Source: an uncultured bacterium
Lineage (GTDB): Bacteria; Babelota; Babeliae; Babelales; Babelaceae
Length of the DNA: 64,000 nt
Assembly: GCA_963717435.1 (NCBI GenBank)
Contig: OY970332.1
Location: 640,001 to 704,000 of the forward strand
Reading direction: 5' to 3'
The translations under genes and the position numbers were made by a program. Below the pieces are notes generated by a model that did not search any database, had not been told where the DNA came from, and saw only the letters and a list, made by a program, of their open reading frames with translations. Position 1 is the first letter of the stretch. Every line of letters starts with the position of its first letter. Shown piece by piece: positions 1 through 64,000 of this stretch.

Positions 1-767
1 TAATATTTTTTGCTTGATGCAGCTTGGGCTACATCGACCATATATTTGTTGGCCGAAAAGCCTGTTTCGATTGTTTTGAAAATAACCTGCGCATCTTGAA
101 GATAGTTGTTTAAATTTTGGGACTTTTCAAACTCAAGCTTTTTATTATATTCTTCGATTTTCGACTTTATAGTTTCGGCAAAACTTTCGTAATCCTGATT
201 TAGCGCTTTTTTGGCCAAATCCAGTCTGAATAAATAACCTGCTTTATCAAATGTGGGCATACATGTTCCGGCACACCTGCCAAGATGATAATCAAGACAG
301 CCAGTTTCTATTTTATTTTTACATATTCCTAGGCTAAAAGTTCTGATTATATATTCGTAAGTGCTTCTGGCTTTTGCTTTATGTAAAAATGGACCAAAAT
401 ACTCGCCTTTTTCTTTTTTTGTTCTCACTATTTTTATTACCGGAAGGTCATCAGATTTTGTTATTATAATATATAAAAATGGATTACCAGATTTTAATAA
501 AACATTAAATTTAGGCTTATATTTTTTGATTAAATCAGCTTCAAGAAGTAGAGCCTCTGTCTCGTTTTTGGTAATTATATATTCAACAGTTTCATATTCT
601 TTGATTAATTCTTGTATCTTCCAGTCTGTGTTTTGTTTGGCAAAATAAGAAGCAACGCGTTTTGAAAGATCTTTGGCTTTTCCAATATAAATTATATTAT
701 TTTGGTTATCTTTAAAAAGATAAATTCCGGGAGATTTTGGCAATTTTTCTTTTAATATTTTATTCAT
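1..767 (-). CDS. uvrC: Excinuclease ABC subunit C, N-terminal part; runs off the left edge of the window
   Basis: Manual translation from ATG at 767: [42 protein letters not shown]...[18 protein letters not shown], the GIY-YIG domain of UvrC. Confidence 0.93.
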   Translation of the reverse strand, partial: [255 protein letters not shown]

Positions 768-778
768 AAAATCTTTAT

Positions 779-1849
779 TTAAATTGTTTCACTTCTCTCT
801 TTTAGGCCCAATTCTTCTTCTTGTTCTTCTTCTTCGCTAATATTTTCTTCTATCGAGACGGACCTGACCAGTATATTTTTTTCCGATTCATTAGGAACAA
901 ACTTTGGCTTTTCAAAAAAAACCCCAGTTTTTTTAGCTAAAGATCCCAGTAGTTCTTCAAATTTTTTGATATTTTCAGAGTTATGATCAAACAAGTTTTT
1001 TATTGTTTCGATATTTTTTATTTTTGCGAAATACCAACTCGATGCTCTCATGTGACGATACTTGTTCAAATCGTCTTTGAAATCTAAGAAGAAATTTTCT
1101 TCCAGAAGTACTTTTCTCAAATACTGTTCATCATTATCATTAAGAGTTGTCTTTTTTTTAATCTGAGAAATAATTTTATCAACTATTTCTTCATTGAGAT
1201 TATAATACTCAAATTTATCGGTTAATATTTCATCTATAACCTGATCATAAATTTTTCCAAAATCCTGCTTTATTATTGTCTCTATATCTTCTTTAGTGAA
1301 CAGGCAGATATTAAGCTCCTCAATCTTTTTGCTACAGAAATCAGCAACGATTTTTACCTCTAGCGTTTTAAGTAGGGCAATTTCTTCCCTTAGAGGTACA
1401 ATATCTTGCCACAAACACTCAGGTACGCTGTATCCCAAATCATTTAAAAACATAGCTATAATATAGGCTGACTTGATCAACTCTTTAATGTTTATCCATT
1501 TTTGATTTTTGGCGATTTTGCATGACGTCAGAACATTTTCCAGAATCTTTTTTATGTCATTATTAATATCTGTTTTAGCACAATCGTCATTTTTTAAAGA
1601 TCTTATCTTATACCCAAGAAAATAAAAGAAATTAGATTCTATTATATCTGAAAATGATACTTTAAAATTTATTTTTTTATGAAATTTTAAGCATGTTTGG
1701 GTATGATTTTCTAATAACTCATAAAAATCTATAACATCGACTTTTTGGGAGTTATTCTGAGTGGTGTTTTGCTCGTCTGAAGATTCCATACTTAATATTG
1801 TGTTCGAGAGTAAGACCAGTATAAAAGCAATTTTTGAAGACATAATCAC
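779..1849 (-). CDS. Hypothetical secreted protein with acidic C-terminus
   Basis: 356-aa ORF, signal-peptide-like N-terminus, no recognised motif. Confidence 0.7.
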   Translation of the reverse strand: MIMSSKIAFILVLLSNTILSMESSDEQNTTQNNSQKVDVIDFYELLENHTQTCLKFHKKINFKVSFSDIIESNFFYFLGYKIRSLKNDDCAKTDINNDIKKILENVLTSCKIAKNQKWINIKELIKSAYIIAMFLNDLGYSVPECLWQDIVPLREEIALLKTLEVKIVADFCSKKIEELNICLFTKEDIETIIKQDFGKIYDQVIDEILTDKFEYYNLNEEIVDKIISQIKKKTTLNDNDEQYLRKVLLEENFFLDFKDDLNKYRHMRASSWYFAKIKNIETIKNLFDHNSENIKKFEELLGSLAKKTGVFFEKPKFVPNESEKNILVRSVSIEENISEEEEQEEELGLKERSETI

Positions 1850-2037
1850 AGTTTTATCTAACTATTAAATTTTTTTTTAAATATATTTTCTATTTTTGCA
1901 TTTACTATCCCGTCACATTATTTATTCGTCAAAAATATCTGTCAATATTTTAAATTTTAAAATATATATTGCTTAGTATAGCTCAAATCTGTTAACTTTT
2001 CTGTTGGTATTAAAGTTTTTTAAGACAAGGGGTAAAT

Positions 2038-2733
2038 ATGAATAACAAAAATTTTTCTATTTCTGAGGCTATCAAATTCTCTTTTAGAGCAATATTAAAT
2101 AATTTTGCTTTAGTTTTTAGTATTAATGTGATCTATTTTCTATTTTTAATAATCCCGATAGCAGTATCTGCGATACTTTTAAGTTTAAGCTTTAAGAGCA
2201 TTATGTTTACCACCGATCCGTTTAGCATAATGCGTCTGCTTGCAAGCTCTTTAACCAGTATTATAATTTCGATTTCAGGTTTTATTTTACTTATGCTGGC
2301 TCTAAGCGTCTATAATATTGGTGTTATTCATGTGGCCCTTAAGCTATATTCTGACGGAAATGTGAAATTTAGTGATATTTTCGAGCGTTACGAGTTGGCC
2401 CCACGCGTTATTTTCGCAAATATTTTATACTTTTTAATTGTGGTTACAGGTTTGGCTCTTTTTGTTCTGCCAGGCATATTTTTTGCCGTAAGACTATTCT
2501 TTTATCAAACCTATATAATCGACAAAAATTTATCTATAACAGATAGCTTTAAAGAAAGTTATGCCCTGACACAATCTGTCTGGTGGAAAGTATTTTTCTC
2601 TTTGCTTCTTTTTAATTTTATTAGTGGAACAATAACCAAGATCCCATTTTTGACTTTGTTTTTTGGGACTTTTGTCGTTTTTGCGACAGTTTATATTTAT
2701 AGAAATCTATTAGAAAGTGAAACTAACAGCTAA
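2038..2733 (+). CDS. Integral membrane protein (DUF975/YciC-like)
   Basis: Multiple TM segments, 'GLALFVLPGIFFAVRLFF...SFKESYALT' pattern, purine-rich RBS (AAGGGG). Confidence 0.65.
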   Translation: MNNKNFSISEAIKFSFRAILNNFALVFSINVIYFLFLIIPIAVSAILLSLSFKSIMFTTDPFSIMRLLASSLTSIIISISGFILLMLALSVYNIGVIHVALKLYSDGNVKFSDIFERYELAPRVIFANILYFLIVVTGLALFVLPGIFFAVRLFFYQTYIIDKNLSITDSFKESYALTQSVWWKVFFSLLLFNFISGTITKIPFLTLFFGTFVVFATVYIYRNLLESETNS

Positions 2734-4664
2734 TTACTAATATTGGGCCGTTTAAACTTTTTGTTTATTTCACTGATATTGCAATGCCAGAAGGTTGGCC
2801 TGCCGTGGGGGCAGGTCAACCTATTTGGAGCCTGATACAAATCGTTAATAATAGCTGCCATTTGATGTTGGCTTAAAATATCACCAGATTTTATGGCTGC
2901 TTTGCATGCCATTTGGGCGTGAATGCGCTCTGTAATATTCTTTTTTATCTCTTCTTTGTTAACAGATTCGTATTCTTTTAAAACTTCCATAATATATTTT
3001 ACAATATCTTGAGCAGAGTCTTTTTTTATTATTACTGGCGCAGATTTGATAACTATTTCTGTTTGGGAAAACTGTTCTATTTGCAGGCCAAAACTCTCGA
3101 ACACCTCTAGATTTTCTAAAACAAAATTTATGTCGTTTTCCTGTAAGTATAAAAATATGGGCGTAATTAAACTTATTTTTTCTATTTCTTCAAATTTATT
3201 TGCAAACTTTTCATACAAAATTCGCTCATGCGCAGCATGTTGGTCAACCATTAACATGCCATCGGCAACTTCTGTGATTATATAAGTTTTGCACAGCTGC
3301 CCGATTATTTTATAGCTGTTTTGTTGCGTAGTTAATTCTGTTTTACTGATATTAGTTTCAGGTACAAAAATCTCGCTTTGTAGGCTAGTTTTATCTTGAA
3401 CCAATTCTTTGCCAATATCTTGTGTTGCACCAAAATTTTTGTTCAAAATTTTAATTACATTTTCACGGACATAATCCGGCGCTGCTTGTTCTTGCTTATA
3501 TTCTTGAGCTTTAATATTTTGGCCCATTATAAATTTAGGCTCGGGCATTAATAATCTTGTATTGGGGTTATTTTCCAGCTTATAAGTAGCTAAATTTCTG
3601 CTGTTAAAAGCTAACCTGTCATCTAAGTTACTTAAATCAGTAACACTTGCGGGCTTAATTTTATTACTTAAATATTTTTCCAGTCCAATTCTGACGCAAT
3701 TTTGAACAGCATTTTCGACGATTTTTGGATTAAAAAATAGAACTTCGTCTTTTCGTGGGTGTATATTAACGTCAATTAATTTTGGCTCTATCTCAATAAA
3801 AATAAACGCAGCAGGAAACTTGCCATCCGGCAGCACATTCATGTAACCCTTAATCGTCGCTTGCGATAGTTTGTAATTTTTAACCCATCGCGAGTTTACA
3901 AAGAAGAACATGCCGTTTCTATCATATCGAGTGTATTCTGGTCCTGTAATTGCACAAGAAATTTTTATACTGTTTTTTTTGTCTTCAAGTTCAGATGTAA
4001 TAATATTTGCTACAAGATTATTGTCGTAAAGTTGCGCAATTCTGCTTTTAATATCAGAAACTGCTGGGCAATTATAAATCAGTTTATTTTCACTAAAAAA
4101 CTTAAAATGCACAGATTTGTAACTTAATACTGCCGCAAAAAAGAGCTGAGTTATAGCCCTTAATTCTGTTTCTTTGGTTTTTAAGAATTTTTTTCTTGCC
4201 GGGATATTATCAAATATATTTTTTACTGTTATTTCTGTGCCCGTGTTACAAGAAGTCTCTTCCTGCCCTGTAACTTTTGCCCATTCTATATTTAGCAATA
4301 GCCCCTGATCTTCGTCTTCTGTTTTGGTCTTAATCGACATCAAACTAACTGCGCTTATGCTTGAAAGTGCTTCGCCACGAAAACCAAAAGTTTTTAGGGT
4401 CTCAAGATCGTCAACAGTTGTTATCTTGCTGGTCGCATGGTGCTCGATAGACATCAGGGCATCTTCTGGTTCCATCCCGCAGCCATTATCTATAACTTTT
4501 ATGAGCTTCTTGCCCCCATCTTCAACGTAAATAGATATTTGTGTGCTACCCGCATCTAAGCAATTTTCAAGAAGCTCTTTTACGATATTTGCCGGCCGTT
4601 CTACAACTTCCCCGGCAGCTATCTTCTGCGCTTCTTGTGCTGATAGTTTTTTAATTTTTGCCAT
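2730..4664 (-). CDS. mutL: DNA mismatch repair protein MutL
   Basis: IAAGEVVERP, GFRGEAL, DQHAAHER and CPHGRP motifs. Confidence 0.97.
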   Translation of the reverse strand: MAKIKKLSAQEAQKIAAGEVVERPANIVKELLENCLDAGSTQISIYVEDGGKKLIKVIDNGCGMEPEDALMSIEHHATSKITTVDDLETLKTFGFRGEALSSISAVSLMSIKTKTEDEDQGLLLNIEWAKVTGQEETSCNTGTEITVKNIFDNIPARKKFLKTKETELRAITQLFFAAVLSYKSVHFKFFSENKLIYNCPAVSDIKSRIAQLYDNNLVANIITSELEDKKNSIKISCAITGPEYTRYDRNGMFFFVNSRWVKNYKLSQATIKGYMNVLPDGKFPAAFIFIEIEPKLIDVNIHPRKDEVLFFNPKIVENAVQNCVRIGLEKYLSNKIKPASVTDLSNLDDRLAFNSRNLATYKLENNPNTRLLMPEPKFIMGQNIKAQEYKQEQAAPDYVRENVIKILNKNFGATQDIGKELVQDKTSLQSEIFVPETNISKTELTTQQNSYKIIGQLCKTYIITEVADGMLMVDQHAAHERILYEKFANKFEEIEKISLITPIFLYLQENDINFVLENLEVFESFGLQIEQFSQTEIVIKSAPVIIKKDSAQDIVKYIMEVLKEYESVNKEEIKKNITERIHAQMACKAAIKSGDILSQHQMAAIINDLYQAPNRLTCPHGRPTFWHCNISEINKKFKRPNISN

Positions 4665-4687
4665 TTATATTTTTATCTTATTTGGGC

Positions 4688-4727
4688 AAAATTAAAGCCA
4701 CCGGAAAGCTCCAGTGGCTTTAATTTT
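4688..4727. terminator. Intrinsic terminator-like hairpin
   Basis: AAAATTAAAGCCAC...GTGGCTTTAATTTT inverted repeat after the 4748-5335 gene. Confidence 0.7.
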
Positions 4728-4747
4728 ATAATTATATACTAATTAAA

Positions 4748-5335
4748 TTATTTATTTTTTAACCAAACCATTAATATTGCGCCTAAAAGCCCATCAGTAA
4801 GATCTTTGGTTTTATGGCTTGCCATAATATTTGCAAATAAAGTAGATTCTTGTTGTCCCGTCAATTTGTTTTCGTTGTCTCTAATATCTTTAACAAATAA
4901 TGGCCGAGCATACTCGTTTTTAGCCCAAGATCCTGTTTTTGCTAGGTTTAATTTGCCGTTTTCAACTGTTACTTTCGAATTTTCAAAAATCGTGCCAACT
5001 AGGACCTTTATCGTACAAATACTAAGAGCCTTTGGAGCGAATTCAGAAGCAACCTTATAGGAAAATGTATCTTTTCCGAAGATTTTGACCAAAGTGTTGT
5101 CCATAATCTTGCCAGGATTTCCAGGCTTGAAAGCTTCTTTTATTTTGTGAAGAATCGACTGTTCTTTTTCTTTTAGTTCTGCGGTTGTTACACAATTTTT
5201 GCAGTTGTCATAATCTGTGCCCATTTTTGCATCAACTGTCATATCAGTTGTCATGGCAGAGTCAGCAAGAATGGCTGAACTTGTAGCAAAAAGCAATGTA
5301 ATTGAAAGAACATTAAACTTGAAAGTTTTTAACAT
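4748..5335 (-). CDS. Hypothetical secreted protein
   Basis: 195 aa, signal peptide, followed by a hairpin. Confidence 0.7.
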   Translation of the reverse strand: MLKTFKFNVLSITLLFATSSAILADSAMTTDMTVDAKMGTDYDNCKNCVTTAELKEKEQSILHKIKEAFKPGNPGKIMDNTLVKIFGKDTFSYKVASEFAPKALSICTIKVLVGTIFENSKVTVENGKLNLAKTGSWAKNEYARPLFVKDIRDNENKLTGQQESTLFANIMASHKTKDLTDGLLGAILMVWLKNK

Positions 5336-5412
5336 GTTGATCCCATATTTTTTAATGTGTTTAATCTTTAACAGCTTTAATTATAAACAGTTAGCAAAAA
5401 AGCTGCAAATTC

Positions 5413-6198
5413 TTAAAAACCTATTGCTTTTTGAGAGCCTATTTTTTTCTTATTTATAAACTCAGTTAGTTTTGTCTCATAGCTGAGTAAATCATCTTGG
5501 GAGCCTAATTTATTGGCTGTCAGGTTATGATATCTCTTTGTTTGGTATTCAAAATACAAAGATGCCAACATGCCGTTTATGACCAATTTGGTTGCCCAAA
5601 AGCCCAGTAAATATCTTGTTCCGTTATATAGCTGTTTGCCAATAATGCTATTTTTTACGTAGTCGCTTTTACTAAAATGGCTCTTTATTAAAGCCCTAGC
5701 TGTTTCAGTTGCAAAGTGTGTTATAAGTGGAATTGCTGCCATTATCGCCGCATTCATACCAAGATGATTTTTTTGCATCATTACCGAAGCTTTGGCGATC
5801 AGAGCCCTTTGTTCGCTTTTTGAGAGAAAGTTATAAATTCCGGGGTTGATAAAAACAGTTGAATCTGTGCAAACTACTGCTGACAATACAAAGTCTCTAG
5901 CCTCAGGTTTTACTAGCTTAACTTTTACGTTTTCTGAGTTTCGCACCCCACATTCATGCAGAACATGACGCACGAACGATTCTGTTTGAGAGTCAGCGTC
6001 TTCATCTCCAAAAACTTTATTGGCATATTCTTCTGAAAATAGCGCAACGTAATGGATAGCGTCGGCAAACCAAGGGCCCGCGCTTAGTGCCCAATGGCTA
6101 AAAAGCTCTAGTGGATGATCGGGTGAAGCCGCAGAAGTTCTATTTGCTAGTATTATAAAACTTAAAAAAATAAGATTTTTGGTGTTTATACTTTTCAT
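5413..6198 (-). CDS. Secreted M48 peptidase-like protein lacking HEXXH
   Basis: 'VFINPGIYNFLSKSEQRALIAKAS' resembles the M48 pre-HEXXH segment but has no His/Glu. Confidence 0.5.
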   Translation of the reverse strand: MKSINTKNLIFLSFIILANRTSAASPDHPLELFSHWALSAGPWFADAIHYVALFSEEYANKVFGDEDADSQTESFVRHVLHECGVRNSENVKVKLVKPEARDFVLSAVVCTDSTVFINPGIYNFLSKSEQRALIAKASVMMQKNHLGMNAAIMAAIPLITHFATETARALIKSHFSKSDYVKNSIIGKQLYNGTRYLLGFWATKLVINGMLASLYFEYQTKRYHNLTANKLGSQDDLLSYETKLTEFINKKKIGSQKAIGF

Positions 6199-6728
6199 TT
6201 AATTACCAGCTCGAAATTGCTTAAATTACTATTTTCAGGGGATGCCTGTTCAATTTTCACTATCTGAATAGCTTTTGCCCAGTCCGTATCCTTTAATTTT
6301 TCAGTAAAATTCTTAACTGATAACAAACTTTTTGTTCTGCCTTTAATTATTATGGGCTGTTTGTTTTTATAACTGATTTCTGTAATCGCAACATCGGCGG
6401 GGATTAGATTTGAAATATCTTGAAATATAATCGCGGGTACAATTTTGGGGTTTGCCCACTTTGAAAGTTTTTTTATCTGTTTTTCAACGCTTTGAGACTG
6501 CTGGGATTCTATCTGGTTAGTTATATTTTTTTGTTCATCAAAACTATTATTACTTCTTAGTCTGCCTATCTCTTTTTTTATTTTTGATATTTTAACGATT
6601 TTTACCAAAGAAACAGTGGCCATTAATACTACAGATAAAGTAAAAATAACTGCTGAGATTTTGTACCAGTTGTTAAAATTTTTTTGCGTTTGAGTAGGGA
6701 CAGTATTTATAAAATTGAACTGTTTCAT
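6195..6728 (-). CDS. PilN-like type IV pilus/T2SS alignment protein
   Basis: Single TM, coiled coil, 'ISNLIPADVAITEI...IIKG...VKNFTEKL...FEL' PilN-like pattern. Confidence 0.65.
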   Translation of the reverse strand: MKQFNFINTVPTQTQKNFNNWYKISAVIFTLSVVLMATVSLVKIVKISKIKKEIGRLRSNNSFDEQKNITNQIESQQSQSVEKQIKKLSKWANPKIVPAIIFQDISNLIPADVAITEISYKNKQPIIIKGRTKSLLSVKNFTEKLKDTDWAKAIQIVKIEQASPENSNLSNFELVIK

Positions 6729-6757
6729 GGCACTCTCTTTTTTTGATCGATTTTAAA

Positions 6758-7354
6758 CTATTTTTTATTTTTTACAAAGTATATTCCTAATAACTGATTC
6801 AGAGCGTATGAGTCTTGCTTGTTTTGCTCGTTATTAAAATACTTTTTTAACTTATTTCTTGAATTTTTGTTTAACCCGGGCACGTTGTCTTCTCTATTAT
6901 TTAAAAGCGCTTTGATTGCGACAATATCAGTAATTATAGAGATTAAATTTATCCCCGTGTTTATCGCAAGTAACTTATATTGAAACAGAATGGGATAGCT
7001 GATTTGGCAATAATAATTTGTGCCGTCCAAATTTGTTCTTGTTGTGTTATAAATCTTGCAGTTTTGGCAGTCGCAGCCTACTTTGTTATCGCATTCTGGC
7101 GCAGTATTATAAAATTCAGAAAGTTTTGATCCATCAAGACAGAATACTACTGGCAGATTTTGTAGCTTATTATTTGTAATAAATTTATTTATAAAATTTG
7201 AGATTTTGCGTTGATTGAATATAGCAAGATTAACTAATTCAGATTTATCGAGTGTAAGTTGCTCCAATTTTTTAACTTTTGGCGACTTTCTGCTATTACT
7301 ACCCTCAAGTTCCGCAATCAATATCTTGTCGTCAGTAAATACGACCCCGATCAT
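6758..7354 (-). CDS. Short, divergent PilM-like protein
   Basis: N-terminal 'MIGVVFTDDKILIAEL' actin-fold-like start; directly upstream of the pilN-like gene. Confidence 0.45.
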   Translation of the reverse strand: MIGVVFTDDKILIAELEGSNSRKSPKVKKLEQLTLDKSELVNLAIFNQRKISNFINKFITNNKLQNLPVVFCLDGSKLSEFYNTAPECDNKVGCDCQNCKIYNTTRTNLDGTNYYCQISYPILFQYKLLAINTGINLISIITDIVAIKALLNNREDNVPGLNKNSRNKLKKYFNNEQNKQDSYALNQLLGIYFVKNKK

Positions 7355-7356
7355 AT

Positions 7357-8376
7357 CTAAACTCCGGCGCTTACAACTCTATCTCTTTTATTTAAATCTT
7401 TAATTATGGTTATATTCGAAAAATTATTATTTTGAAATAGTTTGCTAACTTCTTGTGCTTGGTCATACCCGATTTCTATATAAATTTGGTTTAAGCCAGC
7501 TTTTTTTATAGAGCTCTCTGGATTTAAATAATTTTTAGCTTGTTTGATAATTTTTTCTATAATTTCAAGCCCGTTATTTTCTGCCACAAGCGCCCGTTTA
7601 TCTTCCCAATTTTTCACTTCTGGTTGTAGATTTTTAAAATCTTTCTCAGAAATGTATGGTGGATTCGCGACAATTAAATCGAACCCATTTTCTACGAAGT
7701 CTTGTTGCAAACGGGAGTTAATGTTTTGGTTTAAGTTTGTTTGAAAATTGTTTTTTTCTCCCGCTCGCCCCCAGGCTTCGCTGAAGCTACGCCGGGCATG
7801 GCCGAGTGATGTATCGCCTGTCCACCAAAACCTTGGTGAAGGTGGGAGGGGTGTTGTCGGGTTTAAGTTTTGATACAAATCAGACAAAATAAACTCCGCG
7901 TTAGAAATTTTGTTCAAGATTTTGTTCTTATTTGCCAAGTCAATACAATTTTGTGAGATATCTATCCCGTAAACAAAACTGTTGGGAAAATTTTTCGCCA
8001 GTGCAAGTGCAATACAGCCAGATCCTGAACACAAGTCTAAGATTTTAAAACTACTTTTTTTATATTTTTCCAAGCTATCTATTAAATCGCCAACCCATTC
8101 TTCAGTTTCGGGCCTTGGTATTAAAACCGGGGGTTTAACTAAGATATCTAAATCTAAGAATGGGACAGATTCGAGCAAATACTGCAATGGGTAGTGCTGC
8201 TTGGCTTTTTCTATAAATAAATTTAATTTATCCTGCTGCTCTTTGGTTAACTCTAGATTTTCATGGGCAACAAGATCAGCTTCAGTCTTGCCCGTAATTT
8301 TTTCAATAACCCACCAAGCTTGTTGAGTTCCCCCAAAAATTTGTTCAAGATTTTTAACTAAATTTATAATTTTCAT
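7357..8376 (-). CDS. prmC: Release factor glutamine methyltransferase with an in-frame repeat-derived insertion
   Basis: PLQY, LIPRPETE, LDLCSGSG, NPPY, EIG motifs; likely start ATG 8376. Confidence 0.95.
   Translation of the reverse strand: MKIINLVKNLEQIFGGTQQAWWVIEKITGKTEADLVAHENLELTKEQQDKLNLFIEKAKQHYPLQYLLESVPFLDLDILVKPPVLIPRPETEEWVGDLIDSLEKYKKSSFKILDLCSGSGCIALALAKNFPNSFVYGIDISQNCIDLANKNKILNKISNAEFILSDLYQNLNPTTPLPPSPRFWWTGDTSLGHARRSFSEAWGRAGEKNNFQTNLNQNINSRLQQDFVENGFDLIVANPPYISEKDFKNLQPEVKNWEDKRALVAENNGLEIIEKIIKQAKNYLNPESSIKKAGLNQIYIEIGYDQAQEVSKLFQNNNFSNITIIKDLNKRDRVVSAGV
7707..7855 (+). repeat. Composite palindromic element A (7761-7855) with two nested B units (7771-7801 reverse, 7817-7846 forward) and an inverted remnant at 7707-7716, inside prmC
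   Basis: CCGCTCGCCC[CCAGGCTTCGCTGAAGCTACGCCGGGCATGG]CCGAGTGATGTATCG[CCTGTCCACCAAAACCTTGGTGAAGGTGGG]AGGGGTG; matches the copies at 18948, 27835, 36908 and 62817. Confidence 0.85.
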
Positions 8377-8489
8377 AAGTCTAATATAGTTTCTAATAAA
8401 TAATAAATTACAAATTATACCCTTTTTACTAAACAAACAACTTTTGTTATTATAATCATTAAGTTAAATAATAAAAACTAAGGACTCAG

Positions 8490-9110
8490 ATGAAATTTAA
8501 ATATAACTTATTTATTCTAACTCTTATAGTTAGCAATTATTGTGCAGCGTTTTCTCCCAATCTTGAATCGTGGGAAAATCTATTTAAAGAGCATGAAAAG
8601 GCTTTTAAAGAATTAGAGCCATATGCTAAAGATATTAAGGTTAAAATTACCCATGAGACTCATGGAAACGTTGATATAGAAAACGTATATCATACCTACC
8701 CTTCTTCTGAAGCAATTTTTGCTTTGATGACCTATGAAACAGTTTATAAGAAATTATGTAATAGGATTTATACCAATGCTTGGCTTAAAGGTATAGGGTT
8801 AGGCTTTTTAACAGCTATATTAAAAACGGCTTTAACAAAATATAAAAATGGAAATTTGGGGAAACAAGGGCCATTTGATGCTGACATTTTGATAGCGACA
8901 GGATTGGCTTCAATAGCTATCATAGGTCACGAAAACATGACAAATCCTAAAATTGCCTACTTTTATCCTGATGTAGTGGTAAAACAATCTAATATTTTTT
9001 CCGACCCAGTTGAAAATATTGGACGTACTTTTACGCTATTTGGTCTTGCGGAATTAAGTTATTTCCTAGCATCATTTTCTATATTTATAATTGATCAAAA
9101 GTTAAAATAG
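8490..9110 (+). CDS. Hypothetical secreted/membrane protein
   Basis: 206 aa, signal peptide, AAGGA RBS, hydrophobic segments. Confidence 0.7.
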   Translation: MKFKYNLFILTLIVSNYCAAFSPNLESWENLFKEHEKAFKELEPYAKDIKVKITHETHGNVDIENVYHTYPSSEAIFALMTYETVYKKLCNRIYTNAWLKGIGLGFLTAILKTALTKYKNGNLGKQGPFDADILIATGLASIAIIGHENMTNPKIAYFYPDVVVKQSNIFSDPVENIGRTFTLFGLAELSYFLASFSIFIIDQKLK

Positions 9111-9974
9111 TTCGGTAACATAGTTTTTAGGGTCAAACAGGGCTATTTGATCGACAGCTTCCCCAAAAGAGATATAAGCCACAGGGATGCCAAGTTCTTG
9201 CGTTATGGCAAAAACGATGCCCCCTTTTCCGGTGCCGTCCAATTTGGTCAAAACTATCCCGTCAAGATTTGTGCTTTCGTGGAAAATTTTAGCCTGTTCG
9301 AACGAATTTTGTCCGAGCATACTGTCGACGGTCAAAAGGGTGGAGACTTTCTTGTCGGGCAAATTTTTGCTTATTACGTTTTTTATTTTTTCAAGCTCTT
9401 TCATGAGATTTACTTTTGTCTGTAATCTGCCGGCTGTGTCGATTATTAAAATATCGTAGTTTTCAGCTTTATATTTCTGGCAGCCAGCAAATACTACAGC
9501 TGCAGGATCTTGTCCCTGTTTGCCCGTAACTATATCGATTTTTAAATTTTGGGCCCATTTTTCAAGCTGTTCAGTAGCGGCGGCTCTGAAAGTATCAGCA
9601 GCTACCAGCAAAACTTTCTTGTTCTGATTAACAAATCTATTTGCTAATTTACTTACAAAAGTTGTTTTGCCGCTGCCATTAATCCCAACCATTAGGTAAA
9701 CTTGTGTATTTTCTTGATATACTTTTGCTTGTAATATATTTAATAATATTTTTTGTAGCTCTGTTTGCAGCTCCTGTCCATTAGAGATTTTAGACTCTCT
9801 TAATTTCTTAATAATATTTTTTGATGTTGCGGCTCCCAAGTCCGACTTAATTAATATATCTTGAAGTTCAGAAAGAGTATTTTCGTCAATATTATTTTTT
9901 GAAAATATACCAGAAATCTTGCTTGTTACACTCTCATATATTTTTGCAAGTTTGTTTTTTAAGAACCCAAACAT
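9102..9974 (-). CDS. ftsY: SRP receptor FtsY (NG domain only)
   Basis: GINGSGKTT, DTFRAAA, DTAGR, TKLDGTGKGG. Confidence 0.97.
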   Translation of the reverse strand: MFGFLKNKLAKIYESVTSKISGIFSKNNIDENTLSELQDILIKSDLGAATSKNIIKKLRESKISNGQELQTELQKILLNILQAKVYQENTQVYLMVGINGSGKTTFVSKLANRFVNQNKKVLLVAADTFRAAATEQLEKWAQNLKIDIVTGKQGQDPAAVVFAGCQKYKAENYDILIIDTAGRLQTKVNLMKELEKIKNVISKNLPDKKVSTLLTVDSMLGQNSFEQAKIFHESTNLDGIVLTKLDGTGKGGIVFAITQELGIPVAYISFGEAVDQIALFDPKNYVTELF

Positions 9975-9992
9975 AATTTTTCCTAAAAATAT

Positions 9993-10595
9993 TTATAAGA
10001 AGTTGGTATAATTGCCCACTCTTTGTAAAAAGAGCTTAAGTCTACGATAATCGTTTCCTGTTAAAAGTGAATAGCTGGATGTAAAATTTGCAAGTTTTTC
10101 TGTAGTTAGCAGCTTGTTTTCAGCCATGTTTTTAAGTATGGCAAGTAATAGCTCATCAACGTTAATTATATTATTTGAAAGACCAAAAAGAACATGTAAG
10201 TACTGCTCGCTATTAAAAAATTTAATATATTCTGTGTTTGAGGCAAAACTTACAAAACTGTGAATCTTTGGTGGCTCAGGGGGTAGCTGATAAAATAATA
10301 CCCCAGATTCTTCATAACCCAAGCACAAGCATGAAAAAGTTGTCTTTAGAAATTCAAATATTTGTGGTTGTTCTCGTTTTAGATCTTCTTCTGTTTTTTG
10401 ATAAGCAAAAGCTTTTCTTGATTCATCTATAGATCCCGTTTGAATTTCGTGAACCACAGCATAAAGCACTCTGTTATTGCTCTCTATTTTAACCAGTGAG
10501 CCAAATTTTGGTGGAACGTCCCACTGCCAGCTTTGTCCCACAAAAGAATGTAGCGAGCTTTCAAGAATTTCACCAAAGTACTTCTTGTTGTTCAT
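9993..10595 (-). CDS. Stand-alone HAS-barrel domain protein
   Basis: 'PKFGSLVK...YAVV..I.T.SID..R...E...REQPQIFEFL.T...PP.PP.IH...DYRRL' pattern recalled from HAS-barrel proteins. Confidence 0.7.
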   Translation of the reverse strand: MNNKKYFGEILESSLHSFVGQSWQWDVPPKFGSLVKIESNNRVLYAVVHEIQTGSIDESRKAFAYQKTEEDLKREQPQIFEFLKTTFSCLCLGYEESGVLFYQLPPEPPKIHSFVSFASNTEYIKFFNSEQYLHVLFGLSNNIINVDELLLAILKNMAENKLLTTEKLANFTSSYSLLTGNDYRRLKLFLQRVGNYTNFL

Positions 10596-11256
10596 AGTGA
10601 CTTTCGTTTAGTTCGTTCGATTCGTTTAAAAATTCAAATTTCTTTAAATAACTTTTTCTATGAATAAAACTTTCACCGTTAAGCTCTAAAGTTTGACCGT
10701 GAAGTTTGGTGCTGTATCCCTTATGTTGTCCCATATAGTACCCGGGTATAATATGATCCAGTCGTTGCATGATTTTGTCTCTTGTTACTTTGGCCACAAT
10801 CGACGCGGCTGCTATGGAGCTTGAATATTGTTCGCCAAAAGGGAAATGTATCACCGCTATATTATCAATTTTGAGGGGCATCGCATCTACAAGTACAAGT
10901 TTCGGGGCTGGCGCAACTGCAATTAACTGCATTAACGAGCGCTTCATGGCCCTTAAAGTGGCCTGATATATATTTATTTCATCGATTAGCCTATGGGTGA
11001 CAATAGCAGTAGAATACCAACTGTTTTTTACGATCCACTTATAGCCATCGAGCAGTTCATCTTGGTCCAAAAGCTTTGAATCTTTTAACTTATTACTCTT
11101 TTTTCCAGGGTGAAGAATTACTGATGCCGTAACCAACGGCCCACAGAGACATCCACGACCAACTTCATCAATTCCAGCAACGAGTTCATTTTTGGACCAA
11201 CTATCTATCTCGTAAAAATTTTTTGCTATTCGTACAGATCGTCTGGCACGTATCAT
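10570..11256 (-). CDS. rnhB: Ribonuclease HII
   Basis: GIDEVGRG, DSK, SIAAASIVAKVTRD, HKGY, HRKS. Confidence 0.96.
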   Translation of the reverse strand: MIRARRSVRIAKNFYEIDSWSKNELVAGIDEVGRGCLCGPLVTASVILHPGKKSNKLKDSKLLDQDELLDGYKWIVKNSWYSTAIVTHRLIDEINIYQATLRAMKRSLMQLIAVAPAPKLVLVDAMPLKIDNIAVIHFPFGEQYSSSIAAASIVAKVTRDKIMQRLDHIIPGYYMGQHKGYSTKLHGQTLELNGESFIHRKSYLKKFEFLNESNELNESHYEQQEVLW

Positions 11257-11271
11257 GCGCTATGTTTCCAT

Positions 11272-11299
11272 TTGACATTAATATTTTTTTGTATACAAT
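11272..11299 (+). promoter_or_regulatory. Sigma70-like promoter
   Basis: TTGACA-16 nt-TACAAT upstream of the 11366 regulator. Confidence 0.55.
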
Positions 11300-11365
11300 C
11301 AGAATTATTAGTAAGATAATTGTTAGAATACTAACACAAATTTCATTCTAAGGTAAGGAGATATT

Positions 11366-12037
11366 ATGACATCTACAGCTTTACGGGTAAAGGAACTGCT
11401 CCGTGAAAAGGGATGGACTACTAAGATTTTAGCCGAAAAAACCGGCATGTCTGAAAGTTATCTGACCCACATAAAAAATGGCACCCGTCGTTGGAACGAA
11501 GATTCATTGCGCAAGCTTGCCAATGCATTCGAAGTTAGCCCAATAGACTTGTTTGTCCAAAGACGTAAACGTACTGATGATATTGACAATAACGTTAGTT
11601 TGCCAGAAAAATCTGATGTTCAGTTAAAAGTTCAAGTTATACCAGTTGTTGGAGACATACCATCTAACCCATCCCCATACAACAACCAACTAATGCAACT
11701 TACAACAGGATTTAAAGATCAATTTGTACCTGTTTTGAACTCAAATGACCCAGCAATGTTTGCATTGTCACTTTCAACAAATCATCTATCCCCTGTTTTT
11801 GATAAGGGCGATATTTTGATCGTTTCCCCAGAAACCTGGGCACGTTCAGGAGATGTTGCAGCAGTTGAATATGGCAACGATGTGCAAGTAAAAGCTATTA
11901 TGAACGTTACTTATACAGAAGATTTTATTGTTCTTGAATCTATTAACCACAAACAGGCTCCTATAGCTTTGGTTCGCGGGAAAGATCATTTCAGAATTAT
12001 CGGCAAAGTTGTTGGTAGACATCAACAATTTGTGTGA
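11366..12037 (+). CDS. XRE-family HTH regulator with degenerate S24 (LexA/CI-like) C-terminal domain
   Basis: HTH 'LAEKTGMSESYLTHIKNG'; 'IPVVGDI', 'FAL...P.F.KGDILIV', 'RIIGKVV'. Confidence 0.85.
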   Translation: MTSTALRVKELLREKGWTTKILAEKTGMSESYLTHIKNGTRRWNEDSLRKLANAFEVSPIDLFVQRRKRTDDIDNNVSLPEKSDVQLKVQVIPVVGDIPSNPSPYNNQLMQLTTGFKDQFVPVLNSNDPAMFALSLSTNHLSPVFDKGDILIVSPETWARSGDVAAVEYGNDVQVKAIMNVTYTEDFIVLESINHKQAPIALVRGKDHFRIIGKVVGRHQQFV

Positions 12038-12206
12038 TTTTTGAGAAATTAGTGTTGATTAGAGTATATTTTTCCAATAATTTTGGTAGAATATACTCTA
12101 ATTAGTTTAAATAATTAATTTAAAGAGTTTTTGAAGTACTAAATAAAATAAATAGTTTATTTTATAGTGTTTTAACACTTCCAGTTAGTATAAAGGATTT
12201 ACTACT

Positions 12207-12665
12207 ATGCTTCGTTACGAAGTTCTTTTTTTAACATTACCTGAAATTACAGCTGATGAAAGAGGCAAAATCGAAAAGGGTTTCGAGGAGCTAGTTTCAC
12301 AAGCTAAAGGTAATGTCATTTCTTTCGATCGTTGGGGCAAATATAAACTTGCTTACCCAGTAAGAGATCGTGAATATGGTGTTTACTTCTTGGTTCGTTT
12401 TGAAGTTGATAAAGCAAATGCTAGCGACTTGTTAAAAGCCGTTAATCTGTTTTTCGCTGTAAGAAACGAAGATATAGTTGCGCGCCATATGGTCTCTGTT
12501 TTAGATGTTAAAAGACCTCTTGAGTATGCTCGTCCAGAGTCTCTTGAAGATGTTCCAACCAAAGACGTTGATACTTTCTTAAAAGAAAACAAAATGTCTG
12601 GTTTGATTAAGGGTTCTGGAAAAGACCGCCATGCTGCTGAAGAAGCGCATATGGGTCAAGAATAA
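12207..12665 (+). CDS. rpsF: 30S ribosomal protein S6
   Basis: RYE...WGKYKLAYPV...G.Y. Confidence 0.93.
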   Translation: MLRYEVLFLTLPEITADERGKIEKGFEELVSQAKGNVISFDRWGKYKLAYPVRDREYGVYFLVRFEVDKANASDLLKAVNLFFAVRNEDIVARHMVSVLDVKRPLEYARPESLEDVPTKDVDTFLKENKMSGLIKGSGKDRHAAEEAHMGQE

Positions 12666-12686
12666 TAAGTTATAGGAGTATATTTC

Positions 12687-12974
12687 ATGTCAGTAAAAAC
12701 TAAGCTAAAAGTAAGCACACGACTTTTAAAGAAAAAAACACGTAAAACTTCTTTTAATCAAGCTAAGCACTGCAGATTCTGCGCAGGCAAAGATCATGCA
12801 TTAGCTTTGGATTATAAGAATTCTTCTATGTTGAGAAATTTCTTAACAGAAAGAGGTAAAATTCTTCCTTCAAGAATTTCTGCTAACTGCTCTAAGCATC
12901 AAAGAGCACTTACAAATGAAATCAAAAAAGCACGCGTTATGGCACTTTTACCATACTCAGCTCTTTCTTATTAA
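12687..12974 (+). CDS. rpsR: 30S ribosomal protein S18 (Zn-binding Cys form)
   Basis: CRFC...DYK...[24 protein letters not shown]. Confidence 0.97.
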
Positions 12975-13015
12975 TTTGTGACCCAGCGATCCTGGGTTGA
13001 ACTTAAATTAGAATT

Positions 13016-13046
13016 AAAAAACCCGGTCTAAAAAACCGGGTTTTTT
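13016..13046 (+). terminator. Intrinsic terminator after rpsR
   Basis: AAAAAACCCGGT...ACCGGGTTTTTT. Confidence 0.85.
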
Positions 13047-13143
13047 GTTGCCAAATTTTAATATGCTTGATTTTTTGAAGGGGCTTTTTTTAGGTTTACC
13101 ATTGTAGGTAAGTTTATTTATTTTATTAAGAGGGAACTTGTTT

Positions 13144-13773
13144 ATGAATTTCAAAAAATTAATTATGTTTTCAGCGTCTGTTGTGATTATTAATGCTAAT
13201 GCTGTGGAGCCGTTAAGAATGGGGGTTTCGCAATCAGAAAAAGATAAGTTTTTTATGACAATCACAAGTGCGCATACAAGAACATTTAGTAAGGACAACC
13301 TAATTATAAGCGATATTTCTTCCGAGGATAGCGATGTGTGGAATGGTCTCATGAAAGAGGTTGCCAAGTATGTTAAGGCAAATTCTCCTGGTCTTTATCC
13401 TGAATTTGAAAAAATGCAAACAGCTAGCGATAAGTTATTAGAGGCATTAAAAATGGCCCACGACAAGACGACCCTTAAAAAAACTGATCGACCAGCCCTT
13501 TCTAGAGAATCGAAAGTAAAAAGTGGATTAAATATTCAAAATCCTGATTCTGCGAAGAAAAGCAGTAAATCATTAGACATAAAGGGCATAGAAAAAATTA
13601 TTGAGCCATTAAAGGCGCAAGAATCGATACTGGTAGAAATTCAAGATAAAATAAACAAAAAAACTATGAAAAATGATGTAGACGAAATTCTAAATCGCCT
13701 TGCGCTTACCCTGGAAGTGACAATAACCAAAGTATTTAAGGATTTTAAAAAGGTGGAAGCTAGAGCTAAGTAG
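13144..13773 (+). CDS. Hypothetical secreted helical protein
   Basis: Signal peptide, GAGGGA RBS, followed by terminator. Confidence 0.7.
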   Translation: MNFKKLIMFSASVVIINANAVEPLRMGVSQSEKDKFFMTITSAHTRTFSKDNLIISDISSEDSDVWNGLMKEVAKYVKANSPGLYPEFEKMQTASDKLLEALKMAHDKTTLKKTDRPALSRESKVKSGLNIQNPDSAKKSSKSLDIKGIEKIIEPLKAQESILVEIQDKINKKTMKNDVDEILNRLALTLEVTITKVFKDFKKVEARAK

Positions 13774-13793
13774 TATAATAATTTTTAGATTTA

Positions 13794-13829
13794 GGCCCCG
13801 ACATTTAAACGATAAATGTCGGGGCTTTT
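13794..13829 (+). terminator. Intrinsic terminator
   Basis: GGCCCCGACATTTA-aacga-TAAATGTCGGGGCT followed by TTT. Confidence 0.85.
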
Positions 13830-13913
13830 GACATTAAATATAGCTATTTTAAGCTGTTAATATATGGAGATTCTGGTGTTTCACCGGATTTTTAACTCAG
13901 GAGGTTAAATCAA

Positions 13914-14594
13914 ATGAAATTGAAAAATATACTGTTTATGCTAGCAATCGTAGCTTCAGTTTTTTCTGGGAGCTATTCGTTTACTTTTAATGAAAAAACT
14001 AGCATCTTGCGTGAATTTATAGACGTTAGCTTTTTTGGAAAAGTTGAAAAGTTTTCCGAAGATCAACTAACAAAATTTAAAGATAATTTTAAAGATCTTG
14101 GAAAAGACGAACAATACTTTTTTGAAAATTATCTTGATAGAGAAATCAAAGATCTTGAACTTAGTTCACAATATGGCAAAATAGATGCTTTTGCTATGAC
14201 AACTGTTGGCACGCTAGCAGCAGTCTGGATATTGAAACTCTGCAAAAATTATAGACCTGGAATAGATGGAAGAGAATTATTGTTAAAAACGATCCCATTT
14301 ATTGGTACTTGGCTTTACTGGAATCTTGAGGTTCAAAAGGGTTTGCAAGCTCAAGCTATTACAAACAATGCTTTCGCTGGCAATACAGATTTATTAAGGC
14401 ATCTTCCAGTTAATGCTGAATTTATGGAGAATATGGTAAGCGTTTTCGGGGCAACCTTTGTGTCCATTTCGTCAGGATTTAAATATTATTGCTTCTCTCC
14501 TCAGAGAATTGAAAATGCAAAGAAGATAAGCTCTGTTATTTTGGAAATAAATAACGAGCAAAATTGCTCTAAGCCAGAAACAGCTGTATCTTAA
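13914..14594 (+). CDS. Hypothetical secreted/membrane protein
   Basis: Signal peptide, AGGAGG RBS. Confidence 0.72.
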   Translation: MKLKNILFMLAIVASVFSGSYSFTFNEKTSILREFIDVSFFGKVEKFSEDQLTKFKDNFKDLGKDEQYFFENYLDREIKDLELSSQYGKIDAFAMTTVGTLAAVWILKLCKNYRPGIDGRELLLKTIPFIGTWLYWNLEVQKGLQAQAITNNAFAGNTDLLRHLPVNAEFMENMVSVFGATFVSISSGFKYYCFSPQRIENAKKISSVILEINNEQNCSKPETAVS

Positions 14595-14634
14595 TGCTGT
14601 TTTTTAATAATCATCAAGTTAAAATTATATTTTA

Positions 14635-14670
14635 GGCCCTGTTATTTAACAGTAAATGACGGGGCTTTTT
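14635..14670 (+). terminator. Intrinsic terminator homologous to the one at 13794
   Basis: GGCCCTGTTATTTA-acag-TAAATGACGGGGCT followed by TTTT. Confidence 0.8.
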
Positions 14671-14830
14671 GTTGCCATTCTAAGTTTCGCAATTGAAATG
14701 TAAGACGTGAGCTCAAGAAAGCCGAAGAGTGAAGTAGGGTTGGACATTTTTTTAAAAATGTTTACAATAAGAAAATAAACATATAGGCAAAAAAGATCTA
14801 AATAATACCCCTCAAAATATCTAAAAAGTG

Positions 14831-16627
14831 ATGAATATGAATAAAAGAAACAATCTAAGAAATATAGCCATTATTGCCCACGTTGACCATGGCAAAACTA
14901 CCTTGGTTGATAAACTTTTGCGCGAATCGGGCACAGTTGCTGCTGCGGATGGCGAAAGATTGATGGATTCAAATGCGCTTGAAAAAGAACGCGGGATCAC
15001 CATCTTGGCTAAAAATACCGGGATTGTTTATAAAGATTACGAAATTAATATCGTTGATACTCCGGGCCACAGTGATTTTGGCGGAGAAGTTGAGCGTACT
15101 CTTCAAATGGTCGAAGGCTTTTTGTTGTTGGTAGACGCTGCAGAAGGGGTACTGCCAGGTACGAGATTTGTTCTTCAAAAGGCTCTTCAGCTTAATCTTA
15201 AGCCCATAGTATTTATTAATAAAATAGACAGAAAAGACGCTGATATTGAGCGCACAGAGAGTTTAGTTCACGATCTATTTTTAGATCTTGCAAAAGACGA
15301 ATCCCAATTAGATTTTCCTATTCTTTACGGCTCAGGCAGACAGGGTTTTGCAACAAAAGATCCAAAAAACTATACAACAAATATGGAAGTTCTTTTTGAA
15401 GCAATATTAAATAATATTCCTGCTCCTGTTGAAAAAGCTGATTCGCTACAAATGCTAACAACAAGTCTTGATCACTCAGAATTTTTAGGGCCCATCGCGA
15501 TCGGCCGTGTATTCAGTGGGTCATTGACAGTTGGCCAGCAGTTTATTTGCTGCAAAGATGATTATGTCAGCAAGCCTATGAAAATCACAAAAATTTATAA
15601 ATTTAGAGGTCTTTCAAAAGTAGAAGCACCTACTGTATCTTTTGGTGATATAGTTGCAGTTACTGGTTTTTCCGAACCAATCAACATTGGAACGACACTT
15701 TGCGAAGTTGGCAAACCGCTTCCGTATTCATATGTAAAGATCGATGAACCTACAGTTTCTATTTACGTATCTGTTAATGACTCACCGTTTAGTGGTCAAG
15801 ATGGTAAATTGCTAACTTCAAGACAGATCAAAGATAGACTAGAAAAAGAATTAAAAGTTAACGTATCACTTCGTGTTGAGCCAACTAGTTCACCTGACGT
15901 ATTTAAAGTTTCAGGCCGTGGACAGTTGCATTTGGGTATTTTGATAGAAAACATGAGACGCGAGGGCTTTGAATTACAAATTTCTGCGCCTGAAGTTATC
16001 TACAAAATGATAGATGGTGTTAAATGCGAGCCGATAGAATATTTGGTTATTGATATTCCTGAAGAGTATCAAGGGACAATCATGGAAAGCTTGGCTAAGA
16101 AAAAAGCTGAGATGAAAAACATGGTTCACTACGGTTCTAGAATAAGAATCGAATTTGAAGTTCCATCTCGTGGTCTTCTTGGTTTTAGAAGCCAGTTCCT
16201 AACAGATACACGCGGAAACGGTATCGCCACTTTTAACTTCTTGGATTATAAGCCATATAGAGGCGAAATTCCAACCAGAACCAAAGGTGTTATGGTGTCG
16301 ATGGAAGCTGGCACAATAACAGGATTTGCGCTTGATAACTTGCAAGAACGTGGAACATTATTTGTTTCACCTGGTGACAAAGTTTATGAGGGTATGATCA
16401 TTGGTGAAAACAGCCGTGAAGGTGATATGGATGTTAATCCTACAAAGCAAAAAAAGTTGACCAATATGCGTGCTTCTGGTTCTGATGAAGCTATTAAGCT
16501 AGAGCCGCCTCGCAAAATGGAACTTGAGTATTGCATGGAATGGATTAATCCTGACGAACTTATCGAAGTTACTCCAAATCATTTGAGACTTAGAAAGAAG
16601 ACGCTAAGAGCTTCTTTAAGAAAATAA
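14831..16627 (+). CDS. typA: Translational GTPase TypA/BipA
   Basis: RNIAIIAHVDHGKTTLVD, ERGITILAKN, KKLTNMRASGSD; exact start codon uncertain (14828/14831/14837). Confidence 0.97.
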   Translation: MNMNKRNNLRNIAIIAHVDHGKTTLVDKLLRESGTVAAADGERLMDSNALEKERGITILAKNTGIVYKDYEINIVDTPGHSDFGGEVERTLQMVEGFLLLVDAAEGVLPGTRFVLQKALQLNLKPIVFINKIDRKDADIERTESLVHDLFLDLAKDESQLDFPILYGSGRQGFATKDPKNYTTNMEVLFEAILNNIPAPVEKADSLQMLTTSLDHSEFLGPIAIGRVFSGSLTVGQQFICCKDDYVSKPMKITKIYKFRGLSKVEAPTVSFGDIVAVTGFSEPINIGTTLCEVGKPLPYSYVKIDEPTVSIYVSVNDSPFSGQDGKLLTSRQIKDRLEKELKVNVSLRVEPTSSPDVFKVSGRGQLHLGILIENMRREGFELQISAPEVIYKMIDGVKCEPIEYLVIDIPEEYQGTIMESLAKKKAEMKNMVHYGSRIRIEFEVPSRGLLGFRSQFLTDTRGNGIATFNFLDYKPYRGEIPTRTKGVMVSMEAGTITGFALDNLQERGTLFVSPGDKVYEGMIIGENSREGDMDVNPTKQKKLTNMRASGSDEAIKLEPPRKMELEYCMEWINPDELIEVTPNHLRLRKKTLRASLRK

Positions 16628-16645
16628 TTTTCTTAAATATTTTTT

Positions 16646-17410
16646 ATGCCTCTTTATAAATTTATAATTTCTTACGACGGAACAAAATATAGCGGCTGGC
16701 AGAGCCAAAAGCACTGCCAAGCCGTTTCTAATTGTTTGGAAAAAACTTTTCAAGTTGTTTTGAAAAAGCGTGTAAAGATTATTGGTGGATCGCGCACCGA
16801 TGCTGGTGTTCATGCGCTTGGTCAAGTTGCGATAGTTAAGCTTGATATGGATATTGATCCGTTAAAATTACAAAAAATTATCAATAACAGACTTCCTGCA
16901 GATATTTTGATTCGTAAAATGGAGTTAGCAGAACCTGGTTTTCATCCTCAATCTAATGTAGAGATGAAAACTTATTATTACCATTTTTTTCAGTCCCGCC
17001 CATTACCAATTGTTTCTAGATACGGTTACTATTTTTATAAAAACGTAGATCTTGAAAAACTTCAAGACTGCTTTTCTGTTTTTTTAGGAACGCATGACTT
17101 TAGATCTTTCTGTTCTGGGGAAAAATCTAATACTATAAGAACTATAGATTCTATAAATTTGAGATATTTCAAAAAACTGGGTATCTATAGACTTGAAATT
17201 CGTGGGCAGCATTTTTTACGTTACATGATAAGACGGATAGCAGGGTCGTTGTTGGAAGTTGCAAGCTCAGATGAAAAAACTAAACAAGATTTAATTTTTG
17301 CGCTTAATCAGAAAAATCCACAGCAGCACTTGGCAACAGCTCCTGCACATGGTTTAATGTTGCATAGTATAAAATATAAAGAGCCCGCTAAAGTAACTAA
17401 AAATAGTTAG
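16646..17410 (+). CDS. truA: tRNA pseudouridine(38-40) synthase
   Basis: YDGT.Y.GWQ, SRTDAGVHA, HDFRSF, TAPAHGL. Confidence 0.96.
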   Translation: MPLYKFIISYDGTKYSGWQSQKHCQAVSNCLEKTFQVVLKKRVKIIGGSRTDAGVHALGQVAIVKLDMDIDPLKLQKIINNRLPADILIRKMELAEPGFHPQSNVEMKTYYYHFFQSRPLPIVSRYGYYFYKNVDLEKLQDCFSVFLGTHDFRSFCSGEKSNTIRTIDSINLRYFKKLGIYRLEIRGQHFLRYMIRRIAGSLLEVASSDEKTKQDLIFALNQKNPQQHLATAPAHGLMLHSIKYKEPAKVTKNS

Positions 17411-17433
17411 TGAATAATAACAGAGAATAATTT

Positions 17434-18039
17434 ATGACAAAAATTTTTAAGAAATTTTTTGAAAAAATTAGTAACAAAAAAAATATATTTAAAATTTTAT
17501 TAGTTTTTGGTCTAGTTAGTCTATTTGCTGTCCCAATCAGTTATTATTATAAAAACTATTCTGGAAGTTATTCTTGTTCAGGTATTTTCGAATATGATCC
17601 AAAAATAGACCGCAGTTTTATTTTGAATCTTTTTGAAAAAAATATGTATTGGTTGGTAGCTGAAAATGTTACTGGCTTTTCTGCAGAATATACTCTTGAT
17701 ACAAAATCGAGATCAAAAAGACCAGAACATCAGGGAAATTTACAATTCTATGTTTATAGAACCCCTGAGTGTAAGCCTGCAGGCTTTGTTGCTTTTTATA
17801 AAGAAAATTTCTTTAAGGGCAAAATATTATTCTTGGCGATCGATGAATCTCAAAGGCGTCATGGCTATGCTCGTAAACTTATAAATTTTGCATTAGATAA
17901 ACTTCAAGAGATGGGATTGGTTTATGTTGATATTATCACAAGAACAAATAATATTGGCGCCCAAAATTTATACAAAAGCGTAGGCTTTCACGAAACCTGG
18001 CGCGACGACGGCTTTGTGAAGCTAGAAAAAAGTTTATAG
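17434..18039 (+). CDS. GNAT acetyltransferase with N-terminal membrane anchor
   Basis: QRRHGYA and N..AQNLYKSVGF motifs; hydrophobic N-terminal segment. Confidence 0.85.
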   Translation: MTKIFKKFFEKISNKKNIFKILLVFGLVSLFAVPISYYYKNYSGSYSCSGIFEYDPKIDRSFILNLFEKNMYWLVAENVTGFSAEYTLDTKSRSKRPEHQGNLQFYVYRTPECKPAGFVAFYKENFFKGKILFLAIDESQRRHGYARKLINFALDKLQEMGLVYVDIITRTNNIGAQNLYKSVGFHETWRDDGFVKLEKSL

Positions 18040-18065
18040 ATTGTCGAATTTGCAAGAAATAATTT

Positions 18066-19694
18066 TTACTTTTTCATGACATCGGGAACTTCTAGCCCCA
18101 TCTGTTTTAATATATACGGGGCAATATCAGAGAGTTCGTGCAGATTATTTAAGTCTATTTTTTTATTTTCTAAGTTTTTATTTAAAACCAAGAAATAAAC
18201 AGGGTCGGTATTATGGCTCGTTCTTGGCTGATTTGTCTCTTTGTCCCACATATATTCAGCGTTGCCATGATCGCCAGTTAAATAAATTGTCCCATTTAGT
18301 TCCAAAACAATTTTTTTGTATAACTTTTCTAACTCTAAGTCTAATATTTTTATTGCTTTTACAGTTGCTTCAAAGTTGCCAGAATGGCCAACCATGTCTG
18401 CATTTGCATAATTAATTAAATAAAAATCTTGTGGGTCTTTATCAAGAGAGTTTAAAACCGTGTCTGTTATAGCTGGCGCCGACATTTGCGGCAAATTTAT
18501 ATACTGTTTTTTGGGTATAGATGGGATCAAGATTCTTGTTTCACAAGTTCTAACTTTTTCTTGTCCGCCATTAAAAAAGTAAGTTACATGAGCATATTTT
18601 TCTGTTTCTGCGATAGCAAACATGCAAATATTATTTTGTTCTAAGATATCAAAAAAAGTTTCAGGAACTATATTTTTTTTAACTAACGGGATAGTTTCCA
18701 AATCTTGCTGGTATATTATTCCAGTGACAACAAATGCAAAATCTATTTTTTTTGTTTTGAATTCTTTAAAATTTGGGTCTATAAGCGCCCGTGTTAACTG
18801 TCGTGCCCTATCTGCTCTGATATTAAAAAATATTAATGCATCGCCAGATTTGATTTCGCAGTTTTCTATTAATCTTGTTGGCGGAATAAATTCGTCGGTT
18901 ATATTTTGTGAGTAGTAGTAATCAAGCGCCTGTTCCCACCCCGCATACCCTTCGATATGCCCTGTCGGGCTATTCAGGGCGAGCGGGATTGAGTCTTTTT
19001 TTTGCGCACTTTCTTCTTGAGAATTATTTTTATTCGCTCGCCCTTCTGCGCCTGTGAGCACGTCATAACTTCGTTCTGTTCTTTCCCAATTCTTGTCTCG
19101 ATCCATAGCATAAAACCTGCCATGAATTGAGCCAAGTTTGCCGCAACCTGTTTCTTTAAATACTTTATCTAAATTTTCTAAATATTTACTTGCTGATTTT
19201 GGTGGCGTATCCCGCCCGTCAAGAAACGCATGGACAATAATATTTTTTATTTTATGTTCACAGGCCATTTTTATAAGCGCATATAAAACCATCTCATGAC
19301 TGTGAACGCCCGCGTCTGAAAGCAGACCCATCAGGTGTAAAGTTTTGCCAGTTTTTGAAAAATCATCAAACAGTTTTATTAGTTCTGGGTTTTTATAAAA
19401 CTTACCAGAATTTATCTCTTCTATTAACTTTGTTACTGCCTGTTTTATTATTCTTCCTGCTCCAATTGTAAGATGCCCAACCTCTGAGTTGCCCATCATG
19501 CCGTCAAGTAGCCCTACAGCTTTTCCTGAAGCTTGCAATATGGTATTTGGGTATAGTTTTAACCAGCTTTCAAAATTACGGGGCTCGGCGGCTAAAATTG
19601 CATTATGATCTTTGTCTTTTCTGTAGCCAAAACCATCAAGAATTATAAGAGCAGTTACTTTTTTATCGATTTTATTAGTATTTTTGTTTTGCAT
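18066..19694 (-). CDS. gpmI: 2,3-BPG-independent phosphoglycerate mutase with an in-frame repeat-derived insertion
   Basis: LIILDGFG, MGNSEVGH, LDGRD, GRFYAMDRD, ETEKYAHVT, DMVGH, DHGN. Confidence 0.97.
   Translation of the reverse strand: MQNKNTNKIDKKVTALIILDGFGYRKDKDHNAILAAEPRNFESWLKLYPNTILQASGKAVGLLDGMMGNSEVGHLTIGAGRIIKQAVTKLIEEINSGKFYKNPELIKLFDDFSKTGKTLHLMGLLSDAGVHSHEMVLYALIKMACEHKIKNIIVHAFLDGRDTPPKSASKYLENLDKVFKETGCGKLGSIHGRFYAMDRDKNWERTERSYDVLTGAEGRANKNNSQEESAQKKDSIPLALNSPTGHIEGYAGWEQALDYYYSQNITDEFIPPTRLIENCEIKSGDALIFFNIRADRARQLTRALIDPNFKEFKTKKIDFAFVVTGIIYQQDLETIPLVKKNIVPETFFDILEQNNICMFAIAETEKYAHVTYFFNGGQEKVRTCETRILIPSIPKKQYINLPQMSAPAITDTVLNSLDKDPQDFYLINYANADMVGHSGNFEATVKAIKILDLELEKLYKKIVLELNGTIYLTGDHGNAEYMWDKETNQPRTSHNTDPVYFLVLNKNLENKKIDLNNLHELSDIAPYILKQMGLEVPDVMKK
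18948..19045 (-). repeat. Element A (18948-18986, reverse) plus inverted partial copy (19034-19045) inside gpmI
   Basis: Reverse complement reads CCGCTCGCCCTGAATAGCCCGACAGGGCATATCGAAGGG; TCGCTCGCCCT lies about 47 bp away in the opposite orientation. Confidence 0.8.
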
Positions 19695-19888
19695 GCCACT
19701 TCTTAATTAATTTAAACTATAATAATTTTTAAGGTCAGAAAAAATATACTTGTTTTTAGAATTTTAAAGCAATATCTTGGCGGAATTTGATCACCACTTG
19801 CTTTTTTTTGGCGTAATTTTAGGCTTTATGTATATTATTTTATGATAGTTGGATCATTATTGGGCATAAAAAGGGGACCTTTAAGGCT

Positions 19889-20209
19889 ATGTTTAAGAAG
19901 AAAAAATTATTTTTATTTATATTAATGGCAGCGGTTTTCAGTATAAATTATCAACTTGTCGCGAACGAAGATACGTCTGAAGTTGAAGAATTTGATCAAG
20001 AATTGGAAGATATTACAGAATTGCGTATAAACCCTGATGTTAAATCTTTTGCAGAAGAGCACCCGGTTATATCTAAAATATTCGCAAATTATTATGTCAG
20101 AGAATATGGCATGAGAGCCCTAGACTTTGGGTCCTATTTAAAAGATTCAGCGACTTCAAGAATTCAAAGAATCTTCGGAAGCCTAAAAAGTATTTATTAT
20201 AGAGTATAA
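19889..20209 (+). CDS. Small hypothetical secreted protein
   Basis: Signal peptide, 106 aa. Confidence 0.65.
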   Translation: MFKKKKLFLFILMAAVFSINYQLVANEDTSEVEEFDQELEDITELRINPDVKSFAEEHPVISKIFANYYVREYGMRALDFGSYLKDSATSRIQRIFGSLKSIYYRV

Positions 20210-20218
20210 AAATAGGCT

Positions 20219-20968
20219 ATGAAAAATTTAAGCTCACACCAATTTGCTATACATGTACCCGGTTTGAGCCAGCTGGTTTCAAGCTCAGGTAAGTCTGACA
20301 AAATTAGCCTAAAAGACAAAAATTTGGTTCATAGGCTATTTTCTGTCTTAAGATTCGAGGCACAAGATAAATTAATTTTTTTTGATAGATTCAAGCACGC
20401 CTATGTAGAAATAATTTCTTGGTCCAAAAATGGCGAAATTATTCTTGATATTTTAGAACTTAAAGACAATCTAGTTTTAGCCCCCAAAATCACCTGGTTA
20501 TTACCTGTTTTAAAGCGCGTAGCACTTGAAGAAGCTATATATAGCTTGGGCGAAATTGGCGTAAATACTATACAGCTGGTGATAACTGAAAAATCCCAGC
20601 AATCTAGTTTTGACGCAAAACATATGGAGAGACTCAACTCTATAGTTATTTCTTCTGCCGAGCAGTCTAAAAATTTTAATTACCCAGAAATTATTCTGCC
20701 AGTTAAATTAAAAGATATTAAATTTCAGGAGAATAATACCCAAAAAGTTTATTTTGATCCTGAGGGCAGGTCAGCTCTCGAACTATTGGCGAAAAAAACT
20801 GACATAAGAGCCAGTGTTATAGCTATGTGTGGGCCAGAAGGGGATCTAACTCAGCAAGAGAAAGATTTATTAAAGTCAGTGGGGTTTGAGTTTTTTGGAC
20901 TTACAAAGACTGTTTTAAGAGCCAGCCAGGCGGTTGCCCTAGGCGCGGGGTTACTAAGACTTAATTAA
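20219..20968 (+). CDS. rsmE: 16S rRNA m3U1498 methyltransferase
   Basis: H...VLR, EIGV, SAEQS, GPEGD, VLRA. Confidence 0.9.
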   Translation: MKNLSSHQFAIHVPGLSQLVSSSGKSDKISLKDKNLVHRLFSVLRFEAQDKLIFFDRFKHAYVEIISWSKNGEIILDILELKDNLVLAPKITWLLPVLKRVALEEAIYSLGEIGVNTIQLVITEKSQQSSFDAKHMERLNSIVISSAEQSKNFNYPEIILPVKLKDIKFQENNTQKVYFDPEGRSALELLAKKTDIRASVIAMCGPEGDLTQQEKDLLKSVGFEFFGLTKTVLRASQAVALGAGLLRLN

Positions 20969-20974
20969 CAAGAC

Positions 20975-21631
20975 TTAGTTAACTTTGTATTCTTTAAGAT
21001 AGAGTGGCAATATTTTGTAGGTAAACTCTTTTCTATTATATTTTGCCAAACCAGCTTTTGATATATATTCTACGGGACATTCAAGAACGAAATTGGGTTC
21101 TATATGGGCTCTATCAGAAAGTTTTTCGATAATTAGATTTTTATAAAGTTCTGTGCCATTTCCGAAAAAATTAATAGTTTTATTTTCCAGTTTAAGTTTT
21201 TCCAGCAACTGCTCAATATTTTCAACTCCAATTTTTATAGTATTGTCTTTATTGATGGCAAAGTATACGTCCTGACCAAATGCATTTAAGAGCGCGATAT
21301 TAATATTAAATTGGGGGTTGCTACTATTTTTTACCAGTTCTTCTATAGAACAGACACTAACTAATGGTATTTTGCTTGAAAAAGATATGCCATTTGCTGT
21401 TGCTATTGTTGTTCTTAAGCTCGTAAATGGTGCCGGACCGGCATTAACAGCTATAAATTTTAGATCGCTAAGTTTTAGATTTTCAGATTTTAGCAGGCTG
21501 TCTATGGTAGGTATTAAATTTGAGCTTGCCAGTTTGTTTGCAACTTCAGTTTGTTGCAATATTTTCCCGTCTGATTCAAGTGAGATCTTGACGTCGTTGT
21601 ATCCCGTATGCAGAGTTAAAAAAAGTGTCAT
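20975..21631 (-). CDS. tsaB: t6A biosynthesis protein TsaB
   Basis: IAVNAGPAPFTSLR...ANG, C-terminal PLYLK; likely start 21631. Confidence 0.88.
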   Translation of the reverse strand: MTLFLTLHTGYNDVKISLESDGKILQQTEVANKLASSNLIPTIDSLLKSENLKLSDLKFIAVNAGPAPFTSLRTTIATANGISFSSKIPLVSVCSIEELVKNSSNPQFNINIALLNAFGQDVYFAINKDNTIKIGVENIEQLLEKLKLENKTINFFGNGTELYKNLIIEKLSDRAHIEPNFVLECPVEYISKAGLAKYNRKEFTYKILPLYLKEYKVN

Positions 21632-21641
21632 TGCCAGTTGC

Positions 21642-21824
21642 TTAGTTCTTATTGTTGTTAAATTTTTGCTGTTGATAGAAGATGCTAAATGCATCAAACT
21701 CTATGGTCTTCTCTTTTTTAACTATAATTTTACCACAATTCAGGCATTTCCAACCATCAAAATTTAAAAAATGGTCAAAAAATGATTGCAAGACCATTAG
21801 TCCTGAACATTTAGTACACTTCAT
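21642..21824 (-). CDS. 60-aa zinc-ribbon protein (CxxC...WxCxxCG)
   Basis: MKCTKCSGLMV...GWKCLNCGKII, strong GGGGAGG RBS. Confidence 0.8.
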   Translation of the reverse strand: MKCTKCSGLMVLQSFFDHFLNFDGWKCLNCGKIIVKKEKTIEFDAFSIFYQQQKFNNNKN

Positions 21825-21905
21825 ACTCGCCTCCCCTTTTTTTTAAAAGTGGGTTTCCTCTCTATTAGAACATAGAGTAGAAGTTTATTTCTTGTCAATA
21901 AAAGA

Positions 21906-22316
21906 TTAATTGTTTTTTTGATTTTGTAAAAATGACAAATATGAATCTAATATATAGGCTGCCGCACGCGCGTGAGACTTGAGCTTATCCTCTTTGCCAG
22001 AGCTTCTGCCCTCGCTTGCTCGCTTTGAACTGAGCCTCTCATCCCACAATATCCAGCCTGTTGATGGAAATTTTTTTTCTAGAGCCTCTTTTTGCTGAAC
22101 AACTTTTTTTGTCTGGTCGCTTTCTGTTCCACGCATTGTTTTGGGGTAGCCTACAACAACTGTTTCGATTTCTTCTTTTTTGAATAACTTTTCAAGATAG
22201 TTTTCAAGATCATAAGCTGCAGCTGTCTCGTATGGTCTTGCGAAGGTAAAACTTGGATCGGATATGGCAATCCCAACCCACTTGTCACCCAGATCTAAAG
22301 CCAATATTTTTTTCAT
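21906..22316 (-). CDS. ruvX: YqgF/RuvX family nuclease
   Basis: ILALDLG...GIAISD, VVGYP, WDERLSS; likely start 22316. Confidence 0.93.
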   Translation of the reverse strand: MKKILALDLGDKWVGIAISDPSFTFARPYETAAAYDLENYLEKLFKKEEIETVVVGYPKTMRGTESDQTKKVVQQKEALEKKFPSTGWILWDERLSSKRASEGRSSGKEDKLKSHARAAAYILDSYLSFLQNQKNN

Positions 22317-22430
22317 TTTGAGCCCTAACTTTAATTGATGGTCAAGTTTATAATACCCCGTTTTTTCTAACAATTGTATCTTAATTTTGGATTTTTTAAC
22401 TAAAAAGGGTCAAAAAAGGGTGAAATAGGG

Positions 22431-22460
22431 CCTGCCCTCCGGAGTCTTGGCGCAGGAGGG
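22431..22460 (+). repeat. Free-standing element B
   Basis: CCTG-CCCTCC-GGAGTCTTGGCGCA-GGAGGG (4+6+14+6). Confidence 0.75.
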
Positions 22461-22543
22461 GCTTTTTACAAGTTTAATTAGTCCGGCTATAATTATATAT
22501 ATGGGCGTAAAACAGGGGGTTTTGGGGCTCATTACAGTATAAA

Positions 22544-23650
22544 ATGGAGTTAAAAAACGTGTTTAAACATATTTATAAAAAATTACTATTTTCAGGTTTA
22601 ATTTTAACCTGTTCGGCTATAAATAGCCTGTCTTTTGGCCCAGTTCTGCCTTCTGCAAAAGAAGCTGTTAAAATGGGTTCGGATTTTGTTTTAGGTTCAG
22701 GGTCACTAAGTCCCGAAGATCAGGATATGGTTAAAGAACTTGCTATTAAATTACATATTAACCATGAAATATCTGTCCAATATATGAGCTTATTGCCCCA
22801 GTTCTGGTTCGGTGTAAAAAACGAGGGATTGGTTGCAGGTAAAACTATTTATGTGCCAAAAGACTTTTTAGACAGACTGACCCATGAAGAAAAAGAATTC
22901 TATTTTGCAGGCTTATTATTGCGAATGAAGCACAATGCTGGAATCCTTATGGGCAGTTTATCAGGCGCCGTAGATTCAACGGGTAACTTTGTTTCTAAGA
23001 AGTACTTGCCAAGATATGAGCCCGTGCCCCCTATAGAAAAAATTAAATCATCAAAAGACGAAGAAGACCCAGTTGATCCTGATACAGATGAAAATGAGAC
23101 GCTATTTGATTACAAAAAACAAGGGTATCTTATAAAGAAATTTTTATTTGATGTTATTTTAAAACATAGATCTGCCGTGTTACCACCAACATTTTGGAAA
23201 ATTATAGCGAGTATAATTTCCAACAAGGGCGGGAGAAATTTGCGCTTTAATATTTGGGATAGAGCTGAATATTATTTTACAAGCAAAATAATATTAGATG
23301 TGGATAAGAAAGTTATTATTGAGGCCGGGTGTAAACCAGAGGCAGGAATATCGCTTCTTGAAAAAATGATCAAATTGGATCTGGGATATTCATCTTGGAA
23401 GAAGCATTTGTTTGATTCGGACAGAATAATTCTGATCCTGGGAAAAGAAATTTTATTAGGTAGCGTTGTTGGTAGTCTCCTATCTAAGGCAAATAATTTA
23501 GTTTTTGGAAAAGCCGCTAAAGAGCAAGATCTCAGAGACTTTTCAAAAATCTATTGGCTATCTTTTATGGCTAACACAAGAACTTTTAGATTTTATTCAA
23601 AAGATAGAATTAAACAGTTGCAAGATTTGAAATCACAGAGTTTGAAGTAA
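22544..23650 (+). CDS. Secreted hypothetical protein, weakly M48-like without HEXXH
   Basis: Signal peptide; 'IYVPKDFLDRLTHEEKEFYFAGLLLRMKHN' and 'G.SLLEK...DRIKQL'. Confidence 0.55.
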   Translation: MELKNVFKHIYKKLLFSGLILTCSAINSLSFGPVLPSAKEAVKMGSDFVLGSGSLSPEDQDMVKELAIKLHINHEISVQYMSLLPQFWFGVKNEGLVAGKTIYVPKDFLDRLTHEEKEFYFAGLLLRMKHNAGILMGSLSGAVDSTGNFVSKKYLPRYEPVPPIEKIKSSKDEEDPVDPDTDENETLFDYKKQGYLIKKFLFDVILKHRSAVLPPTFWKIIASIISNKGGRNLRFNIWDRAEYYFTSKIILDVDKKVIIEAGCKPEAGISLLEKMIKLDLGYSSWKKHLFDSDRIILILGKEILLGSVVGSLLSKANNLVFGKAAKEQDLRDFSKIYWLSFMANTRTFRFYSKDRIKQLQDLKSQSLK

Positions 23651-23695
23651 CAAAATTTTGCTCTAAAATAAGCTAAGCTAGCTAAAATATAACGG

Positions 23696-23727
23696 GCGGG
23701 CAGGAATAAAATCTTGCCCGCTTTTTT
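23696..23727 (+). terminator. Intrinsic terminator
   Basis: GCGGGCAGGA...TCTTGCCCGC followed by TTTTTT. Confidence 0.82.
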
Positions 23728-23835
23728 GTTGCCAAATTTTTTTGTGGTCGTTATTTAATCTTGATGATATATTAATAACCTAATACTTAAACTTATTTTA
23801 AATTAAGACGGTTCCAGAGAATAAGGGCGTTTTTT

Positions 23836-25575
23836 ATGAATAACCAAAATAATAGTAGTAACAATAACAATAAAGATATAAAAGTCTTGCGCCATTCGGC
23901 GGCACATCTACTTGCCCATGCGGTTACGCAAATATTTCCTGAAACATTAATAACTATCGGTCCGGCAACGGACGAGGGTTTTTTCTTCGATTTTCTACCA
24001 AAAGAAACTTTTAAAGAAGAAGATCTTCCAAAAATAGAGGCCCGCATGCTTGAGCTTGCGAAGGCTGATTATAAAATTGAACATAAAGAGATATCCAAAG
24101 AAGAAGCTCGAAAAATTTACAAAAATAACCCGTTTAAATTAGAACTTATAGAGGGTATTCCGGGTGATACAGTCGGCATGTCTGTTCAAGGCGACTATTA
24201 TGATCTATGTCGCGGTGGGCATGTTAAATCTACTGGTGAACTAAAAAATATAAAGCTTTTATCTGTGGCGGGTTCTTATTGGCGCGCGGATAGAAAAAAT
24301 CAGGCGTTGCAACGAATAATCGGTACAGCTTTTTTTACTGAAAAAGAGTTGCAGGATTTTATTACTGCCCGTGAAGAAGCATTAAAATATGACCATAGAA
24401 GAATTGGCAAACAGCTAGATTTATTCTCTTTTCATGAAGAGGGTCCGGGTTTCCCATTTTTCCATCCTAAGGGTCAGGCTGTTATAAACAGACTAGTTTC
24501 TTTTATGCGCGAAATTCACAGAAAATATAATTACCAAGAGATAACAACCCCGACAATGCTGAGCGATGAGCTTTGGAAAAAATCTGGGCACTATGCTTTT
24601 TATAAGCAAAATATGTATTTTTCTTGTATAGACGAGAAAAGTTATGCAATCAAGCCCATGAACTGTCCAGGATCTATTTTAGTTTTTGATAACAGACCGA
24701 GATCTTACAGGGAATTGCCATTAAAGCTTGCAGAATTTGGACATGTTCATAGACATGAACTTTCTGGAGTTTTGCACGGGTTATTTAGAGTAAGGGCGTT
24801 TACTCAGGACGACGCGCATATTTATTGCACAGTTGCGCAAATAGAACAAGAAGTTACTTTATTACTGAAAATTATTATTAATTTATTAAAAACTTTCGAT
24901 TTCCAGGATATTCAGGTCGCAATATCAACCAAGCCCGATAACGCAATGGGCGGGGATGACTTGTGGAACAGTGCAACCAATGCATTAATAAATGCCCTTA
25001 ATGTTTACGGTCACCCATATACTATAAAAGAGGGTGAAGGCGCATTTTATGGTCCTAAAATAGAATTTGAAATACAAGATTCTATGGGGCGTAAATGGCA
25101 ATGTGGAACCATTCAAGTTGATTTTGTTCAGTCAATAAATTTTGATTTGGGTTATGTTGCACCAGGCGGACAAAAAGAGCGCCCTGTGATTATTCACCAG
25201 GCCATTTACGGTTCTTTGGAAAGATTTTTTGCAATAATTTTGGAGCATTATAAGGGCAAGTTGCCATTCTGGTTGGCTCCTGTTCAGATGAGAATTTTAA
25301 CAATAACAGATGAACAAAAAACTTATGCTCTTGAATTAAAACAAAAGTTATTTGATTTGGGTTACAGAGTAGAGATTGATAATTCTGGTGATCAAATAAA
25401 CAGTCAAATTAAAGCTGCGCAGCTTGATATGATACCGTTTATGATTATCTTAGGAAAAAAAGAAGTTGAGAATGGTACGGTCTCTGTAAGATATCTTGAC
25501 GGTAAGCAAGATATGGGAATATCTTTTGCGCAATTGGTTGAAAAAGCAAAAGTTTTAAATGAAAAAAGTGTGTAA
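23836..25575 (+). CDS. thrS: Threonine-tRNA ligase (no N-terminal TGS domain)
   Basis: RHSAAH, DLCRGGH, DHRRIG, KPMNCP, RVRAFTQDDAH, GAFYGPK. Confidence 0.98.
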   Translation: MNNQNNSSNNNNKDIKVLRHSAAHLLAHAVTQIFPETLITIGPATDEGFFFDFLPKETFKEEDLPKIEARMLELAKADYKIEHKEISKEEARKIYKNNPFKLELIEGIPGDTVGMSVQGDYYDLCRGGHVKSTGELKNIKLLSVAGSYWRADRKNQALQRIIGTAFFTEKELQDFITAREEALKYDHRRIGKQLDLFSFHEEGPGFPFFHPKGQAVINRLVSFMREIHRKYNYQEITTPTMLSDELWKKSGHYAFYKQNMYFSCIDEKSYAIKPMNCPGSILVFDNRPRSYRELPLKLAEFGHVHRHELSGVLHGLFRVRAFTQDDAHIYCTVAQIEQEVTLLLKIIINLLKTFDFQDIQVAISTKPDNAMGGDDLWNSATNALINALNVYGHPYTIKEGEGAFYGPKIEFEIQDSMGRKWQCGTIQVDFVQSINFDLGYVAPGGQKERPVIIHQAIYGSLERFFAIILEHYKGKLPFWLAPVQMRILTITDEQKTYALELKQKLFDLGYRVEIDNSGDQINSQIKAAQLDMIPFMIILGKKEVENGTVSVRYLDGKQDMGISFAQLVEKAKVLNEKSV

Positions 25576-25615
25576 TTTAATTTGTAATTTAATTTAGGAT
25601 AAAACAGGATAAACT

Positions 25616-26965
25616 ATGAATCTTATGAATATTAACGTCGACCAGATAGACAGGCTGATACAAGCAACCAACGACTTTTTGTGGGGTTGGCCATTAATAA
25701 TATTTTTTGTTGGAGCGGGTCTTGCTGCAACTTATATGCTAAATTTTGTTCAGATAAGATATTTTGTGGCAAGCTGGAAGCTATTATTGTTTCCTGAAAA
25801 AAAGAACACAAATGGTCATATGACACAAACTCAGGCTTTTATTAATGCGCTTAATACAAGTATTGGTAACGGTAGTTTGGCTGGTATGGCAGTTGCTGTG
25901 AGTCTTGGTGGTCCAGGTGCAGCATTTTGGATCTTTGTACTGGGTATTTTTAGTTTGGTTATTAGATATTGCGAAGTTACATTAAGCAATATGTTTCCTG
26001 GAGCAGTTGGCAAAGATGGCGTTCTTGGTGGACCAATGGTTTACCTACAAAAAGTTCCGGGCGGAAAAGCTCTTGCTTATGGTTACGCATTTTTCTGCTT
26101 GATGCTAAGCTTTTTCAGCGGCAACTCTATGCAATGTAACTCGGTTAGAATAGCACTTCAGCGCGTAGTTAATATCGACACGACAATTATAGCTTTGATT
26201 CTTTTTGCTTTTGTAATTTACGTTATGCTTGGTGGAGCAAAAAGAATCATATATTTGTCCGAGAGAATAGTGCCAATAAAAGTTGGTTTGTTTTTCTTGA
26301 GCGCGATAATAATTATTGCTTATAATTATGCAGGCATATTTGATGCGTTAAAATTAATTGTTACAAGTTCATTTGGCTATGAACCATTGGTTGGCGGTGC
26401 GATCGGATATTCTATGATCGAGGCTCTGCGCTACGGTGTTTCTATACCATTAAATGCAACGGAAGCGGGACTTGGTACGGCTGCAATATTGTTCGGTTCA
26501 ACCGGTAGCAAGAGCCCTGTTGAAGATGGCATAATGTCTATGGTATCAGCTTTTATTAGTAATTATCTTGTTTGCTTTGTCTTGGCGTTTAGTTTCGTTT
26601 TAACAGGAGTTTGGAACTCTGGGTTGCCAAGTATAGCGATCACCGTTGCTTCTTATGAAACAGTTTTCGGTGCTTTTGGCGGCATGATTGTAACATTCTT
26701 GTCCGTAGCATTTGGTATTGGTGTATTGGTTTCTTATGTATTTATTGCCCGTGAATGTTGGTCATTTTTGACAAAGGGCAGATGGCTAACGGCGTACGCT
26801 GTTACTTACTGCTTATTTGCACTTGGCGGTACAGTTCTGGAAGCAAAAGTTGTTTGGAACTTTATAAACGTTGTTAATGCGGGTCTTTTGGCAATTAATC
26901 TTTATGCGATTGTTATGTTGTTGCCTAAGATTGCAAAAGAGCTTAAGGCTTACGAGAATAAATAA
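25616..26965 (+). CDS. Na+/alanine-glycine symporter (AGCS family)
   Basis: IGNG.LAG.A.A...GGPGAAFW, GGPM.Y, EAGLGT. Confidence 0.9.
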   Translation: MNLMNINVDQIDRLIQATNDFLWGWPLIIFFVGAGLAATYMLNFVQIRYFVASWKLLLFPEKKNTNGHMTQTQAFINALNTSIGNGSLAGMAVAVSLGGPGAAFWIFVLGIFSLVIRYCEVTLSNMFPGAVGKDGVLGGPMVYLQKVPGGKALAYGYAFFCLMLSFFSGNSMQCNSVRIALQRVVNIDTTIIALILFAFVIYVMLGGAKRIIYLSERIVPIKVGLFFLSAIIIIAYNYAGIFDALKLIVTSSFGYEPLVGGAIGYSMIEALRYGVSIPLNATEAGLGTAAILFGSTGSKSPVEDGIMSMVSAFISNYLVCFVLAFSFVLTGVWNSGLPSIAITVASYETVFGAFGGMIVTFLSVAFGIGVLVSYVFIARECWSFLTKGRWLTAYAVTYCLFALGGTVLEAKVVWNFINVVNAGLLAINLYAIVMLLPKIAKELKAYENK

Positions 26966-26971
26966 CTAAAC

Positions 26972-28480
26972 ATGAAAAAAATATTTAAAGTTGCCTGTCA
27001 CACGGATAACGTGGGGGCAGGCACAACATTTGTTGCAATAAACGGAACAAAAGAAAACGGGAATATTTATATTCCCGTTGCTATTGAAAAGGGTGCCACA
27101 AAAATTGTTGTTGAATCTGGAAGTGAGATTCCTGAAAACATTCTTGAGTTAATTAAAAAATCTGGGGTTTTGTTTGAATTTGTAGAAAACTCTCGAAAAG
27201 CTTTGGCTGAAATCAGTGCCCGCGAATATAACTATCCTGCAAAAAAACTTAAAATTGTTGGTATTACGGGAACCAAAGGCAAAACGACAACAACTTTTTT
27301 AACGGAATTTATTTTAAGATCTTCTGGTTATAAAACTGCGCTATTGAGCACAGTTAAAAATATTATTCTGGGAGTAGAATATCCAACAAAACTAACCACT
27401 TGTCAGCCCGATTATCTTAATAATTTTTTACAAGAATGTGTTGATGCCGGTGTTGAAATTGTTGTTATGGAAGTCGCTGCTCAGGCATTTTCGCTTTATA
27501 GAGTTCATGGTATTGATTTTGAGATTGGCGTGTTTACCAATTTTAGCCAAGAACATGCAGAGTTTTACAGTTCAATGGACCAGTATTTTGCTGCAAAAGC
27601 GAAAATTATTGAGCATCTAAAGCCCGGCGCGCCATTAATAATTAACTCTGATGATTCTAAAGTTGCGACTTTAAAAAATAATTATAGTAACTGCTTTGAT
27701 TTTTCTTTAAGCCCCGATTCTTGTTCTAAACTATCTGCAAAAATAATTAAGTCTGATTTGTCCGGTTTGGAGTTGGAAATACTTGCTACCCCGATACATG
27801 CCAATTGTGTTGGATGTGATTGCGCATCTCGAGACCGCTCGTCCCGAGTATTTTTCGAAAGCGAAGCTGAGAAAAAAGTATCGAGGGATGGCGTCAAAAT
27901 AACCTCGCCGCTAGTTGGCAAATTTAACGCCCAAAATATTCTTGCAGCAACAAGTATATGTTTAAATTTAGGCTTAAATTTTGAGCAGATTAAATTGGGC
28001 ATAAAAAACTTTTCTCGCGTTTCAGGAAGACTTGAAAAATTTATTATAAAAAATGGCGCGACTGCGATTATCGACTACGCCCATAACCCAGCATCAATTG
28101 AGGCGGTTTTGTTGGCGCTAAGACCATTTTCAAAGCATTTGATAGTTCTTACAGGTGCCGGAGGTGATCGGGATAACACCAAGAGATCTGTAATGGGAAA
28201 AATATCTTCTGAAATAGCTGATATTTTAATTTTAACTTCTGATAATCCAAGATCTGAAGACCCAGAAAAAATTATAGATCAGATTATGCTTGGGGTTTCG
28301 CATGAAAATATTAAAAAAGTTTATCGTGAAACTGATCGTGAAAAAGCTATTAAACTAGCATATTCTCTTTCTGGCCCTGAAAGTACAATAGTTTTGCTTG
28401 GCAAGGGTCCTGATGAGTACCAGATTATTGGAAACACAACTTACCCATTTAGCGAGACAAAAATACTTGAGTCTTTGTAA
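26972..28480 (+). CDS. murE: UDP-MurNAc-tripeptide synthetase (mDAP-type DNPR) with an in-frame repeat-derived insertion
   Basis: GITGTKGKTT, MEV, DYAHNP, GGDRD, SDNPRSE. Confidence 0.95.
   Translation: MKKIFKVACHTDNVGAGTTFVAINGTKENGNIYIPVAIEKGATKIVVESGSEIPENILELIKKSGVLFEFVENSRKALAEISAREYNYPAKKLKIVGITGTKGKTTTTFLTEFILRSSGYKTALLSTVKNIILGVEYPTKLTTCQPDYLNNFLQECVDAGVEIVVMEVAAQAFSLYRVHGIDFEIGVFTNFSQEHAEFYSSMDQYFAAKAKIIEHLKPGAPLIINSDDSKVATLKNNYSNCFDFSLSPDSCSKLSAKIIKSDLSGLELEILATPIHANCVGCDCASRDRSSRVFFESEAEKKVSRDGVKITSPLVGKFNAQNILAATSICLNLGLNFEQIKLGIKNFSRVSGRLEKFIIKNGATAIIDYAHNPASIEAVLLALRPFSKHLIVLTGAGGDRDNTKRSVMGKISSEIADILILTSDNPRSEDPEKIIDQIMLGVSHENIKKVYRETDREKAIKLAYSLSGPESTIVLLGKGPDEYQIIGNTTYPFSETKILESL
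27789..27893 (+). repeat. Element A (27835-27893) preceded by a degenerate inverted copy (27789-27835) inside murE
   Basis: CCGCTCGTCCCGAGTA-TTTTTC...GAAAAAA-GTATCGAGGGATGGCG; the upstream stretch reverse-complements to GTCTCGAG...TGTATCGGGG. Confidence 0.82.
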
Positions 28481-28537
28481 ATAGGGTAACTGAAATTTAA
28501 ATTAAAATTCAATAGTTATTTAAATAGTTTTTTTATA

Positions 28538-28566
28538 TTGACACAGAGTTCAGACTAATTTAAATT
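28538..28566 (+). promoter_or_regulatory. Sigma70-like promoter
   Basis: TTGACA-17 nt-TAAATT. Confidence 0.65.
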
Positions 28567-28856
28567 CAATATTGAAGCTGGGCATTGTGTCCAGTAGAAA
28601 AATGGTTTAATTGGAGGTCTAATGGACGGTGTTAAAAGTGGGCTTTGTGCCAGCTTTTTTCTTGACCAACCAAGTTTTTCATTAAAAAATATAACTAGAG
28701 ATATAACTAGTGTGCACAAATTTTTGTGCACATATTTTTTTTCTTTATTTTTAAAAATTCGAGTTTTTAAAAAAATTATCAAAAAAAGCTTTATTTATTT
28801 GAGTTTTATTGTAGATTTTACTTTCTTAAAAAAACTTTTTAAACAGGAGTCGTTAT

Positions 28857-29909
28857 ATGGGATATAGGGACACAATTTCAAAACTTGGTTTTGCTTTAGT
28901 GTTTATATATTTGGTTTTTGATATTAAATTGGGGGGAATATTTCAATATTTTGATTCTTCTTACTTCAAGTTATTAGCCAGTTTTGTTCTTATATATTTT
29001 GGCCTATCGACAAGAAGAGATCCAGAACCCAGTCTTTCCCCAACGAGTTTAATTTCAGTTATTATGGGGGTTTTTGGCAAACAGTTCAATTCTGAGTCGG
29101 GCTACGATTTCTATTATTTTTCTCCGTCAAAAGTCTCAAATAGCTTAGAATATTCGTCGATAATATCGGGCATATTGGGACTCAAATTATTAGTAAGTAC
29201 ATATTGTGTAGACTTTTCTTGGTATCTAAAAACCATTTCTATTATGGGAATTTCTGAAGCTGTCTGCTTACTTTTAATATTTTTGGATTTTTATATATTC
29301 TTTCAGATTTTTGCAAAACTTAGACTTCATGATTTTTTGTACCAGGTGTATCATCTGCAGAATTCTGGCGGTGCTTGGACCAGTATGTATATCTGCCAAA
29401 TACAAAGTATTGGCTACGTATTAAGTCTTGTTGTATATGTGATAGAATTTTTGGAATCGATCTCACATGAATTTTTGGACATATTGTTTTTTTCTTGGGA
29501 CTCGATTTATCACAAACTTGGATTTGTTTTTGCGGCACAAAAGAAACTGCAACTTTTTGTTAGCGAAACAAAATTAGCGTTTAAATTAATAGTTTCTGAA
29601 ACTATTAAATCAGTAAGCTTGGTTATTAGTACTCTGAAAATATACAAATTTTCTACAGAGTATTCTTCTGTGTCCAGAGCAAAGTTAATAACGCAGCAAT
29701 ATAAAATTCAAAAATATTGCAATACAAATTTGCTAGATCTTAACTTTCTTATTATTAAAAAGTTACTTATTAATAATAAAGCTTTTAAGAAAAACTTTTC
29801 TGCTTCGGTAAGATTTTCTGATTTTAAGAAGTTGTTTTCGCATGATATTTTCGGTTCGGGAAATTCTTATTTATTTTCCAACAGTCTTGTGCCTGTATTG
29901 CGCTGCTGA
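28857..29909 (+). CDS. Hypothetical membrane protein
   Basis: 350-aa ORF, AGGAG RBS, several hydrophobic segments, no recognisable family. Confidence 0.55.
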   Translation: MGYRDTISKLGFALVFIYLVFDIKLGGIFQYFDSSYFKLLASFVLIYFGLSTRRDPEPSLSPTSLISVIMGVFGKQFNSESGYDFYYFSPSKVSNSLEYSSIISGILGLKLLVSTYCVDFSWYLKTISIMGISEAVCLLLIFLDFYIFFQIFAKLRLHDFLYQVYHLQNSGGAWTSMYICQIQSIGYVLSLVVYVIEFLESISHEFLDILFFSWDSIYHKLGFVFAAQKKLQLFVSETKLAFKLIVSETIKSVSLVISTLKIYKFSTEYSSVSRAKLITQQYKIQKYCNTNLLDLNFLIIKKLLINNKAFKKNFSASVRFSDFKKLFSHDIFGSGNSYLFSNSLVPVLRC

Positions 29910-29991
29910 TATTTTTGATTTTTTCTTCAACACATATAAGAATGTTAAATAATCTTAATTTTTTATATTTAACTGGAGAAGATAAATAATC

Positions 29992-30648
29992 ATGAATATT
30001 ATAACAACCGCCCTTGTGAAGGGTTTGGCTTTTGGCATTACGATGTCTGTGATACCAGGGCCAATTTTCTTTTTGATAGTTCAAAGAACTTTGTCTGAGG
30101 GTGCCGCAACTGGAATACTTTGCGCGCTTGGATCTGTCACTGCCGATGCAGCGTATGCTATTATTGCTGCAATTGGGCTAACATTTATAATGCAGTTTCT
30201 TTTAAGCTATCAAGCTTTGCTATCTGTTATCGGTGGACTGTTTTTAATTTATCTTGGTCTTGTGACTTTTTTTCAAAAGCCATCTGTCAATCACGTTAAT
30301 ATTAATAATAGTGACACAAGACTTATTTCTGCTTACTTTTCTACTTTCTTTTTGACTATAGCAAACCCAGTAACAGTTCTTTCTTATTGTGTGATGTTCG
30401 CGGGTCTTGGTGTAGAGTCTATACATCAGAATTTTTCAGCAGCGCTTGCTCTTGTTTTTGGTGTAGTTACCGGCGCCATGATCGTCATGTCTTTGCTTAT
30501 ATTTTTTTTAAGAAGATTCAAAAAGCAGCTTTCTGATAGAGCTTTGATTTTGATCTGCCAATTTGCTGGCATTGTTCTTGCCTGCTTCGGCCTTGCAGCA
30601 TTATTTGGCGGGGCAATTTCTTCATATTACACAAGCTGTAAAATTTGA
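29992..30648 (+). CDS. LysE/RhtB family exporter
   Basis: PGP...G...G...AD, 'FFLTIANP'. Confidence 0.9.
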   Translation: MNIITTALVKGLAFGITMSVIPGPIFFLIVQRTLSEGAATGILCALGSVTADAAYAIIAAIGLTFIMQFLLSYQALLSVIGGLFLIYLGLVTFFQKPSVNHVNINNSDTRLISAYFSTFFLTIANPVTVLSYCVMFAGLGVESIHQNFSAALALVFGVVTGAMIVMSLLIFFLRRFKKQLSDRALILICQFAGIVLACFGLAALFGGAISSYYTSCKI

Positions 30649-30764
30649 TTGCTTAAATATAAGTCAGCTTTACAAAAACAGTATAAATTGGCATCTTTAA
30701 TACTTATCAAAGGTGTTTTTCGTGTTTTTAAAAATTTAATAACTTTATAATGTAAAGGGTAATC

Positions 30765-32738
30765 ATGACAACCAGCTACCAGATTTTAATGGCGGCCGGA
30801 GCCTCATTAGTAGGCTTAGCAGTGGTACTATATCTTTTTTATAGTATAAGAAAGCATTCTGTAGATAATAAAAAAGCGGCACATATAGCTAACGCTATAA
30901 AAATTGGTGCCATGACTTTTTTGAAAGAAGAATACAAAGTTATAGCATTAGTGGTATTAGTTGTTGGCGCGTTACTTACTTATGTAGGTGGTTTGTTGGC
31001 AGCACTATGCTTTTTGTTCGGATCGGTACTATCGCTACTTACCGGCTATATAGGCATGGTTGCAGCAACTGATGCTAACGTCAGAACAACGTTGGCAGCA
31101 AAAGACAGAGGCGAACATGCAGCCTTCATGACAGCTTTCTTTGGTGGAGGCGTTATGGGGTTTGCAGTTGCAACCTGTGGTCTATTTGGGCTCGGTCTTA
31201 TGATGCATCTGTTTGTGCAAGATCCACAATTTATCAAACTTCTTTCAAGTTTTGCATTTGGTGCTTCTTTGGTAGCATTTTTTGCAAGAGTTGGTGGCGG
31301 AATTTACACAAAATCTGCTGACGTTGGTGCCGATTTAGTGGGCAAACTTGAAGCTGGAATTCCGGAAGATGATCCAAGAAATCCTGCAGTTATAGCAGAT
31401 AACGTTGGTGACTGTGTCGGTGACACAGCTGGTATGGGGGCAGATATTTATGAATCTTATGTTGGCGCAACTGTAGCGGCTATAGTTTTAGCTTACACTT
31501 CTTATCCAGGAAATATGCTCTATATAGCGTTCCCATTGGTGTTATCTGTTTTTGGTATGGCAGGGTCTTTAGTTGCACTCTTTTCAAATTCGATAATAAA
31601 AAGAACACCTGCTGCTATGTTGCGTAACGCTACATATGTAGCAATTGCTGTATTTTTGGGACTCTCATATTGGTATATTAACTATACAGGAATAGAATTT
31701 ATATTCTTCTGGTCGCTATTACTTGGTTGTATATCAGGAATAGTTGTTGGTGCAATTACAGAATATTACACTGGTAGCACCCCGATCAGAAAACTAGCAG
31801 AAAGTTCCCGTTCAGGCGCTGCAACAAATTTGATTTACGGTCTTTCATTGGGAATGGAATCTACTGTATTGCCAGTTTTAATTCTTGCTTTTGTAGTGTG
31901 GATCGCATTCTTGTTTGGCGGCGGACTGTTTGGAGTTTCACTTTCAGCAGTTGCCATGCTATCTACTGTTGCAATAACAATGACAGTGGACGGTTTTGGT
32001 CCAATCGCTGACAATGCTGGTGGAATTTCTGAGATGGCCGAATTTGATCCTAAAGTCAGAAAAATTACAGATAAATTGGACGCACTTGGAAATACAACTG
32101 CGGCAATGGGCAAGGGCTTTGCAATAGGTTCAGCGCTTTTAGCGGCACTTGGAATATTTTCGGCTTATGCAGAAGAATCCGCTGTTGGTGTTTTAAATTT
32201 AGCTTCTCCTGAAATTTTGGTTGGAGTATTTATTGGCGCAACAATGCCATTCATGATCGCATCTTTGACAATGAGATCAGTAGGTGACGCTGCGCTTAAG
32301 ATGGTAATCGAAGTTCGCCGTCAGTTTAAAGAGATCCCGGGCCTTATGGAAGGCACAGGCTCTCCAGACTACGAACGTTGTATTGCAATAAGTACAAAAG
32401 CAGCTCTTCAAGAAATGATCTTGCCTGGCATTATAACTGTAGCAATGCCTGTGTCTGTATTTTATCTTATAGGCAAAGCTGCTCTTGGAGGTCTTTTAGT
32501 TGGATCAACAGTTGTCGGGGTTCTACTGGCACTTATGATGGCAAATGGTGGCGGTGCTTGGGATAACGCAAAGAAATATATAGAAGCCGGTCATCTTGGC
32601 GGCAAAGGCTCGGATGCTCATAAGGCAGCCGTTGTAGGCGATACAGTTGGTGATCCATTCAAGGATACATCAGGTCCTGCCCTTAATATTTTAATTAAGT
32701 TGATGTCCATAATATCTCTACTTCTTGCTAGTTTGTAA
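30765..32738 (+). CDS. hppA: Membrane-bound ion-translocating pyrophosphatase (K+-dependent, probably Na+-pumping)
   Basis: [49 protein letters not shown]. Confidence 0.96.
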
Positions 32739-32748
32739 TCGATAACCG

Positions 32749-32775
32749 AGGGCGCCCAATTTGGGCGCCCTTTTT
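32749..32775 (+). terminator. Intrinsic terminator
   Basis: AGGGCGCCCA-att-TGGGCGCCCT followed by TTTT. Confidence 0.88.
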
Positions 32776-33162
32776 GTTTGTTTGTTTTTAAATTTTATTT
32801 TGTGATCTTCTTATTAAATTATATTTATTGCTAAATTTTGTTTTAAAAATATTTTCCAGAGCGATAATAAATAATCAAATTTCTTATTTACATCGAACCA
32901 AAAAGTATTATCGTAACTTTTTTTAAAAAAATATTTATTCCCATTTTGCAATTATCTTCTATTTTTATAATTAAAATTTCAAGAATGATTTTAAGAAAAA
33001 AATTTCCTAAAAATTGTTGATATCATGCAGTTAAGTTGCTAAAGTAAATGCAACGAGATAAAAGTTAATAATATTCTGATTGAAACGATTTTGTAGAAAG
33101 AATGTGGGCCTTTGCTCACATTCTTTTTCTCATTAGAGTTTTATTTATTGCAAAGGGGTAGT

Positions 33163-35664
33163 ATGAAGGAATTAGAATTTGCAAATGACGTGGGCATGTC
33201 ATTAAGTATTTCAGATAGTGGAATTTCTGGTGAGCAGAATTCTATTACTTTGATTAAAAGAGATGGTCGCATGGTTCCCCTGGACCATCAAAAACTGAAG
33301 TCTACAATTTCTAGAATAGCAAAAGATTTGTTGGATGTTTCAGTTGAAGATGTAGAGAAAGAGATTTTTAGAAATTTACAAGATGGGATGCAAACTAAAG
33401 ACTTTGATAAACTTTTTGTTCTTGTAGCATCTGGATTTATCGAACGCTCCCCTGAGTATAATGTTTTATCAACAAGATTTTTAAAACAAAGACTTTATAA
33501 AGAAGTTTTTGGTAAATCTGTTTCTGAACAAAATTTTGCTCAACTTTATCGTGAAACTTTTATTACAAATTTAACAATTGGCGTTGTTCAAGATTATTTT
33601 GATAAGCGTTTGTTAGATTACGATCTGGAATTTATATCACAAAATTTGAAGCCTGAGTGCGACGAGCTTTTCGGCTTTATGGGACTCCATACTCTTTATG
33701 AGAGATATTTCTTAAAGATCGACGGCAGACGTCTGGAAACACCCCAAGCATTTTGGATGAGAATCGCGATGGGATTAGCACTTAACGAAAAAAATCCACA
33801 AGAGCATGTGTTAGAATTTTATGAAATTTTATCAACATTAAGATATGTTCCATCAACTCCGACGTTGTTCCATTCAGGAATGAAAATTCCACAACTTAGT
33901 TCATGTTTCTTATCAACAGTTACAGACGATCTGTCCCACATTTTTAAATGTATTGGCGACAATGCTCAGCTTGCAAAGTGGGCCGGCGGACTTGGAACTG
34001 ATTGGACAGGAATTAGAGCAACCGGTTCTTTTATAAAGGGCATCAAAGCTACAAGTCAGGGCGTTGTTCCATTTTTGAAAATAGCAAATGACGTTGTTGT
34101 TGCTATTACAAAAAGTGGCATACGTCGCGGGGGAACATGTGCATACTTAGAAGCATGGCACCTTGATATTGAGCTGTTCTTAGATTTAAGAAGAAATACT
34201 GGTGATGAAAGAATGCGTACCCATGACATGAATACTGCAAGCTGGATCCCAGATCTATTTATGAAACGTGTTCTTGTTGACAAAGATTGGACATTGTTTT
34301 CTCCGGACGAAGTGCCAGATCTTCATGAATTATTTGGAAAAGCTTTTGAAGAACGTTATGAGCATTATGAAAAGCTTGCACATGAAGGGAAAATGCGTCA
34401 ATACAAAACAATAAGTGCAAAGGCACTTTGGCGCAAGATGTTAACAAGATTATTTGAAACTGGTCATCCATGGTTAACTTTCAAAGATCCATGCAACGTT
34501 AGATCTCCACAAGATCATGTCGGTGTTGTTCATAGTTCAAATTTGTGCACAGAGATAACTCTTAACACAAGTGCTTCTGAAACTGCTGTATGTAATTTGG
34601 GCTCTATAAATTTTGAGCGACATGTTATGGATGGCAAGCTCAACGAAGAGCTTTTGAAAGATACTGTAAAAAAAGCAATAAGAATGCTTGATAATGTAAT
34701 CGATCTTAATTTTTATCCGACCCAAGAGGCTAAAAACTCAAACTATAAGCACAGGCCAATTGGTCTTGGTGTGATGGGCTTTCAAGATTTATTATTTAAG
34801 CTCGATATTCCGTTTACATCAGAAGACGCTTTAATTGCAGCTGATTTACTTGGCGAGAAAGTTTCTTATTATGCAATATCAGCTTCATGTGAACTTGCTG
34901 CCGAAAAGGGCGCATATGAAAGCTATAAGGGCTCTAAATGGGATCGTGGTATATTTCCGTTGGATACTGTAGATCTTTTGGAAAAAGAGCGCGGTATGCC
35001 AATCGAAGTTTCAAGAACTTACACTATGGATTGGAATGCACTTAAAGCGAATGTCAAAAAGTATGGCATGAGAAATTCTAATGTAATGGCGATTGCTCCA
35101 ACAGCAACAATTTCTACCATTGCAGGATGCTCACCATGTATTGAGCCTATTTACAAAAATATTTTTGTTGAGTCTAATATCAGTGGCGAATTTGTTATAG
35201 TAAATTCATATCTTGTTGAAGACTTGAAAAAGCGTGGGCTCTGGAACAAATCCACACTTGATAAGTTGAAATATTATGACGGCGATATCTCTATGATTGA
35301 CGGCATAGACTCGCATCTTAAAGAAAAATATAAAACTTCTTTTGATATCCAACCTGAGTGGCTCATGAAGATAACTGCAACAAGAGGTAAGTGGATCGAT
35401 CAAAGCCAGTCGCACAACGTCTTCATGAAAGGTGTTTCAGGAAAGCGTATGGAAGAGGCTTATATGGCTGCATGGAAATATGGCATGAAAACAACTTATT
35501 ATTTTAGAACTTTGGCTGCAACTCAGATTGAAAAATCGACTCTCGATGCGTCAACTTATGGATTTACGCAAAAAAGAGAATATGGTGCAGCTGCCGGTTC
35601 TGTTGGTTCTTCTGGCCCGCAAGCTTGTGGAATTGAAAATCCAGAATGCGAATCTTGCCAGTAG
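33163..35664 (+). CDS. nrdA: Class I ribonucleotide reductase alpha subunit with ATP cone
   Basis: IKRDGR, STPTLF, SNLCTE, APTATIS, KTTYY, C-terminal CESCQ; likely start ATG 33163. Confidence 0.97.
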   Translation: MKELEFANDVGMSLSISDSGISGEQNSITLIKRDGRMVPLDHQKLKSTISRIAKDLLDVSVEDVEKEIFRNLQDGMQTKDFDKLFVLVASGFIERSPEYNVLSTRFLKQRLYKEVFGKSVSEQNFAQLYRETFITNLTIGVVQDYFDKRLLDYDLEFISQNLKPECDELFGFMGLHTLYERYFLKIDGRRLETPQAFWMRIAMGLALNEKNPQEHVLEFYEILSTLRYVPSTPTLFHSGMKIPQLSSCFLSTVTDDLSHIFKCIGDNAQLAKWAGGLGTDWTGIRATGSFIKGIKATSQGVVPFLKIANDVVVAITKSGIRRGGTCAYLEAWHLDIELFLDLRRNTGDERMRTHDMNTASWIPDLFMKRVLVDKDWTLFSPDEVPDLHELFGKAFEERYEHYEKLAHEGKMRQYKTISAKALWRKMLTRLFETGHPWLTFKDPCNVRSPQDHVGVVHSSNLCTEITLNTSASETAVCNLGSINFERHVMDGKLNEELLKDTVKKAIRMLDNVIDLNFYPTQEAKNSNYKHRPIGLGVMGFQDLLFKLDIPFTSEDALIAADLLGEKVSYYAISASCELAAEKGAYESYKGSKWDRGIFPLDTVDLLEKERGMPIEVSRTYTMDWNALKANVKKYGMRNSNVMAIAPTATISTIAGCSPCIEPIYKNIFVESNISGEFVIVNSYLVEDLKKRGLWNKSTLDKLKYYDGDISMIDGIDSHLKEKYKTSFDIQPEWLMKITATRGKWIDQSQSHNVFMKGVSGKRMEEAYMAAWKYGMKTTYYFRTLAATQIEKSTLDASTYGFTQKREYGAAAGSVGSSGPQACGIENPECESCQ

Positions 35665-35758
35665 CGAGTTTCACATTGTAAAGTAAATTTTAAGCACATA
35701 AACAAATAAGCCCGTTATTTTGATTATAAGTAGCGGGCAAAGCAAAAGGGTAAAAAAA

Positions 35759-36772
35759 ATGAGCAAAATTAATAAAAAAACAATAATAAATAATTCAGTA
35801 ACTGATCCAAATAAAATTTTGCCAATGACATATTTGTGGGCAAGACAACACTACAAAGATGGCATAGCGAATAACTGGACCCCTGATGAAATTTCAATGC
35901 AACAGGATATGGAGCAATGGAAATCAAAAGAGGCGTTAAGTGCAGCAGAACGTAAATTGATTTTGTGGAACTTGGGATTTTTTTCAACGGCAGAGTCTTT
36001 AACTGCAAATAATTTAGTGCTTGCTGTTTACAAACATGTAACCAATCCTGAATGCAGACAGTATATTTTGCGTCAAGCTTTTGAAGAGGCCGTTCATACA
36101 GATACATTTATATACTGCTGTGACTCTTTGGGTTTAGAGCCAGATGAAATTTATACAATGTATCAAAATATTGCGTCTATCAAAGCAAAAGATGATTTTG
36201 TTGTGGAAATAACAAAATCCCTTTTTGATCCAAGTTTTGAAACTAAGACGCAGGACGATATTAGAAAATTTCTTCATGATCTTGTAGGCTACTATGTGAT
36301 CATGGAAGGGATTTTTTTCTATGCCGGATTTGCAATGATGCTTGCATTAAAGCGCCAAAATAAGATGGTTGGTGTTGGTCAGCAATTTGAATATATAATG
36401 CGTGATGAAAGTATTCACTTGGCATTCGGTTGCGATTTAATTAACACTATTAAATCAGAAAACCCTGAGATTTGGACACAAGAATTTCAGGACAACGTGG
36501 TGATATTAATCAGACAAGCTGTTGAGCTTGAAAAAAACTATGCAATGGATGCCTGCCCGAGTGGAATTATTGGGATAACGGCAAAGCAGTTCTGTGACTA
36601 TGTTGAGTATATTGCTGATAGAAGACTTGAGCGCCTTGGATTATCAAAAATATATTTGACAGAAAATCCACTACCATGGATGGCTCAATCAACTGATATA
36701 AATAAAAAGAAGAATTTCTTCGAAACCCGTGTTACTGAATATCAAGCAGCTGGTTCTTTAAACTGGGATTAA
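35759..36772 (+). CDS. nrdB: Ribonucleotide reductase beta subunit, class Ic (Mn/Fe, Chlamydia-type)
   Basis: FFSTAESL, EEAVHTDTF, MEGIFFY, RDESIH, NFFETRVTEY. Confidence 0.95.
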   Translation: MSKINKKTIINNSVTDPNKILPMTYLWARQHYKDGIANNWTPDEISMQQDMEQWKSKEALSAAERKLILWNLGFFSTAESLTANNLVLAVYKHVTNPECRQYILRQAFEEAVHTDTFIYCCDSLGLEPDEIYTMYQNIASIKAKDDFVVEITKSLFDPSFETKTQDDIRKFLHDLVGYYVIMEGIFFYAGFAMMLALKRQNKMVGVGQQFEYIMRDESIHLAFGCDLINTIKSENPEIWTQEFQDNVVILIRQAVELEKNYAMDACPSGIIGITAKQFCDYVEYIADRRLERLGLSKIYLTENPLPWMAQSTDINKKKNFFETRVTEYQAAGSLNWD

Positions 36773-36799
36773 TTTTAATTATTTAATTTATAAATAATA

Positions 36800-36832
36800 A
36801 TAATGGGCAAGCTTAATAAGTTTGCCCATTAT
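36800..36832. terminator. Terminator-like hairpin after nrdB
   Basis: ATAATGGGCAAGCTT-aat-AAGTTTGCCCATTAT. Confidence 0.75.
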
Positions 36833-36850
36833 GTTTTAAAACTCAAAATA

Positions 36851-36954
36851 CCGTTCGTCCCCAAGCTTCCCGATTCTCAAGACTACCCAAGACAGGTCGC
36901 TTAAAGCCCGCTCATCCCGAGTGTTTTTTCGCAGAAAAAATGTATCGAGGGGTG
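36851..36954 (+). repeat. Intergenic cluster: truncated A carrying B-within-B, then a complete element A (36908-36954)
   Basis: CCGTTCGTCC-CCAAGCT[TCCCGATTCTCAAGACTACCCAAGACAGG]TCGCTTAAAGC-CCGCTCATCCCGAGTGTTTTTTCGCAGAAAAAATGTATCGAGGGGTG. Confidence 0.8.
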
Positions 36955-36971
36955 TTCAAAATTTTTTTTAA

Positions 36972-37292
36972 CTAGCCGTTCTTATTTCCGTTGCCCTTAC
37001 CACGAGTTTTGCCCGGGTTATTTCTGTCTCGTCTATTATTCTCGTGTCCTGGAAGACCGTGTCCCTTGTTTGTTATTGTTCCTGAGTGATCTTTCGGGTT
37101 TGTGTGCTCGTATGCGCGATGGTTTGAATTTGCGGGATTAATATCTTTCCCGTGATGATTATTATGTTCGTGCTGATGTCCATTATTATTGTTATTATTG
37201 CTGTTATTATCGGTATTATTGTTATTTTCTCGTCCGTAATTATGGCCAACTTTTTTATCAAATTTCATAAACTCTCCGTTTTTGTTATCCAT
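36972..37292 (-). CDS. Low-complexity Asn/His/Gly-rich protein
   Basis: 106-aa ORF overlapping the stop of the upstream gene. Confidence 0.5.
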   Translation of the reverse strand: MDNKNGEFMKFDKKVGHNYGRENNNNTDNNSNNNNNNGHQHEHNNHHGKDINPANSNHRAYEHTNPKDHSGTITNKGHGLPGHENNRRDRNNPGKTRGKGNGNKNG

Positions 37293-37920
37293 TTTTTACT
37301 TCGTCACTTGCTAAATATTTGTCTGCTGCCGCTTTACCCTGTGTTTGCAACCTCTTTCCCAATAGTATATATAAATTAACCCAATTAATTAATAGATTTT
37401 CTAAATTTGTTTTTAGTTCTTCTTGCTCAGCTAATTTTTCACTTGTGCTTAATAAATTTATTTTATTTTTTGCCACTTTTACCTGTTCATCTATATTTAA
37501 TAAAACTGGATTTAATTGCGTAACTTTAAATTGATAAATTGCTTCTTTGGGCTCATATTGCTCTATATTAAATAAGCGTTCTTTAGATTTTGATACAGTT
37601 TCAAATCCGTTAAGCGCCGTTTGGCTCAGATATTTTGGCGTAGAGAATAACTTTTTTATTTCTAATTCTATTTCCAGTGGTAATACCCCACTTGTAACTA
37701 TATAAAACAATTCATCGTTAATATTTTTTAACTTGGTTTTTTCTAAATCAGAAATTCCCAATATATTCTGATTTTTTTCTATAATACCCTTTAACTCAGT
37801 TATTTTTGGCGATAGAGACTTTATTTCTTGGTTTATATCAAATTTTTTATAGCCATCGCATACTACTGAACCAGTAACTGCAAAAGTTAGGGCCGTCAGG
37901 ATCACTAATTTTTTATTCAT
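37285..37920 (-). CDS. Hypothetical secreted helical protein
   Basis: Signal peptide from likely start MNKKLV. Confidence 0.7.
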   Translation of the reverse strand: MNKKLVILTALTFAVTGSVVCDGYKKFDINQEIKSLSPKITELKGIIEKNQNILGISDLEKTKLKNINDELFYIVTSGVLPLEIELEIKKLFSTPKYLSQTALNGFETVSKSKERLFNIEQYEPKEAIYQFKVTQLNPVLLNIDEQVKVAKNKINLLSTSEKLAEQEELKTNLENLLINWVNLYILLGKRLQTQGKAAADKYLASDEVKNG

Positions 37921-38242
37921 AAAACATCCCAATTTTTTAATGGTATTTTTAATCGCACACACATACTACTTACTATAAATCATAATTTAATTTCAGTCTG
38001 AAAATCAACAATTGTCTTATTATTAGTGATTATTTTAGGCTTTTTAACCTGTTTTTGAAGATCATATTATATTGATTATTGCCCGATTTTTGTTGTTTTT
38101 TAATAACTTTATTAATCAACAAATTTGGTGGCCCATTTAATTTGTTTCTAAATTGTTGCTTTTGGGAGTCTGTAATTGCTAATATAAATTATGAATAGGC
38201 TAATTTTGAAATTTAATTATGCGGGTATGGGAGACCAAAAAA

Positions 38243-38716
38243 ATGAATAATAACGGAAATAAGAGATTTTTTTATACACTAGCGTTTGTTTCGATGCTTA
38301 TATCTTCGAGTATTTACTCACTTGTTGTATTCCCGAGTATATCAATCGAAAATAATACAGATTTTGAAATACAAGTTTCTTTTACTCTAGGTGCGACAAA
38401 GAGTGGCAATACCCCGGCACGTGCTACTGTAAAACCGCCTATTCCTGTACGTGGCCCGTCATCGGAAGCCTTTAATTGTAAGAATGTAGGAGAGGCAAGA
38501 AGCTTGATAATCAAAGCTAAAAGTCAAACTAGTACTGATTTAGGACGCTGTGGTGTTAATAATTTAAAAATTACAAGTTCAAATGCGACTTTGTTTGAAG
38601 CAACTGAACCTATATATTTTAATATTCTTGTCAGAGATAAGGGTATTAAAATAAACAAAGAAAATAGCAGATTTAAAGTAGATATTAACGTTGGAAGTAC
38701 TGGTAAGAAAAATTAG
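38243..38716 (+). CDS. Hypothetical secreted beta-rich protein
   Basis: Signal peptide, 'ISIENNT' start of the mature domain, two Cys. Confidence 0.65.
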   Translation: MNNNGNKRFFYTLAFVSMLISSSIYSLVVFPSISIENNTDFEIQVSFTLGATKSGNTPARATVKPPIPVRGPSSEAFNCKNVGEARSLIIKAKSQTSTDLGRCGVNNLKITSSNATLFEATEPIYFNILVRDKGIKINKENSRFKVDINVGSTGKKN

Positions 38717-38744
38717 GTGTTTATAATAATTTTATGGAGGGTTT

Positions 38745-40412
38745 ATGAAAAAGAGTGGTGTTTTTGTCTTAACAATGTTGCTAATTAACTTTGGGAACAT
38801 TTTTTCAGTCAAATATTCTATTACCAACGTCACAAAAGAGAAATTGTACGTGGAAATTTTTTCTGGCGTAGGGGAGCAGGCCCAATCTGTTATACCGGCC
38901 ATAACTACAGCTGGCTTAGCTGCGATTTCTATGCACGATTGTTTAAATGGTTTTTCTATAACTTTAGAATCAGGGCAGTCTTACAGGGTTGATGCTCCAT
39001 GTTGTATAAGTAATATAAAGGTTAGTAGATCAGATAGTTTTGATAAGGTTATTGCAACTAGATACGGGGATTACTGTGCATCAAATGATGTTTACATTCA
39101 TAAGTCTGATATAGATAGTTTTTATTTAGATTCAAATCATGACGCAAGTGATTATGAAAAAAGGACTGCGGGTATTGCGGAAATTTCAAAATCGTCAGCA
39201 GCAGATTTGGCAGTTATGGCCTCACAAATCAAAAGTGGGGTTATAGATTTTAAATTTATAGCCAACAAGCCAGTAGGTACCGGTGGATTAACCGATGCCC
39301 TTATTGAATCTATAAAAAAATCTAATATTGAGGCTAAAGCAAAAGACAAAGAAGGTAATAATTTACTTCAACAATTGATTATAGCAAATCCTGTTTTTGC
39401 AGGAATGGGGCCTGATGTGCTTTCAAATGCTGAGAATTATGTTTCAGCAGGCCTTTTGAAACAAAATAATAAAAATGGGGATAATGCTGTTGCTACAGCA
39501 GCAAAAATTGATAGTAGAGATTGGGCATTGTTTCTGGTTAGGTATCATGGAAATGTTTTAATTTCAAATAATAATAAGCAAACTCCATTACATCTTGCTG
39601 CATTAAAAAATGATATTTACTTGATACAGTTATTCATAAAAGCCGCTACGGTTACTCCAGGCATAAAGGAGCAAGCTATGAATCGGTATATAAATCAACG
39701 TGATTCCTCAGGCAAAACTGCGTTTGATTTGATAACTGATATAAACATATTATCAAGTTTAATTATGGAGCCAATCAGAACCTTGAATTATAAGCCTGAA
39801 ATTACCGATGTAAACAGAGTAGTTTCACAAAATGGAGACACTTATTTAATTGCGGCTTTAAAAAATAATTTATCTAATTTTGCAACCAAATTACTTTCTA
39901 TGGGGGCAGATCCTAATATTAAAAATGGTGACGGTAGGACAGCGATTTTTTATGTCTTAATGAATATTAAATCAGGCGAAGGAATACCTTTGTTAAAATC
40001 ATTAATTGAAAAAAAAGTTGACTTGAATATTGTAGATAAATTTGGAATTACGCCATTAATAGTTGCAACTAACGCAAAAGATATTAAATATATTGATCTT
40101 TTGCTTTCAAATGGAGTCAATATAAATCAGCAGGATGCTGGCTCTAAGTTAATAACTCCAACTATGCGCGTAGAGTCTGTTACACCGCTTTTAATTGCTG
40201 TAAATTCTGGTGATAATAAGCTTGTAAGATATCTAATATCCAAGGGCGCTGATGTAAATTTAAAATATCCAGTTCAATTTGGAAAAAGCAAAGAAAAAGT
40301 GATGGTGAGTTTGGATCAGATAATCGATATAGCTAAAATCAAGGGTGTAAATATTAGGGAGTTAAAACCTAAACAGGAGCCTAAGCAACCAGAGAAGCCA
40401 GCTAATAGTTAG
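38745..40412 (+). CDS. Secreted ankyrin-repeat protein (paralog 1)
   Basis: Signal peptide, Cys-containing N-domain, QTPLHLAA, GITPLIVA, TPLLIAV...GADVN. Confidence 0.9.
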   Translation: MKKSGVFVLTMLLINFGNIFSVKYSITNVTKEKLYVEIFSGVGEQAQSVIPAITTAGLAAISMHDCLNGFSITLESGQSYRVDAPCCISNIKVSRSDSFDKVIATRYGDYCASNDVYIHKSDIDSFYLDSNHDASDYEKRTAGIAEISKSSAADLAVMASQIKSGVIDFKFIANKPVGTGGLTDALIESIKKSNIEAKAKDKEGNNLLQQLIIANPVFAGMGPDVLSNAENYVSAGLLKQNNKNGDNAVATAAKIDSRDWALFLVRYHGNVLISNNNKQTPLHLAALKNDIYLIQLFIKAATVTPGIKEQAMNRYINQRDSSGKTAFDLITDINILSSLIMEPIRTLNYKPEITDVNRVVSQNGDTYLIAALKNNLSNFATKLLSMGADPNIKNGDGRTAIFYVLMNIKSGEGIPLLKSLIEKKVDLNIVDKFGITPLIVATNAKDIKYIDLLLSNGVNINQQDAGSKLITPTMRVESVTPLLIAVNSGDNKLVRYLISKGADVNLKYPVQFGKSKEKVMVSLDQIIDIAKIKGVNIRELKPKQEPKQPEKPANS

Positions 40413-40520
40413 TTTTTTTACGCTATTATTTGGAATTTTAATTGCTTGGCCCAAGCTAAAAAATATAGGGTTTGAAAGAATTAGAAAATTGTGTGCTTAT
40501 AATAATTTTATGGAGGATTT

Positions 40521-42185
40521 ATGAAGAAGATAGGTGTTTTTGCTTTGACGATGTTGCTAATTAATTTTGGGAATATTTTTTCGGTCAAATATTCTATTAC
40601 CAATATCACAAAAGAGAAATTGTATGTAAAGATTTCTCCTAGTTTAGGAGAACGTGGTCAATCCGTTATACCGGCAGTAACTACTGCAGGTTTATCTGCA
40701 ATCGCGATGCACGATTGTTTAAGTGGCCTTTCTATAACTTTAGAATCAGGGCAATCTTACAGAGTTGATGAACCATGTTGTATGAGTAAAATAAAGGTTA
40801 GTAGGTCAGATAGCTTTGACAATGTTCTTACAACCAGAGACGGGGACTATTGTGCATCAGACGATGTTTACATTCATAAGTCTGATACAGATAGTTTTTA
40901 TATAGATTCGAATCGTGATCTAAATGACTATGAAAAAAGAACTGCGGCTATTGCAGGAATTTCAAAAGCAGTGACAGCAGATTTGGCAGTTATAGATTCG
41001 CAAATCAAGAGCGGAGTTATAGATTTAAAATTTATAGCCAATAAGCCAGTAGGTACCGGTGGATTAACCGATGCTATTATTGAATCTATCAAAAAATCTA
41101 ATATTGACGCTAAAAAACAAGACAAAGACGGGAACAATTTACTTCAGCAATTGATTATAGCAAATCCTGTTTTTGCAGGGATAGGGCCTGATGTGCTTTC
41201 AAATGGTGAAAATTATGTTTCAGCAGGTCTTTTGGAAGAAAAGAATAAAAATGGAGATACGCCGCTTGCTACAGCAGCAAAAATTGATAGTAGAGAGTGG
41301 GCATTGTTTCTGGTTAGGCACCATGCAAATGTTTTAACTTCAGATAATAATAAGCAAACTCCATTACATATTGCTGCATTAAAAAATGATATTTACTTAA
41401 TACAGTTATTTATAAAAGCGGCTAAAATGTTAGGCGTGAGCGATGCAGCTATCACCCAGTACCTAAATCAAGCCGATTCTTCAGGTAAAACTGCATTTGA
41501 TTTGATAACCGACCTAAAGATATTATCAACTTTGATAACTGAGCCGCTTAGAACCCTGTATTTTAAGCCTGAAATTACTGATATAAACAGAGTAGTTTCA
41601 AAAAATGGAGACACTTATTTAATGGCGGCTATAAAAAATAATCTAACTGATCTTGCGACCAAGTTACTTTCTATGGGTGCTAATCCCAGCACTAAAAATA
41701 CTGATGGTAGGACAGCGATTTTTTATGTTTTAATGAATATGACATCAGACGAAGGAATGCCATTGTTGAAATTATTAATTGAAAAAAAAGTTGACTTAAA
41801 TCTTTTAGATAAATTTGGAGTTACGCCATTAATAGTTGCAACTAACGCAAAAGATAATAAATATATTGATCTTTTGGTTTCAAATGGAGCCAATCTAAAT
41901 CAACAAGATCCTGCTTCTAAATTAATAACTCCGGTCATGCGAGTAGAGTCTGTTACACCACTTTTAATTGCTGTAAATTCTGGTGATAATAAGCTTGTAA
42001 GATATCTGATATCCAAGGGAGCTGATGTAAATTTAAAATATCCAGTTCAATTTGCAAAAAACAAAGAAAAACTGATATTGAATTTGGAGCAGATAATCGG
42101 CGCGGCTCAAATTAAGGGTGTAATCATTAGGGAGTTAAAACCTAAACAGGAGCTTAAGCAACCAGAGAAGCCAGCTAATAGTTAG
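40521..42185 (+). CDS. Secreted ankyrin-repeat protein (paralog 2)
   Basis: Collinear and highly similar to 38745-40412. Confidence 0.9.
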   Translation: MKKIGVFALTMLLINFGNIFSVKYSITNITKEKLYVKISPSLGERGQSVIPAVTTAGLSAIAMHDCLSGLSITLESGQSYRVDEPCCMSKIKVSRSDSFDNVLTTRDGDYCASDDVYIHKSDTDSFYIDSNRDLNDYEKRTAAIAGISKAVTADLAVIDSQIKSGVIDLKFIANKPVGTGGLTDAIIESIKKSNIDAKKQDKDGNNLLQQLIIANPVFAGIGPDVLSNGENYVSAGLLEEKNKNGDTPLATAAKIDSREWALFLVRHHANVLTSDNNKQTPLHIAALKNDIYLIQLFIKAAKMLGVSDAAITQYLNQADSSGKTAFDLITDLKILSTLITEPLRTLYFKPEITDINRVVSKNGDTYLMAAIKNNLTDLATKLLSMGANPSTKNTDGRTAIFYVLMNMTSDEGMPLLKLLIEKKVDLNLLDKFGVTPLIVATNAKDNKYIDLLVSNGANLNQQDPASKLITPVMRVESVTPLLIAVNSGDNKLVRYLISKGADVNLKYPVQFAKNKEKLILNLEQIIGAAQIKGVIIRELKPKQELKQPEKPANS

Positions 42186-42197
42186 TTTTTTAGATTA

Positions 42198-43109
42198 TTA
42201 TTTTAGAATTTTAATTGCTTGGCCCAAGCTAAGATTGTCATATATTATGCCATAAAGAGCTTGGGTCATTTTTATTGCGTAATCTAATTTATGCTTATAA
42301 ATATTTCTTCCAACAGCGGCACCGTGAATTTTGCCGTTATTAATTTGATTATAAACTTGTTCTAAAAATAATTCTGGTTCTATTGCTTCGCCGCCGGACA
42401 AGATAACTTTAGTATTGCCGGCAATGTTCTGAATTAAATTTAAAATTTCGTCTATTGTTTGATTTTCTTCTGCATGCGGCACGGCAAGTTTTACAAAGTC
42501 TGCACCCAATGATGTCGCAATTCCAGCGGCTCCTGCATTTAATATTCCGTCATGTGGGTCATTAATATTTTTCCCCCTTGGATAAATCCACAAAATAGCA
42601 ATGAGCCCATTTTGATGCGCCTGACTTACAATATGAGCAGCTTCTTTTAACATAATATTTTCATATTCGCTTCCCAAATATATTGTGTAACCAACGCCGC
42701 AAATATTTAATTTAGAATTAGATTTTAATTGCACCACGTCATCAACTTGCCAAAGCTCGGCGCTTACGGGTTCGTATTTATTAGCAGGAAGTAAATTTGT
42801 TTTGCCGTTAAGTTTGATTATATAATTTATGTCTTGATATTCAGGGTTGTTTGCATAGCGCGATATTAATCCCAAATGTGATGCAAAAGCCCCAATTTTG
42901 CCTTGAGCCGCAATTTTGAATAAGTGTTCGGGGTCTTCCACAGATTTATCAATATTTGGGCCATAGAAGTCTTTTGCAAGATGTTCCATTTTATGATCAG
43001 CGGCGAACAGGAGTAGTCTATTTTTGCATTTTGTAATTGCGCAATAACTATCCAAAAATTCACAGTGTTTGTTTTTTGGCACGTCTGCAGGTATAAATTT
43101 TTTGCACAT
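42198..43109 (-). CDS. fbaB: Class I (DhnA/FbaB-type) fructose-bisphosphate aldolase
   Basis: AADHKMEH, VGYTIYLGSE, W.YPRG, LGADFVK, GRNI. Confidence 0.85.
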   Translation of the reverse strand: MCKKFIPADVPKNKHCEFLDSYCAITKCKNRLLLFAADHKMEHLAKDFYGPNIDKSVEDPEHLFKIAAQGKIGAFASHLGLISRYANNPEYQDINYIIKLNGKTNLLPANKYEPVSAELWQVDDVVQLKSNSKLNICGVGYTIYLGSEYENIMLKEAAHIVSQAHQNGLIAILWIYPRGKNINDPHDGILNAGAAGIATSLGADFVKLAVPHAEENQTIDEILNLIQNIAGNTKVILSGGEAIEPELFLEQVYNQINNGKIHGAAVGRNIYKHKLDYAIKMTQALYGIIYDNLSLGQAIKILK

Positions 43110-43125
43110 ATTTTCCCCTATTTTT

Positions 43126-44745
43126 TTAATTTATTTTTTTATTTTCCAGTTTGTTTTTTACAACTATTTGTTGGGCAATATTTCTAAATACTGGTTCGGC
43201 AACAGTTGCCGCGTAAATATCTTTTTTATTAGATTCTTTAATATATAAAACTATAACTTTTTTATCGTTATCTTTTTCTACTGTTCCCACAAAAGTATAA
43301 GTATTTTTGTCTGGATTATATTCGCCATTAATTAATAAATTTGCCGTTCCAGTTTTGCCGTAAATTTTGTAATCTTCAATGCCAGATTTTTCAATAATAG
43401 CTTTAATTCTATTGAGTGAGACTTCTGAATATACGGGCCCAATTCTTTTGGGCTCTTTATTTGTAAGAACTATTCTTGGTTGTACCAAATAGCCGCCGTT
43501 TGAGATCATAGAAAACGCTCGGGCAAGTTGTAATATCGATGCTGTTATCTCATATCCGTAAGAAAGAGAAAATAGCGACTTTTTTGACCAATTACTTGGC
43601 GGATTTACAAATCCTGACTGCTCTCCTTGGAAGTCTATGCCAGTTTTTTGGCCAAATCCGGATTTCGAATAATGTTCATAAATTCTTGGCCCGAGTCTTT
43701 TTGCAACTTTTACAACTCCGATATTATTAGATTTTTGAATCACTTCTTTAAAATTTAATATCCCAAAGGCTTTCCAAGTGTTAACCTGCATGTGATCGAT
43801 AAACGTAGTTTTTTTGCCTTCGCAATCTATAAGCTCTTCTTCTTGGACAACGTTTTCATCAAGAGCCGCAAGCGCGAGAAAAACTTTTATAACCGAACCA
43901 AGTTCATGTACGTCCGTTACTATTTTGTTTTTTGTTTTTTCAAGATCTATATCTTTCGTGTCATATAAATCAAATCCCGGTTTGTTTACCATAGCGAGTA
44001 TATCTCCAGTTTGTGCGTCCATAATAAGAGCTTGCCCCTCTTTGCTTTCAAACTGTTCCATACAGGTTTCAAGTTCTTGCTCGGCGATAAATTGCAAATC
44101 AGAATCTATAGTTGTTTTTAAAGCTTCACCTTGAGAGCCCTCCAATGAAACCTCTTTTTGAAAATACAGTTGTCCAGATCGGGCATCTTTTTCAAGTATA
44201 TAGGTTGTAGGGGTGCCGGCCAGAATATTATTGTGAAATTTTTCAAGCCCAAATAAGCCCTGATTGTCTATATCGGTGAGCCCGATAACTTGAGACAAAG
44301 ATTCGAAGGTATAGTGCCTGGTTGGTTCTTTTATCAGTTTAAGATCTTCAAGCCCGCTATCTTTAATTAACTGAATTTCTTGGTCGTTAAGGCGCCGCTT
44401 GATATACATAAAACAGTCATGTTCTTTTTCTGAAAATTTTTTAAAAGATGCGGGAAAATTTTTATGTAAAAAATTTAAAGTTTTTTCTTTGTCTTGAAGA
44501 TTTCTGGGAGTAATAAAGCATGATAATCCGTCTTTGTTTACTGCTAATAACTTGCCATTACGGTCAAATATCTCCCCTCTATTTGGTGTTGAAATAATCG
44601 TAACTTTATACTGATTATCAGCCAAATTTTTGTAAAAGTTGCTTTTATGAATCTGAATTACATATAAATTTATTATAGCTACAGAATATAGCCCCATAAA
44701 CACAAAAAAAACTGATATTAATCTGCTTTTATAAGCTATGTTCAT
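43126..44745 (-). CDS. ftsI: Class B penicillin-binding protein (FtsI-like)
   Basis: RGEIFDRNG, GSVIK (SxxK), SNN (SxN), KTGT; follows an ftsL-like gene. Confidence 0.88.
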   Translation of the reverse strand: MNIAYKSRLISVFFVFMGLYSVAIINLYVIQIHKSNFYKNLADNQYKVTIISTPNRGEIFDRNGKLLAVNKDGLSCFITPRNLQDKEKTLNFLHKNFPASFKKFSEKEHDCFMYIKRRLNDQEIQLIKDSGLEDLKLIKEPTRHYTFESLSQVIGLTDIDNQGLFGLEKFHNNILAGTPTTYILEKDARSGQLYFQKEVSLEGSQGEALKTTIDSDLQFIAEQELETCMEQFESKEGQALIMDAQTGDILAMVNKPGFDLYDTKDIDLEKTKNKIVTDVHELGSVIKVFLALAALDENVVQEEELIDCEGKKTTFIDHMQVNTWKAFGILNFKEVIQKSNNIGVVKVAKRLGPRIYEHYSKSGFGQKTGIDFQGEQSGFVNPPSNWSKKSLFSLSYGYEITASILQLARAFSMISNGGYLVQPRIVLTNKEPKRIGPVYSEVSLNRIKAIIEKSGIEDYKIYGKTGTANLLINGEYNPDKNTYTFVGTVEKDNDKKVIVLYIKESNKKDIYAATVAEPVFRNIAQQIVVKNKLENKKIN

Positions 44746-45007
44746 CTTTTAAACTCTTTATTTGATTTAGTTTAACTGTTTCAAAGCCTAAATTTTTTTG
44801 TGCAAATTTTTTTATCGAATTTTTATTTTGGGCTATTAATAGATCGTTTTTGATTTTTTCTTTTTCAGCCAACAGAGCCTCAAGTTTTTTTTCTGTTTTC
44901 TGTTTTTGATATGACAATTTAATTAGTTGCGCCTGATGACTTATATAAAAGAATACTAAAAATAATTGAGTTGCAAAAAATACTACTATAAATTGTGGTT
45001 TTTTCAT
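44729..45007 (-). CDS. ftsL: FtsL-like cell division protein
   Basis: TM + coiled coil + 'IKKFAQKNLGF'; overlaps the ftsI start. Confidence 0.7.
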   Translation of the reverse strand: MKKPQFIVVFFATQLFLVFFYISHQAQLIKLSYQKQKTEKKLEALLAEKEKIKNDLLIAQNKNSIKKFAQKNLGFETVKLNQIKSLKDEHSL

Positions 45008-45107
45008 AAATATCCCCAATTTTTAATTCTAAACTTTTTCTGTTTAGAGTATCAAAAACTGGGGATCTATAAGTCAATATATTTTTTACTTATAATATTT
45101 TATGGGC

Positions 45108-47660
45108 CTAAAACTCCTGTGTCATACTAAAGTGAACTTCGTCGATCTTCTCTCCAAGTCTTCTATTTCTATCAAGCTTGAAACCCCAGTCGATCTTAAC
45201 AGGAGCCGGTTGCGTTAAGCGAACACCGATACCAACTGAATGTCTGTAATTAAAGAACTTGTTCGTAATACTGCCATTTATGTTTATATCAACTTCGTTA
45301 ACCGGGTCCCATCCTGCACCACCATCGTAGAACACAAGACCCTTAATAGACATATCACTTGTTATTGGGAACCTAAGTTCAACGTTCACCCAGAAGGCTT
45401 TCTTTGCGCCCAGTGGGTCACCAAAAAGTTGCGGCCCGATCTGACCGAACGTAAACCCTCTAACTGTTGAAGGTCCGCCGATATTATATAGTTCACGATA
45501 TGGGACGTTGCCATTATTTATTTGTCCGACAAGACCCACATGTCCATGTAGATAAAAAATAAGATCATATTCTTTTATCAGTGGTGTGCACCATGAAGCG
45601 TCTAGATTAGATTTAAAGTAATTAAAGTTTCCAAACGAAACATAATGCCCAAATTTATTTGTAATTGACCACTGGTATCCGAGTGTTGGGAACAATGGGT
45701 TATTAAAAGTATTTTGTGAAATTATGGATTCTAGTGAACCGATATCGCCCGAAGCAAATGTTCTATTGATTCTTGCAAGTAACGGAGCCTGCAGCCTAGC
45801 GGTCTCGTTCAAAGCGGCTACACCCAAGTCATTATATTTTTGGTTTCTATATCCGGCCCTGAATAAAAACGCGGTGTCATTTAAAGTTGGGCTCTGATAC
45901 CCAAGGGTTATAACTCCGCCGCTTGCAGTTTCAACCGGGTTTCCTGAAACAATTTTTTTAAACTCTTCGTAAGTGGTTTTTTGGTGATAGATATTTAAAC
46001 CTGCCATTATGGGCTTGTCCATAAGCCATGGTTCGACTAAGTTAAAACCAAGCCCAAATTCTTGACGGGAATATTGTGCGCTTAAACTTGCCTGAATTCC
46101 CGATCCCAAAAAGTTTCTATCAGATGCTTCAACCCCAACTTTGAAAGATGTGGAAGGTGAAGAAGCGTCTTTGTCTGCTCCGCCTGTTCCCATCTGCGCC
46201 GTTAAGCTACCAGTTTTAATTTCTTTTAAGATAAGATCAAGATCAGCGCTATCTTCACTAACTTTTTTTATCTTCCAGTTAACACCCTCTTTTGGATCAA
46301 AGAAACCAAGAGCTTCAACTCGGTTTTTTGATATCTCCATATGGCGATTTGTAATCAAGCTGCCTTCATCAAAAGTAATTTGTCTTCGGATTATTTTGTC
46401 ACGTGTTTTTTTGTTGCCGATAATATTAATTTTATTTAATTTGATTGGCTTACCAAGATCAGTTTTTAAAGTTATAGCAACGGTTTTATCTTCAAAATTT
46501 GGTTCAACTTGTGGTTCTATGTCTGCGTATATATAACCAAATTCTCCCCAAATATTTCTTAAAACTTCTAAAGATTTTCTTAAGCTATCTTTGGAGTAAA
46601 GCATGCCCTCATAAAGTGGCAATCTTCTGCGTAATTCAAATTCTGGTAGTATCTCGTTGCCCGGTATTGAAATTTTATCAACAGTAAATAGATCCCCTTC
46701 TTCGATTACAAAAGTAATCGACATGTTGCTGAATCTATCAGACTCTATTTTTACGTCTTTTACGTTAGCAGTTAAGTATCCGTTACTTTGATAATAATTT
46801 GAGATTAAATATTTATCTTGTTCAATCATATCTGGCAGATATATTCCTGATTTATCAAAGAAGCTCAGAATCCAGTCTTCGCGCGTGTAAATTATATTTC
46901 TTAATGTATCTTCAGGTATATGAATATTACCCTCAAAGAAGACTCTTTTTACTGTAGATTTTTGCCCCTCTTTGATATTAATTTCTGCGTTTGCAGCAAA
47001 TTCACCATCTGGGGTTAATTTTGTTTCAATTTCTACGTGATGATAATTTTTTTCCTGATACAGATTTTTGACCTGGCTCGCTATTTCTTCAAGCTGTTCT
47101 TCGTCGATAGATTTAAGTTCAGAGAATTTGATCTTTTTCTCAATCTCTTTTTCGGCTAAATTCTTATTTCCCTTAAAAGTTATCTTTCCGACTTTCTTTT
47201 TTACATCAGTGATAACATAAAGATCCATTTGTGTGTCATTAACATAATCAGCACCAACTTGTATTTCTCTGAAAAACCCTAGTGCCCAAAGATTGTTAAT
47301 TAATTTGCCAGTATTTTTTTTATCAAAAAGCTCACCGCTTCTGTACGGTATCTTTGTCAAAATAGTCTCTTCGGGCACATATTGGTTACCCTGAACTATG
47401 ATATTTCTTATGAAATATTTTCTGTCGATATTTTCGTCTTCAAAATCAATTTCTTCAGAATTTTCTTCAGGCCCAGCTTCTGCAGAGTCTGTAAGTTCTG
47501 TAGTCTCTGTCTGACTTTCTTGTGCCAAACTACTACTTTTTTTTAAATCTAATTCTTCCGTGAGATTATTTTTGTAGACATCGCTTTGCGCGTCTGGGGC
47601 CTCCTGGCCGGTTATTTGATATGATGTTCCAACAAATAGAAGTAATAACAATAATAACAT
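45108..47660 (-). CDS. bamA: Outer membrane protein assembly factor BamA
   Basis: POTRA repeats (GN motifs), TVRGF, C-terminal Phe. Confidence 0.95.
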   Translation of the reverse strand: MLLLLLLLFVGTSYQITGQEAPDAQSDVYKNNLTEELDLKKSSSLAQESQTETTELTDSAEAGPEENSEEIDFEDENIDRKYFIRNIIVQGNQYVPEETILTKIPYRSGELFDKKNTGKLINNLWALGFFREIQVGADYVNDTQMDLYVITDVKKKVGKITFKGNKNLAEKEIEKKIKFSELKSIDEEQLEEIASQVKNLYQEKNYHHVEIETKLTPDGEFAANAEINIKEGQKSTVKRVFFEGNIHIPEDTLRNIIYTREDWILSFFDKSGIYLPDMIEQDKYLISNYYQSNGYLTANVKDVKIESDRFSNMSITFVIEEGDLFTVDKISIPGNEILPEFELRRRLPLYEGMLYSKDSLRKSLEVLRNIWGEFGYIYADIEPQVEPNFEDKTVAITLKTDLGKPIKLNKINIIGNKKTRDKIIRRQITFDEGSLITNRHMEISKNRVEALGFFDPKEGVNWKIKKVSEDSADLDLILKEIKTGSLTAQMGTGGADKDASSPSTSFKVGVEASDRNFLGSGIQASLSAQYSRQEFGLGFNLVEPWLMDKPIMAGLNIYHQKTTYEEFKKIVSGNPVETASGGVITLGYQSPTLNDTAFLFRAGYRNQKYNDLGVAALNETARLQAPLLARINRTFASGDIGSLESIISQNTFNNPLFPTLGYQWSITNKFGHYVSFGNFNYFKSNLDASWCTPLIKEYDLIFYLHGHVGLVGQINNGNVPYRELYNIGGPSTVRGFTFGQIGPQLFGDPLGAKKAFWVNVELRFPITSDMSIKGLVFYDGGAGWDPVNEVDININGSITNKFFNYRHSVGIGVRLTQPAPVKIDWGFKLDRNRRLGEKIDEVHFSMTQEF

Positions 47661-47762
47661 TCTTCGCTCCCAAGAACCTTGTGCTTAATTACCATAATGG
47701 TTAAATTATGATACTATTTTTGGTAAAATTGGCCAGGAAAGCTTTAAAGAAGTGATAAAAAA

Positions 47763-49103
47763 ATGTCAAAATTAAGATTAACAAATAGCCTATCGAACCA
47801 AAAAGAAGAGTTTGTACCGCTCAAATTTCCTAATGTAAAAATGTATGTTTGTGGCATAACTCCTTACGATTATCCCCATCTGGGCCATGGAAGATGTTAT
47901 GTAACTTTTGATCTTTTATATAGAATTTTAAAATTTTTAGATTACAAAGTAACTTACGTCAGAAATTTTACCGATGTAGAAGACAAGCTCATAGACAGAG
48001 CCAAGCGCGATCTTGGTTCTGGTAAAAAATTTATAGAATTGGCTTCAAAGTTTATTAAAATTTTTGAAGAAGATATGTCAAGATTAAACTGTGAGCGTCC
48101 AAATTTTGAGCCAAGGGTTACAGAAAATATTACCCAAATTATAGAATTTATTTCTGGCTTAATAGAAGCTGGCAAAGCTTATGTTGTTAATGGCGACGTA
48201 TATTTTAGCATCAGTAATTTTAAAGATTACGGAAAACTTTCAAAGCGTACAGAAGATGATCTGTTGGCCGGTGCGCGTGTTCAAGTTAGAGAAGAAAAAC
48301 ATAGCCCATTAGATTTTGCATTATGGAAATCAACGCAAGACGACGTATATTGGGAAAGCCCGTGGGGACGCGGCAGACCCGGCTGGCACATAGAATGTTC
48401 TGCTATGGCAAAAAGATATCTTGGAGAGCAAATTGATATTCATGGCGGCGGAATGGATCTTATATTCCCGCATCATGAAAATGAAATTGCGCAAACTGAG
48501 GGGTTGACTGGATTGCCATTTGCAAAATATTGGCTGCATAACGCTTTTATTACCGTTGATAAAGAAAAGATGTCAAAATCACTTGGCAACTTTGTAACAT
48601 TAAGAGAAGCTTTAGACTCTTATCATCCACAAATATTAAGATATTACTTTTTGGCCCATCACTATAGAATCCCAGTAGATTTTTCTGATGAGGCAATTAA
48701 ATCATGTGCCAAGGCTTATGCAAAAATTTGTAAGCACTTAGAAAATATCGAAGCTGTAGATTTTAAATATAATAGTCCAGATAATAATATTATATTAAAT
48801 AACATGCTAGATTTTATTTTAGATGACATGAACGTGTCGGGCATGTTGGGCATAGTTTTTGATAATCTTAAGAAAATTCAAGAAGATAAAAAACTTGCTG
48901 GTAATATTAAATTTTTATTTAATGAAGTATTGGGTCTTGATTTAGTTTTGATTAAAGAAAAAGAAGTTGAAATTACGCCAGAAATCGAGAGCTTAATCTT
49001 AGAGCGCGAACAAGCGCGCAAAGAAAAAAACTGGGCCCGTTCTGATGAGCTTAGAAAAACTTTGCATGATCTTGGCTATGAGGTTAACGACAAGAAGCTT
49101 TAA
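47763..49103 (+). CDS. cysS: Cysteine-tRNA ligase
   Basis: YVCGITPYD..HLGH, DFALWK, PGWHIECS, FPHHENE, KMSKS. Confidence 0.98.
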   Translation: MSKLRLTNSLSNQKEEFVPLKFPNVKMYVCGITPYDYPHLGHGRCYVTFDLLYRILKFLDYKVTYVRNFTDVEDKLIDRAKRDLGSGKKFIELASKFIKIFEEDMSRLNCERPNFEPRVTENITQIIEFISGLIEAGKAYVVNGDVYFSISNFKDYGKLSKRTEDDLLAGARVQVREEKHSPLDFALWKSTQDDVYWESPWGRGRPGWHIECSAMAKRYLGEQIDIHGGGMDLIFPHHENEIAQTEGLTGLPFAKYWLHNAFITVDKEKMSKSLGNFVTLREALDSYHPQILRYYFLAHHYRIPVDFSDEAIKSCAKAYAKICKHLENIEAVDFKYNSPDNNIILNNMLDFILDDMNVSGMLGIVFDNLKKIQEDKKLAGNIKFLFNEVLGLDLVLIKEKEVEITPEIESLILEREQARKEKNWARSDELRKTLHDLGYEVNDKKL

Positions 49104-49128
49104 AAATATAATTAATAAACATAAAAAT

Positions 49129-49150
49129 GGGACGAGCTAAAATTCGTCCC
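49129..49150. terminator. Hairpin between convergent cysS and GNAT genes
   Basis: GGGACGA...TCGTCCC. Confidence 0.6.
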
Positions 49151-49166
49151 TAAAATTAATTTTATA

Positions 49167-49721
49167 TCAAAAATATTTTTCATAAGTGATCATAGGACAG
49201 AAGTCGTATGAATCTTCGCATTTTGTAAACCCGTTTATTTCGTAAAATTTTTGGGCAACAATGTTGAAGCTAATAACATCAACTTTGATTTTTTTAATAT
49301 CAGGCCATTTTTTTCGGCTGTCTTCTATAACGCTTTTTAATAAAATTGTTGCAAGCCCTTTTCTTCTGACTAGCTTATTTATGGTGATTATGGAAAGCTC
49401 TATATGTTTTTCTTCTAGCATCCCCTTGTTGCAATAGGAAACAAATCCTATTACATTCTCTTGATCGTGCATGACTTTCTTTTCAATAAAATCTCGCGAT
49501 AACTCTTCATCGATAGACTCTTTGATTTTGGCGCGAAAATCTTCCAAACTCATCTCGTTATTATCCACCCATTCTTTTCCTGGAAAAATCATTAATGGAT
49601 CTTGAAATAAAATTGATAGAACGGAATTTTTATCTGATGGGCAATAATCAGAGATAGTAATCACTGCTTTCAAAAAACGTATGCTGAAAATAGATAGTAC
49701 CAAAAATAAATGAAATCTCAT
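49167..49721 (-). CDS. Secreted GNAT acetyltransferase
   Basis: RRKGLA, N..AQKFYEINGF; signal-peptide-like N-terminus. Confidence 0.82.
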   Translation of the reverse strand: MRFHLFLVLSIFSIRFLKAVITISDYCPSDKNSVLSILFQDPLMIFPGKEWVDNNEMSLEDFRAKIKESIDEELSRDFIEKKVMHDQENVIGFVSYCNKGMLEEKHIELSIITINKLVRRKGLATILLKSVIEDSRKKWPDIKKIKVDVISFNIVAQKFYEINGFTKCEDSYDFCPMITYEKYF

Positions 49722-49815
49722 TTTTGTATTTCCTAATGTTTAAATTTGTTTTTTGATTTTAGCAGATATTATCTGAGCAAAAATAGTGGACTAAAATTTT
49801 AGCCCACTTATTAAT

Positions 49816-49853
49816 TTACGCAAAAACTTCTTAAGCTTATATTGAAACACCTC
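49816..49853 (-). repeat. Degenerate duplicate of the trxA 3' end
   Basis: TTACGCAAAAACTTCTT-AAGCTTATATTGAAACACCTC vs TTACGCAAAAACTTCTTCGAGTTTATCTTGAAGCGCCTC at 50572-50610. Confidence 0.85.
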
Positions 49854-50259
49854 AAAATGGATTAATAATTTTTAGCTTATTTAAGATTTCGTGGTTATTA
49901 TGCATATCTTCGCTGTATATTATTGGACAATCATTTTCTATAGCCGAAGATAACATAAGGCTATCAAAGTATGAATAACTATATTTTTGCGCAATTTGAA
50001 GAGCAAGTTTAATTGTTGAATTTGAAATTTGGGCAGTCTGAAAATATGTTAAGCCATCTACCATTAATTCAATCTTATTAAAGGGAATTTTCTTTTTTTT
50101 GTTCATAACATTTATGAACTCATTAATCACTTGCGTACTTAGAATAATATTATTTAAGTCCGATTCGATAATATTAAGAGCAATATTCTGCTTTTTGGGT
50201 TCATTATTTTCAAATGCATATATAAGAATATTGCTGTCTAAAAATATATTAACGCTCAT
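49852..50259 (-). CDS. PIN-domain (VapC-like) toxin
   Basis: FLDSNILIY, STQVINE, YFDSL, SED; start overlaps the antitoxin stop region. Confidence 0.9.
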   Translation of the reverse strand: MSVNIFLDSNILIYAFENNEPKKQNIALNIIESDLNNIILSTQVINEFINVMNKKKKIPFNKIELMVDGLTYFQTAQISNSTIKLALQIAQKYSYSYFDSLMLSSAIENDCPIIYSEDMHNNHEILNKLKIINPF

Positions 50260-50506
50260 TGGCTTCATCTCTGTCGAATTTAAAGCCCTTAGTTTTTACC
50301 TTAAATGATTTAAAAAAATCTTTTTTAGGTTTAGTTTTTTTTGGTACTATTTCCGATGATTTTTTTTTAGATTTGATTTTTTTGGGTTCTTTTTCTTCTT
50401 TAACCAAAATAATAACTTCAAATCGACTACTAAGATTTTTTAAGTGTTTTTTAGGAACCTCAATTATTCCATCTTTTGCTGAGGAAATAAATTTTATGGT
50501 TTTCAT
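50249..50506 (-). CDS. Putative antitoxin
   Basis: 85 aa, directly upstream of the PIN gene, ends FKFDRDEANER as seen in PIN-linked antitoxins. Confidence 0.8.
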   Translation of the reverse strand: MKTIKFISSAKDGIIEVPKKHLKNLSSRFEVIILVKEEKEPKKIKSKKKSSEIVPKKTKPKKDFFKSFKVKTKGFKFDRDEANER

Positions 50507-50540
50507 ATTTTTCCCAAATATTTTTAATGTAGTTAAAAAA

Positions 50541-50568
50541 ACTAGGGACTTTAACTTAAGTCCCTAGT
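50541..50568 (-). terminator. Terminator after trxA
   Basis: ACTAGGGACTT...AAGTCCCTAGT with a T-tract on the minus strand. Confidence 0.85.
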
Positions 50569-50571
50569 AAC

Positions 50572-50889
50572 TTACGCAAAAACTTCTTCGAGTTTATCTT
50601 GAAGCGCCTCTTTTGACATCGCGCCGATAACTTTAGCAACAACTGCTTTATTTTTGATAAAAATAAAAGTAGGAACAGAAGCAACGCTATATTTTATTGC
50701 CAAATCTCTTGCTTCGTCTACGTTTAGTTTTGCAAAAACATATTTATCGCCCAGCTCTTTTTCCAACTCTTCAAGTATTGGTGTCATGTACTGGCATGGT
50801 CCACACCAGGTTGCAAATACATCAATTAAAACTGGTTTTGTTGCTTTTTCAACAACTTCTTCGAAATTTTGTTTGTTTACGTTAACCAT
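50572..50889 (-). CDS. trxA: Thioredoxin
   Basis: WCGPC. Confidence 0.96.
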   Translation of the reverse strand: MVNVNKQNFEEVVEKATKPVLIDVFATWCGPCQYMTPILEELEKELGDKYVFAKLNVDEARDLAIKYSVASVPTFIFIKNKAVVAKVIGAMSKEALQDKLEEVFA

Positions 50890-51107
50890 GTTAGTGTTGC
50901 CCTTTATTATTTAAAATTATTTAAAAATCACTTAAATATTACTTAAAAATTAGGTATTACTTAAAATTGGGTTTTATATTCTATATTATATTTTCTTATT
51001 TTTCTCTGGGTTATGTCAAAGAAAAAATAGTAACTTTAAAACTATTGCCTAAATTTCAAAATATTCTTAGATTCATAAATGATCTTAATCAAATAGAAAG
51101 GGTATTT

Positions 51108-51788
51108 ATGTACGAACAAGATTTTCCAAGAAAAACGTCTCTTGTTGGCCTTATGCCAAAGATTTATGGCTGGATGTCAGCAGCGCTACTTGTAACTGGG
51201 GCAGTAGCATATTATGTTGCGCACACACCATCGATGATTGAAATGTTTTTGAAAAATTCTTATATGTTTTTATTTTTGATAATTGCGCAGTTGGGGTTAG
51301 TTATCGCGCTGTCAGCTTTTATTGAAAAGTTGAATTACGCCACGGCTCTTGTTTTATTTCTTTTGTATTCCGTTTTAATGGGGCTCACTTTATCAACAAT
51401 TTTTTTGGTCTATACAACTGCTTCAATAGAGGTAACTTTTTTTATCACGGCAGCTATGTTTGCAAGTATGGCGATCTACGGATATTTTACAAATACGGAT
51501 CTTTCCCAAGTCGGTTCGATTTTGATAATGGCTCTTTTTGGAATAATAATCGCGTCTCTTATAAATTTTTTCCTGAAGAGCTCTATGCTTGATACGATAA
51601 CTTCTTTTATCGGGATAGTTGTATTTGCAGGATTGACAGCATATGACGTGCAAAAATTTAAGTCGCTTTCATATGCCCGTTCGGATCAAGCGGAGAAGCT
51701 TTCTCTTATCGGCGCATTAACTTTATATTTGGATTTTATAAATCTGTTTTTAATGTTACTAAGATTTACAGGAAAGCAGAGAGACTAA
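51108..51788 (+). CDS. Bax inhibitor-1/YccA-YbhL family membrane protein
   Basis: GLTAYD.Q, ALTLYLDFINLF; likely start 51108. Confidence 0.92.
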   Translation: MYEQDFPRKTSLVGLMPKIYGWMSAALLVTGAVAYYVAHTPSMIEMFLKNSYMFLFLIIAQLGLVIALSAFIEKLNYATALVLFLLYSVLMGLTLSTIFLVYTTASIEVTFFITAAMFASMAIYGYFTNTDLSQVGSILIMALFGIIIASLINFFLKSSMLDTITSFIGIVVFAGLTAYDVQKFKSLSYARSDQAEKLSLIGALTLYLDFINLFLMLLRFTGKQRD

Positions 51789-51835
51789 GATTAAAAGTAT
51801 TAAATAAATTATATTATAATTTTTGGGGAGCAGTA

Positions 51836-53470
51836 ATGAGTAAAAATAAATATTTAATTAATTTCCTTTTTGTTTTTTTACTATTTTTTCAAATAAGCTG
51901 CCAGGCAGCATCTCAGCCAAATCAAAATGTTAAAAATATGGGGCTCGTTGATATTAACCAGAAAACCAAGTTTGCCGAGCAGTTGGTAGGTAGAGCGGCA
52001 AAATATTTTAGAGATAAAAAAATTCCTACAGCATGTAGAGATTTTCGTAAACTGGTTGATTGGCGCATTGGAGAATTAACTATATTTGTCTTTTCAGATG
52101 ACGGGAAATGCTTAATTCATGGCGACGATACAAATATTATTTGGAAAAGCTTTAATGATTATAAAACTCCAGATGATAAATCCTTAATATCTGAGATGCT
52201 TTTAAAGGGAGAAAAAGGCGGATGGCTAAACTATAAGTGGAATAACGGATTTAAATCGGCTTATGTTAAAGTCGTCCAGAAAAATAATAGAAGATATATA
52301 ATTGGGACAGGATTTTATCCTGAGACTCAAGAATATATAGTCGAACAGCTTGTTAAATCTGCTGTGACTACTTTCAATGAGGATGGCAAAAAAGAGTGTT
52401 TTGATCTGATTGACAATCAAGTGGGGCCATTTGTTAAGGGTGATATATATCTATTCGCTTATGATTTTAATGGTAACAATCTTGCGCATGGTGAAAATAT
52501 TGCTTATGTGGGGCAGAATCTTTTAACTCTTGTCGATTCAACCGGCACGCCTATTATACAAAAGATGATAGATATAGCTAAAATGCCTAGTGGCATTGGC
52601 TGGTTAGATTATACATGGGCGGGTGTTCCTAAAAGAGGATACGTTCATAGAATAACTGATCCTAAGACAAACGTCCCATATTTTATTGGTGCGGGTTATT
52701 ACCCCGAAGTTGATGAAGATTTCGTTAAAGGTTTTGTTGGAAGCGCGATAAAATATCTAAAAACAAATGGAGCGGAGGCATCATTCAGATCATTTAATAA
52801 CATTGTCGGACCATTTGCCCAAGGAGGCTTGAGAATTCAGGTTTATGAAATGGATGGAAAAAACGTAGCAAATGGAGATAATCCTGGATTTGTCGGTCAA
52901 AATCTTATAAAAAGAAAAGATGCTGAAGGCCGAGAAATTATTGCTGCAATGATAGCTGAGGCTAAGAAAAATGGCAGCGGCTGGATATCTTTCTTAAACA
53001 AAAATGCTTACGAACAAACTTATTTTGAAAGAGTAGAGATCCAGGATGGTATTTATGTCGTCAGCGCAGGCTTTTACCCTTCATCTAAAGAACAAAGTGT
53101 GAAAGGGCTTGTCGAAAAAGCTGTTATAAGTCTCAGAGCATCTAAGAATTATGAGGCATTTACGGAATTTACAGCAAAGGACAGCGATTTCTTTAGAGGT
53201 GACCTGAGAATATTTGCATATGACACACAGGGCATCTGTTACGCAAATGGCGATGATACATCTGTGATATGGAAGAATTTTAAAACAGGAAAAGATATTG
53301 TCGGAAGAAGAGTCTTAGATAATATTCTAACTACTGGATCTTCTGGTGGAGGATGGGTTGAATACAAGGTCAATAATGCTTCACGCAGAGTTTATGTTAA
53401 ATCTGTAGATAAGAAGATTGAGGGACAAGAGCCTAAAACTTACGTAGTGGGTTGTGGATATTATTTATAA
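51836..53470 (+). CDS. Secreted protein with four tandem single-Cache domains
   Basis: Four repeats of 'V..A......G....F....G.L.IF..D..G.....G.......D..G......M.....GGW..Y......K..YV.......G.G.Y'. Confidence 0.85.
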   Translation: MSKNKYLINFLFVFLLFFQISCQAASQPNQNVKNMGLVDINQKTKFAEQLVGRAAKYFRDKKIPTACRDFRKLVDWRIGELTIFVFSDDGKCLIHGDDTNIIWKSFNDYKTPDDKSLISEMLLKGEKGGWLNYKWNNGFKSAYVKVVQKNNRRYIIGTGFYPETQEYIVEQLVKSAVTTFNEDGKKECFDLIDNQVGPFVKGDIYLFAYDFNGNNLAHGENIAYVGQNLLTLVDSTGTPIIQKMIDIAKMPSGIGWLDYTWAGVPKRGYVHRITDPKTNVPYFIGAGYYPEVDEDFVKGFVGSAIKYLKTNGAEASFRSFNNIVGPFAQGGLRIQVYEMDGKNVANGDNPGFVGQNLIKRKDAEGREIIAAMIAEAKKNGSGWISFLNKNAYEQTYFERVEIQDGIYVVSAGFYPSSKEQSVKGLVEKAVISLRASKNYEAFTEFTAKDSDFFRGDLRIFAYDTQGICYANGDDTSVIWKNFKTGKDIVGRRVLDNILTTGSSGGGWVEYKVNNASRRVYVKSVDKKIEGQEPKTYVVGCGYYL

Positions 53471-53482
53471 ATAATAAAAAAT

Positions 53483-53522
53483 AAAATGGGTCACAGAGAA
53501 TCAAATCTCTGTGACCCATTTT
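53483..53522. terminator. Intrinsic terminator
   Basis: AAAATGGGTCACAGAGA...TCTCTGTGACCCATTTT. Confidence 0.88.
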
Positions 53523-53634
53523 TGTTTAAAAAATTAAAATAAAAATTTGTAACTATTGACACAAGAGTGTCTAAATTTTCAAAATCTTTTCTAGCCTGTT
53601 CTAGAATTCAAAAAATATTAAGGGAAAAATTTTG

Positions 53635-56600
53635 ATGAAGATAATAAAAAATTTTTATCTGTTTTTTTTGTTGAGCTTTTCTGCATCTTTTGCTTTAAAC
53701 AATTCTGATGATGCAGATCTAATTATTCCAGATTTGATCGATTATACCGGATTTTCTGGAGATAGTATCGTCTCTTGGGATGATATTGCCCCAACAAGTT
53801 TTGATCCTGATATGCCTGAAGAGGTCAAAGAAGATATAGTAAAAAGCGAAGATATTGTAGTTTATATTCCATTTTTTGGGTACATAATAGTAAAAAAACA
53901 GGAAGATTCTAATGGCAATAGGATTTGGAAGGCGGCACCTGATAGCCAACAAAAAGTTGTTAAACTTGGTGACGCTATCACCTTCAGCAATTTGGATTTG
54001 TTAATTGATAAAGATAAGAGATTAACTTTTTCGGCAGGCGCAGATATTAATGGGACAAAGGGGAAAATAATTTTAAACAAATCTAAATCTGGCGCAAAAG
54101 CAGCAAAAATAATTAATATCTATGGTGCGAAATTTGTTTTTGATTTTGTTAATAAACCTACTTGGAAGCCTTTTTCCGGCGCGTCTATTACAGCAGATAA
54201 AATTGAACTTGCTGTTGAGAAAAATTTAGTAGAACTTTCTGCCGATTTTAAAGACGCTCAGGTTGCAGATTTTGGGAAAATCGATAAGGGCAGTATTAGA
54301 TTAAGTCGAGAAAAAGGCGAAAATCCCATTTTAAATATGACTGGCGTTGGAAGTTTGAATTTGCCTGAAATAGGCCAAGTTTCTTATAAGCTTACTTCGT
54401 CTTTAAATACTTCAGGAAATTTTTTATTAAAAGCATCACTTAAAGATATTAATTATAAAAGCCTAAATCTAAAAAAAGTAAAAGCTGTTTTTAATACAGA
54501 ATCTAAAGATTTTAAAATCAAGGGCAAAGCGGATTTGTTCGGGCTTGATGTAGTTATTACACTAAAGCGAGCATCTGATAAGTGGCTGCTCAAAGGCAAA
54601 ATTAGCAAAGATACAATTTTGTCCATGCCATTTTATGATGGTCGTGTATTAGATTTTACAAAGGCTGAATTTTTGATCGAAAAAGATCAGATTCTAATTA
54701 AAGCTTATTCTAAAATCGACACTATGCCCATAACTTTGACATTGATTGCTGCGAAGAACTCTTCAGCCCAGTTTGAAATTAATGACATTACGCTTGCGCA
54801 ACTTGTTCCATCCACTGCTGATACCAAAGTTGGCGATATTAAGATTCACAATATTTTAGGCAAAATAAAATCTGGAAAAATCGATATCTTCTCGCCCAAA
54901 GTTACAAAGCCTGTAGTTTTGCCGTCAGAGGATCCTGACTTTGATGATCTAGACGTCCCTGATTATGATTACAAAGAATATACAGCAGATGAAGAAGGGC
55001 TAGAATTTTTAATTACTGCGGCGGGAAATCTTTCAGCCATTGTTCCAACTATGAAAAATTTGGATGTTCAGGTTACGGCAAGCGGCGGACCTAAAGCGGG
55101 CTTCTTTATGGATGCGTCTTTGGATAATATTGAGTTCCCTGAATTTGGAAAAATTGCTAACGCCAGAGCTTTTGTTTCTGCTCCAGCTTGCGGCTTAACT
55201 TATGTGGCTGAAAAAAATAGATCAGAAAAAGAAAAAATTTTAAGTACTAAAGATAAAGATTTGGCATGCGCGGGTCTAGCCTTTGGAATTTCTGGTCAGG
55301 GAGAGACAAAGCTGCCAAAGATTGGGACCGTTAAATATTTGCTTAGTGCGAGCTTTGCTGAAAATAATGCATTAATAATAAAAGCGGATATCGGGGATAT
55401 TCTCTATGAGGGCATTAACATAGAAAAAGCCTATGTAATGTTTAATACAAAAACCAATGATTTTGAGATAATAGGGCATGCAAATCTCGCTAACTTAGTT
55501 ACTCCCACAAAAAAGAAAAGTGACAATATTGCTGATCTAAGAGTTAAAGTTGTGTTAAAAAGAGATACATCTCAGGAAATATCTAGCATAAAATATTATA
55601 AATTTAATGGTATAGTTGAAAATGAAATTAAGCCAATAAAAAGTGTTCCGGTTACAATATTAAATGGTTCGGTTTCTTTTGATAAAGACGAAAATTATTA
55701 TAAATTTGGAATAGCAGGTGATATAAAAATAGAAGATCATATAATAAGTTCAACTTCAAGATATATTCACGGGCCCGATAATGACTTATTCTCAATAAGC
55801 GCATCACTTTTTGAGGCAGGACCCAAGGCAAAAGATTGGACGCTTTCAAGTCTTTCACCAGTATTTAAAAACACACCATTTGAAGGGTTGCATTGTAGCG
55901 CAGCATATTTAATAATTTCATCAGACAGTTATCTTAATGAAGAAATTGATGAGCAAGTTGCAGCCGGTATCAATTTTATTGGGGATTTTGAGGATTTTAT
56001 TACGCCATTTGGTTCGTTAAAGAGTGTTTTAGGGAACACAAAAAACAGCGCACGTGTTTTTGGATCTTTGAATTTTTCAAATATCAGAGATAGCTTTTTG
56101 GGTATAAAATTTGATGTTGGCCTAAAAGATCTGAATGCCGGAAGCAAAATTAAAAGTGGAGGCTTGGGACTTGCTATTTCTGGAAAGCCAGATGTTGAAT
56201 TTGAATTTTCTATCGTTGTTGATATTGACCCATCTCAAAGTCCATTAGGATTCGCGTTCTCCCTAAAACTTGATGAACTTGCAAACGTAGAAGTTGCTGG
56301 AGATATGAATGGTTGCTGGAAAGATCCGTTCAAAATAAGGGGACTTTCTGTTTGCGAGCTCGGGCTAGATTTTGGTATAAATATTCCGCAATTTATCGCA
56401 TCGGGAATCCCGGCAGGATTTGGAATTAAGGGTTATATAGAAGTTCCTGGTAGTAAAAAAAGATTTGTTGTTGCTATAGGTGTTAATAGCACCTCACCTG
56501 AACAAAACTATTTGGTTGCCGAACTTGAAGGAGAGCTGGCACTTACAGAAATCGTAGGCTTTGCCTTAGAGCTTGCAACAGCTATAGTCAATTCTGGAAA

Positions 56601-57834
56601 TAACAAACTTATAAGCTCAAGTAATATCGATCTTAAAAATATTCCACAATTATCAATTAAAGATGTTTTATTAAAGATTGTTCCGCCGGGCAAATCTGTT
56701 ACAGTTGGAGATGAAATCTACACTCCAGGATTTACATTCAGAGGTAAGATGAACTTGTTTGGAAAAAATGCGCTTGTAAATATACAGACAAGTGAGTTAG
56801 GTGTTTCCGGAGAAGGTTATTTGGAAAAAGTAGAAATTAAAGATCTTCTATTGCTAACAGGTGCCGGACCTGATGCAAAATATGGCACTGCTGATGATGG
56901 CGCATATGTGAGTGTGGCTATAACTCCGCTCGATCAGCACTTCTTTGTTACAGGAAAAATAGCTATAGGGCTCGAGAAATTTAGAATTTTTGAATCTGAA
57001 ACAAATATTTATATTTCAGCATTAGAGGGTCTAAAGTTTTCAAGCCAAACCAGTTTGTTTGGAACAGATATACAAGTTTCTATGACTGTGATAATTCCTG
57101 GAGTGAAGGATGTTCTTAAAGATAAAAATGCTCTAAGGAAAACTTCTTTGGATATTCTGTTTAAAAATGAGTTTAGCGATAAATTAAAAGCAGACATTAT
57201 AGAAGGACTCAAAGAAGCAGATAAAGCTATGAAGCAGGCCGCTATCGATGCCAACAAAGCATTTGACCAGGCAATTAAAGATCTGCAAGATCAGAAAAAC
57301 GCAGGAATTAAAAAAGCAAACGACGATCTTGATAACTTGCAAAAACAATTGAATAACACAAAATCCCAACTAGATAGACTTGATAAGGGCAACCCGAGTA
57401 ATTGGGGTAAAGCAGCTGAGCTTGGCATAGCAATTGGAACCCTTGAGGCATCAGTAAGAACTGGAAAAGAGCTTGTTAACAGTCTTGGAAAGCCAGTTCT
57501 GACGGCGACCCAAGAAATAATTGACAAAGCAGGGCGTGTAGTTTCAGATAATGTCCTAAAGGGCACAAATTTGGTTGTCCAAGTCGGAGGCAAGTACGTT
57601 GTGGTTGAAGGACTATCGACACTATATCAAGCATTTTCAATCAACGAAGTTTACTTCCATGGGTCAGTTGGCGAAATAGAAAAAGGCAGAATGCCAAAAT
57701 TAAAGGTTGTCATAACGCTTTCTGGTAAAAGATATACGATTGACGGCGAGTTGGATTTCAGAGATATAGGCAAGAGTATTGAGAGACTTGCCAATACAGT
57801 GAAAGATAATATATTGAAATTATTTAATAAATAA
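53635..57834 (+). CDS. Very large secreted beta-rich protein with C-terminal coiled coil
   Basis: About 1400 aa, signal peptide, internal repeat, no recognised catalytic motif. Confidence 0.8.
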   Translation: MKIIKNFYLFFLLSFSASFALNNSDDADLIIPDLIDYTGFSGDSIVSWDDIAPTSFDPDMPEEVKEDIVKSEDIVVYIPFFGYIIVKKQEDSNGNRIWKAAPDSQQKVVKLGDAITFSNLDLLIDKDKRLTFSAGADINGTKGKIILNKSKSGAKAAKIINIYGAKFVFDFVNKPTWKPFSGASITADKIELAVEKNLVELSADFKDAQVADFGKIDKGSIRLSREKGENPILNMTGVGSLNLPEIGQVSYKLTSSLNTSGNFLLKASLKDINYKSLNLKKVKAVFNTESKDFKIKGKADLFGLDVVITLKRASDKWLLKGKISKDTILSMPFYDGRVLDFTKAEFLIEKDQILIKAYSKIDTMPITLTLIAAKNSSAQFEINDITLAQLVPSTADTKVGDIKIHNILGKIKSGKIDIFSPKVTKPVVLPSEDPDFDDLDVPDYDYKEYTADEEGLEFLITAAGNLSAIVPTMKNLDVQVTASGGPKAGFFMDASLDNIEFPEFGKIANARAFVSAPACGLTYVAEKNRSEKEKILSTKDKDLACAGLAFGISGQGETKLPKIGTVKYLLSASFAENNALIIKADIGDILYEGINIEKAYVMFNTKTNDFEIIGHANLANLVTPTKKKSDNIADLRVKVVLKRDTSQEISSIKYYKFNGIVENEIKPIKSVPVTILNGSVSFDKDENYYKFGIAGDIKIEDHIISSTSRYIHGPDNDLFSISASLFEAGPKAKDWTLSSLSPVFKNTPFEGLHCSAAYLIISSDSYLNEEIDEQVAAGINFIGDFEDFITPFGSLKSVLGNTKNSARVFGSLNFSNIRDSFLGIKFDVGLKDLNAGSKIKSGGLGLAISGKPDVEFEFSIVVDIDPSQSPLGFAFSLKLDELANVEVAGDMNGCWKDPFKIRGLSVCELGLDFGINIPQFIASGIPAGFGIKGYIEVPGSKKRFVVAIGVNSTSPEQNYLVAELEGELALTEIVGFALELATAIVNSGNNKLISSSNIDLKNIPQLSIKDVLLKIVPPGKSVTVGDEIYTPGFTFRGKMNLFGKNALVNIQTSELGVSGEGYLEKVEIKDLLLLTGAGPDAKYGTADDGAYVSVAITPLDQHFFVTGKIAIGLEKFRIFESETNIYISALEGLKFSSQTSLFGTDIQVSMTVIIPGVKDVLKDKNALRKTSLDILFKNEFSDKLKADIIEGLKEADKAMKQAAIDANKAFDQAIKDLQDQKNAGIKKANDDLDNLQKQLNNTKSQLDRLDKGNPSNWGKAAELGIAIGTLEASVRTGKELVNSLGKPVLTATQEIIDKAGRVVSDNVLKGTNLVVQVGGKYVVVEGLSTLYQAFSINEVYFHGSVGEIEKGRMPKLKVVITLSGKRYTIDGELDFRDIGKSIERLANTVKDNILKLFNK

Positions 57835-57841
57835 ATAATTA

Positions 57842-57867
57842 ATGGGGCCGTAATTAATCGGCCCCAT
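57842..57867 (+). terminator. Terminator-like hairpin
   Basis: ATGGGGCCG...CGGCCCCAT. Confidence 0.65.
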
Positions 57868-57961
57868 AGAATTTTGATAGATTTTTAATTTACAATTTTT
57901 TATTCCAGAAAAATTAAATTTTCTGTACAATTTGATTAGTAAATTTTTTTAGGGGCTTCTT

Positions 57962-59815
57962 ATGAATTTTGGAAATAAAATTATTAGGTTTTTAGAGGTT
58001 GTTGCCAATAAGCAGCTAAGAACTAAAATCATACCGGTGGATTTTAAGGCTCCATGGTGGAAAGTTATAACGGATCAAAAACTTTATCTTTCCATAATGC
58101 TTATAAGTTTCTTTTTGGTTGATGTTTTCAAAACGCTTTTTCCTATGTTAATAGCGATAGTTTTTGAAAACCCCAAAGTTGAATATTTGGGTATGCTTAT
58201 TTTAGGTTGGATTGTAGTTGTTGCTATCGAGCATATAAAGAAAATATCGCACGCAGCTCTTCTTGCACAATCTGTCCAAAGCGTACATTATCATGCGCAC
58301 AAAATGTTTTTATTAGTGGACCCGATATATCACACTTATAGAGCCACCGGGTCTATTCTTGGCAAAATAAACCGAGCATCTGTTTCTTATGAAGATTTTA
58401 TAGAAGCATGGGATGATATAATACCGACAATTATAAGTGCAGTAACTGCAACTGTCTCCATGGCATTTTTTGACAGTAGTTTGAGTTTATATGCAGGAGC
58501 AACACTTTTATTTTTGGGGGTATTTAGCTCAATAATTATGACCTACGCAACGTTTGAATTTGAAACTGTTGTTAATCGTGCCGATGACAACCAAAAAGCG
58601 GTCAGCGTTGAAAATCTTACTCAGGTGAATTTAATACGTTCAGTTTTTGCAAGTTCTTTGATGGTTTCAAAACTTAAAGATACGCATAAAACTGTTTTAA
58701 AAGCAGATATGTCTTTAAGATTGGTTTATATTTTATTGCGAACATTTTTTTATATGTCTTATGTGGCAGTTTTGGCTATCATGGGTGTCTATGTAATCAG
58801 ACTAGTTAATGCGGGCACTATGACGGCTGTGTTAGCTACGTCGTTAATTTTGACTTATATTCGCGGAACTGAAGATGTGCTGAGAATATCAAGCCCCATA
58901 AGATATTTTATGAGAGCTTATACCAGAATTACAGATTTTTTTGATTTTGCAAAAAAGTTTGGCAGACAAACTTATCCTGTTTTATCCGTTGGGACCGTAA
59001 AAGAAGCTATTGTGCATGAGATAAAATCAAATAAAGAAATCGTTTTAGACGCCTCAAGCATATCGTTTGATTATTTTTCTGGGGCGAGAATATTTGATGA
59101 TCATAATTTTAAATTAACTATAAATATTGATCAGAAAAATAAACTTTGTGGAATTATCGGGCCATCGGGCGCTGGTAAGACAACATTTTTTTCAATATTT
59201 GGTGGTCAATTGAGACCTGCATTAGGAACTGTAAAACTTAATGGCATAGATATTTATTCGATAGATGACGACTCTCGTCGAGATCTTATAGCCTTGCAGG
59301 GACAGATAGCAACCACTTTGCGAGGTACGCTAAAATATAATCTATTATTCGGTATCCCAAAAGACATCGCATGTTACCCAGATGATTTATTAATAAATAT
59401 TTTAGAGGCGGTAGGTTTATGGGCTATTTTCAAAAATAAAGACGGCCTAAATACAATGATAGGTGAGGGTGGCTTTGGTTTATCAGGTGGACAAAAACAA
59501 CGCCTAAATTTTGCTAATTTGTATTTAAGAGCGCAATTCTATAGACCAATTTTAATTTTGATTGATGAGCCAACAAGTAGTTTGGATGAGATTAGCGAGA
59601 AGGCTATCACAGAGATGATTTCAGAACTTGCAAAGACTGCAGTCACGCTTGTAATTGCTCACAGGATTAAGACTCTTGAAGATGCAATTGGGATTCTTGA
59701 TTTCTCTTTGTTGTCTTCAGAAAAAGATATGAAATTTTATAGCAAGCAAGAGCTTCAATCTCACTCGCCGTATTATCAAAAATTGCTCAGAGGGGAATAT
59801 TCTATTGAAGAGTAA
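57962..59815 (+). CDS. ABC exporter, fused permease + ATPase
   Basis: TM domain, GPSGAGKT, LSGGQ, LIDEPTS, AHR. Confidence 0.93.
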   Translation: MNFGNKIIRFLEVVANKQLRTKIIPVDFKAPWWKVITDQKLYLSIMLISFFLVDVFKTLFPMLIAIVFENPKVEYLGMLILGWIVVVAIEHIKKISHAALLAQSVQSVHYHAHKMFLLVDPIYHTYRATGSILGKINRASVSYEDFIEAWDDIIPTIISAVTATVSMAFFDSSLSLYAGATLLFLGVFSSIIMTYATFEFETVVNRADDNQKAVSVENLTQVNLIRSVFASSLMVSKLKDTHKTVLKADMSLRLVYILLRTFFYMSYVAVLAIMGVYVIRLVNAGTMTAVLATSLILTYIRGTEDVLRISSPIRYFMRAYTRITDFFDFAKKFGRQTYPVLSVGTVKEAIVHEIKSNKEIVLDASSISFDYFSGARIFDDHNFKLTINIDQKNKLCGIIGPSGAGKTTFFSIFGGQLRPALGTVKLNGIDIYSIDDDSRRDLIALQGQIATTLRGTLKYNLLFGIPKDIACYPDDLLINILEAVGLWAIFKNKDGLNTMIGEGGFGLSGGQKQRLNFANLYLRAQFYRPILILIDEPTSSLDEISEKAITEMISELAKTAVTLVIAHRIKTLEDAIGILDFSLLSSEKDMKFYSKQELQSHSPYYQKLLRGEYSIEE

Positions 59816-59848
59816 TAGAAGATAGTAATTTTGCTATTTAAGACAACT

Positions 59849-60841
59849 TTAGAGACTCTTTAGAGAATTTATTGTTATATTCTTTTCAAAATCAAGTAAG
59901 TTTACAAGTAATTTATCTATTAATTCTTCGTCATCTATTTCACTTAAATATTTTTGTGTTAAATATTTAATATTCTCTGGATTAGCTCTTTCTAATAAAA
60001 TTTCTGCGATTTTTATTAGATTATTTATATCTTCTTCTTTCATACAATCAATATTGTCAATATATTCAATAAGTTTAAATAGAACTAGGTCCACAGCATT
60101 TTTTATGCAGGCTTTATCTTCCAAGCTAAATATATTGTCTGCGTTGGGATTATAAGTTTTCAGTTCTTGATTTACATCGGCACCATTTTCTACCAAAAGT
60201 TTCACTGTTTCAAGACAGGGTATATAGGGCTCTAAAGCCAGAGATAACGGTGTGCTGAAATTGATTGATATATGTGATGTTTTAATAAAAGGTCGGTCTA
60301 GGCGTACTATAGCAATATCTAATTCATGTACTTTGGCGTACTCGTTTATAAATAAATTTAACTTATCAAGTTGTGGCAAAACGTCTTTTAAAAAATTAAT
60401 ATCATTGAGACAAACTGCCAAATGCAGGCCGTTGATTAAATATCTCAGGTGCTCTTTTTCGATTTCTTCCGTTTCAAATGGGAAATCGTTGGGGAGTGAT
60501 CCATAATCAATCGCAAGAAATTCAACATCAATAAATCCAACAAAAATCGAAAAATCTGGCACTTTTTTGTCTATTTTTTCTAAGAGATAATCGTTAACTT
60601 TTTTTGTATAGATTTTTTTACCAATTTCATGAGCAAACTTACTTGTGCCGTTGACTTGATCTAGGTATCTTATTGGATCTCTGGTATATACCGAATTTTT
60701 CTCATTTGAGGTTTTTTGTGATTTTGAATCGACATTTTGGCTGAAAAAACCGCTATCAGGTCCATTTCTTTTCATAGAAAGACTGTTTTCAGTGAATAAG
60801 CTTGATATTAAAATTGTTAAGAAGAGATTCGAAAATTTCAT
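59849..60841 (-). CDS. Secreted protein with degenerate ankyrin repeats
   Basis: Signal peptide, GLHLAV, TPLSLA...VKLLVENGADVN. Confidence 0.75.
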   Translation of the reverse strand: MKFSNLFLTILISSLFTENSLSMKRNGPDSGFFSQNVDSKSQKTSNEKNSVYTRDPIRYLDQVNGTSKFAHEIGKKIYTKKVNDYLLEKIDKKVPDFSIFVGFIDVEFLAIDYGSLPNDFPFETEEIEKEHLRYLINGLHLAVCLNDINFLKDVLPQLDKLNLFINEYAKVHELDIAIVRLDRPFIKTSHISINFSTPLSLALEPYIPCLETVKLLVENGADVNQELKTYNPNADNIFSLEDKACIKNAVDLVLFKLIEYIDNIDCMKEEDINNLIKIAEILLERANPENIKYLTQKYLSEIDDEELIDKLLVNLLDFEKNITINSLKSL

Positions 60842-60992
60842 AAACCGTCCACTATTGTTATTTTTAATTGATTTTTAAACTATATTTGTATTATACAGTA
60901 AGTAAAAATTGTTTTCAAAAGGGCTTAAACTTCGGGTCTATAAAATAGAATTTGGGGGATATTGGGATTGACTGCGTGTGGTCTAGCTCAGA

Positions 60993-61030
60993 AGACTGGC
61001 CTGCCATTCATTTCTGAAGGAAATGAATGG
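60993..61030 (-). repeat. tRNA 3'-trailer hairpin repeat, copy 1
   Basis: AGACTGGCCTGCCATTCATTTCTGAAGGAAATGAATGG (plus strand). Confidence 0.9.
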
Positions 61031-61119
61031 AGGAGAGAGAGGGATTCGAACCCTCGATCCCGCTCTCTCGAGATAACGGTTTTCAAGACCGCCGCTTTCG
61101 ACCGCTCAGCCATCTCTCC
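61028..61119 (-). tRNA. tRNA-Ser(TGA)
   Basis: GGAGAGA/TCTCTCC acceptor stem, anticodon loop CTTGAAA, long variable arm, GGTTCGAATCC, encoded CCA. Confidence 0.95.
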
Positions 61120-61131
61120 GCGCAGAATTAT

Positions 61132-61159
61132 ATTATAGCTGAGCTTTATTTAAAATCAA
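61132..61159 (-). promoter_or_regulatory. Sigma70-like promoter of tRNA-Ser(TGA)
   Basis: Minus strand TTGATT-16 nt-TATAAT just upstream of the tRNA. Confidence 0.6.
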
Positions 61160-61265
61160 CTGAAAATGGCTATAAAATTAATATTTTTAATGTTTTTTAA
61201 ATTTAATCTAGGTTTGAGACGGATTTGTTTGGTATTGAGATGGCCTGCATGCGGCGCAGATTCAT

Positions 61266-61304
61266 GAGACTGGCCTGCCATTCATTTCTGAAAGAAATGA
61301 ATGG
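61266..61304 (-). repeat. tRNA 3'-trailer hairpin repeat, copy 2
   Basis: GAGACTGGCCTGCCATTCATTTCTGAAAGAAATGAATGG (plus strand). Confidence 0.9.
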
Positions 61305-61378
61305 TGCGCCCAGGAGGAGTCGAACCTCCAACCTTCAGATCCGTAGTCTGACGCTCTATCCAGTTGAGCTATGGGCGC
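61302..61378 (-). tRNA. tRNA-Arg(ACG)
   Basis: GCGCCCA/TGGGCGC acceptor stem, anticodon loop CTACGGA, GGTTCGACTCC, encoded CCA. Confidence 0.96.
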
Positions 61379-61463
61379 GATATTTTCGAATTTAAAATTT
61401 TTTAGAATTTTGCATGTACCTGAGTTTTCTGGTGAAGAATGATATCAGGTATATTCAGGCGCA

Positions 61464-61502
61464 GAGACTGGCCTGCCATTCATTTCTGAAAGAAATGAAT
61501 GG
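61464..61502 (-). repeat. tRNA 3'-trailer hairpin repeat, copy 3
   Basis: Identical to copy 2 over 39 bp. Confidence 0.9.
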
Positions 61503-61592
61503 TGGAGAGAGAGGGATTCGAACCCTCGCGCCCCGAATTACCGAGACTCTTGCTTAGCAGGCAAGCGCTTTAGACCACTCAGCCACCTCTCC
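61500..61592 (-). tRNA. tRNA-Ser(GCT)
   Basis: GGAGAGG/TCTCTCC acceptor stem, anticodon loop CTGCTAA, long variable arm, encoded CCA. Confidence 0.95.
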
Positions 61593-61668
61593 AAAAACAT
61601 ATACTGTAAATAATAAATTATTTGGCAGTTTATGCAAGTGTTTTCAGCTTATAGCGCCTGTTTTATGG

Positions 61669-62388
61669 CTAAACTTTGGGCGTAAATTTATTGATATCGT
61701 AAATATCAAGCTCTTTTTCGATCTCTTCTACTTGCTTTAAGATCCCCTCAAAGCCCTCTTTTCCGAACAGTTCATGCTCCGTATCTTCAAATATATCAGC
61801 CAGTTCTTCAAACTCTTTTATTGTTATTAGCGTTCTGAATTCTGGGAACAACTCAGTGTCTTCCCGTGTTTCATGAACCCGGTACATGATTATAAAGCTC
61901 TTAATGGCAAAAATAAGCTGCTGTTTATTTTTGGGATCAGAGATTTTGTCTTGTTGAGAAAGATTTATTATCTGGTCTGTTAAAACGCGTCCTGCTTGGT
62001 GCTGTTCGAGTAAGCTGTTAACCAGATCCAGTAATTTCCCGGCTTTTTGAAATCTTGTAAATATATACTGCTCTTCTGATTTCTCATGATAATCTTCGAT
62101 AAAGTTTCTGATTATTGAAGCAGATTTTTTTAGATTTTCTATATTAAAATTTTTATTGTTATCTAGTCTTTTAACTATTTCTTCGTAAATTAATAATACT
62201 CTGTTTAATATGCCGTGCTCGCGCATCAGGTCTTCTGTTGGCGGTATATCTTCTATAAATTCTTGTTGCGTTTTTTGAGCAGGGTTAAAATTTATTTTGT
62301 TAAACTTTAAGACAATAAATACTATTATTATTGCCGCAAAAACTATTATAAAACTTAATAGTAATTTGTTTGAAAAAATTTGGTTCAT
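61669..62388 (-). CDS. Membrane-anchored hemerythrin-like (HHE) domain protein
   Basis: LMREH, YHEKSEE..F, QH..GR, HETRED..LFP; N-terminal TM. Confidence 0.85.
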   Translation of the reverse strand: MNQIFSNKLLLSFIIVFAAIIIVFIVLKFNKINFNPAQKTQQEFIEDIPPTEDLMREHGILNRVLLIYEEIVKRLDNNKNFNIENLKKSASIIRNFIEDYHEKSEEQYIFTRFQKAGKLLDLVNSLLEQHQAGRVLTDQIINLSQQDKISDPKNKQQLIFAIKSFIIMYRVHETREDTELFPEFRTLITIKEFEELADIFEDTEHELFGKEGFEGILKQVEEIEKELDIYDINKFTPKV

Positions 62389-62517
62389 AAATACACTCCC
62401 AAAAATAATCACAAAATATATTTTTTTTTCAAATTAACATGTAGTTTAAAATTTAAGCAATTATATATTTATAATATTTTTTTAGTTATAAATTTAATTA
62501 TAATTTTGGAAGTTTTT

Positions 62518-62799
62518 ATGTCACTAATAATCGAAATAAAAGTTTTTCCCTCTTCCGGCAAACAAAAGTGGGCGCTTGAAGAATCGGGACTTATCAAGTG
62601 TTATATAAAAAGTCAGCCTGAAAAGGGCAAAGCTAACAAAGAAGTAATAGAATTTTTGTCTGAATCTTTAAAAATTCCGAAATATTTAATTACACTGGTT
62701 TCAGGATTAACTACGCCAAGAAAAAAAATAAAGATCGAATATCAATTGACCCTAGAACAACTTTTAACTAAGTTGAAACTTGATGGTAAATTAATTTAG
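62518..62799 (+). CDS. DUF167/YggU family protein
   Basis: IKV.P.S, PEKGKAN..., G.T...K; likely start 62518. Confidence 0.88.
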   Translation: MSLIIEIKVFPSSGKQKWALEESGLIKCYIKSQPEKGKANKEVIEFLSESLKIPKYLITLVSGLTTPRKKIKIEYQLTLEQLLTKLKLDGKLI

Positions 62800-62816
62800 A
62801 AAGAAAATTTCTATTC

Positions 62817-62898
62817 CCGCTCGTCCCCGTCTGCCGGGCAGGCTGAGTTTAGTATCGCCTGCGCGCCGGAGTTTTAACGTAGGCGTGAGGGATGGCGG
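62817..62898 (+). repeat. Intergenic composite element A with two nested CCTG-hairpin units
   Basis: CCGCTCGTCC[CCGTCTGCCGGGCAGG]CTGAGTTTAGTATCG[CCTGCGCGCCGGAGTTTTAACGTAGGCGTG]AGGGATGGCGG. Confidence 0.85.
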
Positions 62899-62922
62899 TG
62901 TTAATAATTAATGTGAGTTTTT

Positions 62923-64000
62923 ATGCCATATTTCAAATGGACCGGAATAGATATTTCAGGAAAAGTTTATAAAGGCAAAGATTTTGCGCGATCAAAATCT
63001 CAGGTCGATAATGTTCTTTTCAAGCACGATCTTGCTTTAATTGATATCAAGCAAGTTTCGGCTCCTATTTTTGAAGAAAAAATTAATAGCTCAAATAAAT
63101 TAGAATTTTTTAGAATGCTTTCTATTCTTCTTGGCGCAGGTGTCAAGCTTCATGATGCATTAGAGATTATTTTTGTAAAGCAAAAAAATGGACGTTTTAA
63201 ACTTGTAATCGAGGATATTAAAGATGCTGTTAGCGAAGGTATAAATTTTGGCGAAGCGCTATCACACCACAATGACATTTTTGATTCGCTTACTTGCGCG
63301 TTAATAGCTTCTGGTACAGAATCGGGCAATTTGCCACAATCACTTAATATTATTGTTGAAAGTGCTCAAGAGAGACAAATTTTTTTACAAAATTTAAGAT
63401 CAGCCCTTTTGATGCCGATAATAACTTTTGGTTTTTTTATCTTTATTTTAATTTTGCTTTTTATTTTCGTGATTCCACGTTTTGTGGATATGTTTGCATC
63501 TTTTGGAAACAATATCCCATGGGCTACAAGAATGGTTATAAATATAAGCAAAACTATAACTAGCTTTAATTTTGTTTATATTTTAATGGGATCAGTTTTA
63601 ATCGGGTTAATTTTAAATCGCGTTTTTAAATTAGAATCTGTAAAAAAAATCAAAGACAGCTTTTTGTTAAATACCCCAATTTTTGGTCCAATAATTTTGC
63701 AATATAACATAGCAAACTTTTTGCACACACTCTCTGTTTTACTTCAGGGCGGGGTTCATGTTGTCAGAGCGCTTGAAATTTCCCGCCAAGCCGTTAAAAA
63801 TTCAAATCTTGGAGTTAAAATAGACAGGGTCGCAAGACTCGTTGAATCTGGAAACTCTCTAAGCGACTCATTTAAACAAGTTGGCTTTGATGACCCTGAG
63901 TTAATAGCTTTGGTTTCTGTTGGGCAAGAATCAGGCGCATTGGCTTTTACTGTTTTAAAGTCTGCTCAAATATATCAAGATAGATTTTATAGAAGAATTA
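62923..64000 (+). CDS. pilC: Type II secretion F / PilC family platform protein; runs off the right edge
   Basis: Manual translation: MPYFKWTGIDISGK...FFRMLSILLGAGV.L..AL...G..F..AL...SGNL...SALLMP...VIPRF..MF. Confidence 0.88.
   Translation, partial: MPYFKWTGIDISGKVYKGKDFARSKSQVDNVLFKHDLALIDIKQVSAPIFEEKINSSNKLEFFRMLSILLGAGVKLHDALEIIFVKQKNGRFKLVIEDIKDAVSEGINFGEALSHHNDIFDSLTCALIASGTESGNLPQSLNIIVESAQERQIFLQNLRSALLMPIITFGFFIFILILLFIFVIPRFVDMFASFGNNIPWATRMVINISKTITSFNFVYILMGSVLIGLILNRVFKLESVKKIKDSFLLNTPIFGPIILQYNIANFLHTLSVLLQGGVHVVRALEISRQAVKNSNLGVKIDRVARLVESGNSLSDSFKQVGFDDPELIALVSVGQESGALAFTVLKSAQIYQDRFYRRI

Follow-up and report, generated by a model that had tools for sequence, protein, structure and literature searches.

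Two families of hairpin repeats, A and B, are found in a 1.2-Mb Dependentiae-like genome (a single contig with 88.8% marker completeness), and we consider it reasonably likely that they represent two nuclease-plus-hairpin systems, one of which (B) nests in the other (A). Systems of this kind have already been published (2025), and the nested arrangement is a variant of them. Each family has a named candidate enzyme, defined sequences and base-exact nesting sites. Oligonucleotides and proteins of ~80–95 aa would therefore allow assays of binding, nicking and insertion.

Element A is an oriented, bulged hairpin, composed of the tag CGCTCR, a 4-bp stem, a GA/TC pair with a GA bulge, and a loop. 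It is present in ~130 copies, which cover less than 1% of the genome; a strict A pattern gave 94 matches genome-wide and none in the reversed control. The stems are 97% Watson-Crick paired, compared with 66% (maximum 73%) when arms were shuffled between copies. It is on this covariation that the case for structure rests, since folding energies by themselves were unremarkable (z-scores of +1.4 to -2.3 for 11 pieces). Copies are dispersed over the genome as gene-less inward doublets and as singles, some of them in frame in core genes. There are 22 inward neighbour pairs, including 15 gene-less doublets of 112–199 nt, and a unit with A inside A occurs eight times. Of 111 inner hairpins within A, 90 carry a loop of B type or of the form C-GNA-G. 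Direct repeats of at least 10 nt were seen beside 7 of 92 clusters, against 2–3% in controls, and the prmC copy described below has an 11-nt repeat on its flanks; this excess is weak and the distance variable, unlike the fixed-length target site duplication of MITEs moved by DDE transposases. Within the window (the whole 64,000-nt stretch analysed here) Rfam searches returned only tRNAs, and they gave nothing relevant at the nuclease loci.

Element B consists of an NNYG tag, a 6-bp stem and a GNA-type loop. Our catalogue of 51 units was curated by eye from 72 regular-expression matches (12–21 in shuffles), 15 being dropped as chance and 6 as inner hairpins of A, and it misses short-loop units and several tRNA-end units. 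CCTG, which a preliminary description of the window had given as the tag, is the commonest one (14 of 51 units) and not the rule, the YG of NNYG being part of the search definition; the definition "CCTG plus any hairpin" was discarded, having shown no genome-wide enrichment over other tetranucleotides. The 25 distinct B stems are 87% paired, compared with 60% (maximum 70%) in a shuffled-arm control. The preliminary proposal of non-autonomous, structure-constrained repeats is supported. Most B units are embedded in another hairpin, be it an A, a tRNA end or a further B, generally directly 5' of AG, and T runs follow four free units. No fewer than 29 of the 51 lie inside A, an enrichment of ~70-fold, at sites that we designate i (stem-G^AG, absent from the window), ii (GTATCG^AGGG) and iii (CGYC^CYGAG, in the stem). 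The window contains the following features:

7357–8436, minus strand: prmC (release factor methyltransferase), with an insert of ~55 aa; 23 of 23 relatives are without it
7761–7851, plus strand: composite A with a CCCC/GGGG stem and two B units, in frame within prmC, which reads on the minus strand
7770–7801, minus strand: B at site iii, tag CCATG, stem CCCGGC, GNA-type loop
7817–7846, plus strand: B at site ii (GTATCG^AGGGG), tag CCTG, stem TCCACC/GGTGGG
18066–19694, minus strand: gpmI, with an insert of ~28 aa; 15 of 16 relatives are without it
18947–18986, minus strand: A copy with a CCCT/AGGG stem, in frame in gpmI
19034–19043: lone opposite tag near the gpmI copy of A, which may be the remnant of a doublet
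22431–22460, plus strand: free B, tag CCTG, stem CCCTCC/GGAGGG, followed by a T run, between divergent genes
26972–28480, plus strand: murE, with an insert of ~31–35 aa; 18 of 18 relatives are without it
27835–27888, plus strand: A copy with a TCCC/GGGA stem (the dominant subtype), in frame in murE
36851–36896, plus strand: truncated left end of A, with a degenerate reverse B-like insert at site iii (36860–36896)
36908–36952, plus strand: complete intergenic A with a C-GCA-G inner hairpin, separate from the left end at 36851
61000–61030, plus strand: tRNA-end B, CCTG plus hairpin, its TGG end complementing the CCA end of tRNA-Ser
61274–61304, plus strand: tRNA-end B at tRNA-Arg
61472–61502, plus strand: tRNA-end B at tRNA-Ser
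62817–62899, plus strand: composite intergenic A with two B units, its tail partly complementary to the tag
62826–62842, minus strand: short B at site iii, CCTG CCCG GCAGA CGGG
62858–62887, plus strand: B at site ii, tag CCTG, stem CGCGCC/GGCGTG

All five A copies listed in the preliminary description (7761, 18986 in reverse, 27835, 36908 and 62817) were found, as were the free B at 22431, the 30-bp B at GTATCG^AGGG in the 7761 and 62817 copies (7817–7846 and 62858–62887) and the reverse units of these two copies (7770–7801 and 62826–62842). A second insertion site had been placed just after CCGCTCGYCC; it does recur, but at the corrected position CGYC^CYGAG, inside the stem. The second-site insert described for the 36851 copy is a reverse B-like unit, although only the left end of A is present there and the insert is degenerate and does not fold (z +1.4). 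The three tRNA-end B units at 61000, 61274 and 61472 had been overlooked.

No cognate enzyme had been seen in the window, and the partner GIY-YIG genes do lie elsewhere in the genome. An inward pair of A brackets a 94-aa solo UPF0213-like GIY-YIG gene (PF01541) at genome positions 1,066,108–1,066,392, whose closest solved structures in the PDB are UPF0213 proteins; we take the CDD labels to be cd10456 for this nuclease and cd10449 (SLX1-like) for that of B. A-type flanks were found at 85 of 101 close homologues from several phyla. Among loci with enough flank, they lay within 300 nt at 62 of 73 from metagenomes and 23 of 28 from GTDB, and A was present on both sides at 39 and 17 loci, respectively, compared with none in the reversed control. 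None of 15 distant UPF0213-like homologues had such flanks, and none was seen near E. coli yhbQ. The B clade consists of separate GIY-YIG genes of ~80 aa located behind tRNA CCA ends, two intact and one truncated in this genome, where genes of this clade lie at 413,544 and 1,023,036. Of 46 B-clade genes, 39 are preceded by B-type units, compared with 2 in the control, whereas A was seen near only two. In a quick tree search (104 columns, with YhbQ on a long branch), from which roughly half of the metagenome rows and 14 loci that were short or duplicates had been excluded, the A, B and Ssn-type nucleases formed separate groups, the SH-aLRT support being 97 for the A group and 96 for that of the Babeliales B genes. 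Among 41 related genomes, A was present in all nine with the A nuclease and in 10 of 32 without (Fisher p 0.0003, kin not being independent); the latter ten have up to 31 pattern matches and no detected A nuclease, which counts against the pairing of repeat and enzyme. Carriage by phages was considered and rejected, as the 16 viral matches were all distant homologues and none was A-flanked.

Site i holds B in 33 of 261 genomes of the phylum, belonging to 8 families and involving no fewer than 6 different stems of A and 15 of B (63 matches, judged by eye as 59 genuine, one double and three chance; reversed control 5), and it is this multitude of A-stem and B-stem combinations that favours repeated targeting. 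Sites ii and iii are mostly filled together, with eight doubles in this genome, one in G163 and a degenerate one in G116. The strict site-ii pattern is rare outside this genome, giving five matches in 4 of 261 genomes, two of them by chance, and none in five A-rich relatives; loose nested patterns in five relatives returned mostly noise. The copy at 864284 has a lone site-ii B in an A that retains its inner hairpin. Furthermore, the B stem CCCGTC occurs at sites ii and iii and CCCGGC at all three sites and free, and single sites hold differing B types. In other phyla, the loop site of A is occupied by their own B types: in G043 (Stygiobacter), 5 of 8 CCTG-hairpin places lie within A's loop, over three A stems. 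In G041 none of nine CCTG-hairpin places fits the nested pattern, which missed that genome's commonest A tag. Nevertheless, many nested copies are not independent events, since the same loop recurs in 7 of 10 site-i units of this genome and certain composites come as near-identical pairs (425020/461208 and 291420/1135476). The earlier idea that B targets A is favoured by the recurring fixed sites and the variety of stems at site i, and has to be qualified in that composites also spread as units.

We infer that the repeats are mobilised. Each hairpin is predicted to serve its own nuclease as a binding site in single-stranded DNA, in the manner of NTS and SsnA. Such a nuclease would nick transiently single-stranded DNA, and host repair would then copy the hairpin into the nick, without a consistent target duplication. 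The B system may prefer junctions of existing hairpins, which would lead to recurrent landing at the two G^A steps of A's bulge, at the opposite-strand stem position and in A's loop. The variable inner hairpin of A probably goes back to an earlier B-type unit that became fixed in A's loop, and composites, once made, would be copied onward as units by the A system. By analogy with SsnA, which cuts outside its own hairpin, we slightly favour the B nuclease over the other as the one that would nick A for B insertion. As a broader and more tentative proposal, two or more uncharacterised subfamilies of solo GIY-YIG nuclease might mobilise their hairpin repeats by transposase-free nick-and-copy, B being a hyperparasite that writes ~30-nt hairpins base-exactly into folded A and tRNA-gene hairpins. 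We know of no strand-joining activity in GIY-YIG nucleases, which counts against mobilisation. So does the published work on SsnA, which was shown to restrict transformation, not to move DNA (PMC11893778).

An unlikely alternative, a form of which had already been raised as descent from one composite, is that B entered each site of A once, long ago, that composites then spread, also horizontally, and that recombination or gene conversion swapped stems and loops, making ongoing targeting unnecessary. Composites are indeed copied as units, as seen in the two near-identical pairs and the eight A-in-A units, sites ii and iii are nearly always co-filled (the eight doubles), a single B loop dominates site i in this genome, and the stems of A and B change freely, with compensation. 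Single entry does not sit well with the same B stem type at different sites and different B types at one site, with the lone B at 864284, with the use of the loop site in other phyla by their own B types, or with B in tRNA ends and in B itself, and the many A-by-B combinations at site i across 8 families favour repeated targeting. Somewhat less probable still is that the repeats are a host-domesticated filter, in which the nucleases act chiefly on incoming transforming DNA, cutting it close to the hairpins in the way of SsnA in Neisseria, and the repeats spread slowly by host recombination, being kept for that role or as terminators. SsnA lowers transformation with NTS-bearing DNA (PMC11893778), and this genome has a ComEC-family gene as well as the T runs after four free B units. 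Such a filter leaves unexplained the in-frame insertions in core enzymes that are missing in relatives, the patchy presence of the nuclease and the base-exact nesting; it is compatible with two nuclease-plus-hairpin systems as a secondary role.

Recognition by HUH/RAYT enzymes, as the preliminary description had it, would make these REP-type elements moved by a RAYT or IS200-like HUH transposase since lost or missing from the assembly. The tag with hairpin, the inverted doublets and the absence of target duplication resemble REP/REPIN, but there is no Pfam Y1_Tnp or NCBIfam REP_Tyr_transpos match in this single-contig genome with its marker completeness of 88.8%, what A brackets is a GIY-YIG gene, here and across phyla, and each repeat flanks its own GIY-YIG clade. 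Among the flanked genes that had been suggested, RAYT and IS200-like genes were not found and small GIY-YIG genes are present. The transposase explanation is thus largely refuted and we regard it as very improbable.

IS1397 and ISPpu10 are full IS elements, equipped with DDE or IS110 transposases, that insert at a fixed place in REPs. There too one mobile element has another repeat as its target, but what is inserted in the present genome is a hairpin of ~30 nt that is linked to a GIY-YIG clade. A close parallel is the Ssn/SRM system, described (PMC11893778) as a solo, single-domain GIY-YIG gene of ~90 aa between inverted oriented hairpins that are also dispersed genome-wide. Residues Y7, Y17 and E64, invariant in the A clade (23 aligned homologues), match by position the catalytic Y6, Y17 and E64 reported there for SsnA, and the A nuclease is 39% identical to L104, an NTS-flanked Ssn-type protein. 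In contrast, neither the A nor the B nucleases fall with the NTS-flanked proteins in the quick tree (the Ssn family being CDD cd10448), the SRM consensus matches a single place in this genome, not an A, and none of 60 metagenome A-clade loci, and here two systems are present, nested; neither nesting nor mobility is described in the accessible parts of Chenal et al. 2025 (PMC11893778). In this genome 33 of 129 A copies, roughly one in four, are internal to called ORFs, compared with 2% of NTS in N. meningitidis according to the same paper. Our results would bring two more GIY-YIG clades under the Ssn concept, as new candidate site-specific single-stranded DNA nucleases.

REP/REPIN-RAYT systems, in the portions of the literature seen (10.1101/2021.07.10.451892; PMC3733652), share with A the tagged hairpins, the inverted doublets with a variable spacer and the single partner gene bracketed by the repeat, their partner being an HUH tyrosine transposase and ours GIY-YIG. 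By description, REPs have a GTAG or CGTC tag and an 8–9-bp stem and are almost exclusively extragenic, unlike the bulged, CGCTCR-tagged A with its intragenic copies (PMC3733652, available text). Kinship with CGTC-tagged REPs (CGTC/TGTC/CCTC tag, 8–9-bp stem, 4–5-nt loop, CCA tail; Di Nocera et al. 2013, PMC3733652, as far as accessible) is possible, since relatives of A in other phyla start with TGTCA; the A motif was absent from the four supplementary files searched for this comparison. The accessible text of Di Nocera et al. also mentions a few REP families inserted in other palindromes (PMC3733652). Our literature search found Chenal 2025, Di Nocera 2013 and REPIN papers, and no account of A, B or their nesting in the accessible papers and the searchable Chenal supplements.

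Three of the five A copies in the window are in-frame insertions in conserved genes (prmC, gpmI and murE), which had also been overlooked and which correspond to the way Rickettsia palindromic elements (RPE) insert. Homology to RPE families was not found, nine insert peptides having no match at E ≤ 5 in NCBIfam, which presumably includes RPE models. RPE and the Wolbachia WPE are likewise palindromic repeats that interrupt housekeeping genes in frame in reduced genomes rich in AT (PMC3733652), whereas A is shorter and has an identified candidate partner gene. If the broader proposal of transposase-free mobilisation is true, it could account for the way in which palindromes come to be inserted in frame into the proteins of intracellular bacteria. 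The in-frame copies show a source of 30–55-aa loop insertions in core enzymes. Among sequencing runs, none contained half of the words looked for, the best reaching 0.30, and no RNA run was listed. In genome G006, gpmI carries a separate A doublet, together with a B, in the loop where the insert lies here.

The host genome is a single contig (1.198 Mb, GC 34.6%; G000:C1 below), of which the window covers positions 640,001–704,000. All copies of repeat A listed in the preliminary description were found in the window at the coordinates it had given, and A proved to be an oriented, bulged hairpin in which the tag CGCTCR is followed by a 4-nt stem, GA, a loop, TC, a GA bulge and the stem complement, with a 3′ tail that is a partial complement of the tag. 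Genome-wide there are 111 structurally complete units and 129–133 tags including nested and truncated copies; a strict pattern gave 94 matches, versus 0 for its reversed control.

A stem subtypes, genome-wide counts
Main: TCCC/GGGA 55; CCCT/AGGG 26; TGGT/ACCA 10; CCCT/ATGG 5
Minor: CCCC/GGGG 4; TCCT/AGGA 2; TGCC/GGCA 1; TACT/AGTA 1

Repeat B consists of a tag, a 6-bp stem (with a bulged T in some units) and a loop that has GNA-type motifs at its ends. The set of 51 units was curated from 72 regex matches (shuffled sequence gave 12–21), of which 15 were dropped as chance and 6 as inner hairpins of A. The tag CCTG, by which B had originally been defined, holds for 14 of the 51, most others carrying CGTG, TGCG, CGCG, CCCG or CTTG. 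Stems covary in both families, as had been expected of a structure-recognised repeat: pairing in A is 97% versus 66% with arms shuffled between copies, and the 25 distinct stems of B pair at 87% versus 60% when shuffled. Folding energies on their own gave no convincing gain over shuffles. In the genome, a T run follows four of the free B units, and two related, terminator-like hairpins 3′ of neighbouring genes (window 13793–13828 and 14634–14668) have B-like CCCGAC/GTCGGG stems, AT-rich loops and T runs, which suggests that such B-type hairpins may have been reused as terminators.

The search for small GIY-YIG genes near the repeats, as initially proposed, was productive. Five PF01541 matches were found, namely uvrC and four solo genes, one of which, encoding 94 aa, is bracketed by two copies of A:

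1,066,026, + strand, A of the dominant TCCC subtype
1,066,467, − strand, A of the dominant TCCC subtype

The nearest solved structures to this protein are UPF0213 proteins, and Y7, Y17 and E64 are invariant in its homologues (n=23). Babeliales or Dependentiae records supply most of the closest homologues, so the host is probably Dependentiae-like. An A-type hairpin lies within 300 nt of 23/28 GTDB homologues (29 examined, one too short) and 62/73 metagenome homologues (80 examined, seven too short), and on both flanks of 17 and 39 respectively, with none in the reversed control; Babeliales, Chloroflexi, Zixiibacteriota, Stygiobacter, Rhodospirillaceae and Bacteroidota are among the record titles. 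Five genomes with homologues contained 17–129 dispersed A-type matches, versus 3–11 in controls, and among 41 related genomes, which as kin are non-independent, A was present in 9/9 with the nuclease and 10/32 without it. Distant UPF0213-like homologues had no A flanks (0/15), nor did E. coli yhbQ. Four genomes (G005, G033, G034 and G040) have 14–31 A pattern matches and no detected A-clade nuclease, and possibly hold orphaned repeat populations.

The three remaining solo genes, of which two are intact and the third is truncated, form part of another clade. Each lies 3′ of a B-type hairpin, and in two cases the gene sits immediately behind a tRNA CCA end. Across relatives, a B-type unit was found upstream of 39/46 genes of this clade (control 2), and A near just 2/46. 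In a quick tree, of low resolution and with YhbQ as a long branch inside A, the A proteins, the B proteins and the NTS-flanked proteins of Ssn type (compare the Ssn/SRM system of Chenal 2025) fell into separate groups. We are highly confident that each repeat family pairs with its own GIY-YIG clade. In genome G043 (Stygiobacter; C2 ~77100–77950, L219), three identical tandem copies of a related GIY-YIG gene lie behind a tRNA gene with a 289-nt period, together with a repeated tRNA 3′ half whose T arm contains a CCTG hairpin.

A simple ORF caller, whose calls include a few false cases, placed 33 of 129 A copies inside ORFs, with either orientation and every frame represented, the others being intergenic (87), near ORF starts (5) or across ORF ends (4). 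When 28 of the 33 ORFs were scanned together with NCBIfam, two doubtful ORFs having been left out, 16 were named:

sufD, pgi, recR, murB, gpsA, mnmG, tkt, mnmE
wecB, manC-like, asnB, valS, glmM, glycosyltransferase, nagZ-like, murD
In addition, A-bearing genes in the window: prmC, gpmI, murE

The inserts in prmC (~55 aa), gpmI (~28 aa) and murE (~31–35 aa) are missing from 23/23, 15/16 and 18/18 orthologues, respectively. In the related genome G006, gpmI (L148) has an A doublet of its own, with a B nested in it, at the gpmI loop that holds the insert described here, which may reflect shared ancestry or a hot spot. No consistent target duplication was found at A insertions.

The count of free and nested B units that had been called for gave 10 free and 29 in A, with 9 more at tRNA/tmRNA ends and 3 in another B, an enrichment in A of ~70-fold (A is <1% of the genome). 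Within A they occupy three main sites:

Site i, stem-G^AG, 5′ arm of A, 10 B units
Site ii, TCG^AR, in the A bulge, 9 B units
Site iii, within the A stem, opposite strand, 5–6 B units and short ones missed by the regex

Site i lies opposite site ii, on the other side of the bulge. The two fixed positions recognised from the outset correspond to sites ii and iii. In one A (G000:C1 ~622100, − strand), three additional bases lie precisely at site ii; they may be a trace left by a lost B or stem from a small duplication. Every simple A in the genome has an inner hairpin, and in 90 of the 111 inner hairpins the loop is of the B type or C-GNA-G. We therefore infer that the variable hairpin of A is probably a B-type unit of earlier origin, set in the loop with a repeated TG at its flanks.

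The site-i pattern had 63 matches in 34 of 261 phylum genomes (control 5). Inspection by eye retained 59 as genuine, in 33 genomes and 8 families, with no fewer than 6 A stems and 15 B stems combined among them. Here, a given B stem is shared by several sites, and a given site by several B stems; in G043, 5 of the 8 places with a CCTG hairpin lie in the loop of A, over three A stems. Together these cases argue for repeated targeting. Descent from one composite ancestor, the alternative raised in the preliminary description, draws support from 8 copies here with sites ii and iii filled together, from a loop common to 7/10 site-i B units, from near-identical composites and from a reversed A inside the inner hairpin of another A, repeated eight times with its flanks:

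A-in-A composite, G000:C1 44207, 291269, 622117, 810376, 815351, 1088711, 1119512, 1135324

This composite thus spreads as a unit. Site-i stem diversity across 8 families speaks against composite descent. The double filling spans at least 4 A stem subtypes in this genome and was also seen in G163 and, in degenerate form, in G116; site ii is rare in other genomes. Probably both processes operate, and we regard composite descent with module shuffling as an unlikely account of the system as a whole.

What has to be explained is the observed combination of two repeat families, each with its own GIY-YIG clade, lineage-specific insertions and base-exact nesting. In the available text of Chenal 2025 (PMC11893778), SsnA binds its own hairpin only as ssDNA, on a single strand; its cut falls a few bases upstream, and it reduces transformation. 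NTS-ssnA-NTS is likened there to IS200/RAYT, with no demonstration of mobility. By analogy, the A and B nucleases would bind and cut their own hairpins, and nick repair would copy the hairpin into the break. The B system would favour hairpin junctions; Slx1 cleaves branch junctions, and C-GNA-G DNA mini-hairpins are unusually stable. This model of two nuclease-hairpin systems with nick-and-copy and nesting of B in A is the account we consider reasonably likely. That the nucleases act mainly as a host-side transformation filter, with which the presence of a ComEC-family gene is consistent, seems to us slightly less probable than composite descent. Movement of REP-type elements by an HUH/RAYT enzyme, as first proposed, fits the REPIN-RAYT-like layout of A and B, but the genome has zero Y1_Tnp or REP_Tyr_transpos matches and no RAYT gene, and we judge it very improbable.

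Ssn/SRM has a similar working mode, but A does not match the SRM consensus; RPEs likewise insert in frame, but no RPE model matches the A inserts. Ssn/SRM, REPIN-RAYT and RPEs, as defined, therefore do not include A and B. The available text of Di Nocera 2013 places a few REP families inside other palindromes, and the literature searched, which included part of the Chenal 2025 supplements, yielded no account of A, of B or of the nesting. Nuclease-plus-hairpin and REPIN-type layouts were already known; what is new is that there are two distinct hairpin families, each linked to a nuclease, and that their nesting is base-exact and recurs across a phylum.

Fifteen gene-less inward-facing A doublets share the architecture of the nuclease cassette. 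Several of those at G000:C1 10616, 193742, 438285, 452906, 830580 and 898065 have a common spacer and outer flanks, which in several doublets also match the A nuclease cassette, and some may have multiplied together with adjoining sequence. In the window, the A copy at 36908 adjoins a low-complexity, Asn/His/Gly-rich ORF of 106 aa (36972–37292, − strand), and positions 38745–42185 hold two tandem paralogous ORFs of ~555 aa with ~82% DNA identity.

Follow-up and report, generated by a model that had tools for sequence, protein, structure and literature searches.

Three tRNA genes in the window (the whole stretch of DNA that was analysed, 64,000 nucleotides) are each followed by nearly the same short palindrome, and this palindrome begins within the gene itself, its outermost letters being the CCA that the gene encodes. 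The question that this locus raises is what such a trailer represents: a repeat that has spread among tRNA ends, a signal with which the cell matures or protects its tRNAs, a site that acts in the DNA, a transcription terminator, or simply the trace of a local duplication. ARAGORN placed exactly three tRNA genes in the 64-kb window, all of them on the minus strand, and Rfam agrees. These genes, their trailers and the neighboring sites are as follows.

61028..61119, minus strand: tRNA-Ser(tga), encoded CCA at 61028-61030 (ARAGORN; Rfam RF00005, 62.1 bits)
61302..61378, minus strand: tRNA-Arg(acg), encoded CCA at 61302-61304 (ARAGORN; Rfam RF00005, 70 bits)
61500..61592, minus strand: tRNA-Ser(gct), encoded CCA at 61500-61502 (ARAGORN; Rfam RF00005, 65 bits)
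60993..61030, minus strand: trailer unit 1, behind tRNA-Ser(tga), with hairpin 61004-61030 (CCA foot 61028-61030, TGG partner 61004-61006), linker CAGG 61000-61003, second CCA 60997-60999 and GTCT 60993-60996; fold -13.0 kcal/mol, z -3.11
61267..61304, minus strand: trailer unit 2, behind tRNA-Arg(acg), with hairpin 61278-61304, then CAGG, CCA and GTCT; fold -14.5 kcal/mol, z -4.52
61465..61502, minus strand: trailer unit 3, behind tRNA-Ser(gct), with hairpin 61476-61502, then CAGG, CCA and GTCT; fold -15.2 kcal/mol, z -4.13
61238..61266, minus strand: degenerate unit that comes second behind tRNA-Arg(acg), with a short CATG...CATG palindrome and, after it, CAGG and CCA
61132..61159, minus strand: promoter-like site just upstream of tRNA-Ser(tga), matching 10 of 12 consensus positions (consensus match only)

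Read in the RNA sense, each of the three trailers is 38 nt long: CCA and an 8-nt arm lead into a loop of 5 nt, after which come the complement of the arm, TGG, CAGG and finally CCAGTCT; in all three, the encoded CCA pairs with TGG to form the first 3 pairs of a stem of 11-12 bp, and the copies vary in loop letters only. At a tolerance of at most one mismatch, the 27-nt hairpin occurs at 3 sites, compared with 0.00 expected from 100 dinucleotide-preserving shuffles. Consistently, RNA folding of the three trailers paired CCA with UGG in every case (-13.0 to -15.2 kcal/mol, z -3.1 to -4.5). The initial annotation had proposed that the three tRNAs share a trailer with a CCA-based stem, CAGG and a second CCA, and this proposal was borne out by ARAGORN, alignment, folds and shuffles; the degenerate relative that it had noted at 61238-61266 is also real, the short CATG palindrome being once again accompanied by CAGG and CCA. 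When full pre-tRNAs were folded, two of the three (Arg and Ser(gct)) formed a cloverleaf beside the trailer hairpin, with the unpaired discriminator base between them. Among the perfect hairpins listed with stems of at least 8 bp (61 rows, which overlap and so represent fewer distinct hairpins), CCTG precedes the three trailers only, and apart from the tRNA and tmRNA models, Rfam gave no match over the trailers at E <= 1. The promoter-like site suggests that tRNA-Ser(tga) may have a transcription start of its own, so a single long transcript with the Arg trailer inside it need not be assumed. Among public sequencing runs, the largest share of sampled words of 60900-61700 that was found in any run was 0.22, and it was 0.07 or less in RNA runs; contigs from three RNA runs covered tRNA bodies only, probably from other organisms, and one DNA run yielded a 151-nt contig identical to 60901-61051.

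The genome to which the window belongs (G000) is a single contig of 1,198,203 bp with 34.6% G+C and 35 tRNAs, 33 of which encode CCA; for its RNase G gene, the closest relatives belong to Candidatus Dependentiae / Babelota / Babeliales (57-70% identity). A CCA:UGG hairpin followed by a C-N(1-3)-G linker and CC stands behind 16 of the 35 tRNAs. The count by regular expression is 17, including Pro, after one false match (Met at 1157447) was dropped, and it rises to 20 of 35 if the variant-tailed Leu(taa), Glu and Asp are added. The hairpins fall into at least three classes, namely, the AT-rich one seen in the window and two GC-rich ones, of which one is short and the other long, and both Gly(gcc) and Pro carry tandem units. 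Stems of the AT class are identical throughout this genome and their loops differ, a pattern more suggestive of selection on the stem than of recent copying. Trailers are absent at those G000 tRNAs that have another tRNA within ~20 nt downstream or that lie in an rRNA operon. In total, G000 holds ~30 copies, ~20 of which (i.e., about two-thirds) abut the 3' end of a tRNA or tmRNA. The ~10 copies that lie away from tRNAs occur in both orientations, with feet of CCC/GGG or similar and with CAGG- or CGGG-like linkers followed by CC; all of them are intergenic, save for one in-frame 20-nt copy (8 residues) in a DHO_dh/phosphoribosyltransferase ORF. The region upstream of one non-tRNA copy, at 413.4 kb, was considered as a conserved small RNA and rejected: it had no Rfam match, it gave two short DNA matches only among 31 relatives (27-29 nt; G027, G029), and an exact 13-mer from it was found in 2 of 151 genomes.

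We assessed the distribution of the units across the order with a pattern anchored on the T loop (GTTCRA, 15 nt, CCA, 16-46 nt, TGGC, 2-3 nt, GCCA). This pattern matched in 109 of 151 genomes, giving 615 matches in total versus 1 for the reversed control, and it also matched in 80 of 121 genomes of a second sample, all from the same order; the other 42 of the 151 genomes held no match to the pattern. Identical classes turn up in different families of the order, and near-identical hairpins of 20-27 nt likewise recur between families, indicative of either sequence-level constraint or recent transfer. The units are not restricted to tRNAs, since tmRNA genes carry one directly after the CCA in all five of the Rfam-confirmed loci that were checked.

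More specifically, the unit comprises, in this order, an imperfect palindrome (25-62 nt) closed at its base by the three pairs of CCA:TGG, a linker and a further CCA. The linker is 4-5 nt of the form C-N(1-3)-G, most often CAGG, and its length is constant. Where the unit follows a tRNA or tmRNA gene, its first CCA is also the one that ends the gene, and the junction is exact in every copy: the stem begins at C74, and N73 is never included. The second CCA is nearly universal among copies. The initial annotation had suggested a duplication of the CCA, and as an observation this stood; given that tandem and dispersed copies exist, the most fitting reading of the second CCA is that a next unit begins there and is usually cut short. 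The first and second letters behind it agree with those behind the first CCA somewhat more often than in permutations (0.55 versus 0.36 and 0.52 versus 0.40, on rows that are interrelated), and the excess extends no further. Stems reach ~20 bp or more in the long classes, so that a fixed length is no feature of the units; on this ground, we rejected a 'minihelix' for RNase P, in which a 12-bp stem would mimic the acceptor and T arms. Between TGGC and GCCA, the spacer measures 2 to 4 nt. Finally, a T-rich, TTTAA-like tail was seen in 34 of 103 tails, compared with 9% of random 18-mers. One tail, TGGCAGGCCAG, matches the 3' end of the G000 tRNA-Trp exactly when reverse-complemented. A link between the two was rejected, because the tRNA-Trp end is nearly invariant across the order and the tails vary; as there is no covariation, the match is treated as unexplained or due to chance.

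To what extent the stems are maintained as stems was read from 93 distinct hairpins taken from the stored loci, in which the search pattern itself dictates the first three pairs, so that these are uninformative. At stem position 4, we found G-C in 45, T-A in 36 and A-T in 9 hairpins (i.e., a Watson-Crick pair in 90 of 93); position 5 shows four types of Watson-Crick pair, and positions 10-11 also vary with compensation. The pairing is under selection. In the GC-rich classes, two non-pairing positions are kept, and these are pyrimidine-pyrimidine on the tRNA sense strand; overall, non-pairing positions amounted to 158 pyrimidine-pyrimidine versus 16 purine-purine on the RNA sense strand. G.U on the sense strand (6, versus 11 A.C) was no commoner than on the other strand. 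The mismatch types and the G.U counts give nothing that points to selection on the sense RNA in particular. Under RNA parameters, 46 of 52 GC-class hairpins fold better on the antisense strand, and under DNA parameters 47 of 52 do; the gap is ~1 kcal/mol.

Comparisons between genomes revealed how the units are distributed over orthologous tRNAs. In G009, from another genus of the same family, units stand at 23 of 34 tRNAs, including the orthologous Ser-Arg-Ser cluster, and nearly all of them represent a stem variant in which the first variable pair has changed on both sides. The same genome carries a single complex variant of 61-62 nt behind Thr(cgt), His and Met, three unrelated tRNAs. Likewise, one 34-nt variant stands behind several tRNAs of G074, again including the orthologous Ser-Arg-Ser cluster. 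Many orthologous tRNAs differ between G000 and G009 in the presence or the class of a unit, and within genus g23, the class found at tRNA-Phe or at tRNA-Arg(acg) differs between species. In this genus, one copy is a chimera of two classes, and one class heads a module of ~150 nt that is common to four tRNAs and stands in tandem in one genome. The units thus appear to be copied between tRNA ends and to turn over, an element-like behavior that is well supported by these comparisons. The homogenisation across unrelated tRNAs that the initial annotation had supposed is also observed, units being uniform within a genome and divergent between genomes.

One genome of the same family (G004, 1 contig) has no units at any of its CCA-encoding tRNAs (0 at 35 of 35; these 35 were examined out of 38 Rfam matches). 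The spacers of its Ser-Arg-Ser cluster measure 18 and 79 nt, as opposed to 121 and 182 nt in G000. Because G004 has none at 35 of 35 tRNAs, the units cannot be essential. This absence, together with the 42 of 151 genomes that lack any pattern match, demonstrates that the trailers are not an obligatory determinant of pre-tRNA 3' processing. Of the two readings that had been offered from the start, an element and a co-opted signal, the element-like part has gained from these data, that is, from the classes, the class switching, the shared variants, the tandem and dispersed copies and the absence in G004; the signal is weighed below.

The genomes were also searched for enzymes that could mobilize such units. 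A six-frame search of G000 for the Y1 transposase (PF01797) gave no match at E <= 0.01, hence there is no RAYT gene in this genome, and a reverse transcriptase domain (RVT_1) was not found there either. The only multi-copy IS of G000 is an IS481-like DDE element in 3 copies, whose inverted ends of ~20 bp are unrelated to the units; terminal repeats of the kind that a MITE of this resident transposon would share with it were thus not seen in the units. Across the order, Y1 genes are present in 54 of 151 genomes. Units occur in 45 of these 54 genomes and in 64 of the 97 without Y1, with medians of 5 and 2, respectively, an association that is weak (Mann-Whitney p = 0.0015, with no correction for relatedness). 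Among the genomes that lack Y1, eleven hold 8-19 pattern matches each, and genomes with 6 and 13 Y1 matches hold no units. An origin from Y1 or IS200 elements was rejected after inspection of 7 loci in 4 genomes, in which the end hairpins are unrelated and lack the C(N)GG-CCA linker. The 16 strict units of G000 lie 8 versus 8 on the two replication-template strands (GC-skew extremes at 499 kb and 1067 kb), and no replication-strand bias was found among them. To our knowledge, no known transposition mechanism explains the exact junction at C74 or the location of two-thirds of the copies at tRNA and tmRNA ends; the exact junction and the preference for these ends would fit a functional element as well.

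The enzymes of RNA processing were considered as well. RNase Z scored above cut-off in 0 of the 151 genomes of the order, and an RNB domain (RNase II/R) was not found in G000. RNase PH and PNPase-like domains are present in G000, along with an RNase E/G homologue of 503 aa and a protein of the PolyA_pol/CCA-adding family. A beta-CASP ribonuclease of G000 (463 aa) was considered as a trans-acting factor and rejected, because it occurs in 22 of 151 genomes only and is unrelated to unit counts. Beside the tRNA-Val cluster lies a gene for a small MBL-fold protein with a weak N-terminal likeness to RNase Z.

Our preferred reading, to which we assign a probability of roughly 0.55, is that the trailers are REP-like palindromic units anchored on CCA ends, which spread by copy-and-paste, are dispensable and presumably form a co-transcribed 3' cap. 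The window trailers would be copies from a family of palindromic units found across the Babeliales (Dependentiae), and these units may be copied among tRNA 3' ends via transposition, gene conversion or template switching, with an occasional landing elsewhere. If a unit is co-transcribed with its tRNA, the CCA of the pre-tRNA would be locked in a hairpin of -13 to -15 kcal/mol, and such a hairpin would be expected to stop the phosphorolytic 3' exonucleases RNase PH and PNPase. With these enzymes blocked, removal of the hairpin would need an endonuclease, for which the RNase E/G homologue and RNase P are candidates. On this view, the cell would tolerate the unit as a 3' cap, one that is perhaps mildly protective, and would not require it as a signal.

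The same observations can be read the other way round, with the hairpin as a dedicated signal for pre-tRNA 3' maturation or protection that presents or shields the CCA for exact endonucleolytic release in a lineage without RNase Z, the units being uniform because one trans-acting factor reads them. The strict position and orientation, the compensated pairing, the constant linker of 4-5 nt and the conservation of hairpin sequences across families argue for such a role, as does the unit on tmRNA, which shares the processing enzymes of tRNAs. The unit is also missing where the next tRNA follows within ~20 nt and RNase P would cut anyway, and the order-wide lack of RNase Z above cut-off and the failure to find RNase II/R in G000 point the same way. 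A signal of this kind should nevertheless be general, but units stand at just 16-20 of 35 tRNAs in G000 and 23 of 34 in G009, 42 of 151 genomes are without a pattern match, and G004 has none at 35 of 35 tRNAs. Class switching at the same tRNA within one genus, copies away from RNA genes and inside an ORF, and mismatch and G.U/A.C counts that show nothing specific to the sense RNA weigh against it further, and we therefore consider a dedicated signal unlikely. A further reading concerns the DNA itself. The nested palindromes (the hairpin, then TGGC-NN-GCCA, and often a T-rich stretch with TTTAAA) could be binding or crossover sites for a dimeric DNA-binding protein or a recombinase, or could arise where forks stall near highly transcribed tRNA genes and the template is switched. 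TGGC-N(2-3)-GCCA is a palindrome of double-stranded DNA that is incapable of forming an RNA hairpin; most GC-class hairpins fold better on the antisense strand (46 of 52 or 47 of 52, depending on the parameters); reverse-complement loop variants occur, which is typical of palindrome flipping, and there is the one chimeric copy; and the TTTAA-like tail is over-represented (34 of 103 versus 9%). However, the strands differ by ~1 kcal/mol only and the replication strands are used 8 versus 8, a spacer of 2-4 nt in TGGC..GCCA is awkward for a fixed crossover site, and no candidate protein was found, such that we grant a DNA-level site a slim chance.

Two simpler explanations fare worse. That the hairpins serve as transcription terminators of the tRNA genes would agree with their location at gene ends and with the third of the tails that are T-rich, some copies even having CTGGC-NNN-GCCAG and then a T run. 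Nevertheless, a scan of 60700-61800 returned 0 terminator-like sites, the window copies lack a T run, the T run where present begins 7-8 nt past the main hairpin, and ordinary terminators with a GC stem and a T run are used elsewhere in the genome; it is thus very improbable that termination is what the units are for. Lastly, a local duplication confined to this tRNA cluster was the outcome that the initial annotation had named as telling against itself, and three copies within 600 bp, two of them behind serine tRNAs with similar 3' halves, might suggest as much. The unrelated tRNA-Arg has the same trailer, though, at least 13 further copies lie in G000, and 109 of 151 genomes match, so that confinement to the cluster fails and we regard a local duplication as already refuted, its remaining chance being next to nil.

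How do the units compare with known repeats? In the mitochondrial DNA of Neurospora, GC-rich PstI palindromes reportedly flank tRNA genes (Yin, Heckman and RajBhandary, 1981). These palindromes reside in an AT-rich genome in which CCA is not encoded, and they have long been discussed as mobile elements or processing signals. They belong to an organelle and are not known to make use of CCA, in contrast to the present units, which are bacterial and have CCA in the stem. Rickettsia palindromic elements (RPE) are small repeats of reduced intracellular genomes that can lie in frame within protein genes, a likeness shared by the in-frame 20-nt unit of G000 with its 8 residues in the DHO_dh-family ORF; compared by description, RPEs are longer and have no tie to tRNA ends. 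The ends of IS200/IS605 elements form hairpins with C-rich and G-rich feet that are recognized as single strands. The resident IS200 ends are, however, unrelated to the units, 64 of 97 genomes without Y1 have units nonetheless, and there is no strand bias.

The likeness is greatest to REP sequences and BIMEs, which have stems of 8-9 bp and loops of 4-5 nt, form several families per genome, occur as dimers and arrays, and are occasionally found in genes (PMC3733652). The present units share with them that they are multi-copy imperfect palindromes of several families per genome, with arrays and rare in-gene copies. A short conserved flank is described for them too, along with unpaired 'tails', for the most part consistent with CCA, and a CGTC class that has no dedicated transposase and shows no obvious correlation with tyrosine transposase genes (PMC3733652). 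The units differ from what is described there in that they carry neither a GTAG nor a CGTC tag, their conserved flank being C(A/G)GG plus CCA, and in that their CCA is paired and is the tRNA's own end, whereas the REP tail is unpaired (PMC3733652). Moreover, about two-thirds of the units stand at tRNA and tmRNA ends and not behind ORFs, and G000 is without RAYT.

Two further systems concern the ends of tRNA genes directly. In Methanopyrus kandleri, about half of the tRNA genes have a conserved palindrome ~10 bp further downstream, which was suggested to be a signal for 3' maturation (PMC5217627). It was reported from a single archaeal species, it stands off the gene end by ~10 bp, and it does not include the CCA (PMC5217627), all in contrast to the present units. 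The leuX pre-tRNA of E. coli ends in a 3' hairpin that is removed by PNPase or RNase P. In a likeness to our trailers, this stem-loop stands directly behind the CCA in the transcript and must be removed for the tRNA to mature (PMC2811032). Unlike the units, the leuX hairpin is an ordinary Rho-independent terminator of one gene, which starts past the CCA and belongs to no repeat family (PMC2811032). The main texts of two Dependentiae genome papers make no mention of palindromes or hairpins (PMC6561590, PMC4776705), and in full-text searches of the literature, we found no description of CCA-based palindromic units at tRNA or tmRNA ends.

Palindromic repeats as such are common in bacteria, and what we did not find reported is a stem built on the universal CCA end, nor a family that stands at half or more of the tRNA genes across an order of intracellular bacteria. 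A bolder version of the story, which we hold as speculative and rather doubtful, is that a mobile hairpin targets tRNA and tmRNA genes or transcripts via its own TGG foot on the CCA, and/or that Dependentiae, being without RNase Z, use the CCA-locking hairpin and a decoy second CCA to obtain exact CCA ends. Should the units prove mobile, a targeting mechanism not yet known would be needed to account for their exact junction; if the cell uses them, they would represent an undescribed route to tRNA 3' ends in a phylum without RNase Z. For annotation, the units matter in either case, as they lengthen the spacers between tRNA genes, can pass for small RNAs or terminators, and provide a lineage marker in metagenomic data.

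Only two of the 35 tRNA genes of the genome that holds the window lack an encoded CCA, both of them lying outside the window (here and below, coordinates outside the window are those of contig OY970332.1):

704650-704734, tRNA-Leu(caa), CCA not encoded
1137890-1137963, tRNA-Lys(ctt), CCA not encoded

In G009, which represents another genus of the same family, the orthologues of both genes encode the CCA and the unit is present. The tmRNA gene of the window's genome (region 348796-349250) likewise has no full encoded CCA, the ARAGORN call ending in ...CAC, and is followed by a perfect 12-bp hairpin with the foot CAC:GTG, behind which a long GC-class unit stands in the opposite orientation. An IS481-like element with inverted ends of ~20 bp, in which rve_3 and HTH_32 domains are recognized, is present in three copies. 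One lies directly behind this gene, and another just upstream of the window start:

349531-350544, IS481-like element, behind the tmRNA gene
618258-619286, IS481-like element
638304-639332, IS481-like element, upstream of the window

The last 11 nt of tRNA-Trp (3' end, 725457-725468) match the reverse complement of the commonest unit tail, TGGCAGGCCAG, without a mismatch, and the first 8 nt of the same tRNA are also identical to this tail when it is read from its fifth letter. Comparison across the order revealed no covariation between unit tails and the tRNA-Trp end, because that end is nearly invariant while the tails vary.

At 413330-413494, a unit adjoins no annotated RNA gene, and the stretch preceding it ends in ...GACGCCA. 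The last ~29 nt of this stretch have a match of 90% identity in G027, a member of another family (L260:1501-1570), where the match is followed by a unit of another class. An Rfam search of the stretch gave no match, and an exact 13-mer taken from it is present in only 2 of the 151 genomes of the order. One possible reading of the stretch is a small RNA that has escaped annotation and whose end resembles that of a tRNA.

A conserved module of ~150 nt, headed by one GC-class hairpin, was observed in genus g23 of the order (loci L145, L148, L150-L152, L156, and L158). It follows tRNA-Phe and three arginine tRNAs, Arg(acg), Arg(tcg), and Arg(tct), and one genome has it in tandem. Its distal part includes a sequence perfectly complementary to the CCA-proximal arm.

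A short GC-class hairpin copy of 20 nt (189891-189910) lies in frame within an ORF of 575 aa that carries both DHO_dh and phosphoribosyltransferase domains, and it contributes 8 residues to this ORF; by analogy, this placement resembles that of the Rickettsia palindromic elements.

Elsewhere on the contig, a beta-CASP ribonuclease of 463 aa (423510-424898) is most similar among NCBIfam models to aCPSF1 and Cas14-type MBL-CASP, with scores below their cut-offs, and is present in only 22 of the 151 genomes. Within the window, two neighboring ORFs of ~555 aa each form a paralogue pair with at least 70% protein identity in an all-against-all protein search, and their DNA repeats (81-83% identical, spacing ~1775 nt) are as follows:

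window 38709-39008 and 40485-40784, first repeat
window 39659-39958 and 41432-41731, second repeat
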